64,000 bases of DNA, from NCBI GenBank assembly GCA_030536295.1, contig JAUNQH010000005.1, forward strand, positions 898-64,897, in the 5' to 3' direction. The stretch's first letter is position 1, and every line of letters begins with the position of its first letter. Origin of the DNA: Clostridia bacterium. Its GTDB lineage: Bacteria > Bacillota > Clostridia > Christensenellales > Aristaeellaceae. A model generated the notes under the pieces. The model saw only the letters and a program-made list of their open reading frames with translations. It did no database searches and was not told the DNA's origin. This document shows, piece by piece, positions 1-64,000 of the stretch. The position numbers were made by a program, and so were the translations under genes.

Positions 1-618
1 ACAGTGATGGAGAACCTTTCATACGCGCTGATGGAAAGCCTTATAGCCGCTTACGGACTCGCTGTGCAGACCGGTCTCGGCGTCGCGAAAAAAGTGAACA
101 TGCTGGCTCATTGTATCGCCCGCGGCATGACGCAGGGGGTCCTTCCGCTGATCGGATACAACTACAGCGCCAAAAACTTCAGGCGGATGCGGTCGGCGCT
201 GTTTTGCAGCGCCGGTCTTTCAGCCACCGTATCGGTCATGCTGACGGTCCTGAATCTGACAATGGGCGGTCTTTTTGTGGGACTCTTTATTCACAGTACA
301 TCGGAAGCACTTGACGCGGGCACCCGTTTGCTTATGATATTATGTACGGGGGGACCGTTTTCCGCCTTTGCCTATACCGTTATTTCCTTTTTTCAGGCAA
401 CCGGAAAGGGTGTCCGGTCCTTTATGCTGGCGCTGCTGAGAAAAGGTCTGCTGGATATTCCGCTGATGTTTCTCCTGAATATATGGCTGAAGGATTCCGG
501 AATCGTTCTTGCGACCCCGATAGCAGATATTCTGTGCTGCACCGTTTCGGTTATTCTTCTTTTCCGCTTCCTGAAAACTTTACCTGATACATCCGCTGCG
601 ACGACGGGATCTGAATGA
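1..618 (+). CDS. MATE family efflux transporter, C-terminal part (5' truncated by window edge)
   Basis: Hydrophobic ORF with MATE signatures GMTQGVLPLIGYNYSAKNFRR and FFQATGKG; ORF runs off the window start. Confidence 0.85.
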   Translation, partial: TVMENLSYALMESLIAAYGLAVQTGLGVAKKVNMLAHCIARGMTQGVLPLIGYNYSAKNFRRMRSALFCSAGLSATVSVMLTVLNLTMGGLFVGLFIHSTSEALDAGTRLLMILCTGGPFSAFAYTVISFFQATGKGVRSFMLALLRKGLLDIPLMFLLNIWLKDSGIVLATPIADILCCTVSVILLFRFLKTLPDTSAATTGSE

Positions 619-642
619 TCCGCATATGAAAGGAAGACAGAT

Positions 643-1389
643 ATGCCACTTGCCGATGAAGCCGCTTTCTTTGAAGAAACAGACATTCCGGACTCGGCGC
701 CTGACGGCATTGATTCCGGCGACATGTGTCCCGAAGATCCGGAAGGCAAACCGGCGGAGGATCATGACATTCCCGGATGGATGACGTACGATGAAGAATC
801 CGATGACGCGGGAGACGGCAATGATGATGACGATCTGCTGTCCGCCGTGTTTACGGGTGACAACACCGATGATGTGAATCAGACGGCGCTGATGACTGTT
901 GCCGTGGACTACGTTTTTAAACGCGGAAAGATCAAGAAGAGCATTCGCAAGATCTGCCGCAAACTGATCAAAAAACACGCGTTGGAAACGGAACAGCATC
1001 AACCTGCCGGGCGCTTCGCGGAAAATTGCTGCAAACGCTTTGTCGGCAATGTGTTTGCGGAGTATGGGGAAAATCCGGATCAGGCGCTTGATATTGCTTA
1101 TTTCGGTGCCGTATGGCTGGTATCCGCCTTCAGGGAAGATATGAAGGGAATAAGCAAAAACGAAAAGGATGTATGGCCTTTTCTTGTAAAACATGTGAAA
1201 CCGGAGGAACTTCAGCGTAAGGCGCTGAAACAGCTGCAGGACAAAAAAGGAAAGAGCGTGAGGATCCTGAACGAGTATACGGAACGGCTGAATGTCAATG
1301 AGATCTGGGATAATATTGACGGCAGAATGAAGAAAAAGATCCTGAAAGGCGCATTCTGGCTGGGTGCCCTGAAAGCGATGAAGCATTGA
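643..1389 (+). CDS. hypothetical protein with very acidic N-terminal ~80 aa
   Basis: 248-aa ORF; RBS aaggaag upstream; co-oriented with neighbours. Confidence 0.7.
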   Translation: MPLADEAAFFEETDIPDSAPDGIDSGDMCPEDPEGKPAEDHDIPGWMTYDEESDDAGDGNDDDDLLSAVFTGDNTDDVNQTALMTVAVDYVFKRGKIKKSIRKICRKLIKKHALETEQHQPAGRFAENCCKRFVGNVFAEYGENPDQALDIAYFGAVWLVSAFREDMKGISKNEKDVWPFLVKHVKPEELQRKALKQLQDKKGKSVRILNEYTERLNVNEIWDNIDGRMKKKILKGAFWLGALKAMKH

Positions 1390-1486
1390 CCGGGAGTACT
1401 GAAGATCTCCGCGTCGGGCAGATATGGGCGAAAACGGAGGATCCGGTCAAAAAATACAGGAACAAAACAAACAAGCGGCCGTCTTG

Positions 1487-1515
1487 TTTACAATATGGTT
1501 TTCATATGTTATAAT
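1487..1515 (+). promoter_or_regulatory. sigma70-type promoter of the ABC importer operon
   Basis: TTTACA-17 nt-TATAAT with extended -10 TG; RBS aaggagg lies downstream. Confidence 0.75.
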
Positions 1516-1547
1516 TATCACACAAATAATTGAAGGAGGGCTTTTCT

Positions 1548-2741
1548 GTGAAAAAGTTCCTGGCTCTGGTTATGGCTGCCGCTATGCTGCTGTCCCTGGT
1601 TTCCGTCAGCGCTTCCGCGGAAGACTATACCATTCGTATCTACTCCAACTCCAACTCCACCGAACGCGTGAACTGGCTGGTCGCCGCCGCGAAGGAAGCC
1701 GGCTTCAGCATCTCCCTGGACGATAACTCCGTTATCTCCGGCGACACCGCCGCCATTCAGGCCGCCAATGAGAACAAGGACGGCGACATCCTGTTCGGTC
1801 TGAACGAGACCCGTTGGGGGCAGGTCGTGGACGGCACCTATGAGAACCTGTCCCTGGTTGACTGGACTCCCGCCTGGGCGGAAGAGGTCGGCAACTATGC
1901 TTACACCGGCAAGGCCTACGGTCTGGTCGTGCAGAACGTTCTGATGCTCTACCGCAATGACGAACTGGGCACCAACGGCGAAGCGCTGCATTTCCAGCAC
2001 TGGGCTGACATCGTGAACTGCGGCTACAAGTGGTATCGTCAGGGCAAGGTCGGCGGCACCACCAACGCCAACATCAACTCCGCCATGCTGTACGCCTTCA
2101 CTGATCCCACCTCTCCCGCCGGCGGCGTGTCCATTGACGGCTGGAAGACCCTGTGGGCCTACTGCGCGGGCGGCAACTTCACCGGCGATTCCTACGGCTT
2201 CGATCCCCTGAATCGCGGCGATGTGCAGGTATCCACCTTCTATTCCTCCTCTCTGTACGGCATGATCGACTCTGCCGCCGAATCTTCCTCCACGCCTCTG
2301 GTCGGCGCTCCCGAACCTGAAAACTGGAATCTGGTGGAGATCGACGACGGTACCTATTACATCGCCGAGTACCTGGGCATTCTGGAACGTGAAGGCCGCA
2401 CCGAAGCCCAGACTGAGATCGTGAAAGCTTTCGCCGAGTGGTTCGGTTCCGCCGAGACCCAGGCCGCGTGGGCTGACGAGTTCGACTCCTTCCCCTGCAA
2501 TCAGGTTGCTGCCGCTGCCGCCTATGAGACGACCCCCGGCATCTACACCCTGAAGAACTTCGCCCTGAACACCGTGGAAGGCACCGATATGACCTATGCC
2601 GCTTATGTTGCCGCCCATTCCGCCGAATGGACCAACATCATGACCAACCTCGGCTTCTACTGGAAAGACATGAGCGCCCCCAACGCCGAACCCGACTGGG
2701 ACAACCTGGATTGGGCCACGCTGACGCAGGCTGCTCAGTAA
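1548..2741 (+). CDS. ABC transporter substrate-binding protein (Fe3+/thiamine/2-aminoethylphosphonate class)
   Basis: GTG start after aaggagg; signal peptide KKFLALVMAAAMLLSL; IRIYSNS and DILFGLN motifs; first gene of an SBP-ATPase-permease operon. Confidence 0.85.
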   Translation: MKKFLALVMAAAMLLSLVSVSASAEDYTIRIYSNSNSTERVNWLVAAAKEAGFSISLDDNSVISGDTAAIQAANENKDGDILFGLNETRWGQVVDGTYENLSLVDWTPAWAEEVGNYAYTGKAYGLVVQNVLMLYRNDELGTNGEALHFQHWADIVNCGYKWYRQGKVGGTTNANINSAMLYAFTDPTSPAGGVSIDGWKTLWAYCAGGNFTGDSYGFDPLNRGDVQVSTFYSSSLYGMIDSAAESSSTPLVGAPEPENWNLVEIDDGTYYIAEYLGILEREGRTEAQTEIVKAFAEWFGSAETQAAWADEFDSFPCNQVAAAAAYETTPGIYTLKNFALNTVEGTDMTYAAYVAAHSAEWTNIMTNLGFYWKDMSAPNAEPDWDNLDWATLTQAAQ

Positions 2742-2780
2742 TCATCCGATACATATGCTGACTGACGATCGTTAGCAGCG

Positions 2781-2816
2781 CATGGCGGGTCGCTGACACG
2801 GCCCGCCATGTTCTTT
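2781..2816 (+). terminator. intercistronic stem-loop after the SBP gene (stabiliser/partial terminator)
   Basis: catggcggg...cccgccatg followed by ttcttt. Confidence 0.55.
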
Positions 2817-2894
2817 ATACCCGGCGCGGGCGCGTGAACCCGGGCGGGGGAGAAGCATTCAAAAAACGAATTCAGAATATAAGGGGAGATCACC

Positions 2895-3914
2895 ATGCCT
2901 TCCGAACAGGAAAAAATGATCGAGCTCAGGGATATTGTAGTCAAATTCGGGGATTTTGAAGCGCTGCATCATATTAATGTTGATGTCCGAAAAGGTGAGT
3001 TCTTTACTTTCCTCGGCCCCAGCGGATGCGGAAAAACCACGACGCTCCGCACCATCACGGGATTTATCGATCCTGTGCAGGGAAAGGTGTTTGTGGACAA
3101 TAAGGACATCACAAATGTGCCCATTGAAAAGAGAAACATCGGCATTGTTTTTCAGAGCTATGCCCTGTTTCCCACAATGACGGTGTATGACAATATCGCC
3201 TTCGGCCTGAAGGTCAAGAAACAGAGCAAGGCTGAGGTGGACCGCAACGTACGCGCCATCGCGAAAAAGGTGGACCTGAGCGATGAACAGCTTGCCAAGG
3301 CGGTATCGCAGCTCTCAGGCGGACAGCAGCAGCGTGTCGCCATCGCCCGCGCGCTGGTCACGGGTCCGGCCATTATCTGCATGGATGAGCCGCTGTCCAA
3401 TCTGGATGCCAAGCTGCGCGTACAGCTGCGCAATGAGCTCAAAAAGATGCAGCGCGAGTTCGGTATCACCACGATCTATGTCACACATGATCAGGAAGAG
3501 GCGCTGACCCTGAGCGACCGCATTGCCGTATTCAACAAGGGCTTTATCGAGCAGATCGGTACGCCGAATGAGATCTACAATCATTCAAAGACGGAGTTTG
3601 TCTGCAATTTTATCGGCGATATCAACAAACTGGAGGATGAGATCACCGGCAAAATGCAGCTTGACGCTTCCTGCCATCACTTTATCCGCCTGGAGCGGGT
3701 GCATGTGAACCGCGGCGAATGCGACCTGAACCTGGAAGGCGTGATCGAAAGCCGCGAATACTACGGGCTGTACATCAAGTATTACATCCGCACGGCAGGG
3801 CAGACGATCAAGGTCATTGAAAAGAATGACGGCATCAATATCTATGAAGCGGGGCAGACCGTAACCGTGGGCATCAACCGCGAGGATCTGATGAGCTATC
3901 CTGTACAGGAATAA
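2895..3914 (+). CDS. ABC transporter ATP-binding protein (FbpC/PotA class)
   Basis: Walker A GPSGCGKTT, LSGGQQQR, DEPLSNLDAKLR, VTHDQEEA. Confidence 0.95.
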   Translation: MPSEQEKMIELRDIVVKFGDFEALHHINVDVRKGEFFTFLGPSGCGKTTTLRTITGFIDPVQGKVFVDNKDITNVPIEKRNIGIVFQSYALFPTMTVYDNIAFGLKVKKQSKAEVDRNVRAIAKKVDLSDEQLAKAVSQLSGGQQQRVAIARALVTGPAIICMDEPLSNLDAKLRVQLRNELKKMQREFGITTIYVTHDQEEALTLSDRIAVFNKGFIEQIGTPNEIYNHSKTEFVCNFIGDINKLEDEITGKMQLDASCHHFIRLERVHVNRGECDLNLEGVIESREYYGLYIKYYIRTAGQTIKVIEKNDGINIYEAGQTVTVGINREDLMSYPVQE

Positions 3915-3926
3915 GGAGGTCTTCAG

Positions 3927-5831
3927 ATGAAAAACAAATCCGAATGGCTGAAGCCTTCCCTGATCTGGAAAGTATTCGGCATCGCTTTCTTTGTTTATCT
4001 TTTCTTCGGCTTCATGCTGCTGCCGTGCCTGAACACCATTACGCAGATCTTTACCGCGAAGAACGCGGCGGGGGAGATCGACCCGCTGGCGGTCATCAAA
4101 TTCTTCTTCGCGGGCAATATGCCCAGTTACGTGTGGAATTCCCTGAAGCTGGCTATCTGCCTTGTGATCACCGTGAATGTGGTGGGCATCTCCATCGTGC
4201 TGCTGACCGAGTATTTTGAGATCAAAGGCGCAAAGGTCCTCAGGCTTGGCTATATGACCACGCTGATCTATTCCGGCGTCGCGCTGGTTACGGGCTATCT
4301 GTTCCTGTATGACAGCGACGGTATGCTGACCACATGGCTTGTGAAGGTCTTTCCGGGAATGAATAAAGAGTGGTTCTCGGGTTTCAACGCTGTGCTGTTT
4401 ACCATGACCTTTGCCTGCACCAGCAACCACATGCTGTTTTTGCGCAATGCCATTCGCGGCATCGACTACAACACGGTGGAGGCGGCGCGGAATATGGGCG
4501 CGAAGCCTTTCAAGGTGCTGCTGAAGGTCGTTTTCCCGACCCTGATCCCTACCATGTTCTCCCTGACGGTCATGACCTTTATCACCGGTCTTTGCGCCAT
4601 GAGCGCTCCCACCCTGCTGGGTTATGACTCCATCAACCCGGAGATCGTCCGTCTTGCCGGGTCATCCGTGGCGGACGAAGCTTTCCCGCAGGCGCGTGCC
4701 GCGCTGCTGTCCATCATTCTGGCACTGTTCACCATCGTGCTGCTGACGGTGCTTTCCTCCTACGAGCGCAAAGGGCATTACCTTTCCGTGAGCAAGACCA
4801 AGGCAAAGCTCGTGAAGCAGAAGATCAACAACCCTGTGGCAAATGTGCTGGCGCATATTTATGCCTATGTGCTGTTCATCATCTATATGACGCCCGTTGT
4901 CATGATCGTTGTCTTTGCTTTCCAGAATTATCCCGCCATCCGGTCCAAGACCCTGAACCTGGGCGACTGGACACTGGTCAATTTCTTCGGTCAGCAGGAC
5001 TATGAATATCTGACCAACAGAGGCAAATACAAGACGCGCGTTGGCTCCATTTCCGGCCTGTTTGCCAACAGCGATACGGTGGGCGGCATCCGGCTCTCCT
5101 TTGTGCTGTCCGCTCTGGCGGCGGCGCTCGCGTGCGTGATCGTGGTCATTGCCGTCAACTATATCTTCAAGAACAAGGGCAAGAAACGCTCCACGGTATT
5201 GGAATACAGCCTGCTGTTCCCCTGGCTGCTGCCCACCATCCTGATCTGTTATTCCTACCGCACCTACTTTAATTCCAACGATGTCTGGTATGTTTTCAAC
5301 ACGAATCTGTACTGGATGGAGAATGTGCGTTTCCTGATCGTGATGGCATATACGGTGGTCAAGCTGCCCTTTGCATTGCGCATGGTGAAGGCGGCGTTCT
5401 ACGCCATAGATGACGAACTGGAGGAGGCGGCAAAGAACCTGGGCGCCAGTCCGCTGGTCACATTCCTGCGGGTCAAACTGCCGATCGTGCTGCCCAGCGT
5501 GCTGGCAGTATTCGCGCTGAACTTCAACGCGCTGTTTACGGAATACGATATGAGCGCCACCTTCCATTCCAGCTACGGTAAGTCCTACGCCATGGTCATT
5601 CAGAACATGTGCGCCGAGGAAGGACGGGACGGCTATAACATCAATGCCTCCGGCCGCCGCTGCGCGTCCACTGTGTTTATCATGATCGTCTCCGGTATTA
5701 TCCTGTATCTGGTGTACGGCGTGGGAGCACGCGACCTGGGCGAACGCCTGGCTATCAGGGAAAAGCGCAGGAAGCGCGTTGAAAAGATCAAAGCGAAGTT
5801 TACGGGAAAGAAAACAAACAACGCTGCATGA
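3927..5831 (+). CDS. ABC transporter permease with two fused domains (FbpB class)
   Basis: Many TM helices; two EAA loops (EAARNMGA, EEAAKNLGA). Confidence 0.9.
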   Translation: MKNKSEWLKPSLIWKVFGIAFFVYLFFGFMLLPCLNTITQIFTAKNAAGEIDPLAVIKFFFAGNMPSYVWNSLKLAICLVITVNVVGISIVLLTEYFEIKGAKVLRLGYMTTLIYSGVALVTGYLFLYDSDGMLTTWLVKVFPGMNKEWFSGFNAVLFTMTFACTSNHMLFLRNAIRGIDYNTVEAARNMGAKPFKVLLKVVFPTLIPTMFSLTVMTFITGLCAMSAPTLLGYDSINPEIVRLAGSSVADEAFPQARAALLSIILALFTIVLLTVLSSYERKGHYLSVSKTKAKLVKQKINNPVANVLAHIYAYVLFIIYMTPVVMIVVFAFQNYPAIRSKTLNLGDWTLVNFFGQQDYEYLTNRGKYKTRVGSISGLFANSDTVGGIRLSFVLSALAAALACVIVVIAVNYIFKNKGKKRSTVLEYSLLFPWLLPTILICYSYRTYFNSNDVWYVFNTNLYWMENVRFLIVMAYTVVKLPFALRMVKAAFYAIDDELEEAAKNLGASPLVTFLRVKLPIVLPSVLAVFALNFNALFTEYDMSATFHSSYGKSYAMVIQNMCAEEGRDGYNINASGRRCASTVFIMIVSGIILYLVYGVGARDLGERLAIREKRRKRVEKIKAKFTGKKTNNAA

Positions 5832-5834
5832 ACA

Positions 5835-5860
5835 GAGCCGCCCGGCAGGGCGGCTTTTTC
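5835..5860 (+). terminator. rho-independent terminator
   Basis: agccgccc-ggca-gggcggct-ttttc directly after the permease stop. Confidence 0.8.
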
Positions 5861-5976
5861 ATATGCAAAAAGCCTGCCGGGGAAGCCGGCAGCCTTTGGA
5901 TCATTCACCGGAATTCTGCGAAAAGCGTTTTGAAAAATACAGGGAGATCCTTCTGATGATAACCGGGATGACTGTG

Positions 5977-6483
5977 TCAGTTTTCCTGTATGTTTTCCCA
6001 GGTCTCTTCCTCTTCACGCTGCTCCCAGTATTCCTCCTCGGCCCTGCAGGAAGGCACGCGAATGTCGTTCAGGCACTTGCCCGCGTTCCGCTGCCTGAAT
6101 TTTTCGATCTCAAGCGGATCCGCCTGCGCGTACCAGTGCATGTAGCGCCAGATCACAGTCTGTTCTTTGGAGTATTTATCTTCTTCTTCCAGACCCCGGA
6201 ACAGATCGGCACCGGAATCGAAACGCGCTTTCTCATCAGTTGAAAGTGCCCTGCGGAAGGAAATATCCTGCAGCTCGGCATTGGTGAAGGCGTCAAACAG
6301 GCTGACCGCGTTTTCATAAAAGTACAGCTTATCCGATCTTTTGACCATCGAGTGGAAGCGCACGCTTCTGTCCCTCACGTTGCGGACAAGGATCTCGATC
6401 ACCGGACAGCCGCCGATCCTGCCGCAGACGGTACTGCTCCGGGTTATGCCTGTACGGATACTTTCCACTTTCAGTCTTTTCAT
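5977..6483 (-). CDS. hypothetical protein (paralogue of 6694-7206)
   Basis: Start MKRLKVESIRTGIT; shares SIRxGITxxSxVCGxIxGxP, FYE, QRNAGxxLNxxxxP and AEEEYxEQREEEExWE with the neighbour. Confidence 0.7.
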   Translation of the reverse strand: MKRLKVESIRTGITRSSTVCGRIGGCPVIEILVRNVRDRSVRFHSMVKRSDKLYFYENAVSLFDAFTNAELQDISFRRALSTDEKARFDSGADLFRGLEEEDKYSKEQTVIWRYMHWYAQADPLEIEKFRQRNAGKCLNDIRVPSCRAEEEYWEQREEEETWENIQEN

Positions 6484-6693
6484 GGTATCGTCCCCCGTGC
6501 CGCTGCCGTTTACCGGCACCGCGGCATGCGGCAGCTGCCGGAAATATGCCGGAAACCGCCTGTATGGGTCCACTATTCGCTTTCGGAAAGCCGTACTCCT
6601 GCATGATTTTTCGTGAAAAACACGAATAACCGTATATATATACAGATATAACCGAAAAACCGAATAATTATCAAATTCAGACTGGTGCCGGAG

Positions 6694-7206
6694 TTAAAAG
6701 ATGCCGTCCTCTTCCTCTTCCCACAGTTCCTCTTCCTCGCGCTGCTCAAGGTATTCCTCTTCGGCATCCGTAGCCGGGATGATCATGTTGTTCAGATACA
6801 GGCCGGCATTGCGCTGCATGAAAGTACGCAGATCATACTGATCTGCCTGCAGGCAGTAATACAGGAATTTTCGCTTCACCTCGTCATCGGCGGAGGAAAT
6901 GAATCCTTCCTCCAGATCCTCATACAGTTCCGCGGCATCCCGATACTTCGCGATCTCGTGCTGCGCCAGCAGAAGGCGGAAATCGGCGGTCTGCTTCGCG
7001 GTTTCGGTGAACCCTTCAAACACGCTGACCGGAGTTTCATAGAAGCAGATGCGGCCGAACAGCTCCACCGCGGTGCAGAAGGTGACCGTGCCGGTGTCAA
7101 CATCCCGGATCGCCGCTTCCGCGACCGGATGCCCCTCAATGGGACCGCAGACCCGGCTGCCTGCCGTGATGCCGCAGCGGATGCTGTCCACAAACAATCT
7201 GCTCAT
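6694..7206 (-). CDS. hypothetical protein (paralogue of 5977-6483)
   Basis: RBS aggag then MSRLFVDSIRCGIT; acidic C-terminus. Confidence 0.75.
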   Translation of the reverse strand: MSRLFVDSIRCGITAGSRVCGPIEGHPVAEAAIRDVDTGTVTFCTAVELFGRICFYETPVSVFEGFTETAKQTADFRLLLAQHEIAKYRDAAELYEDLEEGFISSADDEVKRKFLYYCLQADQYDLRTFMQRNAGLYLNNMIIPATDAEEEYLEQREEEELWEEEEDGIF

Positions 7207-7270
7207 GCTGTCATGCTCCTTTACGCATTGTCCGGCGCGGTATGCCGCGAACAGCTTACCGACCGGAATC

Positions 7271-7299
7271 AATATAGCACACGGACGCGGCGCAGGCAA
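7271..7299 (-). promoter_or_regulatory. sigma70-type promoter
   Basis: Minus strand TTGCCT-17-TATATT with extended TG. Confidence 0.5.
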
Positions 7300-7538
7300 G
7301 ACGCTGAGATACGCATGGTGCTGTACAACAGCCTCAGAGACTGTTGTACATGCTGCCGAAAGATCCGCGGAATGTCAATAATCGCCAACTTTTTCGGAAC
7401 TGATCCCTATTGACTGTTGCGCGCAAGCATCAAGTCAGTTATACTGCATTCTGTGCTTTGGTAATAAACTGTACGGGACGGATGAAGCGGACATGGTTCC
7501 TGTAACCGTTTTCCTGAATAAACCGAAAGGCCGCGGAT

Positions 7539-8321
7539 ATGAAAACACAAGAAAAAAAGCAAAAGCTCAGCATCGTCAGTATGATGCACTATGTGCGCCT
7601 GCTGTACAGAACCGTGCTGTTTATATGGCTGGCGGTTGATTATATTCTGAACCATATCTGCCGGAAGGAGCCGATCGACGGCTGGCTGGAACAGCAGCCT
7701 GTGATCCTGATCGTGACCTGGACCGTATTTGTGATCGAGATGATCCTGCGCTTTTTCCCTTCCCGGTTTGAAAGCCCGGGCTGTCAGAAACAGTTCGCGA
7801 GGAATTATGCCAAGTCCGGTAAAACAGAGATCGTGATCCCGGATAATCACGCGACGGTGCTTGTCGCGCTGCTGTGGATCGTATTCAACGGGATCTTCGG
7901 CGCCCTGAACATGCTGGGCATTCTGGATGACGGCGTCATGATCCTGCTCAGCAGCGCGTACTCAGTCTGCGATATGATCTGCATTCTGTTCTTCTGTCCT
8001 TTCCAGACATGGTTTATGAAGAACAAGTGCTGCAGTGCCTGCCGTATCTATAACTGGGACTACGCGATGATGTTCACGCCGCTTTTCTTTGTCCGCCGTT
8101 CCTATTCCTGGAGCCTGCTTGCGCTTTCTGTTGCTTTGCTGATCCGGTGGGAGATCACCTGCTTCCGTCACCCGGAGCGTTTTTCCGAAAACACGAATGA
8201 CTATCTGCGGTGCGCTAATTGTACGGAAAAGCTGTGCACACATAAAAAACAACTGATGTCACTATGGCAGGAAGCGGAAGCATATACGCAGGAGCGCATC
8301 AGAAGACTGAAGCGTGAATGA
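7539..8321 (+). CDS. Cys-rich membrane protein of unknown function
   Basis: About 5 TM segments; motifs FFCPFQ, NKCCSACRIYNWD, LRCANCTEKLC; upstream TTGCGC-17-TATACT (7417-7445). Confidence 0.8.
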   Translation: MKTQEKKQKLSIVSMMHYVRLLYRTVLFIWLAVDYILNHICRKEPIDGWLEQQPVILIVTWTVFVIEMILRFFPSRFESPGCQKQFARNYAKSGKTEIVIPDNHATVLVALLWIVFNGIFGALNMLGILDDGVMILLSSAYSVCDMICILFFCPFQTWFMKNKCCSACRIYNWDYAMMFTPLFFVRRSYSWSLLALSVALLIRWEITCFRHPERFSENTNDYLRCANCTEKLCTHKKQLMSLWQEAEAYTQERIRRLKRE

Positions 8322-8350
8322 CAGTTCCGCCTGATTGCCTGAAAATGAAA

Positions 8351-8396
8351 GGGATCCGGTACCGTGCCGATACAGTACCGGATCTCTCTTTTTTTG
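8351..8396. terminator. terminator between convergent genes
   Basis: gggatccggtac...gtaccggatctc stem followed by a T run. Confidence 0.75.
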
Positions 8397-8419
8397 TATT
8401 TGTACGGGATATTACGTCT

Positions 8420-10753
8420 TTACGGCACCATGATCAGGGTCATGGCGCCCATGTAATCCAGCGTCATGCTGCCGTCCGTTTCCGGGGTCATGGTGATGAC
8501 CACGGTGCCGTAGGCATCCACTTCAATACGTTCGTCAGACCGCTTCCAGGTGTAGCCGGGCATTTCCATACCTGCCATGGTGAACACCGCGGATCCGTCT
8601 GCATTCAGCAAAATGCTGTATTCTCCGCCAAGAACGGATGCATCCATGCTGACACCGCCCGCGATATATGTGCTGGCCGTATATCTGACACCGACGAAGT
8701 CCCCGGCTCCGGCATCGCCACTCGTGCCGGGCTGTGTTTCCGCGGTCGGAGCGGACGCGGGCGCACTGATGATCTGCGCCGCGGGATCGGCGGGAAATAC
8801 GGAAGCTTCGGCAGCCTGATCCCGGCTGAAAAGGATATATCCGCTCAGATAGCTTCCCCAGCAAAGCGAGCCGTCTTCCAGGAAGCTCAGAGGTGTTCCG
8901 TCTCCCCAGTAGCGGGTAACGCCTTCCTCATCCGTTCCCCAGCGGCCGCCGCCATCGGAACCGAAATAGTCAAAGTCGCCTGTTCCGTCAGCGTTCAGGG
9001 TCAGGATGATCGTCATTCCGAAAAGCTTTCTCGGATCACCGTCCATGCCGCCCGTGTGCATCCAGGTGCCATACCAGATGCCGGCATAATCGTCATCCCC
9101 GGCGGTCATTGCGGGGAGTGTCTGTACCGGCGTTTCGGCGGCGGGAGGAGCGGTCGGTGCTTCTGTCGGTGCCGGTGTTTCGGTGACGGCCGGCTGTGCC
9201 GCCGCGGCGGTCAGATCTTCACCGGGCACGGTCAGCGTCACAGTCTCTTCAAAAGCCTTCAGGATCTCCTGATACCACGGCCGATCGGCATGACCGGAAT
9301 GATTCGCGTCAACATCGATGAGCACGCGGCTTCCGTCACTCAGCGGTTCACTGATGATCGCCCAGTCAACTTCTCCGCGGTAGTTGACATGCCGGTACAG
9401 CGTGATGCCTCTGTCAGTCTTCACGGTGGTGTAGGTGTCATCCTCACCGTGACCGTGCGCTGTATGGGAGTTGATCTCCCAGTACTTGTCCGTAACGTAC
9501 AGACGGGTGGTATAGCTTGTTTTCTTTGCTTCCTGCCGGTTGTAGCACCAGTCGAAGAAAGCCCTTCCGCTGTTGAGACGGGGTTCCTTGTATTCATAGA
9601 ACTCATCGACGCCCTTTTCCGGATCCATGGGAACGCAGAATGACAGACTGACACCGTTTTCCGGATGGGTGAAAGTATATTCCTGCCAGTAATCCGGCCG
9701 ATCCTTCGCCGCCGGAATGAATACGATCGGATCTTCCGGATGATATTCATCCGTGAGGATCGGTTCGGCCGTGATCACGGGGGCGGGGGCTTCGGTCATC
9801 TGCGGAGCGGGTTCCGGGGTAGCTTCCGGAATCGGCTCTTCCGTGACCGCTGCGCTGACAGGAACCGAACCGGGGAATGTGTATACCGTTCCATCCGTCT
9901 CTGTCCAGCTCAGTTGAAGGGAATCCAACAGGGCCGCGCCTTCGGTGCCTTCACCGCAGTTGATGCGGCTGATCCTGACGCCGACGGATACATGCTCCGA
10001 CAGCCGCGCATCATACTCGAGCCAGTCCCATCCGGTGTGGTGATAGGTCCGTCCTGTCATTTCCACGCCGGCAATAACGCGGCTGTCCGCAGGCTGCAGG
10101 TTTTCCCACTTGTCCTTATAGAAGTCCAGCATGTCGGGCGTGTCAAAAGTCACGACCTCGATCCGGGGATCGTTCTGATCTTCTCCGCGCTCATTGTAGA
10201 AATACACGGAATTGCTGCTGCTTTCCTTGATTCTCCAGCCGGTCACCGGCATCCGGACCGATACGGTCACGGCCGGATTGCTGAAGCGCTGTATCTGAAC
10301 ACTGACAGGCTCCGTTTCGCGGCAGGCCGTTTCCGCCAGCCAGTCCGTCAGATCCGCGCCGGCCCATTCCGCGGAGTTGAAACCGCTTGTATTCCACTGG
10401 CAGGCTTCAAACCGGCCGCTGTCATCCCGGCCGCGGAAGCAGACGTGAATATAATGTGTCGCATCCGATTCCGCGATCCAGTCAAAATAATGGTCGCCCA
10501 AAGCGGTCATGCCTGTATCACGGTGCCCCTTGTCCAGCCCTTCCACACCGGTAAAGGCGACAACTTCCTCATAGGTCCTGTTCCTGTAATAGCCGTCATC
10601 GATCCAGCGGATCAGACGCAGCACGTCATCATACGGCATCAGTCCGTTCCCCGCGGACGCGGGTTCGAGGTTCTCCGCGGCCGCGATGATGCCGCTGCAC
10701 AGCAGGCAGATAACAAAGATCCCCGCAATGCATATCCTGACACGATTCTTCAT
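8420..10753 (-). CDS. secreted multidomain protein with Pro/Thr/Ala/Glu linkers
   Basis: Signal peptide; TEEPIPEATPEPAP and TETPAPTEAPTAPP linkers; two C-terminal beta-rich repeats (LTLNADGTG / ILLNADGSA); RBS aggagg. Confidence 0.8.
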   Translation of the reverse strand: MKNRVRICIAGIFVICLLCSGIIAAAENLEPASAGNGLMPYDDVLRLIRWIDDGYYRNRTYEEVVAFTGVEGLDKGHRDTGMTALGDHYFDWIAESDATHYIHVCFRGRDDSGRFEACQWNTSGFNSAEWAGADLTDWLAETACRETEPVSVQIQRFSNPAVTVSVRMPVTGWRIKESSSNSVYFYNERGEDQNDPRIEVVTFDTPDMLDFYKDKWENLQPADSRVIAGVEMTGRTYHHTGWDWLEYDARLSEHVSVGVRISRINCGEGTEGAALLDSLQLSWTETDGTVYTFPGSVPVSAAVTEEPIPEATPEPAPQMTEAPAPVITAEPILTDEYHPEDPIVFIPAAKDRPDYWQEYTFTHPENGVSLSFCVPMDPEKGVDEFYEYKEPRLNSGRAFFDWCYNRQEAKKTSYTTRLYVTDKYWEINSHTAHGHGEDDTYTTVKTDRGITLYRHVNYRGEVDWAIISEPLSDGSRVLIDVDANHSGHADRPWYQEILKAFEETVTLTVPGEDLTAAAAQPAVTETPAPTEAPTAPPAAETPVQTLPAMTAGDDDYAGIWYGTWMHTGGMDGDPRKLFGMTIILTLNADGTGDFDYFGSDGGGRWGTDEEGVTRYWGDGTPLSFLEDGSLCWGSYLSGYILFSRDQAAEASVFPADPAAQIISAPASAPTAETQPGTSGDAGAGDFVGVRYTASTYIAGGVSMDASVLGGEYSILLNADGSAVFTMAGMEMPGYTWKRSDERIEVDAYGTVVITMTPETDGSMTLDYMGAMTLIMVP

Positions 10754-11042
10754 GGATTGCCCTCCTTGCTTTTTTCATCGGTGACCAGCCCTGACAGGCC
10801 GGCTGTATCTGTTTTCTTCCTGAGACCATTATACATGGATCCGGCATTGCTGTCACCTTTTTCCTGAAGCTGTTCCGTAAGAGAACCGCTTTTCGGGAAC
10901 TGTATTTGTCCGGATGATCATCTGTCACACCGTATGTGCAGACCGGAGGAGGAAACGGCAAAAAGAAACAGGACGACGTGTATGGTCTTCCTGTTTCAAA
11001 TACGGATATCCGGTTCCTGACGGTGTTCCGGGCATGCCGGCG

Positions 11043-11792
11043 TCACCGTCCGCGCTTCGCGAGAAGATAAGCATCGATCGCTTCGCAGGCAAAGGCCGCG
11101 GTGCCGCTGCCCGCGTATTTGTCAATGTTGTCCGTCATATCGCCGCCGCCCGCATACATCTGCCCGAGCGAGAGCAGAATCTCATCGGTGCAGGTATAAT
11201 AGTGCGACGTGATAAAATCCTGCAGCTGCCTGACCAGGACCTGTGCCTCTTCCGACCCGGGCCCCGCGTGTCTGATCTTTCCGAGTGCCTCAAAGATCTC
11301 CATCATCTGCATACCGAGCAGCTTTTCTTCCTCTTTGCTCCGCCCGGCGGATTTCTGCTCAAATTCCCTGTACGCTCCGGTCATTCCCCAGGATGCTTTC
11401 GCCTGCGCGGCATATTCATCGATCCTGCGGGTATCAAAGTCTTCAAAACATATTCTGCTCATCTTCCGTACACCTTTCGTTTTGATTCCGCGGGCGAGGG
11501 CGATCAGATCCTCCAGATGATCCCTGCGCAGCTCCAGCAGACGGATCTGCTGTTCCAGTGCGGTGTTCCGGTCAAAGTCCGGACTGTCCAGTATCATGGT
11601 GATCTCTTTCAGCGGAAACTGAAGCTCTTTGAACAGCAGGATCATCTGCAGCCGCTCCAGTGCCTTGTCATCATAAAGCCTGTAGCCCGCTGCCGTAACT
11701 TCCGTGGCCGGCAGAAGCCCGATCTTGTCATAGTAATGCAGGGATCGTATACTCACCCCTGACAGTTTGCTCACTTCATTTACCGTCATCAT
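11043..11792 (-). CDS. MerR family transcriptional regulator with TipAS-like C-terminal domain
   Basis: MTVNEVSKLSGVSIRSLHYYDKIGLL...GYRLY; C-terminal LGQMY...NIDKY.G.GTA.F. Confidence 0.92.
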   Translation of the reverse strand: MMTVNEVSKLSGVSIRSLHYYDKIGLLPATEVTAAGYRLYDDKALERLQMILLFKELQFPLKEITMILDSPDFDRNTALEQQIRLLELRRDHLEDLIALARGIKTKGVRKMSRICFEDFDTRRIDEYAAQAKASWGMTGAYREFEQKSAGRSKEEEKLLGMQMMEIFEALGKIRHAGPGSEEAQVLVRQLQDFITSHYYTCTDEILLSLGQMYAGGGDMTDNIDKYAGSGTAAFACEAIDAYLLAKRGR

Positions 11793-11824
11793 GGATCAAC
11801 ACCCGCCTTTCCCGTGGTAAGACC

Positions 11825-11855
11825 ATGATAAGGTATGACGTTGTGTCAGAGTCAA
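11825..11855 (-). promoter_or_regulatory. MerR-type autoregulated promoter
   Basis: Minus strand TTGACT-19 nt-TATCAT; the 19-bp spacer carries the dyad TGAC-ACAAC-GTCA. Confidence 0.8.
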
Positions 11856-11953
11856 GCACGATTTTTGCAGAAATGTCGTTGCCCGTTTTTTCATTTCTCC
11901 GGACCGGCGCCCTTTATGCGTACTTCCGCCGGATCGCCGGCTGCCGTGATATA

Positions 11954-12643
11954 TCACCAGGGGCGGGGGGAACCGTCATAGTCAAAATACATCCCGTTTT
12001 CCGGATCATGCCGGTGAGCGTCGACTGTAAGCGCCACGCCGCGTGCCGATTCTTCAGGGGACAGAGGCGCTTCCGGCCCGCCCATCCGCGTTCTGACCCA
12101 GCCGGGATGGATGAGCAATACACGGATCCCGTCTTTGGAAAGATAGCGCTGCAGAATAACGGACTGCATATTGAGGGCGCATTTGGACATGCAGTAATCA
12201 TATCTTTTGATATAGTCCGCATGGGTCGTGATGCTTCCGGCTTCGGAAGAGATATTGACCAGCAGTTTATCTTCGCCGCGGCGCAGCAGATCAACACAGC
12301 ACTGAACCACGCGAAGCGGCCCCAGGGCGTTGATGCTGTACATGGGCAGGGCCGCGTCGATATCAAAATCCTCCAGCCGGCGCTCGCTTTTTTCATACAG
12401 CACACCGCTCGCGTTGAGAATGATATCCAGATGATCCGTCATTTCATGCAGCTTTTCCGCCAGCGCATGGACAGAATCCGTATCGGATACATCCGTCCGG
12501 ATATATGTGCAGTATTCCGCGGGCCATTCCGGCGGATCGCTCTGGATATCCGCCGCATAGACATGATAGCCACGATCAATGTACTCACGTACCAGACAGG
12601 AGCCGACTCCGCCGGCAGCTCCCGTGATCAGCATCTGCTTCAT
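11954..12643 (-). CDS. SDR family oxidoreductase (CsgA/C-factor-like)
   Basis: TGAAGGVG, NISSEAGS, YCMSK, HPGWVRTRMGG. Confidence 0.9.
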   Translation of the reverse strand: MKQMLITGAAGGVGSCLVREYIDRGYHVYAADIQSDPPEWPAEYCTYIRTDVSDTDSVHALAEKLHEMTDHLDIILNASGVLYEKSERRLEDFDIDAALPMYSINALGPLRVVQCCVDLLRRGEDKLLVNISSEAGSITTHADYIKRYDYCMSKCALNMQSVILQRYLSKDGIRVLLIHPGWVRTRMGGPEAPLSPEESARGVALTVDAHRHDPENGMYFDYDGSPRPW

Positions 12644-12732
12644 AGGTTTTCTCCTGTTATGTTTTTCGGGTCCTGTAAGCGATCGTATATCTTCGGGTCA
12701 GTTTATTAGGAGATATCAGGCGGCGGGTATTT

Positions 12733-15447
12733 TTACAGCAGCTTCTGCATAAGCCGGACACCTTTCTTTTTCGTCAGCAGCAGAGAGACCGCGCATACCG
12801 TGATGCTCAGCGCGATATAAAGGGGCGGACTGACCATGAATCCATCCTTTGTCAGCAGACGGAGCAGCACTTCAATAAACATGATGATGACATAGTGGAT
12901 CATGTAGTACGGCATGATCAGTGTTCCAGTCCGGTCCAGCCACCGCGCGACCCGGCAGGAATCCGGAAGCCGGCAGAAGCAGACGATGACCCCTGCCAGC
13001 GCGGGGTGGATCAGCAGTTCCGGAACGGAAGACAGATAGCTGTCCCGGATCCGGGCGACTCCGGAAATGATCAGCGCGGCGCAAACCGCGAGCAGACACG
13101 CAGACATGATGCCGATCCTTCGCGTCCGTTGCTCCTTTTCCCCGGGTCTCTGCCGGATATACCGGCCGCAGAAATAGCCGAGCATCGGGATCACCATCCA
13201 TCCGAAAAGCGGGAAGAAACTGTATTCACCGGTATACACGAAATTTCCGGCAAGAGTTCCGGTCAGATAGTCCTGACCGTCCCATCGGCCGGAGACCAGA
13301 TAGAAGATCACCAGCAGACCCAATGGAACGGCCGCGGCCGCGATCTCCGACCTCGTGAGCTTCCGGATCAGACCGAAAGCGATATAGAACAGCGCGACAA
13401 ACATGTAGATATCCGAACCGGCGAAATAGATGAACAGCTCGTCATCGCTGCCCCGGAACAACAGCATGATCAGACCGGGCAACAGATACCGGAAAGCATC
13501 GAAGATCAATGCCAGCTTCAGAAAATGCAGACCGCTTCCGAGCAGGTTAGCCGCCTTTCTTTCACCGGAGGAAAGTTTGTTCCCGAGCATCAGCATGAAA
13601 ACGGCCGGTGAAGCGGCCAGCTCCAGAATCTCCGTAAACCTGAGGAAAGGTCCGGACGCCATGCCGCAGGCTGCAAACTCGCCCGCGAAGTGAACAAACG
13701 GCAGAGCGAACATGGCCAGGGCCACCAGAACATTGAAGGTGCTGACAGGGGCGGAAGGGGCTTCCGTTTTCCTGCCGCCATCCAGGATCCGGGCAAGCGC
13801 CCGGGGTGTGGAAGCTCCCTGAAGGGTCGAAGGATCCGCCTGCACATGGAATTCTTTTTCAATATCGGCAATGATCTCCATGTATGCCAGAGAATCTCCG
13901 CCCAATTCCTGCAGGGGATCGTTCCGGCCGACCTTTCTGCAGCCCAGACGTTTTTCAAAGATCCGGCACAGCTTTTCCTCTGTCGGATCCGCAGGGGCTT
14001 CATAGACGACCGCGTTCGGAACCGTTGGGTCCGGCAGCGCGTTTCTGTCCACTTTTCCGCTGGCGTTGAGCGGGAAGGACGGCAGGCGCACGATCCATTG
14101 CGGGATCATGTAATCCGGCAGCGTTTCGGAAACAGCCTTACGGATCTCCTCGCCGGAAAGCCCGGAGGGGGAAAGATAATAAGCGGCAAGGCTCGTATTG
14201 CCGGCATGGTTCACGATTGCCTTAACAATTGCCTGCTCCACGCCGGGCACCGCGGCAATGCGGGCCTCCACGCCCTGCGTATCAACGCGCATACCGTTGA
14301 CCTTGACGATGGAGTCCATACGGGAAACATAGAACAGATCACCGTTTTCATCGATACGGCCCTGATCACCGGTATGGATCATTTGCCGTCCGTCGGGCAG
14401 CTGCTTGAATTTAGCTTCCGTCAGGGCCGGATCGTTCAGATAGGAAACGCCGTAAGGCCCGATGAAGCAGATCTCTCCGTTCTCACCCTTTCCCGCCGGT
14501 GTTCCGTCCTCACGCAGCAGCACGAGCTCCAGTCCCGGAACGGCTTTTCCGACCGGGACCGGGTATTCGCCGGGCGCGACCCGATGAGTGGCCGCGATGC
14601 CGAGCGTCTCACTCTGACCGTAGACATTGAAAAACGCCGTGCGTTCAAACAGGCTTTCGTCCACCGCGGGGAAAGGTTCTCCGCCCAAAAAGACGGTTTT
14701 CGGCAGTACGGAAAAGTTACGGAGGACCTTCAGAAGGCTGGCGGTCATAAAGGTGCCGCATACAGCCGTTTTCCGGATGAACCCGGAAAAACCGGGCAGG
14801 GACATCCGGGTCTTTTCGTCGACCAGGTGAACCGTGGCACCGTCCAGCAGGGAGACAAAGATCTCGGAAGTGGACGCCACAAAAGAGAACTCCGCCATGG
14901 CGGTACGCGAATAATCCGCGTCTCCCATCAGTCCGCGCTGCAGGCAGATCACCCCGGTAAACCCGTTCATGGTATGTACGATACCTTTCGGCTTGCCGGT
15001 GGTTCCGGACGTGAACAGCAGATATGCCGGCGCGTTCCCGGCGTCAAGATCCTCCGGCAGGATCACTTTTTCGTATTCCGCCGGGAGAACGTCAAAAAAA
15101 CTGTCTGTGATGGTATACGCGCTGCCGCATTCGGCGCAGATCTGCCTGACCCTTTCTTCCGGGTAAGACGGGAGAAGGGGCACGAACGCGCAGCCGTTTT
15201 TCAGGATGCCCAGTACGGCAGCCACATATTCCATTCTCCGGCTCATACGGACTGCAATGTAGCTGCCGGGTACGATGCCTTTCCCGGATAACGTGAAAGC
15301 CACCCGGTCGCTCAGTTCATCCAGCTCACGGTAAGTTGTGGCCCTTTCTCCGTTCCGGTCCGTGACAGCGATCCGGTCCGAACGCAGTAGAGCCTGTTCA
15401 GTAAACAGTTGTGGATACAGATGGTCCTTCATCGGCGCGGTGTACAT
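12733..15447 (-). CDS. single-module NRPS-like protein: adenylation + PCP + multi-TM acyltransferase-like (DUF1624/HGSNAT-like) domain
   Basis: A3 YLLFTSGTTGKPKG, A5 NVYGQSE, A7 HTGD, A8 VKVNGMRV, A10 NASGKVDR, PCP LGGDSL, then ~330 hydrophobic aa (FVH, PAVFMLMLG, FFPLFGW). Start position uncertain. Confidence 0.85.
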   Translation of the reverse strand: MYTAPMKDHLYPQLFTEQALLRSDRIAVTDRNGERATTYRELDELSDRVAFTLSGKGIVPGSYIAVRMSRRMEYVAAVLGILKNGCAFVPLLPSYPEERVRQICAECGSAYTITDSFFDVLPAEYEKVILPEDLDAGNAPAYLLFTSGTTGKPKGIVHTMNGFTGVICLQRGLMGDADYSRTAMAEFSFVASTSEIFVSLLDGATVHLVDEKTRMSLPGFSGFIRKTAVCGTFMTASLLKVLRNFSVLPKTVFLGGEPFPAVDESLFERTAFFNVYGQSETLGIAATHRVAPGEYPVPVGKAVPGLELVLLREDGTPAGKGENGEICFIGPYGVSYLNDPALTEAKFKQLPDGRQMIHTGDQGRIDENGDLFYVSRMDSIVKVNGMRVDTQGVEARIAAVPGVEQAIVKAIVNHAGNTSLAAYYLSPSGLSGEEIRKAVSETLPDYMIPQWIVRLPSFPLNASGKVDRNALPDPTVPNAVVYEAPADPTEEKLCRIFEKRLGCRKVGRNDPLQELGGDSLAYMEIIADIEKEFHVQADPSTLQGASTPRALARILDGGRKTEAPSAPVSTFNVLVALAMFALPFVHFAGEFAACGMASGPFLRFTEILELAASPAVFMLMLGNKLSSGERKAANLLGSGLHFLKLALIFDAFRYLLPGLIMLLFRGSDDELFIYFAGSDIYMFVALFYIAFGLIRKLTRSEIAAAAVPLGLLVIFYLVSGRWDGQDYLTGTLAGNFVYTGEYSFFPLFGWMVIPMLGYFCGRYIRQRPGEKEQRTRRIGIMSACLLAVCAALIISGVARIRDSYLSSVPELLIHPALAGVIVCFCRLPDSCRVARWLDRTGTLIMPYYMIHYVIIMFIEVLLRLLTKDGFMVSPPLYIALSITVCAVSLLLTKKKGVRLMQKLL

Positions 15448-15633
15448 GAGGTGCTGACATCTCCCGTTTCTTATTTTCATTCGTGCTGCCGCTTTTGGCG
15501 GCATGAACGGTCTTTGTATTACAGGAACGCGTTTCCGGAATCACGGTCCGCCGTTTCCGTCTTCAGGTATTCCTGCAGAACGGTGTATTCCCGCAGATAT
15601 GATCCGCGCTTTCCGGCACGGCAGTCCGGCCAT

Positions 15634-16800
15634 TCATTTCAGGCTGAACGTGTAAAGTTGTTTGTAATCTGTATGCAGCGCCAGCCGGATCGACTGACGA
15701 TTCAGGTTATAGACGGCGCTCCACTGGGTAAAGCCGAGGTCCTTTCCGGCCAGGCAGTTCTGGCTTGCCTTTTCCAGCGCCTTCATGCAGTCCTCCTCGG
15801 AAATGCCGTCCGGGTTCTTGTCTATAGCTGTCTTCAGGATATCATCACGGTCGTAGCCGTAGCCGAAATGATCCGCCCGGTTATTGTAGAAATTGGCGGC
15901 ATGGAAGCATTCCTCCACAGTCAGCCGGCTGCCGATCCACTCCAGTATGACGGAACGGTCCGGATCCGTTACCATAATATGATAATCCGACTCCGGCAGG
16001 GACCTGATATTGACGGTACGGGCAAGAGCGACGGCTTCCGCGCAGTTTGCGCAGGAATCCAGCATCATGCGCATCAGAACGGTGTGGGGTACTGATCTTT
16101 TACCGGGCTCGGTCTGGCGCGCGGACTGGCCTTTTATGACCTTCCAGGTCCTGCGGTCGCAGGGATTGATGATGATGCTCCGCTTTGTCAGCCGTCCGTT
16201 CATTTTGTCCGGGACCTCGCCGGGAGCATTCAGAAGCACAAGGTCCTTCTTCTCTTTTTCACTGAGAGTGGCCGGGTCCGTGTAATCTGTTTCCTCGAAA
16301 CTGTTGTCGGTAGTCAGATGGAGAATTGAGACAGCCAGCCCTTTTTCATTCACACCGTCCATTGTCAGAAAGGGGAGCATCAGGGCACGGAGCGTGTTTT
16401 TATCCTTATGGTCAAAGGAGCCCCTGCGGAAGATCCTGCAGTTCGGATCCAGCCAGACAGCGTCACAGATGCCTATGGACGCGTATCCGGCTTTTCCGCC
16501 TTGGGATCTGAGCACCGTGATGAGCCCGGTCATCTCTTCGGTACCGGTTTCCGGATCGTGATAAATATGGCGAAGATCGTAATTCCGTCCGAGGAGCATC
16601 TCCCCGGCGGGCGTTTTGTGCGCGAATACCGTACATCCCGCATCGAAGATCCCGTCCAGAACGGGAAGCAGCCTGTAGTAATCGCCCGTGTAATCCATGC
16701 TGTAAAGAAGGCCGTTTCTGTCCTCTTTCTTGATGGATGCAACATTGTGCAGCAGGGGGAGAAAACTGCAGATCTCTTTCAGACCGATCTTTATATCCAT
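15634..16800 (-). CDS. linear amide C-N hydrolase (choloylglycine hydrolase/Ntn family)
   Basis: AGCTVF (candidate nucleophile Cys after processing), GRNYD, DGVNEKGL, TQWSAVYN. Confidence 0.85.
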   Translation of the reverse strand: MDIKIGLKEICSFLPLLHNVASIKKEDRNGLLYSMDYTGDYYRLLPVLDGIFDAGCTVFAHKTPAGEMLLGRNYDLRHIYHDPETGTEEMTGLITVLRSQGGKAGYASIGICDAVWLDPNCRIFRRGSFDHKDKNTLRALMLPFLTMDGVNEKGLAVSILHLTTDNSFEETDYTDPATLSEKEKKDLVLLNAPGEVPDKMNGRLTKRSIIINPCDRRTWKVIKGQSARQTEPGKRSVPHTVLMRMMLDSCANCAEAVALARTVNIRSLPESDYHIMVTDPDRSVILEWIGSRLTVEECFHAANFYNNRADHFGYGYDRDDILKTAIDKNPDGISEEDCMKALEKASQNCLAGKDLGFTQWSAVYNLNRQSIRLALHTDYKQLYTFSLK

Positions 16801-16981
16801 ATCCGTTCACGCTCCGCATTCATTACCGCCGTCTATATCAAGGCTGCGCCCTTTGTTCTGCCGACTACAGCAGTTTACCACAGAAACCGGCTGAAATGAA
16901 GATACACTTGTGAATGTACGCTGATTCTGTATAATAGAAAAGGAATGATCGACAGTATATCTGACAAAGCGGGGAAACGTC

Positions 16982-17701
16982 ATGAGAGAAAAAATGCCGG
17001 ATGAACCGATGAACGGGGTCAGGGCAGTCTGCTTTGATCTGTTTTTTACACTGGCGGATCCGCAGTGTGACCTTGAACATACCGAGAGCGATCCGCTGGG
17101 CGTGTCCCCGGAGGAATGGGGGAAAGCCTGCTGGGGAGAGCCGCTCGGCACCGAACGCGGGCTTGGTCTGGTCAAAACAGACCGTGAACTGATCCGGAGG
17201 GCGTGCGAATGTCTGGGAAGACCGGTGACGGAGGAACAGATGGAACAGGCCAGACTGGCGAAGAATGCCAGAATGAGGAAGGCCGTGACCGATATCGCGC
17301 CGGAGATCACGGAAACGGTACGTATCCTGCGTGAACGCGGATACAGGACCGGGCTGATCTCCAACGCCGATGTCAGTGACAGGATGCACTGGGATGAATC
17401 TCCTCTGGCACCGTATTTTGACGATGTGATCTTTTCCTGTGACGTGGGGATCCTGAAGCCGGACCCGGCCATCTATCTTCTGAGCCTGAAGCATCTCGGC
17501 GTCCGTCCGGAAGAAGCCGTGTTCGTCGGGGACGGAGGAAGCAGCGAGCATAAAGGCGCGAAGAAGGTCGGCATGAATACGGTGTGCGTGCAGCATCTGA
17601 TCAGCTACACCGGAAAGAACGGAACGAAGATCCGCAGATACGCGGACCGCGTGACAAACACCTTCCCGGACCTGCTGCGGATCCTGCCCGGAAAAGAGTG
17701 A
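16982..17701 (+). CDS. HAD superfamily hydrolase
   Basis: FDLFFTL, LISN, KPDPAIY, FVGDG. Confidence 0.9.
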   Translation: MREKMPDEPMNGVRAVCFDLFFTLADPQCDLEHTESDPLGVSPEEWGKACWGEPLGTERGLGLVKTDRELIRRACECLGRPVTEEQMEQARLAKNARMRKAVTDIAPEITETVRILRERGYRTGLISNADVSDRMHWDESPLAPYFDDVIFSCDVGILKPDPAIYLLSLKHLGVRPEEAVFVGDGGSSEHKGAKKVGMNTVCVQHLISYTGKNGTKIRRYADRVTNTFPDLLRILPGKE

Positions 17702-17778
17702 GTCCGGCCGAAAGGACGGCGCAGACCGGAGATGTCATGCCACAGGGCATATGAGACCGCATCAGGGCACGATTGTGC

Positions 17779-17807
17779 TTGAAAAACCGGAACGGTTAAT
17801 GTATATT
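17779..17807 (+). promoter_or_regulatory. sigma70-type promoter of the flotillin gene
   Basis: TTGAAA-17-TATATT. Confidence 0.55.
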
Positions 17808-17850
17808 AATTATCAGGTACAGAACCAAAAGAATAACGGAGGGAAAAAGA

Positions 17851-19263
17851 ATGAACGATATCCTGTTCTTTCTGCAGCACAACTGGTACTGGGTACTCAT
17901 CGGTATTGTCGTGTTCATTATTCTTGTCAAGTTCATTCCGAGGTATAAGATCGCGTCGCCCGATACGGCGCTGATCATTTCCGGCCTGCTCCGCCGGAAC
18001 TACAAGGTGCGCAATCCCGACGGAACCGTATCCTCAAAGAAATTCGGCTACCGCATCGTGCGCGGCGGCGCGACCTTCTGGATCCCCGCCATCGAGAAGA
18101 TCGATCAGCTGGATATGTGCCTGACGCAGGTGGACATCAAAACCGCGCAGCCCGTGCCGACCGCCGAGTATATCTCCGTGCTGGTGGACGCCGTGGCGAA
18201 CATCAAGATCGGTTCGGATGATCTTTCCATCGCTACCGCGGCCGAGCAGCTGCTGCATTATGACACCAACCAGATCAAGGCCCTGGCGAAGGATGTTCTG
18301 GAAGGCAATATGCGTGAGATCATCGGCCAGATGACCATTGCCGAACTGGTGCAGAACCGTGATAAGTTCGCCCAGGAATCCATCAAGGCCGCTATGACGG
18401 ACATGAGCAACATGGGTCTGGAGATCATCAACCTCACGATCCAGAACTTCTCCGATAAGGACGGAAACGTGATCGACACCATGGCTGCCAGAAACGTGGC
18501 CGAAAAGGAACAGGACAAGCGTGTCGCGGAGGCGGCAGCGGAAAAACAGGCCCGCTTTGCCGAAATGGAAGCGGAAAAGGAGATCGCCCGTCAGCAGCGT
18601 GACCTTGAAGTGCAGAAGGCTGCCTTCAAGCAGGAGACCGACGAAGCGAAGGCCAAGGCCGACAAGGCATATGAGATCGAGCAGGAACGCATCCGCAAGA
18701 CCTATGAAGAGGAACACGCCACGGCTGAACTGACCCGCCTGGAGAAGGAGACCGAGCTGAAGCGCCAGCAGGTCGAGATCGAACGTGAAAAGCTGAACGT
18801 GGAGATCCGTGAAAAGGCGCAGGCGAACAGGGACCGCGAGATGGCCGAGGCTGACGCGCGCAAGTATCGCGCCCAGGCGGAAGCCGATGCTGCTTTGTAC
18901 GCCGCGCAGAAAGAAGCCGAGGCGATCCGCATGAAGGGCGAAGCGGAAGCCGACGCCATGCGCATGAAGGCGGAAGCCATGCAGCTGTACGGACAGGCCG
19001 CGATGATGGAAATGGTCGTTGACAAACTGCCTGATATGGCCAAGGCTGTTGCCGAGCCGCTGAGCAAGACTGACAAGATCATCCTCTTCGGCGAGGGCGG
19101 AGCCACCTCCATGGCGAAGGATACCGCCGGCACCATGCTGCAGACATTTGAAGCCGTGAAGCAGGCTGTCGGACTGGATATTCCGCAGGCGATCCGCAAT
19201 GTGACCACCGGTGGCCTTGTGGGCAAGGCAGATGGCGGAGCCGCGGAAACAACGGAAAAGTAA
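17851..19263 (+). CDS. flotillin / SPFH domain protein (FloT-like)
   Basis: N-terminal TM; SPFH (VLEGNMREIIGQMT..NRDKF); AEA-rich coiled coil; LPDMAKAVAEPL. Confidence 0.92.
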   Translation: MNDILFFLQHNWYWVLIGIVVFIILVKFIPRYKIASPDTALIISGLLRRNYKVRNPDGTVSSKKFGYRIVRGGATFWIPAIEKIDQLDMCLTQVDIKTAQPVPTAEYISVLVDAVANIKIGSDDLSIATAAEQLLHYDTNQIKALAKDVLEGNMREIIGQMTIAELVQNRDKFAQESIKAAMTDMSNMGLEIINLTIQNFSDKDGNVIDTMAARNVAEKEQDKRVAEAAAEKQARFAEMEAEKEIARQQRDLEVQKAAFKQETDEAKAKADKAYEIEQERIRKTYEEEHATAELTRLEKETELKRQQVEIEREKLNVEIREKAQANRDREMAEADARKYRAQAEADAALYAAQKEAEAIRMKGEAEADAMRMKAEAMQLYGQAAMMEMVVDKLPDMAKAVAEPLSKTDKIILFGEGGATSMAKDTAGTMLQTFEAVKQAVGLDIPQAIRNVTTGGLVGKADGGAAETTEK

Positions 19264-19284
19264 ACCGAAGAATACAGCTGTCAG

Positions 19285-19318
19285 GGGCGTCCGGATCAGA
19301 AGCCGGACGCCCTCTTTA
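19285..19318 (+). terminator. rho-independent terminator
   Basis: gggcgtccgg...ccggacgccc-tcttt. Confidence 0.7.
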
Positions 19319-19463
19319 TCGGCGGTTCGGGTGTCTTCGCGAAGTGGGTGTGTTTCTTTTGCCTTGACGATATATGCCGGACGGCATTAAGATATACAAA
19401 AGGACGGACAAAATGCAGAAAGCAGGCGTATATGATGCGAATTGGCGGAAATGAGGGGAGAAG

Positions 19464-20375
19464 ATGCTGACACGGGTACTCGAGACCGCGCTGCCGGTCT
19501 TTATCGCCCTGTTCCTGGGTATCCTCTGCCGGAAGAAACAGATGCTGACCCGGAGCGGGGTGGATGCCCTGAAGAAGGTTGCCGTGGATATCGCCCTGCC
19601 GGCGGAGATCCTGATGGCTTTTGCCGGAACGCAGTATTCCATCGGGGGTATGCGGATCCCGGTGATGATGTTCGCGGTGTGTCTGGCGGCACTGTTCCTG
19701 GGACGGCTCCTGCGGAAGGCGCTTCGGATCAGAAGCACCCGGATGCCGTATCTGATGACCGGCTTCGAAGCGGGCATGATGGGCTACGGCCTGTATGCCC
19801 TGCTGCATCCGGACGGAATGGCGGATTTCGCCATTCTGGATCTGGGGCAGGTCCTGTTTGTGTTCACGGTCTTCAAGCTCAGCATTTCCGGAAAAGGGAA
19901 GGGGACGCAGATCTTCCGGGAGGCATTCTCTTCTCCTGTGCTCTGGGCGATCATCATCGGGGTGATCCTGGGGGCGACCGGGATCTATGAGGCGCTGAAG
20001 CCCAGCGGGGTCTCGGCCGTTCTCGAATCGGTCACGGACTTCATTGCTGCGCCCGCGGGATGCCTGATCCTGCTGACTGTGGGCTATGATCTGGAACTGA
20101 AGGGCATTCACTGGAGCAGGGTGCTGACCTATACCGGATCGCGGATCCTGATCATGGGCGCGCTGGGCGGCCTTGTCTGGCTGCTGAACACGACGGTCCT
20201 CGGCGGCGCGATCCGGCCCGGTGCACTGATCCTGATGATGAGCCTGCCGGCGCCTTTCCTGATCCCCGTGTTTGCGGATGTGGAAGAGGAAAAGTCCGAC
20301 ATCGCGTCCACACTGTCGGTCATGACGCTGTTCTGCCTCGCGGTGTTTGCCGTGCTTGCGGCGGCCGGACTGTAA
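19464..20375 (+). CDS. AEC (auxin efflux carrier) family transporter
   Basis: About 10 TMs; ALPA, GMMGYGL, SPVLWAII motifs. Confidence 0.8.
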   Translation: MLTRVLETALPVFIALFLGILCRKKQMLTRSGVDALKKVAVDIALPAEILMAFAGTQYSIGGMRIPVMMFAVCLAALFLGRLLRKALRIRSTRMPYLMTGFEAGMMGYGLYALLHPDGMADFAILDLGQVLFVFTVFKLSISGKGKGTQIFREAFSSPVLWAIIIGVILGATGIYEALKPSGVSAVLESVTDFIAAPAGCLILLTVGYDLELKGIHWSRVLTYTGSRILIMGALGGLVWLLNTTVLGGAIRPGALILMMSLPAPFLIPVFADVEEEKSDIASTLSVMTLFCLAVFAVLAAAGL

Positions 20376-20465
20376 CAAACAAAAAAAGCATACCGTCAGC
20401 TGAACCGGCGGTATGCGGGGTCTCTCGAGCTATGGAGCGAACGCGGGTCTGTAAGCGTTCGCTTT

Positions 20466-20981
20466 TTATATGAGTTTCCGGATGCGTTTTTTCAGCGCGA
20501 GGCTGATCGGTATGCCGATCGCCAGCATGACGAAGGAATCCAGGATCCACGCGGCCAGTGCGGTCGGGATCTTCGCGGCCGGCATCAGACCGTAGAGAAT
20601 GCAGTCGATCACGGTTTTGACCGAGACGCCTGCCAGCATGGACAGGATGATGACCGCGGCGGCTTTCAGCCAGAACTGCGCCGGCGGGGTATACGGCGTT
20701 CTGACGAGCACACGGCCGCAGGCAAAACCGACGATCGCGTTCATCAGGATCCATCCGAAGGCAATTCCGCGCTGGCTCATCAGCATGCTTTCGATCAGCA
20801 CGCCGCCCGCACCGATAAACGCGGCCGGGAGCGCGCCCAGATACACCGCGCCCACCGCAAGGGCGATATAGCCGAGATCCAGCTTGATATTTCCCGCCAC
20901 CGGGATCTTCAGCAAAGCCGAAAGTACGAAATAAAGCGCGGTAAGCATCCCGATGACTGCGATCTTCCTGGTCTTCTTCAT
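20466..20981 (-). CDS. ECF transporter S-component (solitary)
   Basis: 171 aa, 6 TMs, KKTRKIAVIGMLTAL...IKLDLG. Confidence 0.85.
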   Translation of the reverse strand: MKKTRKIAVIGMLTALYFVLSALLKIPVAGNIKLDLGYIALAVGAVYLGALPAAFIGAGGVLIESMLMSQRGIAFGWILMNAIVGFACGRVLVRTPYTPPAQFWLKAAAVIILSMLAGVSVKTVIDCILYGLMPAAKIPTALAAWILDSFVMLAIGIPISLALKKRIRKLI

Positions 20982-21167
20982 AATCTCTCCTCACTGCCGG
21001 ACGACCGGCGCCATGCATACAGTACTATCAGAAAACGGTAGGTATTGTCAAGCCTGAGAAACGGATAACCCGCGGATGAACCGGTTTCGCCGGACGTGAC
21101 GGCGCCGGTTGAAATCGCGCCCCTGCAAAAGTATACTATCCGCTGAGAAAAAACGGGAGGCGACAGG

Positions 21168-21506
21168 ATGGACTGGCATATGCGAAAGGCTGAAAAAGAA
21201 GAAGCAGGCCGGATCAACGAGCTGTTTATTGAGATGCTGCGGTCTATCTGTCACACGGATCAGGTGACCGGATATTCCGGAAACGAGCTGGACCGTTTCT
21301 TTAACGGAGGCGAGGAATGGATCTGCGCCGCGGAAGCTGAGAACAGGATCATCGGATTCCTGTCCATCGAGGTCCATCGTGAAGCACTGTCATATCTCTA
21401 TCTGGATGACCTCTCCGTATCCGCGGAATACCGGAACCGCGGCATCGGCACCGCGCTGATCGGGAAAGCCGAGGCCTACGCGGAAGAAAGATCGTTTTAT
21501 CATTGA
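21168..21506 (+). CDS. GNAT acetyltransferase, possibly C-terminally truncated
   Basis: YLDDLSVSAEYRNRGIGTALI; ends at 112 aa before motif B; upstream TTGAAA-17-TATACT and ggagg. Confidence 0.7.
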   Translation: MDWHMRKAEKEEAGRINELFIEMLRSICHTDQVTGYSGNELDRFFNGGEEWICAAEAENRIIGFLSIEVHREALSYLYLDDLSVSAEYRNRGIGTALIGKAEAYAEERSFYH

Positions 21507-21634
21507 AAGCGCATTGAAATGAACGGTCCTGTAAGCATATCAACGGAGAAGATGAACCGGAGGCCAGTCGCGGGACCTCCGGTATTTTTATGCATTTATC
21601 GGGTCCGGATCGCGGCAAAGGAAAACGGATCTTG

Positions 21635-22744
21635 TCAGTGATCACGGAGAAAACTGCCAAGATCAACAGAGATCCAGTCACATGCTCCGGAGATCTTCAG
21701 GGAAAGGAACATTGTTTCCGGCTCGACAACGATCTGATAGACTGTCAGTTCATCGGTGGCGCCGCCGTTTTCCAGTGTCAGATCCAGCAGTTCCTTCATC
21801 CGGACGGCATCGATCCGGCCTTTATTCGTTTCCGCAAGCTTCAGAAGATGAGCGCGGCGGGTCACGGAATTCCAGCTGTGAAGATCATCGGGTATCGGGC
21901 CGGGCCAATCCGGATGCACATAATGATTGGTGGAAACAAGTAATCCGTCCGGTGTGAACTGATCCGCACGCTTCACGCCGGTCTGGGACCATTCGTACGA
22001 ACGGGCTTCCGCGGCATCGGCGACATTGATGATGTACGAATCATCGCACAGGGTGGTGCGGAAGAATTTTTCCGCAAGATCCAGTGAATCCGCCCGGAAA
22101 AGAAGCTCGAATAAACCGGTCGTGCCGCATACACGGCAGGGATCCGCGGGCTGACCGGTGGAGGGCGTCCCGTTGTTCAGTTCAAGAAACAGACCGGCCT
22201 CATTGAAACCGTTGACCGCATAGATCTCGCCCGCGTACCCTGTGATCGCGGCGGAAAGAGAGCCGTCGGCGGGATGAAAAACGGTCGTGATCACATCCCG
22301 GTTCAGCCGGAGAAAGGAATCTCCGTAATCATAATTCCGCCCGAAGATCAGCTTGTCTGCGGCATAATCCTTCCATACGGCCATGGCGCTGCAGGCGGGA
22401 AGACCGGCGATGTATTCGACCGCGTCAGCCGAACAGAGCTGTTCAACGGAAAGACCGGAGGTCTCGGAAACGCCCGCAAGGAAGGAACGGAGTGAATAGG
22501 GCATCTGACCGGCAAGCATGTTCCGGATCTTTTCGGCGTTCCTCCTTTTATCCGGAGCCGCGGAAATGATCTCTTCCACAAAAGAGACAATGTCCAGAAG
22601 CTCAGGGCGAAGCAGATGACCGTACTGGCGGCCCATTTCCTTCCAGGTGCCATGAAGATCCAGCACGCGGACCGGACCGGTGCCGGTGCGGCATCCGTTT
22701 TCAAACCGGATGCTCTGATCGGAGCGCCTGATAACGTGATCCAT
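21635..22744 (-). CDS. C45 family autoproteolytic acyltransferase/hydrolase (Ntn)
   Basis: LHGTWKEMGRQYG, ACSAMAVW, FGRNYD, NGFNEAGL, STNHY. Confidence 0.85.
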   Translation of the reverse strand: MDHVIRRSDQSIRFENGCRTGTGPVRVLDLHGTWKEMGRQYGHLLRPELLDIVSFVEEIISAAPDKRRNAEKIRNMLAGQMPYSLRSFLAGVSETSGLSVEQLCSADAVEYIAGLPACSAMAVWKDYAADKLIFGRNYDYGDSFLRLNRDVITTVFHPADGSLSAAITGYAGEIYAVNGFNEAGLFLELNNGTPSTGQPADPCRVCGTTGLFELLFRADSLDLAEKFFRTTLCDDSYIINVADAAEARSYEWSQTGVKRADQFTPDGLLVSTNHYVHPDWPGPIPDDLHSWNSVTRRAHLLKLAETNKGRIDAVRMKELLDLTLENGGATDELTVYQIVVEPETMFLSLKISGACDWISVDLGSFLRDH

Positions 22745-23141
22745 GAGATCAGCTTCTTTCGTATAGGATGATCCGGCGCAGATCAATGTCATTGCATGAT
22801 CCGGCGTGATCATTATACACGAATATCCGCCGGACGGGAATCCGAACAGGACGGTATTCGTGCTTCTGAAAAGATATCGATCGTTTATGACCAATGCTTT
22901 TTGTTTATAAAGAATTTTCGATGCGAAATAATGGAATATATGCTTGCTATGTGGGGGTGAGAATATTATCATAAAAAACGCAGGAAATACCGGAATTAGA
23001 TGTATCCGCTTTGTGATCTGACTTTCATGCCTGAAGATCTGCCGGGAATAACAGATCGATGTATCTGTCGGTATCATTATCGGCAGTATATTTGTGATGT
23101 GAGGTTTCAGATGAGGGAAACAAAACAGGAGAGATCTGTGT

Positions 23142-23924
23142 ATGGATTATGAGGTTATCGATTTTCACACGCATCCATTTTGGGAACCTTCTCAGAATAT
23201 CTGTCATCACAAAGAGGCATGTAATATGTCAGCCGGAAATACAAGGGTTCTCATGGAAAACCTGGGGATAACAAAAATCTGTGGGTCTGTACTGCGTCCG
23301 GGACAGAAAAATGTGCCGGTAAAGTGGAATATGATCCGGCAGTTGAATGATGACGCGCTCCGGCTTCAGAAAATATATGGTGACTTTTATGTGCCCGGCT
23401 TTCATGTTCATCCTCATTTTGTTAAAGAATCATGTGAGGAAATTGAACGTATGGCCGGGTTGGGTATTAAGCTGATTGGTGAATTGTGTCCATATATGCA
23501 TGGGAACTGGTCCTATGATGAAAGTGGATTTGATACAATTCTGGAATGCGCGGAAGCACACGGAATGGTTATCAGCTTTCATGGTATGTTTGAAGATGCC
23601 ATGGATAATATGGTTAAGCGTCACCCGAACACTGTTTTGATCTCTGCTCATCCGGGAGAGTACAAAGAATTCATGCGCAACATGAAACGTATGGCATGGA
23701 GCAAAAACTTCTATATGGATGTATCCGGGTATGGGATTTTCCGCTATGGGATGCTGCGGTACGCCATAGACCGATATGGAGCAGAAAGATTTATCTTTGG
23801 AAGCGATTATCCGACTTGTAATCCGGCTATGTATCTGGGCGGGGTAATGATGGATCCGCTTCTTGCCGAAGATGAGAAAAAGGCGATATTATCAGGCAAT
23901 ATAAAACGAATACTGAACATTTGA
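23142..23924 (+). CDS. amidohydrolase family protein (Amidohydro_2 TIM barrel)
   Basis: IDFHTH, IGEL, AHPG, FIFGSDYP. Confidence 0.88.
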   Translation: MDYEVIDFHTHPFWEPSQNICHHKEACNMSAGNTRVLMENLGITKICGSVLRPGQKNVPVKWNMIRQLNDDALRLQKIYGDFYVPGFHVHPHFVKESCEEIERMAGLGIKLIGELCPYMHGNWSYDESGFDTILECAEAHGMVISFHGMFEDAMDNMVKRHPNTVLISAHPGEYKEFMRNMKRMAWSKNFYMDVSGYGIFRYGMLRYAIDRYGAERFIFGSDYPTCNPAMYLGGVMMDPLLAEDEKKAILSGNIKRILNI

Positions 23925-23988
23925 ATGGCAAGCCGCAATATGAAAGATCGCTGACCTGCCTTTATTGAAAGTAACTTAGAAATCGATA

Positions 23989-24741
23989 CTAAAGGAAGAA
24001 ATAGCTTGAAAACGAATCATCATTGATCGGGTGTCGATCAACCCGGAAACATTTTTCAATGGCTTTTTCTTTCAGACAATCAGCTTTGCTACCCGCGAAA
24101 CCTAAAGTACCTTTATCCAATATAATAAAATAATCGCCCAAACGGATCGCTTCTTCAAGATCGTGAAGGACCAATATGAACGTGGCACCCTCATTGCTTG
24201 CTCTGACTATGGAAGCAGCCGTTTCATTGCGCACGTTTACATCGAGCGCCTCCATAGGTTCATCGAGGATGGTGATGGGGGTGTTTCGGGATAAGATCAT
24301 TTTGAGAAAAGCCAGTCTCTGTTCACCGCCGGAAAGAGTGCGCACGATTTGATTTGCTTTGTCCGCCAGACCGGATGTGATAACTGCTCTTTCCAGAAAA
24401 TCCTTTTCTTTCACTTTTGACAGATTGCTGTGTGCGCATTTTGATTGTAAGCCGGTTTTGAAAAGATCGTATACGGATAAAGACGTTTGCGGCAAAATCT
24501 GCGGCAGAACGGAAATGTGCAATGAATGTTCCTGCATATTCATACCGGATAATGGAACACCATTAAGGGCAATAACACCGTCATACTTCTGGAGCTGGTT
24601 GATACAACGGATCAATGTTGATTTTCCGCTCCCGTTTTTCCCGAGAATCACAGTGATCTTGTGCTCAGGGACACTGAAAGAAATGTCGTCGAGTATCTTT
24701 TTTTTGTTTACAGTTGAAGAAACATGACGGAATTCAAGCAT
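23989..24741 (-). CDS. ABC ATP-binding protein (FecE/BtuD class)
   Basis: GKNGSGKST, LSGGE, LDEP, LHDL. Confidence 0.9.
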   Translation of the reverse strand: MLEFRHVSSTVNKKKILDDISFSVPEHKITVILGKNGSGKSTLIRCINQLQKYDGVIALNGVPLSGMNMQEHSLHISVLPQILPQTSLSVYDLFKTGLQSKCAHSNLSKVKEKDFLERAVITSGLADKANQIVRTLSGGEQRLAFLKMILSRNTPITILDEPMEALDVNVRNETAASIVRASNEGATFILVLHDLEEAIRLGDYFIILDKGTLGFAGSKADCLKEKAIEKCFRVDRHPINDDSFSSYFFL

Positions 24742-25720
24742 TGCTGTTTCTCCTTTGCAGCAGAAAAACGAAAAACACAGGGGAGGCAATAAGCGCAATG
24801 ATCATGCCGGTCGGTAATTCGCCAGGCAAAAACAATACGCGGCTGAGCAGGTCAGAAAGCATAACAAACAGGGAACTGAGCAACGCAGAAGTGACGATTG
24901 AATTCCCGGAACCGGAACCGGTAAGCTTTGCGGCAATCAAAGGAACAACAAGCCCGACGAAGCCGATCAATCCGGCATAACTGACAACGGAACCGCTTGA
25001 AATACAAGCAAGAACGGCAATCAATATCCTGAACCGTTTGACATTCAGTCCCAGTGATGAGGCCAACATGTCGCCCAATGTGTATTTATCAAGATCTCTG
25101 CTGATCAGGACCGATGCTGTAAAACAAAAAAGGATAAGGAGTCCGGGAATGATCAGCTGCTTTAGTTGAACTCCGGAAATATTACCTACGGAAAACGCCA
25201 GATAATCGCTTAATATATCTGAATTCAAGGTATACAGGACTGAAATCAGCGCCTGGGTAAAAGTTGAAAAAGCAATGCCGACCAGAATAATACCATGTTT
25301 TCCTTCGGCGATACGCATGGATAAGGATAAAACAAAAACGACAGCGACCAAAGAACCGAGAAACGCAAACGGCGCCAGCAGAATATCCGTTGCCTGAAAG
25401 AATATCAGGGATATGATAACGCCGAGGCCCGCCCCTGAATTAATACCGATAATATTTGGCCCGGCCAGGTCATTATTCACCAGGATCTTAAGCAGGACAC
25501 CAGATGTGGATAAACCGATCCCTGCCAGTATACTGCCGATCACGCGGGGTAAACGGACCGATAACAGAATGGTACGGTCGGCAAGGCTGATCTGCTGCCC
25601 GAGGATCATTCTGAAAAACGGCGACAGTGAAAAGAATGCCCCTCCCGAAGCAAGGGAGAGAAGAATGAGAATAACATTCAATATTACCAGTACTGTTCTG
25701 ATTATGATTTTACGGTTCAT
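24734..25720 (-). CDS. FecCD/BtuC family ABC permease
   Basis: VRLPRV, NDLAGPNIIGINSGA, GLIGFVGLVVP, GELPTG. Confidence 0.9.
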   Translation of the reverse strand: MNRKIIIRTVLVILNVILILLSLASGGAFFSLSPFFRMILGQQISLADRTILLSVRLPRVIGSILAGIGLSTSGVLLKILVNNDLAGPNIIGINSGAGLGVIISLIFFQATDILLAPFAFLGSLVAVVFVLSLSMRIAEGKHGIILVGIAFSTFTQALISVLYTLNSDILSDYLAFSVGNISGVQLKQLIIPGLLILFCFTASVLISRDLDKYTLGDMLASSLGLNVKRFRILIAVLACISSGSVVSYAGLIGFVGLVVPLIAAKLTGSGSGNSIVTSALLSSLFVMLSDLLSRVLFLPGELPTGMIIALIASPVFFVFLLQRRNSNA

Positions 25721-26636
25721 TTTCAGCAATGCCTTTCATGAGCACGGCACAAAGTTCTTTATATGCCGCTGCCCATCTGGAATTCGGTTTGAAGTGAAAA
25801 AGCTCACGATCCAATATCGATACCTGTCCGGATCTGACAGCATGCAATTCGCACCAGACCGGCAGACTGAAAAAACGGCTGATATTGATCAAACCGGCCG
25901 ACTCATCGCCCATCAATGAAACGAAGATATAATCGGGCTCACTGTAAAGCAAAAATTCAGAGTTTATATTTCCGCCTGAAGAACTGCACTGGTCATAAAT
26001 GTTGACTAATCCGAAATCATTCAGCATTGAACAGACAAAGTGTTCCGCGCTTGTTTTGGCCTTTACCGAATCGCTTGTGGAAGCAGCCCGCAGAAAGAGA
26101 TAGGTTTTTCCGGCGAAGTTATGGTCAGCCAGCAGTGCATTGATCTCCTCCCGGACGGAGATACCGTATGTTATATAAGGCAGATCATTGTGCAATATAT
26201 CGCAAAAGATTTTCAGAACCTCAAGATAATCGTCAAAACATTCAACATGAAACAAAGCAGTCGGAATCCCGGCTTCCTGACAGATCCCCGCCAGTTTTCT
26301 GTGGGAAGCGATATCGGCAGAGCCGATAATGAAATCCGGTTCAGAGGCGAGCAGCATTTCAAGATTGATCTGTTTGCCTGCATCCGGATCCACCAGTAAA
26401 ACATCGTTGCCGGTGATGCCTCTGTTTACAGTTTCACCAATCGTTATGGCAATATTACCGCCGGCAACGGCCCACAGGTCCGCCAGCGAAGAAAACAGTA
26501 CGGCTGTGCGCTGCGGTGTATATGAGAGCTTGATGTGATTCCCCGTACTGTCGATGAATCCATAACTGCTTTCTGCATAAACTGACGGAAGCAAACATAT
26601 AAGTATCAATATGATGATTGTCAGTTTCCTTTTCAT
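25710..26636 (-). CDS. iron-chelate/cobalamin ABC substrate-binding protein
   Basis: Signal peptide; DSTG...PQRTAVL, NLEMLLASEPDFI, ELHAVRSGQV. Confidence 0.85.
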   Translation of the reverse strand: MKRKLTIIILILICLLPSVYAESSYGFIDSTGNHIKLSYTPQRTAVLFSSLADLWAVAGGNIAITIGETVNRGITGNDVLLVDPDAGKQINLEMLLASEPDFIIGSADIASHRKLAGICQEAGIPTALFHVECFDDYLEVLKIFCDILHNDLPYITYGISVREEINALLADHNFAGKTYLFLRAASTSDSVKAKTSAEHFVCSMLNDFGLVNIYDQCSSSGGNINSEFLLYSEPDYIFVSLMGDESAGLINISRFFSLPVWCELHAVRSGQVSILDRELFHFKPNSRWAAAYKELCAVLMKGIAENEP

Positions 26637-27559
26637 TACTCTTTTTCCATGATGGGTTGTTCAAGAATCTCTGCTTTCCGCAGGAGCAGACTGTCGTCAG
26701 AAATATCCTGTATAAACTTCTCTATGCCGATCCGTTCCAGCGTCAAAGCAAACCGCTCCTTTTTAAGTCCGTTGGCTTTATACCAGAGGACCGCTTTTTC
26801 AGCAAAAGCAGGGATATCTTCCGGCTGGATCAGGCAGGGCAGCAGTGTGCCGATCCGCCATGAACGTCCCCAGGTTCCGCCTGCATATACACGGACTTTG
26901 CTTTGAGAATGCAGTGCCTGCCCACGGCAGTTCTGGGCGCACATGCCGCAGTTGATACAAAGTTCCGTATTCAGCGACACTATCCCTTTTACGCGGTTCA
27001 GAGCACCTGTATGACAGGCTCCGGCCGCAAAACATTCACTGCAATTCAAACACCCGGAGTTTTTAAACTCCACGGACTTGCAACCTTCAAAACCGAGGTC
27101 ATTGATGCTCGGCTTCACGCAACTGTTACGGCAGCCGCCGACCGCAATCTTGAATTTATGCGGAAGCGTGATCTGATGGTAGCCGATATAAAGACGTTCA
27201 TGCAGGCGGGCAGCAATGTCCTGCGTATCTATGTTCCCAAAGGAACAAACGGTTCCCTTGCACGCGACAACAGGACGTACGGTCGGACCTGTACCTCCGA
27301 CCAGAAGGCCTTCTTTCTGCAGCTCTTGCTCAACACTGTCAAGCTGCGAAAACGGAATGCCCGGGATCTCCGCGGATTGCCTGCTTGTAAATGTTACTTT
27401 TCCTGCGGCGAATTTTTCCGCGCAGTATGCTATGCAATGCAGCTGGGTGGATGTAAAGACACCGCCGGCAGTAACGATACGGGCAGAAAACTGATCGTCG
27501 TACCGGTTTTTCAGAAAACCGCGCTGTTTTGCGCCGGCGATTTCTTCGGAAGCAGCCAT
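26636..27559 (-). CDS. nitrite/sulfite reductase-family protein with inserted ferredoxin domain (AsrC/Dsr-like)
   Basis: FTSRQ, VRPVVACKGTVC, LPHKFKIAVGGCRNSC (sirohaem-[4Fe-4S] Cys), CINCGMCAQNC, KERF. Confidence 0.85.
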   Translation of the reverse strand: MAASEEIAGAKQRGFLKNRYDDQFSARIVTAGGVFTSTQLHCIAYCAEKFAAGKVTFTSRQSAEIPGIPFSQLDSVEQELQKEGLLVGGTGPTVRPVVACKGTVCSFGNIDTQDIAARLHERLYIGYHQITLPHKFKIAVGGCRNSCVKPSINDLGFEGCKSVEFKNSGCLNCSECFAAGACHTGALNRVKGIVSLNTELCINCGMCAQNCRGQALHSQSKVRVYAGGTWGRSWRIGTLLPCLIQPEDIPAFAEKAVLWYKANGLKKERFALTLERIGIEKFIQDISDDSLLLRKAEILEQPIMEKE

Positions 27560-27683
27560 AAGTAATAATCCTCTTTTCTTCTGATGATTGCGAAGTGATA
27601 CTCAGGAATGACGAATCATCGGTGTTGCCATGATCGATGCACAGATTGACGGTATACGCTGTATGGGAAAACGATAACAGGAA

Positions 27684-28835
27684 TCAAACCAGCCACTCCG
27701 CGGGAATGGACTCAGCCATATGCTCCGCTCCGGCCAGGGAAGGATGCAGTCCGTCATTAAGGGCATAGACCGGAAGCAAGCATCTGTTTTCTTTCGGATC
27801 GGTAAGCAATTCGGAAAAATCCATATAGCCGTCCGCTTCCGTATTGCTCCGGATCCATGCATTAACCTGTTGACGGAGCTGCTCTTTTTCATCTGTGTAA
27901 GAGCACCATTTACCGAAGGGCGTGATCGTTCCGATCTTTATCCACAGACCATGTTCTTTTGAGATCCGGACATACTCCCGCAGACCGTTGATCAGTTCCT
28001 CCGCCGTCGGAAGATCTGAAGGTGAACGGAAAAAATTGCCGGCTTCCGGATGAATCAGATCATTGACCCCATGAAGCACGATGACACCGCTGACACCTTC
28101 CGTTAATTCCAGATCATGCAAAAAACGATCTATGCCCCGCCGCCCGTAGTGAACATTCTCCAGATGGGTATACTCCCGCAATACACGGTTTCCTCCGATA
28201 GCCCGACGCACGATCGCGATATGTTCAATATCGTCCCGCAGTATTCTCTTTGTCAGATGTTCGGGCCAGGACTGCTGCGTGATGGAGTCACCAAAGACCA
28301 TGATGGCTTTATTCTGAGAGTTGGTCAATACATCGACCGTGTTCAGAAAGTAAAAAGTAGCGATTGGCTTGCTGACCTCGGCTGGAAAGATCAACTTATC
28401 GGAGTATCTTCCTCTGGCAAAATACCCGATCGTCAGCGGGCCGGAAGTGGAGACACCGGAACCCATATCGGTATATCCGTTCAGATAGAAGCTTACCGAT
28501 ATCTGTTCTCCGCGTCTGACCGGAAAGTACAGTGCATCGCTTTTTCTGATCTCACCCGGTACAAGATGAAGCTCCCGTTTTCCGTCAAAGGTCACGTTCG
28601 AAACGGAATCTTTGCGCACATTTCTGTTTGAACCGGAATCGGTTTTCGCTACAGTAACGGTGCTGATGACCGCTTCTTCATATCCATCGAAGTTAGAAAA
28701 GGTGAGTCGGATCATCTCTCCGTCCATGGACGGCGTGATCACATAGCGCAGAGTGAGATCCCTGGCATAGCGTTCAGGGTTTTCTTCTGGTCTGGACAAA
28801 GCATTTCCCCAAATTGATACCCACTTTTTTTCCAT
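27684..28835 (-). CDS. SGNH/GDSL hydrolase
   Basis: FGDSIT, IGGNRVL, HGVND, DGLHP. Confidence 0.9.
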   Translation of the reverse strand: MEKKWVSIWGNALSRPEENPERYARDLTLRYVITPSMDGEMIRLTFSNFDGYEEAVISTVTVAKTDSGSNRNVRKDSVSNVTFDGKRELHLVPGEIRKSDALYFPVRRGEQISVSFYLNGYTDMGSGVSTSGPLTIGYFARGRYSDKLIFPAEVSKPIATFYFLNTVDVLTNSQNKAIMVFGDSITQQSWPEHLTKRILRDDIEHIAIVRRAIGGNRVLREYTHLENVHYGRRGIDRFLHDLELTEGVSGVIVLHGVNDLIHPEAGNFFRSPSDLPTAEELINGLREYVRISKEHGLWIKIGTITPFGKWCSYTDEKEQLRQQVNAWIRSNTEADGYMDFSELLTDPKENRCLLPVYALNDGLHPSLAGAEHMAESIPAEWLV

Positions 28836-28885
28836 AGTCTGCTCTCCTTCAGATCGCTTTGGCATGCCTGAATGAAAACAAAGCT

Positions 28886-31003
28886 TCAGCTTTGAAGAGA
28901 CATCCGGTACTGCAACGGTGTAACGTTGGTTTCGGCTTTAAACACGCGAATGAAGTAACTGGAAGAGGAAAAACCGCATTGTGATGCGATATCCTGGATG
29001 CTGTCCTGTGAAAAGCCCAAAAGCTGCTTGGCCTGTTCCAGACGAACATGAGTCAGGTAGCGTTTGAAGGTCATGTTAGTTTGATCCCGGATCAGTTTTG
29101 TGATCGTGTATTCTGACAGATTGAAGCAATCGATGATATCCGGGATGCCGAATGTCTCATTGCTCAGGTTATCGTTGATGAACTGGATGATAGATTCTCC
29201 GTATTCGTGTTCAGCTTTTGTTTCAACTACGGGACCGCTTCCGATTATATCACCCAGTTCCTCCAGAAACCGGACACGGGCGGCTTTTATCTCTTCTTCT
29301 GTCATACATTTCAGATAATCGGAAAGATGAATGGAATACCCATATTGCTTAAGAATGCCGCCAAGCTGCTCAATTGTTTTACAGTAACTGTGCCAGTAAT
29401 ACAGAAATGAAGGTGTAATATGATCAAGTGTTTTGAAGATGCGAGCGACAGTATCGACACAGGAAGCGTCATTTGCGATGATCTGTGCGCGGAAGAGCTC
29501 AACATCACGCGGATCGGATATGCTGTCTGTATCCTGACTATCCGTAACGGATTCCGAATTCTTGTTCATATTAAGCAGGGCATCCAGAAAGGAACGATGC
29601 AGGTATTTGGTATTTGTACAGATGCTTCCGATCGCCAGTTCAACCCTGCTTCCAAAGTGGTCATTGAACCATTTCCGGAATTCCTCTTCCATATTGTCCA
29701 TATCCGCGGAACCGACGATCATCACCAGCTGCCCCGAACGGAACTGTTCATAGGGTAGAATATGACCGGTGGAATTCAGAATACGGATCGTTTCATTGAT
29801 ATCGGAAAACCGGGAAAGAGGAGAGATGGCAACAAAATGGTACGGATCATCATCATCCGGGTAGTCGATCTGTTCGGTAGGTATACCCAGCAGGAGCATT
29901 TCTATGCTGTGCAGTCTGATCTGCTCTTTTTCGCTGTCGAGCTCAGCACGCAGCTCAGTTTCAAGTGTTTCCTTGCGGGCGATATATTTCGTGATGCTTG
30001 ATATCTCGTCTGAATTTTCATTGGAACCGGTCTGATTTACGATCTGATTCAGCGGTTTATAGGTAAAAAGGATGAAAAACGCAATCATCCCGGCGCAAAG
30101 AATGGCAGAAACTATACCGAAACGGGTCAAGGCTTTTGAATACCCGGAAAACAGCCCGGAGTATGTGGTTTCAGGCATCCGGAGCGTAACGGAGAACCTG
30201 CCGGGATTGTCATAAGTGAAGCAATGAGCGTCTTCACTGGTACTTGCAGTGTAGATACAGGTTCCTTTATAGGATATGCTGTCGATCTCATACAGGCTGC
30301 CGAGAACACCATGGAATGCCTTATCGATGCTTTGCTGATTGATGATGAATACCGCAGCACGGCGATTTTCAGAACTTGAACGGATATAAATGGGCGTAAT
30401 ATAGACTGTTTTCTGAGATGAAAGCAGGGCCTGTGTTGTGAAGAATCTTCCTTCCGAAAAGGAACCAAGCTCTTCAACAAATGCTGTCTGATCAAGCTCG
30501 GGAAGGTATAAACGACAATAAACGGCAGCGGGGATCGTACCGTAATAATCACCGAATTTACTCTTTTCTGAATAACTTGCGTAAAGAAATTTGTCACTGG
30601 CATGATAATAGATGCTGATATGACCCAACAGAGGCATACTTACGGCATAACCATTCAGCATATCGATAGCGGAAGCCGTACTTATTCTGCTGTCCTTATC
30701 TGCTGTGAAATATGAGCTGATCACGGATTCATAGGTATAGGAAGTTTCAATGCATTTGCGGCCGATCTCTTCAAACAGAGATACATAATCCGTCAGTGTT
30801 TCATCAATTGACTTGGCAAGTGCCTGCACATTGTTTTCTGTCGTTTCCTGCAGCTGGCTGTAACTTCTGTTGGAAATGATCAGGGTAGACAGTACAGAAG
30901 TAAGACACAGCAGCATAAGACCGATGCAGATCATCTGAAACAGAAACCGGTGTTTGATGAAGAAACCGGTCCGGTTTGATTTTTTCCTGTCTGATATATG
31001 CAT
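28886..31003 (-). CDS. AraC family regulator with N-terminal membrane-anchored sensor region (YesS-like)
   Basis: Two TM segments; C-terminal RLEQAKQLL...IASQCGFSSSSYFIRVFK...TPLQYR; divergent from the sugar ABC operon. Confidence 0.9.
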   Translation of the reverse strand: MHISDRKKSNRTGFFIKHRFLFQMICIGLMLLCLTSVLSTLIISNRSYSQLQETTENNVQALAKSIDETLTDYVSLFEEIGRKCIETSYTYESVISSYFTADKDSRISTASAIDMLNGYAVSMPLLGHISIYYHASDKFLYASYSEKSKFGDYYGTIPAAVYCRLYLPELDQTAFVEELGSFSEGRFFTTQALLSSQKTVYITPIYIRSSSENRRAAVFIINQQSIDKAFHGVLGSLYEIDSISYKGTCIYTASTSEDAHCFTYDNPGRFSVTLRMPETTYSGLFSGYSKALTRFGIVSAILCAGMIAFFILFTYKPLNQIVNQTGSNENSDEISSITKYIARKETLETELRAELDSEKEQIRLHSIEMLLLGIPTEQIDYPDDDDPYHFVAISPLSRFSDINETIRILNSTGHILPYEQFRSGQLVMIVGSADMDNMEEEFRKWFNDHFGSRVELAIGSICTNTKYLHRSFLDALLNMNKNSESVTDSQDTDSISDPRDVELFRAQIIANDASCVDTVARIFKTLDHITPSFLYYWHSYCKTIEQLGGILKQYGYSIHLSDYLKCMTEEEIKAARVRFLEELGDIIGSGPVVETKAEHEYGESIIQFINDNLSNETFGIPDIIDCFNLSEYTITKLIRDQTNMTFKRYLTHVRLEQAKQLLGFSQDSIQDIASQCGFSSSSYFIRVFKAETNVTPLQYRMSLQS

Positions 31004-31275
31004 AAGGGATCTCCTTTCAGAGACTGAAACATATTATAGCGTTTATAATATAATTTATAGGAAAACAATGTATAAAATCAATATCACTTTTGGCTGATAC
31101 AGCTCCAATCGTTCATAAAAGTGCTATTTATGCTGTTTCGGCTGATTTCTTTTTTTTATGATTGACGGAAATTCGGCGGACAAATAAAGTTGTCGTCGTA
31201 GAGGATAACGGCTTAAGAGCCGATCACACGAGCCGAGGGCACAGACCGGCAATAAGGACAGGCGGAGGATATACT

Positions 31276-32226
31276 GTGAAAGTTAAGTCGTCATTATCGG
31301 TCAGACAAGTTCCATTGAAAGTCAGAATGTGGAACGCACGTTATCTTTATCTTCTTCTGTTGGTACCTTTGGTTTGGTATGTGATCTTCCAGTATATCCC
31401 GATGGCCGGTATCGGAATGGCATTTGAGAAATACCGTTTCAATAAAGGTCTGTTTGGAAGTCCATGGGTCGGCCTCAAACATTTCGAACGTTTGTTCAAT
31501 ACACCTCAGTTCCTTACCGCTCTGAAGAACACGCTCGTCATCAGTCTCACGCGCCTTGTTGTGGAATTTCCTGTTCCTGTGATCCTGGCGGTCATGCTCA
31601 CGGAAATGCGGTTTACCCGTACCGCGAAGATCTATCAGACAGTACTGACCCTGCCGCACTTTCTAACCTGGATCATTCTTGCCGCTATTTTCGGAAACCT
31701 GCTCAACAGCGATGGTGTCATCAATACGATGATCATGAATCTGGGCGGACAGCGGGTCAAATTCTTCACAGACGGCGGCATATACAGAGCTTTTCTGTAT
31801 CTTTCATCAATCTGGAAAGGTGCGGGCTGGAGCGCCATCATGTATATGGCTGTCATTACCGGTATCGATCCCGCCTTGTATGAGGCAGCTACTTTGGACG
31901 GAGCTTCACGTATGCAGCGTATTCTTTATGTGACGCTGCCGCATCTGAAAGAAATCTTTGTGGTCATGCTGGTGCTGAAGATCGGCACTCTGATGAACGG
32001 AGATTTCGAGCAGATCTTCACCACATACAACGCGTCCGTATACAATGTGGCGGATACTATCGATACTTATGTTTACCGCATCACCTTCGAGAAGACCCCC
32101 GATTACTCGTTCTCTACCGCCGTCGGTCTGTTTAAGTCGGTCGTCAACTTCATTCTGCTGTTCGGCTCCGATCGGTTGGCAAAGAGGATCAGCGGTTCAG
32201 GCTTGTTTGGAGGTAGCGAACAATGA
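31276..32226 (+). CDS. carbohydrate ABC permease (LplB/YteP-like)
   Basis: GTG after ggagg; SPWVGLKHF, LPHFL, LYEAATLDGA, IDTYVY. Confidence 0.92.
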   Translation: MKVKSSLSVRQVPLKVRMWNARYLYLLLLVPLVWYVIFQYIPMAGIGMAFEKYRFNKGLFGSPWVGLKHFERLFNTPQFLTALKNTLVISLTRLVVEFPVPVILAVMLTEMRFTRTAKIYQTVLTLPHFLTWIILAAIFGNLLNSDGVINTMIMNLGGQRVKFFTDGGIYRAFLYLSSIWKGAGWSAIMYMAVITGIDPALYEAATLDGASRMQRILYVTLPHLKEIFVVMLVLKIGTLMNGDFEQIFTTYNASVYNVADTIDTYVYRITFEKTPDYSFSTAVGLFKSVVNFILLFGSDRLAKRISGSGLFGGSEQ

Positions 32227-33107
32227 AAAAGAAAGAGCTGAAGGCGAAAGAAAACCAGAAGATCGAAAAGACGGACATCATCCTTCTCGTTATCCTTTCC
32301 ATCTGGTGCCTGATCATTATTTTCCCGTTCTATGAAGCTGTGATGGCATCGCTTGTAGACGGAACGGCATTCGCGAGGAACCCGCTGATCATCATTCCCG
32401 ATAAAGTGATCTTTGACAACTATCAGGTTATTTTCGACTTTACCAATCTGCTGTCCGGTTATAAAAACACCCTGATCGTGGTCCTTCTTGGCGTCCCGAT
32501 CCAGCTGCTGATGACGGTGGCGACAGGTTATGTGTTCTCCCAGGAGTTTCCCGGAAAGAAATGGTTGTTTAAACTGATGATCTTTACCATGTTCTTCAGC
32601 GGAGGCGTTATTCCAAAGTACATCCTGATGCGCAATCTGGGACTCATGAATTCGTACTGGCCCACGATCCTGGTCGCCGCTGTTTCCACCTATTACATGA
32701 TCATTATCAAGGGTTCCTTCGAATCCATGCCCCCGGCACTGAAGGAAGCGGCTGTGATCGACGGAGCTACCGACATTCAGGTACTGTTTAAGATCTATCT
32801 TCCCCTGCAGATGCCCATGCTGGCTACTTTTACCCTGTTCTTCACGGTGGATCTCTGGAACAGCTGGTACTGGCCGATGATCACCATGAGCGAACCCAAA
32901 TTACAGGTGCTGCCGGTCATCCTGCGCCAGGTCTGCAATACGGCACAGAATGTGTCCGAGTATGGTGACGCGTCCATTACCGAATCATTCGGTACCGGTA
33001 TCAAGATGGCCGCGACTGTGCTGACCATGCTGCCGATCATGTGCTTCTATCCATTCCTCCAGAAGTACTTCGTTAAGGGTGTTATGGTCGGCTCCATCAA
33101 AATGTAA
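32223..33107 (+). CDS. carbohydrate ABC permease (LplC/YtcP-like)
   Basis: MFFSGGVIP, EAAVIDGA, YPFLQKYFVKG. Confidence 0.92.
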   Translation: MKKKELKAKENQKIEKTDIILLVILSIWCLIIIFPFYEAVMASLVDGTAFARNPLIIIPDKVIFDNYQVIFDFTNLLSGYKNTLIVVLLGVPIQLLMTVATGYVFSQEFPGKKWLFKLMIFTMFFSGGVIPKYILMRNLGLMNSYWPTILVAAVSTYYMIIIKGSFESMPPALKEAAVIDGATDIQVLFKIYLPLQMPMLATFTLFFTVDLWNSWYWPMITMSEPKLQVLPVILRQVCNTAQNVSEYGDASITESFGTGIKMAATVLTMLPIMCFYPFLQKYFVKGVMVGSIKM

Positions 33108-33165
33108 GTATATTCAGCTTGGAACAAAGCTAGAATATAAATTTAGAAAGGATTGGTGAAACACT

Positions 33166-34728
33166 ATGACCAGGAAACTCATTTCTCTGCTCCTCGCCCT
33201 TGCAATGCTCTGCTCTGTGTGCGTCTTCGCTACCGCGGAAAACACCGAGTATGCCGAGCATCTGGAAATCAGCATCGGTACTGCTTCCGCACTGTCCGAT
33301 GATTCTTGGGCCAGCAACTACTTCAACAAGATGATTGAAGAAAAGTTCAATGTTACCTTCGTTCCTTATTCCTCTGCCGCTGATTTTGATCAGGTGACCA
33401 ACCTGTGGATCTCCACCGGTGATATGCCTGAATGGATCACTGCCGGTATCGACCTGGAAGGCATGATGGAATACGCCGATCAGGGCATGCTGGCCGGCCT
33501 GCCCGAGGGCTGGGAAGAAAGATATCCCGCTCTGGCCAAGGAAGTAAAAGCTACCGGACTGGAAGCTTACTGCACCGATGAAAACGGCGTCTGGTACATT
33601 CTGCCCCGTGTCGTCTTCTCTCCCAACTTCCCGCTGGACTTCGCGGAAAATGCTACTGACCACGTGACTCAGTACTACCGCACTGACTGGGTTGAAGAAG
33701 CCATCCCCGAAATGATCACTCTGGCGGACCTCAAGACTGTTATTGAAAAGGTTATTGCCGATAAGGCTGCTGCCGGTGAAAAGGTCTACGGTGTGTCCAC
33801 CACTACCGATAAGATGATCCAGCTGTTTGTTGGCAGCGAAGTTCCTTACTACAAGCAGATCATCCCCGGTGACGGTCAGTACGTCCTGTCTGCCACTCAG
33901 TCCGGTGTTGTGGAAGGCATCAAGAATTTCAAGACCTGGTATCAGGAAGGTCTGATCGATCCCGACTTCTTCAGCCGTGAGACCGCTGATACCCGTAACA
34001 TCTTCTTTGTTGGCGGCAGTTTCATGACTGTCAACGATGGTGCTCCCGCCCATGCCAATGTGCTGGGTACCGGTCTGAAGGATGCCAATGCTGAAATGAC
34101 TGATGCTCCCGCTATGGACACCTTCAATGTTCTCGCTTCCAACGGCACCGATTATTTCGCCAAGTGGTCCGGAACATTCTGGCGTACCCTGGTCTTCAGC
34201 CCCGAACTGGAAAACGAACCTGAAAAGTTCGAACGCATCCTGGCCATCATCGACTATCTGGCTCAGCCCGAATGTGTTGTTCAGCTGCGTCTGGGTGAAC
34301 AGGGCGTCAATTGGGACTATGACGAAAACGGCAGAACCTATGTGATCTCCGCTTACGAATACAACGATGGTACCGGCGCCAACATGCTGTACCATCTGAG
34401 CCCCTCTTCTCAGGATGCTTACGGCTACGGATTCAATCCCTCCATCCCCGGTTGGGCGGTAGATATGTCTGTTGGTCAGATGTCCGCCAAGGGTGCGAAC
34501 CTGTCTGTTGATAAGATGCCCACCAGTGCCGAAATGACTGTTTTCGACCGTTGGACCGGCGACAACAAGACTGCTTACTCTCAGATCGGTTGGGATGACG
34601 AAATCGTTCGCATCGTTCTGGATGACAGCATCACCCTGGATCAGGTTGAAACCGAATGGAACAAATTCATTGAAGCTAACAGCGGACTGTGGCAGCCCCT
34701 GCTGGATGAAATGAACGCCGCTAAGTAA
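33166..34728 (+). CDS. carbohydrate ABC substrate-binding protein
   Basis: Signal peptide; IEEKFNV, STGDMPE, WYQEGLIDPDF. Confidence 0.88.
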   Translation: MTRKLISLLLALAMLCSVCVFATAENTEYAEHLEISIGTASALSDDSWASNYFNKMIEEKFNVTFVPYSSAADFDQVTNLWISTGDMPEWITAGIDLEGMMEYADQGMLAGLPEGWEERYPALAKEVKATGLEAYCTDENGVWYILPRVVFSPNFPLDFAENATDHVTQYYRTDWVEEAIPEMITLADLKTVIEKVIADKAAAGEKVYGVSTTTDKMIQLFVGSEVPYYKQIIPGDGQYVLSATQSGVVEGIKNFKTWYQEGLIDPDFFSRETADTRNIFFVGGSFMTVNDGAPAHANVLGTGLKDANAEMTDAPAMDTFNVLASNGTDYFAKWSGTFWRTLVFSPELENEPEKFERILAIIDYLAQPECVVQLRLGEQGVNWDYDENGRTYVISAYEYNDGTGANMLYHLSPSSQDAYGYGFNPSIPGWAVDMSVGQMSAKGANLSVDKMPTSAEMTVFDRWTGDNKTAYSQIGWDDEIVRIVLDDSITLDQVETEWNKFIEANSGLWQPLLDEMNAAK

Positions 34729-34767
34729 GATTGACGTAAATACTCTGAATTAATGCGTTAGCATTGA

Positions 34768-34800
34768 ACAGGGCTGCGCTGCTTGCAGCGTAGCCCTGTC
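34768..34800 (+). terminator. stem-loop after the SBP gene
   Basis: acagggctgcgctg...cagcgtagccctgt. Confidence 0.55.
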
Positions 34801-34832
34801 CTTGCGTCATAACATTCCCGGAACAGGAGATA

Positions 34833-35900
34833 ATGATAATGTATAGCTATGGTGATAAACTGACGAGCCGGCTTGTTAAAGAAATGGCCAGGGAATACGG
34901 AGCGGATCTGTGCGGAATTGCTTCCATGGATCGGTTCGAAGGCGCGCCGAAACAGAACGATCCGCGTTATATCTTTCCGGCTGCCAAGTCCATGATCGTT
35001 CTCGGATACCGTGTACACAGAGGAACGTTCCGCGGAATCGAAGAAGGAACGCACTTTATCGACTATGCTTCTATGGGATATGCCGCCATCAATCAGGTGG
35101 AAGGTCCCATGACCCTTTGGAAAATGGCGTCCGACATTGAAGATATGGGTTGGGAAGCAGTGCCGATCATGAACATTAACGGCGGTGAAGCTGTTAACAC
35201 CGTGACCGGTAATTTCCGTGAACACTGGAGCGTGCCGGTCGAGGAAGGTAAACCCTATCCGGACGTGCTTATTCATTTCCGTTTCGCGGCCTATCTTGCC
35301 GGCCTTGGGGAGATCGGCTGGAGCGGTGTTTTCCTGACTCCGGAATTCGGTCCCAGGGTACGTTTCAACCTGATTCTGACCGATGCTGAACTGGAACCCG
35401 ATCCGGTTATGGCTCCCGGAACGCTGTGCAATCGCTGCAAGCAGTGCGTAAGACATTGCAACGGTGCCATCTCCGATACGGAAACGGTGAAGGTCAATCT
35501 TGGCGGATATGAGGTGGAGTACGCGAAGCTTGATCCGCTCAAATGCGAGTACGGTCTCAAGTACGGCTGTGACGATACTGCCTGCCCCTTCGAAGTCGAA
35601 TATCCTCATGTGTACGGATACGGGCGTGCTGTTGAAGGCGGACGCGGCTGTATGAGAGCCTGTATGGTATCCCTTGAACAGCGCGGCGTGCTGACGAACC
35701 GGTTCCATAACAAGTTCAGGACTAAACCCGAATGGAAGGTACATCTGGACGAGGAACATCCCTATCCCGAGTATATCAGGAAGGAATATATCGAGACAGG
35801 AAAAGCGGAAGACGCGCAGGCCTATATTGATTACAACGAGAACGAGAATTTCGGGAACAAGGGGCGTGAAAGAAAATTCAGCGCCCAGCAGACTGATTGA
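34833..35900 (+). CDS. QueG/reductive-dehalogenase-like Fe-S protein (probably cobalamin-binding)
   Basis: GADLCGIA, AAYLAGLGEIGWSG.FLTPEFGPRVRF.LILTDAELEPDP, CNRCKQCVRHC, GCMRAC. Confidence 0.8.
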   Translation: MIMYSYGDKLTSRLVKEMAREYGADLCGIASMDRFEGAPKQNDPRYIFPAAKSMIVLGYRVHRGTFRGIEEGTHFIDYASMGYAAINQVEGPMTLWKMASDIEDMGWEAVPIMNINGGEAVNTVTGNFREHWSVPVEEGKPYPDVLIHFRFAAYLAGLGEIGWSGVFLTPEFGPRVRFNLILTDAELEPDPVMAPGTLCNRCKQCVRHCNGAISDTETVKVNLGGYEVEYAKLDPLKCEYGLKYGCDDTACPFEVEYPHVYGYGRAVEGGRGCMRACMVSLEQRGVLTNRFHNKFRTKPEWKVHLDEEHPYPEYIRKEYIETGKAEDAQAYIDYNENENFGNKGRERKFSAQQTD

Positions 35901-35901
35901 T

Positions 35902-36876
35902 ATGAAATTTGCTGTCGGATATTATCGGAATGATGAGATGGAACGTCCGTTCCTGTATACTTTGGAAACGTTTGGCAGCCGGATCGCGGAAATGTATTTT
36001 CCGTGGCCCGGCATTGCCAGCGGAAGAACAGCGATATGGACTGTAGAGGATATAGCGAATCTGACAGACGCTCTTGTTTATGCCAAGGAAAACGGTATCG
36101 GATTGGATCTTCTGTTCAACGCGAACTGCTACGGCGATAATGCCATATCAAAGGCACTTGAAAGTACAGTGATCCGCACGGTTCAGGATATCTCTGCCCA
36201 GGCGGGCGGACCGGATACGATCACGACTACATCACCCGCTGTGGCGCATATCGTGAAAATGCATTTTCCGCATATTAAGGTACGGGCGTCCATCAATATG
36301 CAGATCCGCAATCCGGAAAGCTGCCTCCCTCTGTTTGATCTGTTTGATGAGTTCTATCTTCCGAAAGAATGTAATTATTCGCCGGAATCGATCGATCGCT
36401 GGAAGGAAACGCTGGGGGACCACCCTCTTTATATGCTGGCCAACAGTGGCTGTATGCCATACTGTCCCGGGCAGATATTCCATGACAACATGGTGGCCCA
36501 TGAAACCGGTATCGCGGAAAAGCAGAACATGACCGGATGGATACCCTATGTTTGCTGGAACTGGTATAAAAAGCATCCGGAAAAGCTTATCGGCGGAACA
36601 TGGGTGCGACCTGAAGATCTGTCCGCTTATGAAAAATGGTTTTCTGTTGTCAAACTGGCAACAAGGATCAATCAGCATCCTTTCCGAACGGTCAGCGCCT
36701 ATGTGCAAGGGAGCTTCCGGGGAAATATCCTTAATCTGATGGAGCCGGATCATTCTTCCGTCCTGCAGGGTGCCTGGCTGGATAATACCGCATTCCCGGC
36801 CGAATGGCTGCAGAACCGCTGGAAAGGGATATGCCCGGATGAAAGTACATTTGAAAAGGTTTATCTGAAGCTGTAA
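35902..36876 (+). CDS. peptidase U32-like (Fe-S, UbiU/V/TrhP superfamily) protein
   Basis: LLFNANCYG, KVRASINM, LANSGCMPYCP..FH, YVCW, VKLATR; starts 1 nt after the upstream stop. Confidence 0.65.
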   Translation: MKFAVGYYRNDEMERPFLYTLETFGSRIAEMYFPWPGIASGRTAIWTVEDIANLTDALVYAKENGIGLDLLFNANCYGDNAISKALESTVIRTVQDISAQAGGPDTITTTSPAVAHIVKMHFPHIKVRASINMQIRNPESCLPLFDLFDEFYLPKECNYSPESIDRWKETLGDHPLYMLANSGCMPYCPGQIFHDNMVAHETGIAEKQNMTGWIPYVCWNWYKKHPEKLIGGTWVRPEDLSAYEKWFSVVKLATRINQHPFRTVSAYVQGSFRGNILNLMEPDHSSVLQGAWLDNTAFPAEWLQNRWKGICPDESTFEKVYLKL

Positions 36877-37000
36877 AAGGCTTTAAGGAGGCATGTGAAT
36901 GAAGCGTCTGACACTGCCTCCTGTTTCCTGTATCTGTTTATTTATGAATCACTCAGGAAAGGAGTGAACGGCTGCGATTACAGCCGCTCAAAAAGGGAGT

Positions 37001-37357
37001 ATGGCCCAGGAGTCTCCTGTTGCGATCACCGGTTTTCAGGGTGAAGATTTCAAACGTCTGGTGGAATACGGCGAATGGAGCGTAGCGTTTCTACGGTACG
37101 CAGAGCGATTTTCGCATCTGACATATTTTGAACGGCATCTTCTGACTGACGAAGTATTCGTGCTGCTGAACGGAAGTGCCACATTGTTCATACGTACCGA
37201 TGAAGGCATCCGGAAGCTTTCTATGGAAAAAGAGATGGTCTATAATGTGCGCCGCGGTGTATGGCATCAGATCCTGGTATCGGAGGATGCCACCGTTCTT
37301 GTGGTTGAGAACAGAAACACCGCGAAAGAAAATACGGAAAAAGATCCGGTGGTATGA
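37001..37357 (+). CDS. cupin-fold protein
   Basis: ERHLLTDEVFVLLNGSA...YNVRRGVWH. Confidence 0.75.
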   Translation: MAQESPVAITGFQGEDFKRLVEYGEWSVAFLRYAERFSHLTYFERHLLTDEVFVLLNGSATLFIRTDEGIRKLSMEKEMVYNVRRGVWHQILVSEDATVLVVENRNTAKENTEKDPVV

Positions 37358-37441
37358 TGTGCTGAAAGCAGCCACAGCTTGTTTCACATGTGTTGCCGGT
37401 CAATATAGAGACTCGAATAATCCACAAACGGAGGTTGTAAA

Positions 37442-39166
37442 ATGAGCAGGTATTACGCATATACGGATGCTGGGAAACGTCTGGCATTTGAAACCAGAAA
37501 AGAAGGGAAACATGTTTTCCTGACCCTGAAGAAGGAACTTTTTGCCGATGCGGATAAGATATCCCTGCTGCCGGAACTGTCTCAGGCGAAAGCCGGAGAT
37601 GAGGGCTACTATATCATGCCCAGAAACATCGAAATGCGGGGGGATTTTCAGGTTTTCTTTACGCGGCGCGATGACGGCGAAACAGAATACAGCCATCCTG
37701 TCTTGAGCCTTTACGGGGTCAAAAAGCCCGGCTTTTGCTGCCTGATACGTGTTGAGAGAAACTATAAGTTCAGTTACCGGATCGCGGTAAAGGATAACAT
37801 TTATACGATTACACCTGTTGTTGATTTTACAAAACCCGATACCGATCCGCCTTATGATGATATCCGCCTGGAAGTGATCGAATTGCCGCAGGGTGCCGGG
37901 TATGCCGAAATGGCACGGACAGAACGGGAAATCCGGCTTGAACGCGGAGAGATCACTCCTTTACGCAAAAAAATGGAACGGCCTGTTGTGGCGGACGCGG
38001 TAAGGGGACCGCTGATCCGCATCCGCATGGGTTGGAAACAGAGCCCTTCGCCTGTTTTCCATCAGACCCCGGAAAACGAGCCGCCCATGAGGGTGGCCTG
38101 TACCTTTGCCCGTGTGCGGGATATTGCCGATGAATTAAAAAAACAAGGCATTGAACACGCGGACCTCCAGCTTGTCGGATGGAACAAGAGCGGTCATGAC
38201 GGACGTTTCCCTCAATTATTCCCTGTGGATGAACGTCTCGGCGGCGAGGAAGAACTGAAAAAGACTATTCAGTATGTACAGCAGCTGGGATACCGTATAT
38301 CCACTCATACAAACTGGATCGATTGTGTCGAGGTCGCCGATACCTTTACCTGGGATGATGTGGCGCAGGACAAAAACGGGCAGTATCTTCAGATCGGACA
38401 TTATTCCGGCGGCTACGCGTATCATGTGTGTCTGGAAAAGCAGTGGAAGAATGCCCTGCGGGAAGAACCGAAAGTGGCCGCGCTGGGTGAAAACGGCATT
38501 CATTTTACGGATGTGATCTCTATTGTGGAACCGGATACATGCAACGCGCCGGCTCATCCCTGCTATACGAAGGACGCGATCAAAACCGCGCAGCGCATCA
38601 TGCATCTGAACAGTGTCATCTATAACAGCTTCTCTTCCGAGGGAGCTATGGATTTCGCTGTTCCGTATCTGGATTACGCGCTGTATGTCACTTTCGGAGA
38701 CGGGTTCGGTCACAGGGAGTATCCGTTCCATGATCGCTATCTGCCGTTCTGGGAAATGATCTATCACGGCATTCTCCTGTATAATCCCACCAGTCCGACC
38801 GTCAATTTCACTATCAAGGAACCGGAAGCAAGGCTGACATTCATCATGCGCGGCGGACGTCCGTCCTTCTATGTTTTCTCCAAATTCCGCGAGGGCGCGG
38901 CCAACTGGATGGGTACTGTGGATCTTACATCGGACACTGATGAGCATCTGACAGAAAGCGTGAAGGCGATCAGAAAAGGCATGGATCTGTATCAGCCCAT
39001 TGCCGATAAGCAGTTGTGTTATATGATGGACTATACCTTCGAGAAAGACGGCATTCAAGTAGCGCACTACAGTGACGGTTCCCGCATCGCCGGTAATTTC
39101 TCAGACAGCAGGCAGCAGTATGAGGGAAATGAGCTGGAACCGTACGGATATGTTGTTTTGCAGTAA
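37442..39166 (+). CDS. putative glycoside hydrolase (DUF5696 / GH129-GH101-like TIM barrel)
   Basis: GWNKSGHDGRFPQLFP...LGGEEELK...LGYRISTHTN, GIHFTDV, SSEG, PFWEMIYHG. Confidence 0.65.
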   Translation: MSRYYAYTDAGKRLAFETRKEGKHVFLTLKKELFADADKISLLPELSQAKAGDEGYYIMPRNIEMRGDFQVFFTRRDDGETEYSHPVLSLYGVKKPGFCCLIRVERNYKFSYRIAVKDNIYTITPVVDFTKPDTDPPYDDIRLEVIELPQGAGYAEMARTEREIRLERGEITPLRKKMERPVVADAVRGPLIRIRMGWKQSPSPVFHQTPENEPPMRVACTFARVRDIADELKKQGIEHADLQLVGWNKSGHDGRFPQLFPVDERLGGEEELKKTIQYVQQLGYRISTHTNWIDCVEVADTFTWDDVAQDKNGQYLQIGHYSGGYAYHVCLEKQWKNALREEPKVAALGENGIHFTDVISIVEPDTCNAPAHPCYTKDAIKTAQRIMHLNSVIYNSFSSEGAMDFAVPYLDYALYVTFGDGFGHREYPFHDRYLPFWEMIYHGILLYNPTSPTVNFTIKEPEARLTFIMRGGRPSFYVFSKFREGAANWMGTVDLTSDTDEHLTESVKAIRKGMDLYQPIADKQLCYMMDYTFEKDGIQVAHYSDGSRIAGNFSDSRQQYEGNELEPYGYVVLQ

Positions 39167-39211
39167 ATTTCCAACGGGATATGCTGAATTCAATAAAGGA
39201 GGAATAATCAA

Positions 39212-41167
39212 ATGTCAGGGTGTGATAAAGACCGTATCCCGGCATTTCCCCTCATTGTGAATGATCCGTACTTTTCGATCTGGATGCCGGGGGATACTCT
39301 GACTTCGGGAGATACCGTCCACTGGACAGGTCAACGGAAACCGCTGAAGGGCCATCTTGTGATCGACGGAAAGACCTGGCGTTTTCTCGGCCGTTCCGGC
39401 AAGCCTGCCATGGAGACGGTTGAGGTCAAGGTTACTCCGACGGCCACTGTTTTCGTGATGGAAGCGGACGGCGTCAGACTCCGCGTCCGATTCCGTACTC
39501 CGGCTCTGCCTTCCGATCCCGATATTCTCTCTGCTCCTGTCACATTTACGGGTGTTGAACTGCAGAGTATGGACGGGAAAGAACATCAGGCGACTCTGAA
39601 CTATTCGATTTCCACAGCCATCTGTTATGACGGTTCCGTGCAGCCTCCCATGGTCTGCGACAGTTATATCAGGGACGGTCTGGACTTCGCATGGGTCGGA
39701 CAATCCCGACAGAAGGTGCTTTGTCATTCCGGTGATAACATTACGATCGACTGGGGTTATCTGTACGCGGCTGCCCCCGCGGGTATGTGGAAGTTTGATG
39801 TATCGGATGCCGTTATCGCGCTGTCAGGGGAATTCAATGTTTCTTCCCGGCCTGTTCGCAGTTGGTGGATGCAGGGATATGATGATATTTCCTCAGTCGA
39901 TTATTTCGGTACTTTCTGCCGTGCATGGTATATGAGAAACGGACAGACTCTGCCGGGAATGATGGTCCGGCTTGCGGCAAACTACGGGGAACTGAACCGG
40001 GAATGCGACGAACTGGACCGTGACGTGATCGCCGAGGCGCAGAAGATCGGTGGCGATGATTACGCGCTGATCGCATCAACCGCATGGCGTCACACTTTCG
40101 CGGCGCATAAGCTGATCGCCACGCCATCCGGGGAAATGGCAATGCTGTCCAAGGAAAATGATTCCAACGGATGTATCGGTACCGTGGATGTGAGCTATCC
40201 GTCCATTCCGCTGTTCCTGCGCTTCTGCCCGGAATTGGTAAACGCGCTGTGCAGGCCCGTTCTGGAGTTCGCGAGTATGCCGGTATGGGAATTCGATTTC
40301 GCGCCGCATGATGTGGGACGTTATCCCCACGCCACGGGTCAGGTGTACGCGTGCAAACGGTATGCTGCCGGGAACGGAGAAGTATATCCGCCGTATTATT
40401 TATATCCCGCGGGCTGCGATATCTATGAAGATCGTAACCAGATGCCGGTGGAAGAATGCGGAAATATGCTTATCATGATGGAGACCGCGGTTTCCTACGG
40501 TGCGGGGGATGAACTGATCCGGCAGTATATGCCCCTGATCGGGAAATGGGTGGGCTATCTGGACCGGTATGGCGATGATCCGGGCGAACAACTGTGTACG
40601 GATGATTTTGCCGGACACCTGTCGAGGAACATCAATCTGTCCGCAAAAGCAATCGTCGGTATTGCCTGCGTTGGCCGTATCATGAGGCGCGTCGGACGTG
40701 AAGAAGAAGCGGCCAGGTGGGCAGACCGGGCACATGAAATGGCGGAAGGCTGGCTGAAACGGGCAGCCGGAGAAAACGGTACCGCACTGACCTTCGACGG
40801 CAAAGGCTGGAGCATGAAGTATAACCTGATATGGGATCGTGTACTTGATCTGGACCTTCTTCCGGAAGATTTCTACAGGAACGAAGCCACGTCCTATCTC
40901 GAAAAGATGAACGGTTACGGATTGCCTCTGGATAGCCGGGCGGATTACACAAAATCCGACTGGCTGGTGTGGTCCGCGTCCCTGTCACCCGATCGGGACA
41001 CTTTCTGCCGCCTGATCGCGCCTTTGGCGAAATATTTGCGGGAAACAGAAACCAGAGTTCCTTTTTCCGACTGGTATGATACGAAGACCGGACGCTATGT
41101 GGAGTTTATTGCCAGAAGCGTACAGGGCGGCGTATACATGCCTATGTTGACCGGCAACCGGAAATGA
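39212..41167 (+). CDS. DUF5127/DUF4965 'glutaminase A'-like protein (possible six-hairpin glycosidase)
   Basis: PAFPLIVNDPYFSIW, SKENDSNGCIGTVDVSYP, APHDVGRYP, MPVEECGN, QLCTDDFAG, YTKSDW, FSDWY. Confidence 0.85.
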   Translation: MSGCDKDRIPAFPLIVNDPYFSIWMPGDTLTSGDTVHWTGQRKPLKGHLVIDGKTWRFLGRSGKPAMETVEVKVTPTATVFVMEADGVRLRVRFRTPALPSDPDILSAPVTFTGVELQSMDGKEHQATLNYSISTAICYDGSVQPPMVCDSYIRDGLDFAWVGQSRQKVLCHSGDNITIDWGYLYAAAPAGMWKFDVSDAVIALSGEFNVSSRPVRSWWMQGYDDISSVDYFGTFCRAWYMRNGQTLPGMMVRLAANYGELNRECDELDRDVIAEAQKIGGDDYALIASTAWRHTFAAHKLIATPSGEMAMLSKENDSNGCIGTVDVSYPSIPLFLRFCPELVNALCRPVLEFASMPVWEFDFAPHDVGRYPHATGQVYACKRYAAGNGEVYPPYYLYPAGCDIYEDRNQMPVEECGNMLIMMETAVSYGAGDELIRQYMPLIGKWVGYLDRYGDDPGEQLCTDDFAGHLSRNINLSAKAIVGIACVGRIMRRVGREEEAARWADRAHEMAEGWLKRAAGENGTALTFDGKGWSMKYNLIWDRVLDLDLLPEDFYRNEATSYLEKMNGYGLPLDSRADYTKSDWLVWSASLSPDRDTFCRLIAPLAKYLRETETRVPFSDWYDTKTGRYVEFIARSVQGGVYMPMLTGNRK

Positions 41168-41239
41168 CCGGATGAATGCCGGTCACAGTATCTGAATCAA
41201 TATGTTTTTATAAACAAGAATTGAAAGGAGAGGTTTTCA

Positions 41240-42274
41240 ATGTTGCAGCAGGTTATGACAGCCCCCGGTCAGATCACATTTCGTGAGGTGGAGACTCCCG
41301 CTATCGGAGATAACGAAGTTCTGGTCAGGATCAGAAAGATCGGTGTTTGCGGAAGCGATATCCATGTTTATCACGGAAAACATCCTTTCACCAAATATCC
41401 CGTCACTCAGGGGCATGAAGTTTCCGGTTCCGTGGTGGAATTCGGAAAGAATGTGACCGGACTGAAAGCCGGCCAGAAAGTGACCATCGAGCCGCAGGTG
41501 TTCTGCGGAAAATGCTATCCCTGTACCCACGGAAAGTACAATCTGTGCGAAGAACTGAAAGTGATGGGTTTCCAGACCACAGGTACCGCCAGCGAGTATT
41601 TTGCCGTTGACGCGTCTAAAGTGACCGCTCTGCCGGATAATATGACCTACAATGAAGGGGCTATGATTGAACCGCTGGCTGTAACGGTCCACGCGGTCAA
41701 GAGAGCCGGAGATGTTACCGGACAGAAGATCGCCGTGCTGGGAGCCGGTCCCATCGGTATCCTGCTGGCGCAGAGCGCAAAAGCCATGGGCGCTGCTCAG
41801 GTGCTGGTCACGGATGTCAGCGATTATCGTTTGGAACTGGCGAAGAAGTGCGGAGCGGATTTTGCCGTCAATACCCGCAACGAGGACTTCGGTGAGGCCC
41901 TGACAGCTGCTTTCGGACCCGATAAGGCAGACGTGATCTATGATTGCGCCGGCAACGATATCACCATGAATCAGGCTATCCGCTGCGCGCGCAAAGGAAG
42001 CACGATCATTCTGGTCGCTGTATTCGCGGATATGGCGAAGGTCGATCTCGCGGTGTTGAATGACCATGAACTGGATCTTAATACGACCATGATGTATCGT
42101 CATGAGGACTATCTTGATGCCATCCGCATGGTCGGTGAAGGCAAGATCGCCCTGAAGCCGCTCATGAGCAAGCATTTCGCGTTCAAGGACTACAATGACG
42201 CTTATCAGTATATCGATGCCAACCGTGAAACCACGATGAAAGTGCTGATCGACGTGGATGATTCCGAAGAATAA
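41240..42274 (+). CDS. Zn-dependent sugar/polyol dehydrogenase
   Basis: GVCGSD, GHE, CGKCYPC..G.YNLC, GAGPIG. Confidence 0.92.
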   Translation: MLQQVMTAPGQITFREVETPAIGDNEVLVRIRKIGVCGSDIHVYHGKHPFTKYPVTQGHEVSGSVVEFGKNVTGLKAGQKVTIEPQVFCGKCYPCTHGKYNLCEELKVMGFQTTGTASEYFAVDASKVTALPDNMTYNEGAMIEPLAVTVHAVKRAGDVTGQKIAVLGAGPIGILLAQSAKAMGAAQVLVTDVSDYRLELAKKCGADFAVNTRNEDFGEALTAAFGPDKADVIYDCAGNDITMNQAIRCARKGSTIILVAVFADMAKVDLAVLNDHELDLNTTMMYRHEDYLDAIRMVGEGKIALKPLMSKHFAFKDYNDAYQYIDANRETTMKVLIDVDDSEE

Positions 42275-42289
42275 GGGGAGAGGACCGTT

Positions 42290-43198
42290 ATGAAACTGTC
42301 CATGCAGAGCGGAGATCTGCCACTGCAGTTTGGTGTCCAACGGGGTTATGCCCTGATCCGCGAAGCGGGATTTGAAGGGATCGACTGGAGTCTTGATCAC
42401 GCGATCCATCCGTCGAAGATCAGAAATCTGGAATATAAGGGAAGCTGTCTGTTTGAAAGATCTCTGGATGAACTGCTTGAGTATTATGAGCCGTCCCTGA
42501 AGGCAATCAGGGAAAATGAACTCTCGATCTGTCTGGCCCATTCGTTTTTCCCGTCTTATACGGACGGGCATGAAGAATTGATCGACTGGTCAGTGCAGAT
42601 GCATATGAGAGGGATCGAGTTCTGCGAGGTGACAGGTGTCCCTTATTTCGTGATCCACGGAATCGCTGCGGACAGTAAATCCGGAGAACGGCTGAATACA
42701 CGTCTGTACGGACCGCTGGCGGAATTCCTCAGAGATAGGAAGACTGTTGTCTGCCTGGAAAATCTGTTCGTCAATGTTGACGGTCATATGCGTGAAGGTC
42801 ATTGCGGTGATCCGTCGGAAGCCGTCCAAACGATTGACAGGCTGAATGCCATTGCGGGCCGGAAAGCATTCGCGTTATGCCTGGACACCGGTCACCTCAA
42901 TCTGTACGGTAAAGATGCCGTTCGGTATGTTGAAACAGTCGGGAGCCGCATCGCGGCGCTTCATATCCATGACAATCCCGGCTTTGCCGACTGGCACATG
43001 GCTCCTTTGACCGGTTCCTTCCACTGGAAGGAGTGGACGGATGCCATGCGGGCTATTGGTTATAACGGTGACCTCAGCTTTGAAACATTTGCCCAGACGA
43101 ACCGGGTGTATGATCTTGATCCGGATCTTGTTCTGCCTTGGCTGACCATGATCCGGAAGACCGGTGAAAGTATCCGAAAACTGATTGCCGGAGAGTGA
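42290..43198 (+). CDS. sugar phosphate isomerase/epimerase (xylose-isomerase-like TIM barrel)
   Basis: CLEN, LDTGH, LHIHDN, HMAP, SFE. Confidence 0.88.
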   Translation: MKLSMQSGDLPLQFGVQRGYALIREAGFEGIDWSLDHAIHPSKIRNLEYKGSCLFERSLDELLEYYEPSLKAIRENELSICLAHSFFPSYTDGHEELIDWSVQMHMRGIEFCEVTGVPYFVIHGIAADSKSGERLNTRLYGPLAEFLRDRKTVVCLENLFVNVDGHMREGHCGDPSEAVQTIDRLNAIAGRKAFALCLDTGHLNLYGKDAVRYVETVGSRIAALHIHDNPGFADWHMAPLTGSFHWKEWTDAMRAIGYNGDLSFETFAQTNRVYDLDPDLVLPWLTMIRKTGESIRKLIAGE

Positions 43199-43229
43199 AC
43201 CCCGGCAGGAATGATAACGGGGTAAACGT

Positions 43230-44564
43230 ATGTCTGAAGTCCTTGAACTTTATAACAGGATCAACGGTCAGCCTTGTTCCTGCGGAAATACACATAAAAC
43301 ATCCCTCCGCAAATTAGTCGTCGGTTCCGGCGTGATCGGGAATCTGCCGGAGATCGTCCGGGAACTCGGGGCGGAACATCCTTTCCTCCTGGCGGATCCC
43401 AATACCTGGAAAGCGGCCGGACAGAAGGTCAACGATGTACTTGCCGGCAACGGAATGAACGTTTCCCGCTATGTCTTTTCCAAAAGCAGACCCGAACCGG
43501 ATGAAAGCAGCGTGGGAAGCGCGATCATGCATTTCGATCACAGCTGCGATATCGTGATCGGTATCGGGTCCGGCGTGATCAATGATATCGGAAAGATCCT
43601 GAGCAAAACCGCGGGCCGGCCATATATCATTGCAGGAACAGCTCCTTCCATGGACGGATATAATTCCGCCACATCCTCTATGGCAATGGACGGACTGAAA
43701 GTATCAATTCCTTCCGGATGCCCTGATGTGATCATCGGCGATATCGATGTGCTGAAGCTGGCACCCCGGGAGATGCTGATTTCGGGTCTCGGTGATATGC
43801 TGGCCAAATATGTCAGTATTTGTGAATGGCGTATCGCGAATCTGCTGGTTGGAGATGCTTATTGTGAAAACATCGCGTCTCTGGTTCGAATGTCTCTTGC
43901 CGAGTGTGTTAATAACGCGGAAGGTCTGATGGAACGGGAGCCGGATGCCGTAAGGGCGGTGTTTGAAGGTCTGGTCGTATGCGGCGCCGCAATGGAGTTT
44001 GCCGGTCTGTCACGACCTGCATCCGGAGTGGAGCATTATATCAGCCATCTTTGGGATATGCGGGGATTGGCACTGGGTACACCGGTATCCACTCACGGGA
44101 TACAATGCGCGATTGGAACACTGACCGCGCTGCGAGCGTATGAATCTCTCCGGAATGTTGTTCCGGACAGAAAAAGAGCACTTGCTTATGTAAAAGCATT
44201 CGATTTTGAACGCTGGAGTGAAGAATTGCGCGCTTTCCTGGGATCGGGCGCGGAAACCATGATCACCGCGGAAACCCGTGAGCAGAAGTACAGCGTAGAG
44301 AAGCACGCCGCACGGCTTGAACGGATCATCGGGCATTGGGGACAACTGCTTGATATCATGCGAGAAGAATTGCCTGCGGCCGGTGACATCGAAAAGCTGC
44401 TGAAAAAGATCGGCTGCCCGTCCGCACCGGCGGAGATCGGTATTGGAAATGAGCTCCTTCCTATGACCTTCAGAGCGAGCAAAGATATCCGTGATAAGTA
44501 TGTTCTTTCACGGCTTTTATGGGATCTGGGGATCCTGGATGAGGTCGCGGACAAGCTTATATAA
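43230..44564 (+). CDS. araM: sn-glycerol-1-phosphate dehydrogenase (AraM/EgsA family)
   Basis: N-terminal CSCGNTH, GSGVINDIGK, TAPSMDG, GLGDMLAKY, SRPASGVEHYISH, HGIQ. Confidence 0.85.
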   Translation: MSEVLELYNRINGQPCSCGNTHKTSLRKLVVGSGVIGNLPEIVRELGAEHPFLLADPNTWKAAGQKVNDVLAGNGMNVSRYVFSKSRPEPDESSVGSAIMHFDHSCDIVIGIGSGVINDIGKILSKTAGRPYIIAGTAPSMDGYNSATSSMAMDGLKVSIPSGCPDVIIGDIDVLKLAPREMLISGLGDMLAKYVSICEWRIANLLVGDAYCENIASLVRMSLAECVNNAEGLMEREPDAVRAVFEGLVVCGAAMEFAGLSRPASGVEHYISHLWDMRGLALGTPVSTHGIQCAIGTLTALRAYESLRNVVPDRKRALAYVKAFDFERWSEELRAFLGSGAETMITAETREQKYSVEKHAARLERIIGHWGQLLDIMREELPAAGDIEKLLKKIGCPSAPAEIGIGNELLPMTFRASKDIRDKYVLSRLLWDLGILDEVADKLI

Positions 44565-44631
44565 ACAGGCGAAGTATTTGGAAACTGAACAATGAACGCC
44601 GCACATGGCTTATTAGCGGAGGTAAACGGAC

Positions 44632-45510
44632 ATGATCTATGGAGCACTTGAAGCCGGCGGAACGAAAATGGTACTGTCGATCGGCAATGAGGATCACGAA
44701 CTGCTTGAACGGGTGTCCATCCCCACTGAAAATCCTGATATTGTGATCCCTCAGATGACAGAGTGGTTTGCCTCGCGCAAGATCGCCTCCCTGGGAATCG
44801 GGACTTTCGGACCTGTTGATCTGAATCCCGCGTCCGAAACCTACGGGTGGATCACCTCCACGCCCAAGCTGGCGTGGCAGAACTGCGCTCTGATGCCGCT
44901 TATGCGGGATAAACTGGGTGTTCCGGTCAGTATCGATACGGATGTCAATGCCGCGGCACTGGCGGAGTATCGGCTTGGCGCGGCCAAAGGCCTGCACAGC
45001 TGCCTGTATGTGACCGTGGGGACCGGGATCGGCGGCGGACTGATCGTTGAGGACCGACTGGTCCATGGAATGATGCATCCCGAGATCGGTCATATCCTGC
45101 TGCGGTCCTCGGCCGATGATCCTTCTCCGGCCGGATTTTGCCCTTATCACAAAGGCTGCGCCGAAGGTCTGGCCTCCGGTCCGGCTATTGAAAAGCGTTG
45201 GGGCATGAAAGCGAATGAACTTCCGGAAGATCATATCGCCTGGGACATCGAAGCTGACTATCTGGCCCAGGTCTGCATGAATGCCGTTTGCGCGTTCTCG
45301 CCGGAGATCATCATACTGGGCGGGGGAGTTATGCACCGGAAGCATCTGTTCCTGCTGATCCGATCCAGGGTAAAGGAATTGCTGAACAACTATATCCGCG
45401 TGCCGCAGATCATGGAAAAGATCGATGAATATATCGTATCCCCGGGTCTCGGAGATAACAGCGGCGCTCTCGGTGCGCTCCTGCTGGCTATCGACGCGGC
45501 ACAGAACTGA
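44632..45510 (+). CDS. ROK family sugar kinase (fructokinase-like)
   Basis: EAGGTK, FGPVD, TDVNAAA, TVGTGIGGG, HPEIGH, CPYHKGCAEGLASG. Confidence 0.9.
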   Translation: MIYGALEAGGTKMVLSIGNEDHELLERVSIPTENPDIVIPQMTEWFASRKIASLGIGTFGPVDLNPASETYGWITSTPKLAWQNCALMPLMRDKLGVPVSIDTDVNAAALAEYRLGAAKGLHSCLYVTVGTGIGGGLIVEDRLVHGMMHPEIGHILLRSSADDPSPAGFCPYHKGCAEGLASGPAIEKRWGMKANELPEDHIAWDIEADYLAQVCMNAVCAFSPEIIILGGGVMHRKHLFLLIRSRVKELLNNYIRVPQIMEKIDEYIVSPGLGDNSGALGALLLAIDAAQN

Positions 45511-45682
45511 ATTTGCAAACAGAAAGTAAAACGAAACAGGATCCCGAAAATACGCGATAACTTTTTTTGATGTGCAACGTTTCTGCAACGGGTCGTGTTG
45601 TATATTGTTCCTGCAAACGGGGGAACACCCCGGGATGCAAAACAAAAAGAAACGAAACGACAGTCAAAAGGAGTGACGCGAA

Positions 45683-46354
45683 ATGAAGAAGATACTGACA
45701 GCAATTCTGGCTCTGGCACTGATCCTGACCCTGACGACCGTCTCTCTGGCTGACGGTCTCGGCTTCGCGGCCTATCAGGATAAATTCGGTGAGGATGAAG
45801 AAGACTACGAGTACACCGCGAAGGTCGCGGTAGGCAGGGGCGATGTTGACGGACACGTTGGCGCGGGTGAGACGCTCTACATCAGGGATGACGGATCAAC
45901 GGGCACCGTGAACGGCGTGAGCGCCACCACGGCGGCGGAGATCGAAGCGGTGAAAGTGGACGGAAAGCTCCGTGTCGGCAACAAGGAATACAACACCCAG
46001 GTGGGCGGCGGCGTTACGGTGGCCAAGGCCGGCGCGAACGCCGGGGCGACCGTGGGTATGGACAAAGGCAAGGTGGTCGTGAGCGCGACAGCCGGCGCCG
46101 AGGCAAACATCGTTGAAGCCAGCGCTCAGGCCAGCAGCACGATCGGCGGAGTGGAGTTCGGAGTGAAAGGCAGCGTGAAGGTGGGTGTCGGCGTCAAGGC
46201 GAAGGTCGGCTACAGCAACGGCAAGCTCAAGTGTGAGCTCGGCGCGGCGCTGGGCATCGGCGGATCGGTCGGCTTCGAGGTGGACGTGGGTGCCATCGCG
46301 GACAAGGCGGCTACTCTGGGCAAGAAGGTCTGGAACGCCCTTAAGTTCTGGTAA
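45683..46354 (+). CDS. secreted Gly/Val/Ala-rich beta-strand protein
   Basis: Signal peptide MKKILTAILALAL; RBS aaggag; alternating amphipathic strands GVEFGVKGSVKVGVGVKAKVG. Confidence 0.8.
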   Translation: MKKILTAILALALILTLTTVSLADGLGFAAYQDKFGEDEEDYEYTAKVAVGRGDVDGHVGAGETLYIRDDGSTGTVNGVSATTAAEIEAVKVDGKLRVGNKEYNTQVGGGVTVAKAGANAGATVGMDKGKVVVSATAGAEANIVEASAQASSTIGGVEFGVKGSVKVGVGVKAKVGYSNGKLKCELGAALGIGGSVGFEVDVGAIADKAATLGKKVWNALKFW

Positions 46355-46523
46355 CAGGCGGCGAACGTTCAGAGAAAGACAAACAGTATAAAGACGGATC
46401 CGGAACGGGAAACCGAAAGGAAACAATAACGCGGCAGGGGGAAAGAAGCCGTTGACGGAAATGAAGCGGTCATGCCCCTTTGCTCCCTGAGCACAGAAGA
46501 GTGAGCTTTCAGCCATACAAAAC

Positions 46524-46554
46524 GAGGCTGCCGGACCGGCAGCCCCGTCTTTCT
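46524..46554 (+). terminator. terminator-like hairpin
   Basis: acgaggctgccgg-a-ccggcagccccgt-ctttc. Confidence 0.55.
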
Positions 46555-46691
46555 GTTCCGCGGCGATCGCATATCCGGCATGCGCCGGTTCCCAAAGGCA
46601 TCCCTGTCAGCGTGGCGAGTGAAATGCCGGGCGCATTTCCATGAAACCGGACAGGTCTGAAAATCCGCAATGATCCTTCCCGGAAACAGGT

Positions 46692-47996
46692 TCAATCGAT
46701 CCCGAGAAGGTCAAAGGCCGGATCGAGCCTGTCCCGGTTATGCTGCAGGAAAAGGTTGCCTTTCATCAGCGAGAGATCGGTTTTCACTTCTGCCGGTTCT
46801 TTGCCCAGAAGACGGACATCACAGTAGTCAAGGATCATTTCCATATCGGAGTTCAGTATGGCATGACCGTCCCGGTGGATGATCATATTGTTCTGTTCTC
46901 CGCAGCCCAGCAGATCCCAGACAGGCTGGGATCCGATCCATGCCAGACACTGCCCCTCGGTGTTGTTCCAGCCTTCGGAGGTGATGCCGGTGACGACGAT
47001 CAGATGCCGGTCCGGAGCTGCAGCCAGCGCACAGAGCATGTACTGTTCCACGGGAATGGAGCCCGCGTCCGCGATCTTACGGAAGTTTTCACAGAACCAG
47101 TATCCTTCGCCTCCCTGAAGGTTGGAAAGCGGCTCATTGATGGAATCGTTGATCCAGCGGCTGCTTCCGCCAAGGGATGACAGGTCATATTCTTTTCCAT
47201 GGTTATCCGTCCGGTAAACGGCAACACCTCCGGCACCGGAGCAGGACGGGACCGTCACACGGATACGGGGATCATAAGCGCCGGCGACCGCGGCGCTTTT
47301 TCCGTATCTGGATACACCGGCAACAATACACTTCGCGGGATCGATCCCCAGCGTCTCACCGGCGCCGTTTTCCAGCGCGTCGATCACCCTGGAGACGCCC
47401 CAGGCCCATGCGGCCAGCACACCGGGAAAATCCCCGGCATCCTCATCGAAAGGATATAATTCATAGAACGCGCCGGAATGCCGATCGTTATCCGATGCGA
47501 CGGCTGTCGGGAAATAGGTGATGCCGGCATAGCCGCGGCTTGCGGCATATCTGCAGTTGTCAGGGATGAATTCACCGCCGCCCCATGAAAAACCGTATTC
47601 CAGATAACAGGGCCGGCCGCCGTCGGCAGCGGAACCGTCCGGCAGGCTGACGATGACGCTGAAAGAGACTGCCGCGTTTCCGGCTGCCACATGAACGGTC
47701 AGCTTTTGCCCGGGAAGCGTCTCATGGGGCGCGATCTCCCATGTTACCGTTTCAGAGGCGGGATCCGGCATCCTGCCGTACATCCAGCGGGAATACAGCT
47801 CCAGCAGCTCGGCCCGCCGCAGCTGCCAGTCCTCCGCGCTCTCGACGGGAGAACCGTTTGCAAGCTTCATCAGGGGAGGAAAGCCTTCCGGCCGTGGAAG
47901 ATCTTCAGGGGAAAGGACATTCTCCGCGTGCGCCGGAACACAGACCGGCAGCAGAACGCACAGAACGAGGACCAGACAGAACAGGAAGCAGAACAT
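46692..47996 (-). CDS. secreted CE15-like (glucuronoyl esterase family) alpha/beta hydrolase
   Basis: Signal peptide; WQLRRAEL, AAWAWGVSRVID, GVSRYGK, SCSGAGG, ALAAAP. Confidence 0.75.
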   Translation of the reverse strand: MFCFLFCLVLVLCVLLPVCVPAHAENVLSPEDLPRPEGFPPLMKLANGSPVESAEDWQLRRAELLELYSRWMYGRMPDPASETVTWEIAPHETLPGQKLTVHVAAGNAAVSFSVIVSLPDGSAADGGRPCYLEYGFSWGGGEFIPDNCRYAASRGYAGITYFPTAVASDNDRHSGAFYELYPFDEDAGDFPGVLAAWAWGVSRVIDALENGAGETLGIDPAKCIVAGVSRYGKSAAVAGAYDPRIRVTVPSCSGAGGVAVYRTDNHGKEYDLSSLGGSSRWINDSINEPLSNLQGGEGYWFCENFRKIADAGSIPVEQYMLCALAAAPDRHLIVVTGITSEGWNNTEGQCLAWIGSQPVWDLLGCGEQNNMIIHRDGHAILNSDMEMILDYCDVRLLGKEPAEVKTDLSLMKGNLFLQHNRDRLDPAFDLLGID

Positions 47997-48179
47997 ATGA
48001 TCCCTCCGGATACATCATTTATGCTACCGCTGATTATAATACAAACGCGTCATTTTTCCTATGCCGCCTTGATAAACAAGGATCACTCTGATATATTGGA
48101 ATTGATTCCGGAAAACGGAACAGAATGCTTGTGTCCGGATGCGGATCGGGATCATATCCGGAGAAAGGGAGCGTATGAA

Positions 48180-48800
48180 ATGAAAAAACGGATCCGGCTG
48201 CTGCTGACAGCGCTTTTCCTTCTGATACCCGTCATGTGTACCGCAACAGATACGGATCATGATCCGGGCGCTGTTGAAGATGCGGTCATCCGGGCGGCAG
48301 GAGCAAGAACGGAATCTGGCGTGTGTTATGTTGACATCGAGCTGCAATGCTTTCAGGACGAAACAGAGGTGCTCTTTTTCCCGTTTGCGGATGCCACGCT
48401 GATAGAAAGTGAAGATGCCCTTGTCACCGACAGAAGATCCCATGACATATGCCCTGAATTATACGCCGGGATCATCATGAACAACGGTGACCGCAGGTCA
48501 TTCACCCTGGCATTTGACATGGCATATCAATATGATTCCGACTATCCCGCGTCACTTGCCGCTGCTTTGATATATTATCCCCTGCAATGGGATACAGGCG
48601 GATGCGAACAGCGCGATCCCATAACGCTTACGGCTGAAGGAACGGCTGACATGCAGATCAACGGCATGTTTGTGATCATGGATAAAGCCTGTCAGGACGA
48701 AATAATGCTTTATCTGATCAGCAGTATTGATGATCCGGAGGCGGTCCTGAACAACAGACCGGTGTTTTGTCCGCTTACGGTGAATGTCATTCCGGAATAA
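48180..48800 (+). CDS. hypothetical secreted protein
   Basis: RBS gggag; signal peptide MKKRIRLLLTALFLLIP. Confidence 0.65.
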   Translation: MKKRIRLLLTALFLLIPVMCTATDTDHDPGAVEDAVIRAAGARTESGVCYVDIELQCFQDETEVLFFPFADATLIESEDALVTDRRSHDICPELYAGIIMNNGDRRSFTLAFDMAYQYDSDYPASLAAALIYYPLQWDTGGCEQRDPITLTAEGTADMQINGMFVIMDKACQDEIMLYLISSIDDPEAVLNNRPVFCPLTVNVIPE

Positions 48801-48839
48801 TACGGAATATCCCGACTGTCAGCCTGTACGGCGATCATG

Positions 48840-48877
48840 AAAGGGAATCGGCCGATCTCATGGCCGATCCCCTTTTT
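48840..48877. terminator. bidirectional terminator
   Basis: aaaggga-atcggcc...ggccgat-cccctttt between convergent genes. Confidence 0.7.
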
Positions 48878-48919
48878 GCATTTTCGGTTTTTGCTGCCGA
48901 TGATGAGATGAACGGTTCT

Positions 48920-49456
48920 CTATTTGACAAGCTCCGGGAAGAGCTTCTTCGCGGTGCGGTCCAGCGACATGCATACGGGCAGACTGACCAGCAGCATCAC
49001 GACATCGGCGACGAAGGCATAGATGTTCTTTCCGATCCTTACGGCCATGGGCTGGGCGTATAGCAGGCTTTCCGTAAGCGATTTGACGATCAGGATGCCG
49101 AGCGCGGCGGAGACGATGACGGCCGCGGCGTTCAGAACCGTTTTGACGGGAAGACTTTTCATGCTCTTTGTCGCGCGGAAGGTGAGACCGAGGATCACGC
49201 CGATCACGATATTGCCGAGTGCCCAGCCGGGCATGCCCCGCAGACCGTTGATCAGAAGACAGTAAAGGATCACGCCGAGCGTGCCGGCCGCGGTACCGCT
49301 GAGCGTGCCGAAGGAATAGCAGTAGACGGCCATCACGATATAGCCGAGGCACAGATAGTAGTTTTCAAAGACCGGGACCTGAAGACACATGGAAAGTGCG
49401 CAGAACAGCGCGATGCCGAGCGCGAGAACACAGATACGGCGTGTTGAGATATTCAT
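48920..49456 (-). CDS. ECF transporter S-component (solitary)
   Basis: 178 aa, 6 TMs, STRRICVLALGIAL...YLCLG. Confidence 0.82.
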   Translation of the reverse strand: MNISTRRICVLALGIALFCALSMCLQVPVFENYYLCLGYIVMAVYCYSFGTLSGTAAGTLGVILYCLLINGLRGMPGWALGNIVIGVILGLTFRATKSMKSLPVKTVLNAAAVIVSAALGILIVKSLTESLLYAQPMAVRIGKNIYAFVADVVMLLVSLPVCMSLDRTAKKLFPELVK

Positions 49457-49482
49457 TGATGTGACCGCCTTTCATTGTTCTG

Positions 49483-50790
49483 TTATCTGATCAGGGCCAG
49501 CCCATGGTTGGAGTATGCCGGGTCACCTGTGACTTCGCGGATCACTTCGATCCCGTCCGGGAAGGTGAGCGGCTGCTCATCGCTGTGAAGCTCGATCTCC
49601 ATGATCGCTTTATCCTTCCATTCCGGATAAATATCGATCTCATAGTACAATCCGTTTTCGCTGAGACAGAAACGCTGCTTATGGATCGGCCTGTATGCGG
49701 GATCCGCGCGGACCATCAGCGCGAGATACTCATCCTGACTGAGCCTTCGCTCCGTTTCGATCCGCCGGATGCCTGAAACGGGCTTTTTGCTGGTCATGAA
49801 GTAGATAAAGCTGCCGTTGCTGCCGCGCTGCCGGATACGGACCTCCTCCTTCTCATTCTCCGTTTTCAGATAGGTCTGGATGATATCGACCCGCTCGCAG
49901 TGAGGCCTGCTTTCCAGATCACGGAGCGAGGGGCGTGCGATCAGGAATTTGCGCTCGATCTCCATGGGTGACGGTTCGCCCAGGAAGACGCTGATCTCTT
50001 TGATCAGCCGGAGCATCTTGTTTTCAAAATCCGTTGAGTTATCGATCACACGGAAATGCGGATGTCCCGTCCACGCGGCGATCAGCCTGTCATCCAGTGC
50101 CGCTGCCTGCTCCGGGGTCTCTGTCCGTGCCGTGTTATTTTCAACGGTGTAATACTTTTCAGCGCCTTTGGCGGCAGTGACCAGATGGAAGACCGCGTCA
50201 TAGCTGTCCCGCAGGAGGATCTTGTTTGTCTTCATCTGCCGGAGCACCCAGTCAAAATCCTGCTCCGACATATAGGCGGTATTGTCCATGGCACCCCGGT
50301 CGCAGACCACAAGGAATTTGCTTCCCTTCATGGTCTTTGCCATATCGGTGAAAGCTTTTTCCTTGGCCAGCTGCAGTTCCAGCAGGTGAAGCTGGAAATC
50401 CCGCGCGGATGTGTTCAGCCACGGGGCGGCTCCGCCGGTGATCAGCTGCGTCGCTGTCTCATCGATAAAGAGGACCGTGTAGCCCAGTTTGGTGAAGGCG
50501 TTCTGGATCCAGCTCATCGCGGTCGTTTTGCCGGCGCACGGACCGCCCGTGATCACGATCCTGGAGATCAGTTTATCGGCCTGTGCCGTCTGCAGCAGAT
50601 CATCCACCGATACACACAGCACATCCGCCAGCTTGTGGATGGTGCCCAGACCGGGTTTGGCCTTGCCGGTCTCCCATTTTGAAACGGCCTTGTCCGAAAC
50701 GCCGAGCCTGGCGCCGAGCTGCGCCTGCGTGAGCCCCTGCTTTCCGCGAAGCTGATACAGCCGGTTACCGAATTCAAAATCATTCATCAT
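49483..50790 (-). CDS. XRE HTH + AAA_28 (NadR/Ttd14-like P-loop) + CYTH fusion protein
   Basis: LTQAQLG..LGVSDKAVSKWETG; ITGGPCAGKTT, CDRG, YDAVFHL; CYTH EIERKF...IEIE-type motifs. Confidence 0.85.
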   Translation of the reverse strand: MMNDFEFGNRLYQLRGKQGLTQAQLGARLGVSDKAVSKWETGKAKPGLGTIHKLADVLCVSVDDLLQTAQADKLISRIVITGGPCAGKTTAMSWIQNAFTKLGYTVLFIDETATQLITGGAAPWLNTSARDFQLHLLELQLAKEKAFTDMAKTMKGSKFLVVCDRGAMDNTAYMSEQDFDWVLRQMKTNKILLRDSYDAVFHLVTAAKGAEKYYTVENNTARTETPEQAAALDDRLIAAWTGHPHFRVIDNSTDFENKMLRLIKEISVFLGEPSPMEIERKFLIARPSLRDLESRPHCERVDIIQTYLKTENEKEEVRIRQRGSNGSFIYFMTSKKPVSGIRRIETERRLSQDEYLALMVRADPAYRPIHKQRFCLSENGLYYEIDIYPEWKDKAIMEIELHSDEQPLTFPDGIEVIREVTGDPAYSNHGLALIR

Positions 50791-50911
50791 TCATTACCAC
50801 CTCCGGTTACAGCATACATATATTGCCGGTGAAAGACAAGGAAAACAACTCGAAGACCGGTAGAATTTTGCGGGCGTGCTCCGATGCGCGTCATTCCGGC
50901 AAACGGCGGCG

Positions 50912-51427
50912 TTATTCCACCGTGAGCCAAAGAAAACCGTAATACGAAGCATAGTCGCTTCCTCTTTCCACGCTGATATCCAGCACCCACAGATATCTTC
51001 CGGATCCAAGCGTCCCGGGCGATATGAGTTCGGCTTCCGCGGCGGCAAGACCGGTATCCGTGCATTTGAAGAGACCGGGCACAGCGGTGACCTTCGCCTG
51101 CGGATCACGGACCGAAATGCTCCAGGTCAGCTCGCCGGTCAGGGCCGCGGATCCGATCTCGCCGAATATCGGGTCCATCGCATATGACTGGGGAGATGTG
51201 AAAACGATGCCGTCCCCGTACAGCGGGCCGACATGCAGATAACGCAGAACAGCGCTCACTTCGACCGGGGAGGAGCCCTCGCCGGTCTGCACGGACAGGG
51301 TGACATCCAGATCGGCCGGATCAGGGACCGGTATCTGCCCGGAAGACGTGGATGAAGCCGGGGCGGACGGATAACAGATGAAGCAGAAAATCAACAGAAA
51401 AAATGGGATCAGAAGTTTTTTCAGCAT
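50912..51427 (-). CDS. hypothetical secreted/lipoprotein
   Basis: Signal peptide MLKKLLIPFFLLIFC; RBS aagga. Confidence 0.65.
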   Translation of the reverse strand: MLKKLLIPFFLLIFCFICYPSAPASSTSSGQIPVPDPADLDVTLSVQTGEGSSPVEVSAVLRYLHVGPLYGDGIVFTSPQSYAMDPIFGEIGSAALTGELTWSISVRDPQAKVTAVPGLFKCTDTGLAAAEAELISPGTLGSGRYLWVLDISVERGSDYASYYGFLWLTVE

Positions 51428-51574
51428 GATCGGTCATTCCTTTTCAGTGCGGGATCAAGGGTTATATACTGATTATAATACAGCATATGGCAAACGATAA
51501 CAAGATGTGCGGTGAATGATCCTGCCGGACTTCGGCTGCTACCAGCCCGCGGCAGGAGAATCCCGGGATGCATT

Positions 51575-51619
51575 TTCAACCACAGGTTCAATGACACGCG
51601 GCGCATGGTGTGATATTCT
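51575..51619 (+). promoter_or_regulatory. promoter with upstream dyad operator (copy 1 of shared motif)
   Basis: TTCAACCACAGGTTCA-ATGACA-17-TATTCT with extended TG. Confidence 0.65.
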
Positions 51620-51687
51620 CTGTGCACCCGATCGGCACGCGTGAAACGCGGGTGTGGACGGACGGGAAAAAGACGGTGCGAAAAGGG

Positions 51688-51867
51688 GTGACAGCGACGA
51701 AAGCGAAACAGAAGGTTCCTCTGGAAAAACAGAGCAAGAAGGCGCGGAAGGCGTACTTCGCGGCCGGAAGGAACGACTGGAACGGTGTGAACCCTGTAAC
51801 CAGAGTGATCCCGGACAAAAGAAGGCAGATGCTCCGGGACAGACGTTGTGAGAATGAGGGAGAGTGA
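51688..51867 (+). CDS. small basic conserved hypothetical protein
   Basis: GTG start; VPLEKQSKKARK...RNDWNGVNPVTR resembles a small Clostridia family (P.EK.SKK...W...NPVTR). Confidence 0.6.
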   Translation: MTATKAKQKVPLEKQSKKARKAYFAAGRNDWNGVNPVTRVIPDKRRQMLRDRRCENEGE

Positions 51868-51872
51868 GGACG

Positions 51873-52535
51873 ATGAATACCATGATGAAGGCAATGCCCG
51901 CGGAATTGCCGCATATTCCGCAGATCCCCGAAGCCGTGAGAACGATCCTTGTGAGGCAGAACCCGGGGCTTCCGATGCCGGACCTGGTGAGCTACTATGT
52001 GCTGGAAAATGACAGAAAGCTGTACCTGGACGGCGATGTGGACAACAATATCCTGAACCAGCAGCGGATGATCCTGCGGTGGAACATGGAGGACGCGGGC
52101 AGACCGGCGGAAGAGCGGAAGCCGATCCACCTGTATATCTTCTCCGGCGGCGGGGACGTGGATGTGATGTGGAGCCTGGTGGACGCCATTGAGACGAGTG
52201 AGACGCCCGTATATACCGTGAATATGGGGGTCGCGGCCTCGGCGGCCGGGATCATCTATCTCGCGGGTCATAAGCGCTTCATGATGCCGCGCAGCCGGCT
52301 GGTGATCCACGAGGGCTCCGCGTGCATGGCCGGGGACGCCGTGAAGGTGATGGACGCCAGTGAAAGCTACAAGCGCATGATCAGGCAGATGAAGGATTAT
52401 ATCATTTCCAGAACGAAGATCAGTTCCGCGACGCTGAACCGTCAGCGCTGCCATGACTGGGAACTTGACGCTGCCTATTGCATTGAGCACGGTGCATGTG
52501 AGAAAATAGTGGAGAGCATCCGCGATGTACTGTAA
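51873..52535 (+). CDS. clpP: ClpP-family serine protease (non-housekeeping paralogue)
   Basis: RKLYLDGDV, PIHLYIFSGGG, MGVAASAA (Ser), VIHEGS (His), DW (Asp). Confidence 0.85.
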   Translation: MNTMMKAMPAELPHIPQIPEAVRTILVRQNPGLPMPDLVSYYVLENDRKLYLDGDVDNNILNQQRMILRWNMEDAGRPAEERKPIHLYIFSGGGDVDVMWSLVDAIETSETPVYTVNMGVAASAAGIIYLAGHKRFMMPRSRLVIHEGSACMAGDAVKVMDASESYKRMIRQMKDYIISRTKISSATLNRQRCHDWELDAAYCIEHGACEKIVESIRDVL

Positions 52536-52612
52536 GCGGACGAAAAACGCGGAACCGGGTATGCCGGCGGTACGGCATGCCCGGTCTGTTTTGCGCGAAG
52601 GAGGATGCGGCG

Positions 52613-53020
52613 GTGGCTGAGAACGGAAATGTACCCGTGACGCTGAACGGGACAACGGTCCGCGGGCTGATCGACAGCCTCGGGGATGACGCGGAAATGC
52701 TGGACCTGATGGAAGAGATGCTTACGGATTTTGAAAATTATCATCAGTCCGTATACCGGATGGAGATCAGCCTGATGGTCAGGAACCACAGAAACACCGA
52801 TACGGACCGCGTGAATGAGATGACCGAACAGCTGGATAAGGCGCGGACCGGCCGGCATGATAAGCTGCTGGATGATATCATCCTGATGAACAGAATGGCC
52901 GCGCAGCAGGGGCTGCCGCCGGTATATGACGGGACTGTCTCAAAGGAACGGCCTTACAGAAGGCAAGTCGCGAACGCGGTATTCGCGTACGTTGAAGAGA
53001 TCATACACGGGAGACGGTGA
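52613..53020 (+). CDS. DUF3232-like helical protein
   Basis: GTG after ggagg; LDKAR..RH..L...I..MNRMA...GLPPVYDG...R..VA. Confidence 0.6.
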   Translation: MAENGNVPVTLNGTTVRGLIDSLGDDAEMLDLMEEMLTDFENYHQSVYRMEISLMVRNHRNTDTDRVNEMTEQLDKARTGRHDKLLDDIILMNRMAAQQGLPPVYDGTVSKERPYRRQVANAVFAYVEEIIHGRR

Positions 53021-53367
53021 ATCCTTTGCGCCGCTTCCGGGATCACGGGAGGTTCCTGCCGGACCGGAGAACAGAACGAAAAAAGTAAAAAAAAAGAGCC
53101 GTCAGGCTCGGAAGCCGGCTGCGCGTCATTGCCGGCGGTCACGATGAGGATGGAATCCATGGGTACGCCCAGCAGCATGCTGAGACCGAGCAGGTTATCC
53201 ACTGTGGGAAGACTGACCCCGTTCTGCCATTTGTAAATGGCCTGGGGCGCCTCAAACCCGAAGTAGTCCTGCAGGTCGCGGACAGACAGACCGCGCTCGG
53301 TACGCAGCTGCGCGATGCGCTTTCCCGTGGCTTCCAGGTTGATGGTCGGAAAGTGTTTCATTTCCAT
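52954..53367 (-). CDS. XRE family HTH regulator (C-terminal extension doubtful)
   Basis: FPTINLEATGKRIAQLR..RGLSVRDLQDYFGFEAPQAIYKWQNG.SLPTVDNL; promoter TTGCAT-17-TATAAT at 53421-53449. Confidence 0.85.
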   Translation of the reverse strand: MEMKHFPTINLEATGKRIAQLRTERGLSVRDLQDYFGFEAPQAIYKWQNGVSLPTVDNLLGLSMLLGVPMDSILIVTAGNDAQPASEPDGSFFLLFSFCSPVRQEPPVIPEAAQRIHRLPCMISSTYANTAFATCLL

Positions 53368-53590
53368 CGCATTTCCCTCCGTATTCGGTTGGTCGGTCGG
53401 ATGAGCTCATCGGGAGACGGATTATATCAGACCCCTGATGAATATGCAATAGCTTTTTACACTCTTTTGAAAAATAATTGAGAACGTGCCGGCGCGCATG
53501 GAGACCCGGACAGGTCGGTCCGGGTTTTTGTGTTCGATCGTTCGGGCGCGGCCTGACGCTGCCGGTCCCGGACGTTCTCCTCGGGCTGCC

Positions 53591-55000
53591 TTAAGCGGGG
53601 GATGATCCCGCGTGTCCCTCCGTCAGGTGCCGCGTGATCCTGCCGATATCCTCCAACCGGGTGAAGTAGGGCGCGCAGCGCTCACGGATCACGATGGCCT
53701 GCTCATAGCTGAGCAGGGAAAGTTGTGACGGGGTGATCAGCGGATCACCGAGCTCGTTTTTGCCGCACAGTTCCGAAAGCTTTTTGCGGAAGGTCTCATC
53801 TTTGGCGATATTCATGGCGATCCAGGTCGAGCAGTTCGCGCTGATGGTTTCGGCCGCGGCGCCGTAAACACCGCAGAGCTGCGCGTAGCTCTGGATCGCG
53901 AGGATGTACCGGATGCCTCTTGATCTTGAGATCGTCAGCGCCGTTTCAAGGGAAGGGATGGCGGGCTTGATATTGCACAGCTCATCCAGATAGATCTCTG
54001 CGCGGACCGGCAGGCGGCCGCTGTTTTCCAGCGCGCATTCGTTCAGTTCCTGCATGAGCTGGGTCAGCAGAATGCCCTCCAGGCTGCCCAGAGCGGTTGA
54101 GTCATCCGGAAGGGTGATGTAGAGCACGGACGGGGTTTCACCGAGTTGTTTGAAGCTAACGGAGCTTTCGGACGAGAGCATCTGCAGCACATCATTGCGC
54201 GCGGAGAACGGAGAGAGATATCCATAGAAACAGCATAGTACGTTTCCGCGCGTTTTTTCGGACCCGTTCCGGAAACCGGCCAGCGCCCGGTGGGCAACGG
54301 AGGGGGCGGGAAGCTCATCCGCCGCTCTGAAAAGCTTGCAGCGCGAATCCTCATAAGAATCATCCGGAATGGTGCTGCTCCAGCCCAGAACTGCGTTGAT
54401 GGAAATGTTGTGTCTGGTTTCCCACAGTACGCTGCAGATACCGCGGAACAGATTTGCGCAGGAGATACGCCAGAACGGATCGGTATTTTTTTGTGAATCG
54501 CCGTCGCTGAAGAGAACGGCGATGATATCCTCCAGCAGACGCCAGGCTTTCTCACGGTTTGCCTGATTTCCGGATGCATAGAGCTTATTGGCGCGTGTGA
54601 AAGGATTCCAGCAGCTGCCTTCGGCAGGCGAACGGAAATTGATGTTGATGATTTTGTAGTTGTTTTCACGGGCTGTGCTTTCCGTGGCGGCGCGCAGCTC
54701 GCCCTTGACGTCAAAGACCACGTACGAACGCCGGCTTTCGGAACGCAGGGACCAGATCAGCGACGGCATGATCACCAGCCTGGATTTGCCCGTTCCCGTG
54801 GCGCCGATAATGAGCACGTGCCGGCATTCATCGCCGCCGTCTGTGATCGCACTGCCGTTATGGCTGTAAAGGATAACGCCGGGTTCGGCGGGAGGCGTGT
54901 TCCATTTGCCGCGCAAGCAGCCTGTCGAAGCGGCGAATGACGCGTCCGACGCCCAGCCGGATGAAGTACAGAGACTGTTCATGTATCTTTCGTAGTACAT
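53591..55000 (-). CDS. VirD4/TraG-like coupling-protein ATPase without TM anchor
   Basis: HVLIIGATGTGKSR, DVKGEL, WNPF, DPFW, LDEL.N, SRSRGI...IQSYAQL..VYG. Confidence 0.85.
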   Translation of the reverse strand: MYYERYMNSLCTSSGWASDASFAASTGCLRGKWNTPPAEPGVILYSHNGSAITDGGDECRHVLIIGATGTGKSRLVIMPSLIWSLRSESRRSYVVFDVKGELRAATESTARENNYKIININFRSPAEGSCWNPFTRANKLYASGNQANREKAWRLLEDIIAVLFSDGDSQKNTDPFWRISCANLFRGICSVLWETRHNISINAVLGWSSTIPDDSYEDSRCKLFRAADELPAPSVAHRALAGFRNGSEKTRGNVLCCFYGYLSPFSARNDVLQMLSSESSVSFKQLGETPSVLYITLPDDSTALGSLEGILLTQLMQELNECALENSGRLPVRAEIYLDELCNIKPAIPSLETALTISRSRGIRYILAIQSYAQLCGVYGAAAETISANCSTWIAMNIAKDETFRKKLSELCGKNELGDPLITPSQLSLLSYEQAIVIRERCAPYFTRLEDIGRITRHLTEGHAGSSPA

Positions 55001-55012
55001 GGTTTTCCCTCC

Positions 55013-55777
55013 TTACCGCAGCTGATGTGCTGTATGAAAGCCGATCCTGCGGTCCGCAGGATCACTGTGATCGGGCTCCGCAGCTTTTTTGACGCGGTTG
55101 ATGTAGGAATACGGGTCATTCAGCGCGGAAAAAACGTCGTCCTCCGTAATGACGCCCCGGTCATTGCCGCATATCCGGATGAATTTATCCGCGTTGAACC
55201 GGCGGTACCCGGCCATGTCCTGCAGCACCGCTTCCAGCTGATGTTCCGCGCCGGCTGTGGCGCAGCGCAGTTCAGCCTCTGAGAGCAGTTCCGTGAGTGA
55301 GGACGGTCCGGGCCGCTCGTATCCGATCACTTTCAGCCTGCCGTCAAAATCCAGGTGATCCGCGATGAAAAGGACATCGCGTTCCTTTTCAGGACCGTAG
55401 AGGAGCGTGCGGCATTCCGAAGCAGGGCCGTTCCGCAGCGCAAGCAGCTCACCCAGGGCTTTGAGCCGCGGAATATCATCGGCTGAACGTGTGAAGGCGG
55501 AGATGTTCAGCATCAGCAGACCTTCAAAATGGCTTCTTCTGCCGGCGGCGCGAATAAGCCTCACGCAGAGGGCTGAAAGATCGCTGAAACGCCCGGGCTC
55601 CGCGTCCGGAATGATATCCATGGAAACTGTGGCGCTTCTGTTGAATTCGGTCCTTTCCAGAAGGACCGGAGGTATCCGGGAACTGAGCTCTTCGACCATG
55701 CTTTCCCGGTCCGCGGAGGCGCATACCGCCAGGAAACGCGTTCCGGCCGGGCTGGCGCAGATTTCACTGATGTTGAT
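55013..55777 (-). CDS. hypothetical protein with C-terminal RRIGF motif (start uncertain: ATC 55777 or ATG 55699)
   Basis: ORF directly upstream of the VirD4-like gene; RBS aaaggag precedes an in-frame ATC. Confidence 0.65.
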   Translation of the reverse strand: MNISEICASPAGTRFLAVCASADRESMVEELSSRIPPVLLERTEFNRSATVSMDIIPDAEPGRFSDLSALCVRLIRAAGRRSHFEGLLMLNISAFTRSADDIPRLKALGELLALRNGPASECRTLLYGPEKERDVLFIADHLDFDGRLKVIGYERPGPSSLTELLSEAELRCATAGAEHQLEAVLQDMAGYRRFNADKFIRICGNDRGVITEDDVFSALNDPYSYINRVKKAAEPDHSDPADRRIGFHTAHQLR

Positions 55778-55900
55778 CGCCGATACATCTCCTTTCTGTT
55801 CACTGTGTCACATATAAGCGTAATTGAGACAGCCCGGGAAAGGCAGCGTGTGTATCATGCGGTAAAAACCGGAAAGCCCGTCCTGAAAGGCTGGGATATA

Positions 55901-55945
55901 TAAATAACATAATCGGAACCAAATGTCATTGAACTTGTGGTTCAA
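55901..55945 (-). promoter_or_regulatory. promoter with upstream dyad operator (copy 2 of shared motif)
   Basis: Minus strand TTGAACCACAAGTTCA-ATGACA-17-TATTTA with extended TG. Confidence 0.6.
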
Positions 55946-56049
55946 TCACCGGCAGCTGTCCGGAAACACATCGGGAATGCTGGCAAACCGGCAGGTTTTC
56001 TGATAGAATGCTGTGAGAAGAAACGGCGAATACGGGCGGAGGTGCCGGC

Positions 56050-56661
56050 ATGAAGCAGAAACAGAACGGCGGAAACGTGCACACGCGGAAGAGTCCGCTG
56101 CATCGGAAAAAGAAACCGGCGGCCGCCGCGGCGGCTCCGCCGGAGAAGACAGCGGCTGAGATCGCGCCGATAAAAGCGGAGACGGTTCCGGCAAAGGTGA
56201 AAAAGATACCGCGGATCACGCGGCCTGACTATCCGGAAGAGGAAATGACGCTGGAGATGCTGGACAGATACGGCACACCGCCGGCGGAAAAGGAACAGCC
56301 CGTGAAAAAAGCAAGACCCGCAGGCTGTGTGCGGGTCAACCTGGAAAACGGCATGCCGACGGTGGAGGAGGCGCTGTTCCGGATGCGCGCGGAGCTGAAC
56401 ACGGCAAAGCTGCGCGGAGGCCGCGCGGTGAAGCTGATCCACGGATACGGCAGCAGCGGCACCGGAGGCAGGATCCGCGTCGGTGTGCTCAGGGAGCTGG
56501 ACGCGATGAAGAAACGCGGACAGATCATGGACTTTATTCCGGGGGACGAATTCGGTCCCTTCGGATACGGCGGACATCCCGCACTGAACGGAATGCCGGC
56601 AATGACGAAGGATCCGGACTTCGGAAACGGCAATCAGGGGATCACGGTCGTGATCCTGTAA
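56050..56661 (+). CDS. Smr/MutS2-domain protein
   Basis: VNLENGMPTVEEA...KLIHGYGSSG.GG...NQGITVV. Confidence 0.85.
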   Translation: MKQKQNGGNVHTRKSPLHRKKKPAAAAAAPPEKTAAEIAPIKAETVPAKVKKIPRITRPDYPEEEMTLEMLDRYGTPPAEKEQPVKKARPAGCVRVNLENGMPTVEEALFRMRAELNTAKLRGGRAVKLIHGYGSSGTGGRIRVGVLRELDAMKKRGQIMDFIPGDEFGPFGYGGHPALNGMPAMTKDPDFGNGNQGITVVIL

Positions 56662-56748
56662 AGGTTCTGCTGATCCTTCCTTCATTGAAATATATATACA
56701 TATTCTGTATAATGACCGGTGAAAGAAACGGTTACGCGAGGGTTTGGT

Positions 56749-57915
56749 ATGGGATTGTTTCATCCTGCAAAGGAACAGTACGCCGCGCTGCAGACGGCGA
56801 TGAAGGGGAAAAAATATATCACGTTCGAACGGGCGGCGAACGCGATGCATATTTCCGCCGGCGGTGTGCGAAAGGCTATCCGCAGGATGGAGGAAAAAGG
56901 TCTGATGGTTTCGGGCATCCTGTATTGCGACGATGCGCTTGAACTGGTCGTGAGCGAGGAAAGATACGCGGAATATGCCGCCTGCGCGTATCTGACGGAA
57001 CAGATCGGGCAGGAGATCATTGAAGCGCGGAAATGTACGGAAGAGTATACGGCACGCGTGAACCGGAGCATTGCCGCGGAAAAGGCAAAGGATGTCGGCC
57101 GGGCGTTATCGAATATCGCGCAGGGGTTCCTGGAAGGCAAGAAGTTCGGCACCGTGCTCCGCCGGAGCGGGGATATCCTCGCACGGAAGGTCGATGTGAA
57201 CGGGCAGTGCGATATCGAAGCGGTGCTGGACAGACTGTATGAGTATACGGCGAAGCTGCAGGATAATATCAGCGCGCGTCCGGACAATGTTTTTGAGCCC
57301 GGGATACGCGTTTTCCTGAACGCGCTGCATGAAACACTGACGGAGTGGAACACGTATATCGGAAAGATCAGCGAGTATGAGGACGCGTGGAATATCGTGC
57401 GGAAATCCGCCCGCGGGCTGGAGGAGTATTTTCTGCCGAAGTATCCGGAGATGCTGGATCTGTCACTGAAGACCGCGGCGGCGAATGACCCGGATGCTAT
57501 CGGCGCGAGCCTGCGTGAAAGCGTGCTGTATCTTGCCGGCGCGGAGCGGCAGATCGCCGACGCGCGGGTGAAAGCATCCGTCGGGCGGATCCGCGGCAGC
57601 CTGAATGAGCTGCTCGGTATGACCGAAGGAAACGAGAACGCGATGAATTATACGGATGAGCGGGCCTTGAAAAACACGCTGATCCCGATGCTGAGATCAC
57701 TGCTTGAAAAGTATATCCGATACGAGCATAACGCGCTCGCCAGAGGTCTGTCATCCGAAGCGTACAACCCGGATGAGCTGCTTCATCTGCTGGATGACGA
57801 GATGCCGCGGGCACTGGAAAAAATACGGAGCGGACTGCATCAGAACGCCGCGTGGGAGATGGAGGACGAGGTGCAGGCCCTGCGGAAAAAGCTGGAGATG
57901 GACGGCCTGATCTGA
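56749..57915 (+). CDS. XpaC-like (5-bromo-4-chloroindolyl phosphate hydrolysis family) protein
   Basis: C-terminal LIPMLRSLLEKY...LHQNAAWEMEDEVQALRKKLEMDGL; N-terminal HTH-like segment. Confidence 0.55.
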   Translation: MGLFHPAKEQYAALQTAMKGKKYITFERAANAMHISAGGVRKAIRRMEEKGLMVSGILYCDDALELVVSEERYAEYAACAYLTEQIGQEIIEARKCTEEYTARVNRSIAAEKAKDVGRALSNIAQGFLEGKKFGTVLRRSGDILARKVDVNGQCDIEAVLDRLYEYTAKLQDNISARPDNVFEPGIRVFLNALHETLTEWNTYIGKISEYEDAWNIVRKSARGLEEYFLPKYPEMLDLSLKTAAANDPDAIGASLRESVLYLAGAERQIADARVKASVGRIRGSLNELLGMTEGNENAMNYTDERALKNTLIPMLRSLLEKYIRYEHNALARGLSSEAYNPDELLHLLDDEMPRALEKIRSGLHQNAAWEMEDEVQALRKKLEMDGLI

Positions 57916-58025
57916 TCTGCCCCGGCACGCAAATGCCGTTTTTACAAAAGCACCCGGCTGTGCTATACTTGTATCAGCCGTGACGGAAGGTGCACGCAAC
58001 TGAAAAAAACCGGAGGAAAAGAGAT

Positions 58026-58196
58026 TTGAAGAAAAAACTGATGATCGCGGTGATCGCGGTGGTGGCGGCATCACTGCTCGTGCTGGGCGGATGGATCACG
58101 ATAAACCGTATCAAAGCGCGCAGGAACACGGCTGCCGCGTACGGAACGGTACGCGCGGTGATCACGCGGGAATATACGCACGCTGCGCGCGTGTGA
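58026..58196 (+). CDS. small membrane-anchored/secreted protein
   Basis: TTG after ggagg; KKKLMIAVIAVVAASLLVLGGW; own promoter TTTACA-17-TATACT (57941-57969). Confidence 0.5.
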   Translation: MKKKLMIAVIAVVAASLLVLGGWITINRIKARRNTAAAYGTVRAVITREYTHAARV

Positions 58197-58296
58197 CGGC
58201 GCGGTCGGCGTACCGCCGTGAAAATGAATAAACAACAGGTCCGGAACGGTTTGAATGAACCGTATCCGGACCTGTGTCTGTATTGGGTGTGCCGTA

Positions 58297-60552
58297 TCAG
58301 ATGAGGCTTTCCGGGTCGACCGGCAGACTGTGTACGCGGATGCTGGTGGCATTGTATACAGCCTGTGTGATGGCGGGCGCCGTTGCGTTGATGGCGACTT
58401 CACCGATGGACTTGGCGCCGAAAGGCCCCGTTTCCTCATAGCTGGGGCAGAAATCAACGGTGATCTCCGGAATATCCAGCCGTGTGGGCATGCCGTAAGT
58501 GAGCAGCGAATGCTCATGCAGCCGCCCGTTTTCCCCCACGGAGGCGCGCTCCGTGAGCGCCATGCCCAGCGCCTGCATGGCGGCGCCTTCCGCCTGCACG
58601 CGGGCCAGTGCCGTGTTGATCACGGTGCCGCAGTCGATCACATTCACGAGCCTGGTCACGCGTACTCTGCCCGTGCCGGGGTCCAGCTCGATCTCCGCCA
58701 TACTGACGATGAACGGCGGCGGGGAGACTTTGCCCGAGTGGCTTTCCGTGGCCTGAAGCATCATGGCCTGTCCGCTCTGGGTATGCAGGCAGATCTCCTG
58801 CAGGGAAACGGCGCATTCGGCGGTTGATACACCGCTGCCGTCCAGCGTCATCTCACCCGCGTCCGGACCGAGCAGTTCGCCGGCAGCCTCAAAGATCATT
58901 GCCTTCAGTGAGGCGCAGGCCTTTACAACGGCATTGCCTGTCACATAGGTCGTGGAGGAGGCGTATGAACCCGTGTCATAAGGTGAATGGTCCGTATCCA
59001 CGGCTGCGGTATGGACCCTGTCAACAGAGCAGCCGAGCGCCTCGGCGGCGATCTGGGCGAGGATGGTGTCACAGCCCGTGCCCATATCCGCGGCGCCGAT
59101 CTCCAGAATGTATGAGCCGTCCTCCACAAGGCGCACAGTGGCGGTCGCGGTATCCACAAAGGCAATACCGCTGCCCTGCATGGCCGCGGCGATGCCGCCC
59201 GCACGGATCATGCCGTCCGGCATCACGCGGCGCTTTGCGTTCGCTTCCCAGCCGAACAGCTCATCCGCCCGGTTCAGACAATCGATAAACCGGCAGCTTT
59301 CCGTCACTTCGCCGTTGTCATAGATGCCCATGGCATCGCCTTCACGCAGCAGATTGATGCGCCGCATCTCCATGGGGTCGATGCCGATCTGCCGGGCCAG
59401 TTCATTCACGGTGCTCTCCACCGCGAAGGCGCCCTGCGTGACGCCGAAACCGCGGTAGGCGCCGGCGGGAACCGTGTTGGTATAAACAACGGTGCCTTCA
59501 AAATAAATATCTTTGGCGTAGCGGTAAATGGAGGTGGGCTGCCGTCCGCTGAGCTGGATCGTGGTGGGTCCGTGTTCGCCGTATGCGCCCGTATTGCTGA
59601 GCACGCGGTGGTCGATGGCCAGAATGTGCCCTTCGCTGTCCGCGCCGACGCGGACGCTGATCTCCATCTCATGCCGCGGGCTGCCCGCTTCGAAGATCTC
59701 CTGACGGGTGTACTGCAGCAGGCAGGGGCGGCTGGTCGCTTTTGAGGCGGCCGCGGCGTAGATCTCGCTGACCGCTGTCTGCTTCGCGCCGAAGCCGCCG
59801 CCGATGCGGGGCTTGATCACCCGCACGCTCTGCAGCGGGATCTGCAGCGCTGTGGATACGATGCGGCGTACATGGAAGGGGATCTGCGTGCTGGAGATCA
59901 CGGTCATCCGTCCGAAAGCGTCCGTGTAGGCGCCGGTGGTGTAGGGCTCCATGAAGCACTGGCTGACCTGCCCTGTATGATAGGTGCCTTCGGCAATATA
60001 CGCGCATTCCTTCAGCTTCGCTTCCGCGTCGCCGATGCGGTCGATCTCATGGGCGCAGAGGTTGCGCTTCGCGTCCGCGCCGAAATCGGCCACGGTGCGC
60101 CAGTCGCTTTCCGGGTGCACGAGGATCGGGTTATCCAGCGCGGCGCGGGCATCCAGCACAGGCTCTTTCACCCGGTAGGTGACGCGGATCAGCTTCAGCG
60201 CCTTTGCCGCGGCGGCGGGCGTTTCGGCGGCGACGATCGCCACCGGGTCGCCCACGTAGCGTACGGTGCTGTCCAGCAGCTTCCGGTCATACGGGCTCCA
60301 CTCCGGCACCGCCTGCCCGGCAATGGTAAAGCGGACATCAGGCACATCCCGCCAGGTGAGCACGCAGGCAACGCCCGGGATCTTCAGGGCGGCGGATGTG
60401 TCAATATCCGTGATATCCGCGAAGGAATGCGGGGAACGCAGCAGGCGCACGGTCAGCGCGTCCTGCGGGAAAATATCGGCGGTATACACGGGCTTGCCTG
60501 TCAGCAGGGCAAACGCGTCCTTTTTGCGCACGGGGCGTGAGATCTGCTTCAT
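58297..60552 (-). CDS. xanthine dehydrogenase family molybdopterin-binding subunit
   Basis: LRSPH, VRYVGD, STQIP, IGGGFGAKQ, AYRGFG, DMGTG, GSYAS, GPFGAKSIGE. Confidence 0.93.
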   Translation of the reverse strand: MKQISRPVRKKDAFALLTGKPVYTADIFPQDALTVRLLRSPHSFADITDIDTSAALKIPGVACVLTWRDVPDVRFTIAGQAVPEWSPYDRKLLDSTVRYVGDPVAIVAAETPAAAAKALKLIRVTYRVKEPVLDARAALDNPILVHPESDWRTVADFGADAKRNLCAHEIDRIGDAEAKLKECAYIAEGTYHTGQVSQCFMEPYTTGAYTDAFGRMTVISSTQIPFHVRRIVSTALQIPLQSVRVIKPRIGGGFGAKQTAVSEIYAAAASKATSRPCLLQYTRQEIFEAGSPRHEMEISVRVGADSEGHILAIDHRVLSNTGAYGEHGPTTIQLSGRQPTSIYRYAKDIYFEGTVVYTNTVPAGAYRGFGVTQGAFAVESTVNELARQIGIDPMEMRRINLLREGDAMGIYDNGEVTESCRFIDCLNRADELFGWEANAKRRVMPDGMIRAGGIAAAMQGSGIAFVDTATATVRLVEDGSYILEIGAADMGTGCDTILAQIAAEALGCSVDRVHTAAVDTDHSPYDTGSYASSTTYVTGNAVVKACASLKAMIFEAAGELLGPDAGEMTLDGSGVSTAECAVSLQEICLHTQSGQAMMLQATESHSGKVSPPPFIVSMAEIELDPGTGRVRVTRLVNVIDCGTVINTALARVQAEGAAMQALGMALTERASVGENGRLHEHSLLTYGMPTRLDIPEITVDFCPSYEETGPFGAKSIGEVAINATAPAITQAVYNATSIRVHSLPVDPESLI

Positions 60553-61019
60553 CTGTCTGCCGCCTCCTTTCCGGAGTCCTTCAGCCAGGCCGCAATGGCA
60601 CGGTGCTGTGAGGCGAAGCCGCTGCACCGGCACAGGTTTCCGGCCAGATACGCACGTACGTTATCATCCGAAAAGTCGGTCAGCTCGCGTTTCATGGCGA
60701 GCACATTCATCACGAAGCCGGGATTGCAGAAACCGCACTGGTCGGCGCCTTCATCCGCCATGTACGCGGCAAGTTCCTCGGCTTCCGCTGTCAGCGTCTC
60801 CAGGGTAGTGATCTCCTGCCCGTCCGCCCGCGGCGCGGGATACGCGCAGGAAAGAGCGGGCTTTCCGTTGACCCACACGGTGCAGCAGCCGCAGTTGGCA
60901 GTGTCGCAGGAGCATTTGATGCTCATGATGCCGAGGCGGCGCAGCAGGGCCAGCAGGTTTTCATCCGGCGCGGCGTCCGCGGTCACGGTCTTTCCGTTCA
61001 GGGTAAAGGTGATATTCAT
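60549..61019 (-). CDS. xanthine dehydrogenase family 2Fe-2S subunit
   Basis: MNITFTLNG, CSCDTANCGCCTV, QCGFCNPG, GNLCRC. Confidence 0.93.
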   Translation of the reverse strand: MNITFTLNGKTVTADAAPDENLLALLRRLGIMSIKCSCDTANCGCCTVWVNGKPALSCAYPAPRADGQEITTLETLTAEAEELAAYMADEGADQCGFCNPGFVMNVLAMKRELTDFSDDNVRAYLAGNLCRCSGFASQHRAIAAWLKDSGKEAADR

Positions 61020-61783
61020 ACCCGGGCCTCCTTTCCGGTGATATCGGCTATGCAGCGCGAGAACAGGACGCCGGCGACATGGCGGCGGTAGGCTTCGGAC
61101 GCGGCCCTGTTGGTGCCGTAAGTCAGTTCCGCCACCCCGGCCGCCAGGCTTTCTTTCGTTTCGCCCGGACCGCCGAGCAGCACCGCGCGCATGGGCCGTG
61201 CACCCACCGCGGCGCACAGGCAGCCGTTCCGCACGGCGGCGGCGCAGGTGAGCACCGGCACGCTGCCGGATGTGTTCCGCAGCGCGCGATAGGCGATACG
61301 CGTTTCCTGCTTTGGGATACGGACGCCGCGGATCAGTTCCCCGGCGGGGGCGAGGCGGGCGTATTCCGTCAGCGGGATCTCCCGCTCCGGATAAAGCAGC
61401 ACGGAAGCATCCAGCGGCAGCAGCATGGTCAGCAGATCGCTGAAGCCGGCACGCATATAGAGGCTGCCGCCCACTGTTGCCGCGTTGCGGAACTGGACGC
61501 CGACGACGGCGCGGAACCCGTTTGCGAAAAGGTCTCCGGTCATGGCGTTCAGCCCGGGATGGGTCTCCAGCGCGTGCAGCGTGACAGAGGCGCCGATGAG
61601 GTAAGCGTCCGGTGTTTCCTCTATCCGATCCCACCCGAGGTTCTTAAGGTCGATCATCGTGCCGCCGGTACGGCGGGACATGCGCAGCCAGAGATTGCCC
61701 GCCACGATACGGTTGTTCTGTTTGCCGAGGAGCGTGATCACCTCGTCCGGCGCCGCGGGGGCCGTGTAGGCATTGAACAGCAT
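61016..61783 (-). CDS. xanthine dehydrogenase family FAD-binding subunit
   Basis: IVAGNLWL, IGASVTL, VGVQFRNAATVGGS, ASEAYR. Confidence 0.9.
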   Translation of the reverse strand: MLFNAYTAPAAPDEVITLLGKQNNRIVAGNLWLRMSRRTGGTMIDLKNLGWDRIEETPDAYLIGASVTLHALETHPGLNAMTGDLFANGFRAVVGVQFRNAATVGGSLYMRAGFSDLLTMLLPLDASVLLYPEREIPLTEYARLAPAGELIRGVRIPKQETRIAYRALRNTSGSVPVLTCAAAVRNGCLCAAVGARPMRAVLLGGPGETKESLAAGVAELTYGTNRAASEAYRRHVAGVLFSRCIADITGKEARV

Positions 61784-61865
61784 CTGACATTCCTCCTGTG
61801 TTGTATCTCATCATATCAGCCCGAAGGCTGTTAACAATGGTTTCCGTCCGGAAAAACGCACCGGA

Positions 61866-62621
61866 CTATCTGATGAACAGCTCGCCGCCGACATCCGTAA
61901 CGCGTATTTCAGTGCCATAGAGGCCGGAAAGACGCTCACCGGTCATGATCTCAGCGGTCTTTCCGTGCGCCAGTACGGCGCCCGCTTTCAGCAGCAGCAC
62001 ATCGGCGGCGTAGCGCGCGGCGTATTCGGGGCGGTGGGTGGACAGGATCACAGTGTGCCCCTGCTCCGCGAGCATCCCGGCGGCGGAGAGAACGCGGCCG
62101 GCGTGTGCCGGGTCCAGCGACGCGTCCGGCTCATCCATGAGCAGAACATCGCTCTGCTGGCACAGTGCCCTGGCGATCAGCGCCAGCTGGCGTTCGCCGC
62201 CGCTGAGGTCCTTGACGGGCCTGCGTTCCAGCGGTTCCAGCGACAGCGCGCGGATCGCGCGGTCCGCGGCTTCCCGCTGGCGCGGCCCCGGTACGCCTGT
62301 GAGGGACAGAGTGCGCACGGAACCGAGCGTAACGAAATCCCGCAGGGTGAGACCGGAATGCCGGCCGCCCTGCTGCGGTATATACGCGATCTTCTGCGCC
62401 AGCATCGCGGGGGAAAACGTACGGAGATCCGTGCCGTCATGCAGGATGTATCCGGTATGCCCCGGACACAGCCCGAGCATGCATTTGAAGAGGGTCGTTT
62501 TGCCGGCGCCGTTGGGCCCCAGCACCGCGGTGACGCGACCTTCCGGAAACACCGCGCTGACATCCTTCAGGGCGGTGACGCCGCCCGGAAATGTGAATGA
62601 AACATGCTGCAGCTCCGTCAT
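61866..62621 (-). CDS. ABC ATP-binding protein (FecE/MolC class)
   Basis: GPNGAGKTT, LSGGERQL, MDEP, STH. Confidence 0.92.
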   Translation of the reverse strand: MTELQHVSFTFPGGVTALKDVSAVFPEGRVTAVLGPNGAGKTTLFKCMLGLCPGHTGYILHDGTDLRTFSPAMLAQKIAYIPQQGGRHSGLTLRDFVTLGSVRTLSLTGVPGPRQREAADRAIRALSLEPLERRPVKDLSGGERQLALIARALCQQSDVLLMDEPDASLDPAHAGRVLSAAGMLAEQGHTVILSTHRPEYAARYAADVLLLKAGAVLAHGKTAEIMTGERLSGLYGTEIRVTDVGGELFIR

Positions 62622-63643
62622 TCCGCGTACCTCCCTTTCAGATACAGCACGAGGAACAGCGGCGCGCCGATGGCGGCGGTGAGGATTCCGAGGGGGATCT
62701 CCGCGACCAGCAGCGTGCGGCTGACATCATCCGCCAGCAGAAGAAAGAGCCCGCCGGCAAGCATGGTGCACGGAAGCAGCGTACGGGTGTCCTCACCGGA
62801 AAGCGCGCGACAGAGGTTGGGAATGAACAGACCGACCCAGCCGATCACACCGCACACGCTGACGGACGCGGCGGTGAGCAGCGCGGCGGCAAGCATGCAG
62901 GCAAAGCGCAGAAGGCGGATGCGGGTGCCGAGGGAAGCGGCTTCATCATCATTCAGATCCAGCAGGTTCAGCCTGTAGCGGATGAGCAGCATCAGCACGG
63001 AAACGGGCAGGATCACGGCGGCGATGTTCCATACATCCGGGACGCGGATGCCGGACAGGCTGCCCATGAGCCAGTAGGTGATGGCCGGCAGACGGTTGCT
63101 TTCATCCGCCAGCAGCTTGATGCAGGAAACGGCGCCGCTGAAAAGACTGCCGGTGACCAGACCGGTCAGGATCAGCGTCACGGTGCCGCGGCCGCGGTAT
63201 TTGCCCGCGGTCAGGATGACGGGGATCACCGAAAGCAGCCCGGCGGCAAAACCGCTGACCGTGACCGCCGCGGTGCTCCAGCCGCACAGCAGCCCCAGCG
63301 CCGCGCCGAAGGAAGCACCGGAAGAAGTGCCCAGCAGATCCGGTGTGGCCATGGGATGATGAAACACCAGCTGAAACAGCAGCCCGGCGGAGGACAGCGC
63401 CGCGCCGCACAGCGCGGCGGCGCATACACGGGGCAGCCGGATCAGGCGGACGATGTCCGCCGTCGTCCCGCTCTGTTCCGGCGCGAACAGCGCGCCGAAG
63501 GCAGCGGACGGGCTCAGCGGATAACGCCCCAGGCACAGGGAGAGAAGCATCGCCAGCGGCAACGCGGCTGCCAGACAGAGGATCAGCAGACGGCCGCGGC
63601 GCGGAAGATCCGCCGCCGAAGCTTTGTCAGTTCTGCTTTTCAT
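62618..63643 (-). CDS. FecCD/MolB family ABC permease
   Basis: IRLPRV, GTSSGASFGA, LPAITYWLMGSL, GVIGWVGL, EIPLGILTA. Confidence 0.92.
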   Translation of the reverse strand: MKSRTDKASAADLPRRGRLLILCLAAALPLAMLLSLCLGRYPLSPSAAFGALFAPEQSGTTADIVRLIRLPRVCAAALCGAALSSAGLLFQLVFHHPMATPDLLGTSSGASFGAALGLLCGWSTAAVTVSGFAAGLLSVIPVILTAGKYRGRGTVTLILTGLVTGSLFSGAVSCIKLLADESNRLPAITYWLMGSLSGIRVPDVWNIAAVILPVSVLMLLIRYRLNLLDLNDDEAASLGTRIRLLRFACMLAAALLTAASVSVCGVIGWVGLFIPNLCRALSGEDTRTLLPCTMLAGGLFLLLADDVSRTLLVAEIPLGILTAAIGAPLFLVLYLKGRYAE

Positions 63644-64000
63644 CGATGTCTGTCAGCTCCTTTCCGTCAGGAACATGATACAGTGCCAGATCCTCAGGAT
63701 GCGCGCGGATCACCTTCCGGCCGCCGGTATCCCCGCGCAGGGCAAGCAGCTCCGGGAAATACCGCCGGTCAAAAAGCACCGGGCTGCCGGGTACACCGCC
63801 GGATTCACACCGGAGAATGCCGTGACCGCATTCCGGCCAGGCACGGAGAAGACCGCGGACTGTTTCCTCCTTCAGATACGGCTGATCCGCCGTAAAAAAC
63901 GCCGCGGGCGCGCCGTCATCCGGCAGGGACAGAATGCCGGCCCGCACGGAGGAGGCGATGCCTTCTTTGGCTGCGGGATTCAGGATGATCTTTATGCCGG
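63627..64000 (-). CDS. mocA: MocA-like NTP transferase (Mo cofactor cytidylyltransferase), 5' truncated
   Basis: GIASSVRAG, ADQP, GSPVLF, LRGDTGGR, LTDID; adjacent to the XDH genes. Confidence 0.8.
   Translation of the reverse strand, partial: GIKIILNPAAKEGIASSVRAGILSLPDDGAPAAFFTADQPYLKEETVRGLLRAWPECGHGILRCESGGVPGSPVLFDRRYFPELLALRGDTGGRKVIRAHPEDLALYHVPDGKELTDIDEKQN

Follow-up and report, generated by a model that had tools for sequence, protein, structure and literature searches.

A sugar-import locus of a Clostridia bacterium encodes a conserved pair of very distant QueG/RdhA-like and U32-fold proteins

We analyzed a 64,000-nucleotide stretch (hereafter, the window) of contig JAUNQH010000005.1 from a gut Clostridia bacterium (GCA_030536295.1). 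All genes named in a first-pass annotation of this DNA were confirmed, at the coordinates given there, by the list of open reading frames and by Pfam/NCBIfam matches (Table 1). On the plus strand, 12 co-oriented genes (31162-45510) form an operon with intergenic gaps of at most 124 nt. A 158-nt intergenic region separates this operon from the divergently transcribed gene for an AraC-family regulator, whose long N-terminal part lies outside any known family. A clear CE15 gene is located at 46692-47996.

Table 1. Genes of the analyzed region; positions are those of the window.
Feature	Coordinates	Strand	Length (aa)	Remarks
Amidohydro_2 protein	23142-23924	+		Convergent with the Sir-like/FecCD cassette
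ABC ATPase	23989-24798	-		
FecCD	24734-25729	-		
Peripla_BP_2	25710-26636	-		
Sirohaem-type sulfite/nitrite-reductase-like protein (SirL)	26636-27559	-		Small; NIR_SIR + Fer4
GDSL/SGNH esterase	27684-28865	-	393	Lipase_GDSL_2; 20 nt downstream of AraC gene
AraC-family regulator	28886-31003	-	705	HTH_18/HTH_AraC at residues 626-700
Sugar-type (CUT1) ABC permease	31162-32226	+		BPD_transp_1
Sugar-type (CUT1) ABC permease	32223-33107	+		BPD_transp_1
Large lipoprotein-type solute-binding protein	33166-34728	+	520	
QueG/RdhA-superfamily Fe-S protein (QueGL)	34833-35900	+	355	Cytoplasmic
Divergent U32-fold TIM-barrel protein (U32L)	35902-36876	+	324	
Small cupin	37001-37357	+	118	WbuC cupin match, sub-threshold only
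DUF5696 protein, putative GH129/GH101-like glycosidase	37442-39166	+		Pfam DUF5696
'Glutaminase A'-like protein, probable glycoside hydrolase	39212-41167	+		DUF4964/DUF5127/GtaA six-hairpin
Zn-dependent polyol dehydrogenase	41240-42274	+		Sorbitol-dehydrogenase type
Xylose-isomerase-like TIM barrel	42290-43198	+		AP_endonuc_2; sugar isomerase/epimerase superfamily
Glycerol-1-phosphate-dehydrogenase-like (G1PDH-like) protein	43230-44564	+	444	AraM-type; below equivalog cut-off
ROK-family sugar kinase	44632-45510	+		

Several of the encoded proteins could be placed only loosely. The two permease ORFs share 4 nt and precede the 520-aa binding protein, for which a Pfam search gave no match; its weak PDB matches were to the oligosaccharide-binding proteins AlgQ1/AlgQ2, and it is 86-90% identical to its counterparts at related loci L007-L009. 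The DUF5696 protein matched a GH129 alpha-N-acetylgalactosaminidase (6e-15) and a 3,6-anhydro-D-galactosidase (4e-4) in the PDB. A GtaA-type family member has been described with weak beta-galactosidase activity and no glutaminase activity (PMC9668830). The G1PDH-like protein scored 188 bits (cut-off, 413), with a G1P dehydrogenase as its best PDB match (1.5e-44).

The stretch from 27684 to 45494 is collinear with contigs of two other species (L007 and L009) at ~80% nucleotide identity, and the gene arrangement is therefore not due to chance. The AraC regulator is conserved at L007-L009 and L095; the GDSL esterase is conserved at L007, L009, and L095, followed there by a GH3 gene. Beyond the window, three close relatives alone share the Zn dehydrogenase, TIM barrel, G1PDH-like, and ROK genes, which are lineage-specific partners. 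None of 53 same-genus species has the locus, which looks like a low-GC accessory island, and the sugar-uptake operon is rare and probably acquired. The neighboring Sir-like/FecCD cassette is a separate unit. Apart from the window, just one relative (L095/L096) has it next to the sugar locus, whereas in Maliibacterium (L098) it is a stand-alone four-gene cassette. Neither SirL nor the cassette was found in genomes G001-G004, which carry L007, L008, L009, and L010; the first three keep the same sugar locus, while L010 shares only QueGL and U32L. SirL was present in 0 of 160 related loci. No homologue of the amidohydrolase was found at any related locus, leaving it without a conserved link. The initial proposal of a single 22-kb pathway that includes the Sir-like protein and FecCD importer thus does not survive comparison with relatives.

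QueGL is a genuine but very distant member of the RdhA/QueG superfamily, falling under curated cut-offs. Profile searches matched PceA (4e-14), NpRdhA, and QueG (9e-4), and the top 46 Foldseek matches in the PDB were all RdhA or QueG, obtained with a structure model of pLDDT only 60 that is poor in the Fe-S region. The family alignment (2,836 homologues; mean column identity across phyla, 68%) contains seven invariant Cys, comprising one CX2CX2CX3C motif and three further residues; only three invariant Cys serve one of the two Fe-S sites. With RdhA (PceA of Sulfurospirillum and Dehalobacter, PDB 4UQU/8Q4H; catabolic NpRdhA, PDB 4RAS/6ZXU), QueGL shares the core fold and, according to the profile comparison (E 4e-14 to 2e-9), the conserved block surrounding the first CX2CX2CX3C motif; its invariant Arg177 aligns with the PceA active-site residue Arg305, and NpRdhA is likewise cytoplasmic. 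In contrast to RdhA, QueGL reaches 44 bits where the TIGR02486 cut-off is 160, lacks a TAT signal, RdhB anchor, and fused reductase domain, is ~100 residues shorter than PceA, has an atypical second Fe-S site, is paired with a U32-fold protein in sugar loci, and has no evident organohalide link. QueG (TIGR00276; PDB 5D08, 5D6S, 5T8Y) is of similar size, also cytoplasmic, and reduces an oxygen-bearing carbon of a cyclic polyol-like ring, chemically near a sugar. However, QueGL scores 24 bits against the TIGR00276 cut-off of 200 (PDB profile E only 9e-4), a domain search detected neither the DUF1730 nor the HEAT-like tRNA-binding tail of QueG, and QueGL belongs to a catabolic operon as an accessory gene that same-genus species lack. 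QueGL has an RdhA/QueG fold with two Fe-S sites and, judging by homology only, probably binds a corrinoid; the source genome encodes B12-binding-domain proteins and therefore belongs to a corrinoid user.

U32L is likewise a genuine but very distant member of its fold family under curated cut-offs. Its model (pLDDT 90) matched the U32 prototype Mk0906 (PDB 5D88; E 4e-10, TM 0.55/0.70), with which it has the TIM-barrel fold in common, better than any other PDB entry by five orders of magnitude, and its match to Pfam U32 was sub-threshold (E 0.008; 15.9 bits versus 22.4). Across 1,557 homologues (mean column identity across phyla, 60%), four Cys and two His are invariant. As in UbiU/UbiV, the four Cys could hold a 4Fe-4S cluster, although their spacing differs from that of the U32 family; the window's U32L is without the C-terminal four-Cys motif carried by most family members. 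The labels "QueG/RdhA-like" and "U32-like" assigned at first pass therefore hold for both proteins, at the far edge of each family. Known U32 members (UbiU/UbiV, TrhP, RlhA) are oxygen-independent hydroxylases, and none is known to be paired with an RdhA-like protein. They serve ubiquinone synthesis and RNA base hydroxylation rather than catabolism, apparently with prephenate as oxygen donor (PMC11574389).

The start codon of U32L follows the QueGL stop by 1 nt, and the two genes are translationally coupled. The pair retains ~57-60% identity across phyla, and in at least six phyla it is conserved together with sugar importers and little-known glycosidase-like genes, its usual neighbors. U32L is the next gene after QueGL in 45 of 80 species-genome loci, and among 80 metagenome loci it was detected in 38; where the flanks are long enough to judge, about one-third of QueGL loci lack a nearby U32L. 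The cupin found in the window also follows U32L at L007-L009 and at the distant L132/L133 and is likely to be the third component of the module. Near-minimal operons contain little beyond an importer, QueGL, and U32L, the importer being a sugar-type ABC system at L091, L093, and L132 and an SSF symporter at L092. SSF symporters, closest to sodium/glucose-galactose transporters, recur at 19 of 80 loci, followed by DUF5696 (12-14 of 80, often adjacent), GHL6/GH42-like (9 of 80), and GH67/DUF4838-like (6 of 80) proteins. Mutarotase-like proteins appear at several loci, AraA-like isomerases recur with FGGY (rhamnulokinase-like) kinases, and the recurrent regulators are IclR, LacI, and AraC. Given that neighbor sets vary by lineage, the module may serve several pathways. 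A literature search found no published description of QueGL or U32L, whether in a sugar pathway or elsewhere, matching the first-pass statement that QueG/RdhA and U32 enzymes are not known from a described sugar catabolic pathway. Since hundreds of anaerobic glycan degraders keep the pair beside sugar importers, an undescribed anaerobic sugar-breakdown step probably exists.

Considering gene content, folds, QueGL-U32L coupling, and co-conservation with sugar importers, it is fairly likely that 27684-45510 forms an accessory operon, under AraC control, that handles a glycoside or oligosaccharide after import, with a QueGL-U32L redox module acting on a sugar-derived molecule. We infer the cofactor, reaction, and substrate of this module as follows. 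The substrate would enter through the large binding protein and two permeases, lose acyl groups to the GDSL esterase, and be cleaved by the GH129-like (DUF5696) and "glutaminase A"-like proteins. After import, the conserved cytoplasmic module, QueGL and U32L plus the small cupin in some lineages, would carry out a redox reaction on a small sugar-derived molecule without using oxygen. The likeliest such reaction is the reductive opening of a C-O or C-S bond closed to hydrolases, to give an ordinary aldose. The polyol dehydrogenase, TIM-barrel isomerase, G1PDH-like enzyme, and ROK kinase would lead to central metabolism. The sulfoquinovose monooxygenase (sulfo-SMO) cluster of Agrobacterium is comparably organized, a purely functional analogy: it joins a sugar-type ABC importer and a glycosidase to a two-component redox enzyme for substituent removal, a reductase, and a route into glycolysis through a kinase. 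It depends on O2 and flavin, however, and its proteins are unrelated to those of the window. Counting against the proposed operon function are the loci without U32L, the QueGL homologues among housekeeping genes, the varying neighbor sets, the weak QueGL Fe-S model, the three-Cys site, and the missing C-terminal motif of the window's U32L, as well as the apparent use of prephenate by known U32 hydroxylases, which would be costly in catabolism.

Alternative explanations were weighed against the same evidence. That the pair are housekeeping RNA or cofactor modifiers (QueG-type queuosine formation, U32-type hydroxylation) placed accidentally in a sugar operon is very improbable. A canonical QueG was not found in the 67%-complete source genome, and some QueGL homologues sit amid housekeeping genes (e.g., nadB and ispD at L001), as this explanation would have it; yet QueGL falls well short of the QueG and RDH model cut-offs, the tRNA-binding tail was not detected, the gene is missing from all 53 same-genus species searched, and across phyla the pair consistently lies behind sugar importers under sugar-type regulators. 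The source genome also has two canonical U32 genes elsewhere. QueGL and U32L are not tRNA-modifying orthologues and stand far from the tRNA/rRNA-modifying ones. Action on a released non-sugar aglycone or amino-acid part (a plant secondary-metabolite aglycone or glyco-amino acid), as an electron sink or for detoxification, is quite unlikely: minimal operons pair a sugar-type importer with the module and no glycosidase, and the mutarotase, isomerase, and sugar-kinase neighbors suggest a free aldose product, even though known RdhA substrates are small hydrophobic organics, GH129/GH101 relatives cleave sugar-serine/threonine links, and some loci encode an M20 deacylase, a sodium:alanine symporter, aminotransferases, or a glycyl radical enzyme with its activase.

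Oxygen-independent opening of a sugar ether by the module to yield an ordinary sugar is also unlikely, whether the target is an O-methyl group (4-O-methyl-glucuronate of xylan or arabinogalactan; methylated fucose, xylose, or galactose) or an anhydro ring (1,5-anhydro-alditols, 3,6-anhydrogalactose). QueG reduces an epoxide, a cyclic ether. The glycosidase-like partners are similar to GH67/DUF4838 alpha-glucuronidases and to GH129, a family with a 3,6-anhydro-D-galactosidase among its members; CE15-like esterases recur, and the window has a clear CE15 gene; minimal operons imply a common sugar as product; and the habitats (rumen, hindgut, digesters) are rich in plant cell wall. Every one of these links is a weak resemblance, however, uronate-pathway genes are rare in the neighborhoods (only L004), the importers are similar to neutral-sugar carriers, no methyl-acceptor or methyltransferase genes were seen, and red-algal sugars are improbable in herbivore guts. 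Rather doubtful, finally, is removal of a sulfur oxyanion by reductive or hydroxylative desulfonation of sulfoquinovose (plant sulfolipid) or by reductive sugar-sulfate cleavage, with sulfite passing to the Sir-like enzyme and FecCD bringing tetrapyrrole or iron; this reading broadens the initial sulfolipid proposal. The distribution of SirL described above speaks against it, as do the scarcity of sulfatases (one genome locus and two metagenome loci, out of 80 each), the failure to recognize any known sulfoquinovosidase family in the window, and a GDSL esterase that travels with GH3/GH35 rather than lipid genes. Favoring it, RdhA chemistry expels an anionic leaving group, and the Sir-like gene lies beside the locus in the window and L095/L096, adjoining an importer there and in Maliibacterium and sirohaem synthesis genes in Clostridium botulinum. 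Cysteate synthase converts sulfite and O-phosphoserine to cysteate. None of 20 other Bacteroidales cysteate synthase genes has QueGL within 8 kb, but the enzyme is encoded at QueGL loci of Prolixibacteraceae (L044, L045, L057, L147) and directly after U32L at L094, exceeds the TIGR03844 equivalog cut-off (480 and 461 bits), and has a second copy elsewhere in one of those genomes. Its presence in these two other lineages is a weak, indirect lead to a sulfite-releasing reaction.

The gene for a QueG/RdhA-superfamily Fe-S protein (QueGL) and the gene that follows it, encoding a U32-fold protein (U32L), form a very strongly conserved pair tied to sugar import. In 45 of 80 species genomes, U32L is the gene immediately after QueGL; among 80 metagenome contigs, many of which are short, 38 gave a U32L match. 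The pair ranges over Lentisphaerota, Kiritimatiellia, Verrucomicrobiota, Bacteroidota, Planctomycetota, Spirochaetota, and Clostridia. QueGL of this Clostridia bacterium shares 57–60% identity with relatives from Lentisphaerota, Kiritimatiellia, Verrucomicrobiota, Alistipes, Prolixibacteraceae, Spirochaetales, and Planctomycetota. Among the most frequent neighbors is a sodium/solute symporter, present in 19 of 80 loci and most similar to glucose/galactose carriers. Also frequent are IclR, LacI, and AraC regulators, an AraA-like isomerase together with a rhamnulokinase-like kinase, short-chain and Gfo/Idh/MocA dehydrogenases, mutarotase-like proteins, a GHL6/GH42-like protein, and a protein with a predicted fold like GH67/DUF4838. 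DUF5696 proteins are encoded near the pair in 12–14 of 80 loci, often adjacent and once between QueGL and U32L. In Firmicutes and Spirochaetes, the operon can shrink to two permease genes and those for a binding protein, QueGL, and U32L. At loci L091, L093, L094, and L132, such minimal operons encode binding proteins of 420–444 aa. This neighbor pattern, minimal importer–QueGL–U32L operons included, suggests that the pair turns a modified small carbohydrate, once imported, into a form usable by ordinary metabolism. A literature search covering DUF5696, QueG/RdhA with carbohydrate or glycoside, U32 hydroxylases, and methyl-glucuronate demethylation returned no description of the pair. The view of the first-pass annotation, that an undescribed anaerobic redox module is embedded in sugar utilization, is supported.

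Several further neighbors were observed among the related loci, which carry L numbers. In Alistipes and two other lineages, the pair is accompanied by a glycyl radical enzyme and its activase. The enzyme adjoining QueGL/U32L in L022, L035 (Alistipes), L005, L018, and L137 is short (689–722 aa) and scores under all equivalog cutoffs; the activase lies alongside in L022, L035, and L005. In Bacteroidota, a stand-alone CBM9_2-like protein of ~230 aa is encoded directly beside symporter–QueGL–U32L (L004, L045, L057, L061, L134, L139, L147, L149, and L174). In L032, the pair lies behind an AraC-type regulator gene, and a divergent rhamnulokinase-like gene adjoins. A fumarate-reductase-like flavoprotein adjoining QueGL in L001 was rejected as a partner, being the housekeeping L-aspartate oxidase NadB.

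ORF mapping and family scans recovered, in place, every gene named in the first-pass annotation. The plus-strand operon comprises twelve genes in one orientation with intergenic gaps of at most 124 nt. QueGL is flanked by the binding protein gene and U32L, whose ATG lies one base past the QueGL stop. On the opposite arm, the divergent AraC gene is followed by a GDSL esterase gene, a 124-nt gap, and the gene for a Sir-like protein, whose stop overlaps the start of the Peripla_BP_2/FecCD/ATPase importer. Counts from a promoter and terminator scan were at background level and hence uninformative, and an Rfam scan of the whole window returned no riboswitch, the cobalamin riboswitch included. For positions 31101-41100, no public sequencing run was listed, RNA data included.

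Features of the locus and its flanks in window coordinates
Feature	Position	Strand	Remarks
Unmatched ORF	21635-23077	-	480 aa; no Pfam match
Probable acquired island	22000-46000		Sugar operon and Sir cassette
Sir cassette	23989-27559	-	Sir-like protein, Peripla_BP_2, FecCD, ABC ATPase
Block collinear with two other species	27684-45494		~80% nucleotide identity
Block shared with a third species	28885-37954		
AraC gene	28886-31003		Divergent from sugar operon
Sugar operon	31162-45510	+	Twelve genes
Binding protein	33166-34728	+	520 aa
QueGL	34833-35900	+	355 aa
U32L	35902-36876	+	
Small cupin	37001-37357		Score under curated cutoff
G1PDH-like protein	43230-44564		
Unmatched ORF	45683-46354	+	223 aa; no Pfam match
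CE15 glucuronoyl esterase	46692-47996	-	GCE_fung E 1.5e-38; one gene past ROK kinase

Grouping of the QueG- and U32-like proteins with tRNA-modifying orthologs had been named as an outcome that would count against the redox module, and the family scores point elsewhere. Against the QueG equivalog TIGR00276 (200 bits), QueGL reaches 23.8 bits over residues 153–214 only. A Pfam scan to E 10 returned nothing for QueGL beyond a marginal Fer4_7 match, thus detecting neither the DUF1730 N-domain nor the HEAT-like C-terminal tRNA-binding domain that QueG carries. The same QueG model gave 20.6 bits in the organism's own genome, and no canonical QueG was found in that assembly, which is 67% complete. 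QueGL likewise differs from respiratory RdhA: it scores 44 bits against TIGR02486 (cutoff 160), no twin-arginine motif was found at its N-terminus, and no RdhB anchor is encoded among its neighbors. A common fold and a conserved block running into the first CX2CX2CX3C motif nonetheless place QueGL, as judged from sequence and a predicted model, in the QueG/RdhA superfamily. The family profile matches PceA (4e-14), NpRdhA (2e-9), and QueG (9e-4) in the PDB. In a Foldseek search with the predicted model, itself of mediocre quality (pLDDT 60), every one of the best 46 matches was an RdhA or QueG structure, and CblC, a B12-processing protein, came next. Seven Cys are invariant, including all four of the first motif (C199, C202, C205, and C209), as is an Arg aligned with the active-site Arg305 of PceA. 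Base-off corrinoid binding has no known sequence signature. The genome encodes B12-binding-domain proteins, which indicates corrinoid use by the organism and has no bearing on QueGL itself.

U32L reaches 15.9 bits against the Pfam U32 family (PF01136; gathering threshold 22.4) with an E value of 0.008 over 43 residues only; the same genome carries two canonical U32 genes at other sites, with scores of 298 and 228 bits. The predicted model of U32L (pLDDT 90) has a clear best PDB match in the U32 structure 5D88 (E 3.9e-10; next fold 2e-5), which places the protein in the U32 TIM-barrel fold. An alignment of 18 sequences revealed two invariant His and four invariant Cys (C76, C184, C188, and C218). 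The latter are candidate 4Fe-4S ligands as in UbiU/UbiV, although their spacing departs from the canonical U32 pattern. A C-terminal four-Cys motif, present in most of the family, has been lost from the window protein and from its nearest relatives. Characterized U32 functions were limited in a 2024 review to ubiquinone synthesis and RNA base hydroxylation (PMC11574389).

Both families are large. Clustering at 90% left 2836 QueGL and 1557 U32L homologs, none with a Pfam domain and named only as "hypothetical," "ferredoxin," "epoxyqueuosine reductase," or "collagenase-like PrtC." An exhaustive QueGL profile search retrieved 262 clusters (50% identity) at E ≤1e-30. Many of the proteins retrieved (P0382, P0386, P0392, and others) span 750–800 residues and align to the profile in two to five segments; these are fused tandem QueG-like modules.

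The Sir arm behaves differently from the pair. The Sir-like protein combines NIR_SIR_ferr, NIR_SIR, and Fer4 domains. It scores well under the AsrC and DsrB equivalogs (TIGR02912, 96.8 versus 324 bits; TIGR02066, 92 versus 341 bits), and it lacks AsrA and AsrB partners. It was not found in the whole genomes carrying the three closest relatives of the sugar locus (L007, L008, and L009) or in that of L010, which shares only QueGL and U32L. Past GH3, the sequence of the L007 genome has nothing in common with the window. One relative (L095) has the four-gene cassette adjacent again, behind AraC, GDSL, and GH3 genes, while in Maliibacterium (L098) the cassette stands alone by a LysR gene and feoAB. 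Because the Sir-like protein was not found in the relatives' genomes and the cassette occurs alone in Maliibacterium, the cassette is an independent unit that is not co-conserved with the sugar operon. Of the co-occurrence with sugar ABC importers proposed as a check on the locus, the part concerning QueGL and U32L stands and that concerning the Sir-like gene, present in 0 of 160 related loci, does not.

The locus had also been thought to import its own tetrapyrrole cofactor. In the window, L095, and Maliibacterium, the Sir-like gene is translationally coupled to the importer, whereas in Clostridium botulinum (L097) it lies beside heme and sirohem synthesis genes. This contrast lends some support to a service role, suggesting that the importer supplies tetrapyrrole or iron to the Sir-like enzyme where synthesis is lacking.

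Sulfite release by the module is a testable minority hypothesis that we consider improbable. In Prolixibacteraceae (L044, L045, L057, and L147), the gene before the symporter encodes a cysteate synthase (480 bits against TIGR03844; cutoff 325), an enzyme that uses sulfite. In an unrelated lineage, the gene directly after U32L passes the same model at 461 bits (L094:12125-13390). With the Sir-like neighbor in the window counted, sulfite-consuming enzymes adjoin the module in three lineages. However, twenty other Bacteroidales copies of cysteate synthase have no QueGL within 8 kb, so the enzyme was rejected as a general partner; the Sir-like gene is missing throughout the related loci; and of 80 genome loci, just one has a sulfatase gene near the pair. 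A second cysteate synthase copy lies elsewhere in one of the Prolixibacteraceae genomes.

Returning to the conversion of a modified carbohydrate, we tentatively propose that QueGL and U32L, joined by the cupin in some lineages, could constitute a new two- or three-component corrinoid/Fe-S enzyme. It would perform O2-independent reductive C-O or C-S cleavage on a modified sugar (an ether, sulfonate, or sulfate ester), a reaction new to carbohydrate metabolism and the basis of a widespread catabolic route among glycan-degrading anaerobes of guts, rumen, digesters, and sediments. Should the pair act on such a sugar, it would represent a third functional branch of the RdhA/QueG superfamily and the first catabolic role for the U32 fold. 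It would also account for the use by anaerobes of a sugar derivative closed to hydrolases, and provide a function for the "dark" glycosidase-like families DUF5696, GHL6, DUF4838-like, and glutaminase-A-like. The question is directly testable because a cultured organism, Oligosphaera ethanolica DSM 24202 (locus L036), is a carrier.

Within its own clade the locus is rare. Among 53 other species in the genus, none matched the QueGL profile; in the family, 1 of 60 genomes did. Many of these genomes are >85% complete. G+C content is 45–54% in the region from ~22 to 46 kb and 52–66% in most of the flanks. The locus has the look of an accessory island, probably acquired horizontally and spanning the sugar operon together with the Sir cassette. 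The genes for the GtaA-like protein, Zn dehydrogenase, TIM barrel, G1PDH-like protein, and ROK kinase occur only in close relatives. The cupin gene, kept in the same close relatives, is also seen downstream of U32L in a distant Firmicute lineage. All six are regarded as lineage-specific additions outside the conserved core. The G1PDH-like protein scores 188.7 bits against NF002022 (glycerol-1-phosphate dehydrogenase; cutoff 413), and its best PDB match is a G1P dehydrogenase (1.5e-44); we assign it as G1PDH-like.

The remaining partners bear on the proposed sulfolipid substrate. Over its probable catalytic barrel, the DUF5696 protein is related to GH129 (PDB 5WZN, E 6e-15, residues 150–446; 5OPQ and 8RZG, 4e-4; GH101, 0.02), a family with structures solved for, among others, an alpha-N-acetylgalactosaminidase and a 3,6-anhydro-D-galactosidase. 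For the "glutaminase A"-like family, weak glycosidase activity but no glutaminase activity has been reported (PMC9668830). In relatives, a GH3 gene follows the esterase; one relative instead has a GH35 gene and a second GDSL gene. Together with the CE15 glucuronoyl esterase, these partners are better matched to an acetylated glycan of plant or host origin than to a lipid. The wider pathway of Sir/Btu arm, cofactor importer, and sulfolipid substrate finds no support. Weaker CE15-like hydrolases recur near the QueGL/U32L cassette in Victivallaceae and Prolixibacteraceae.
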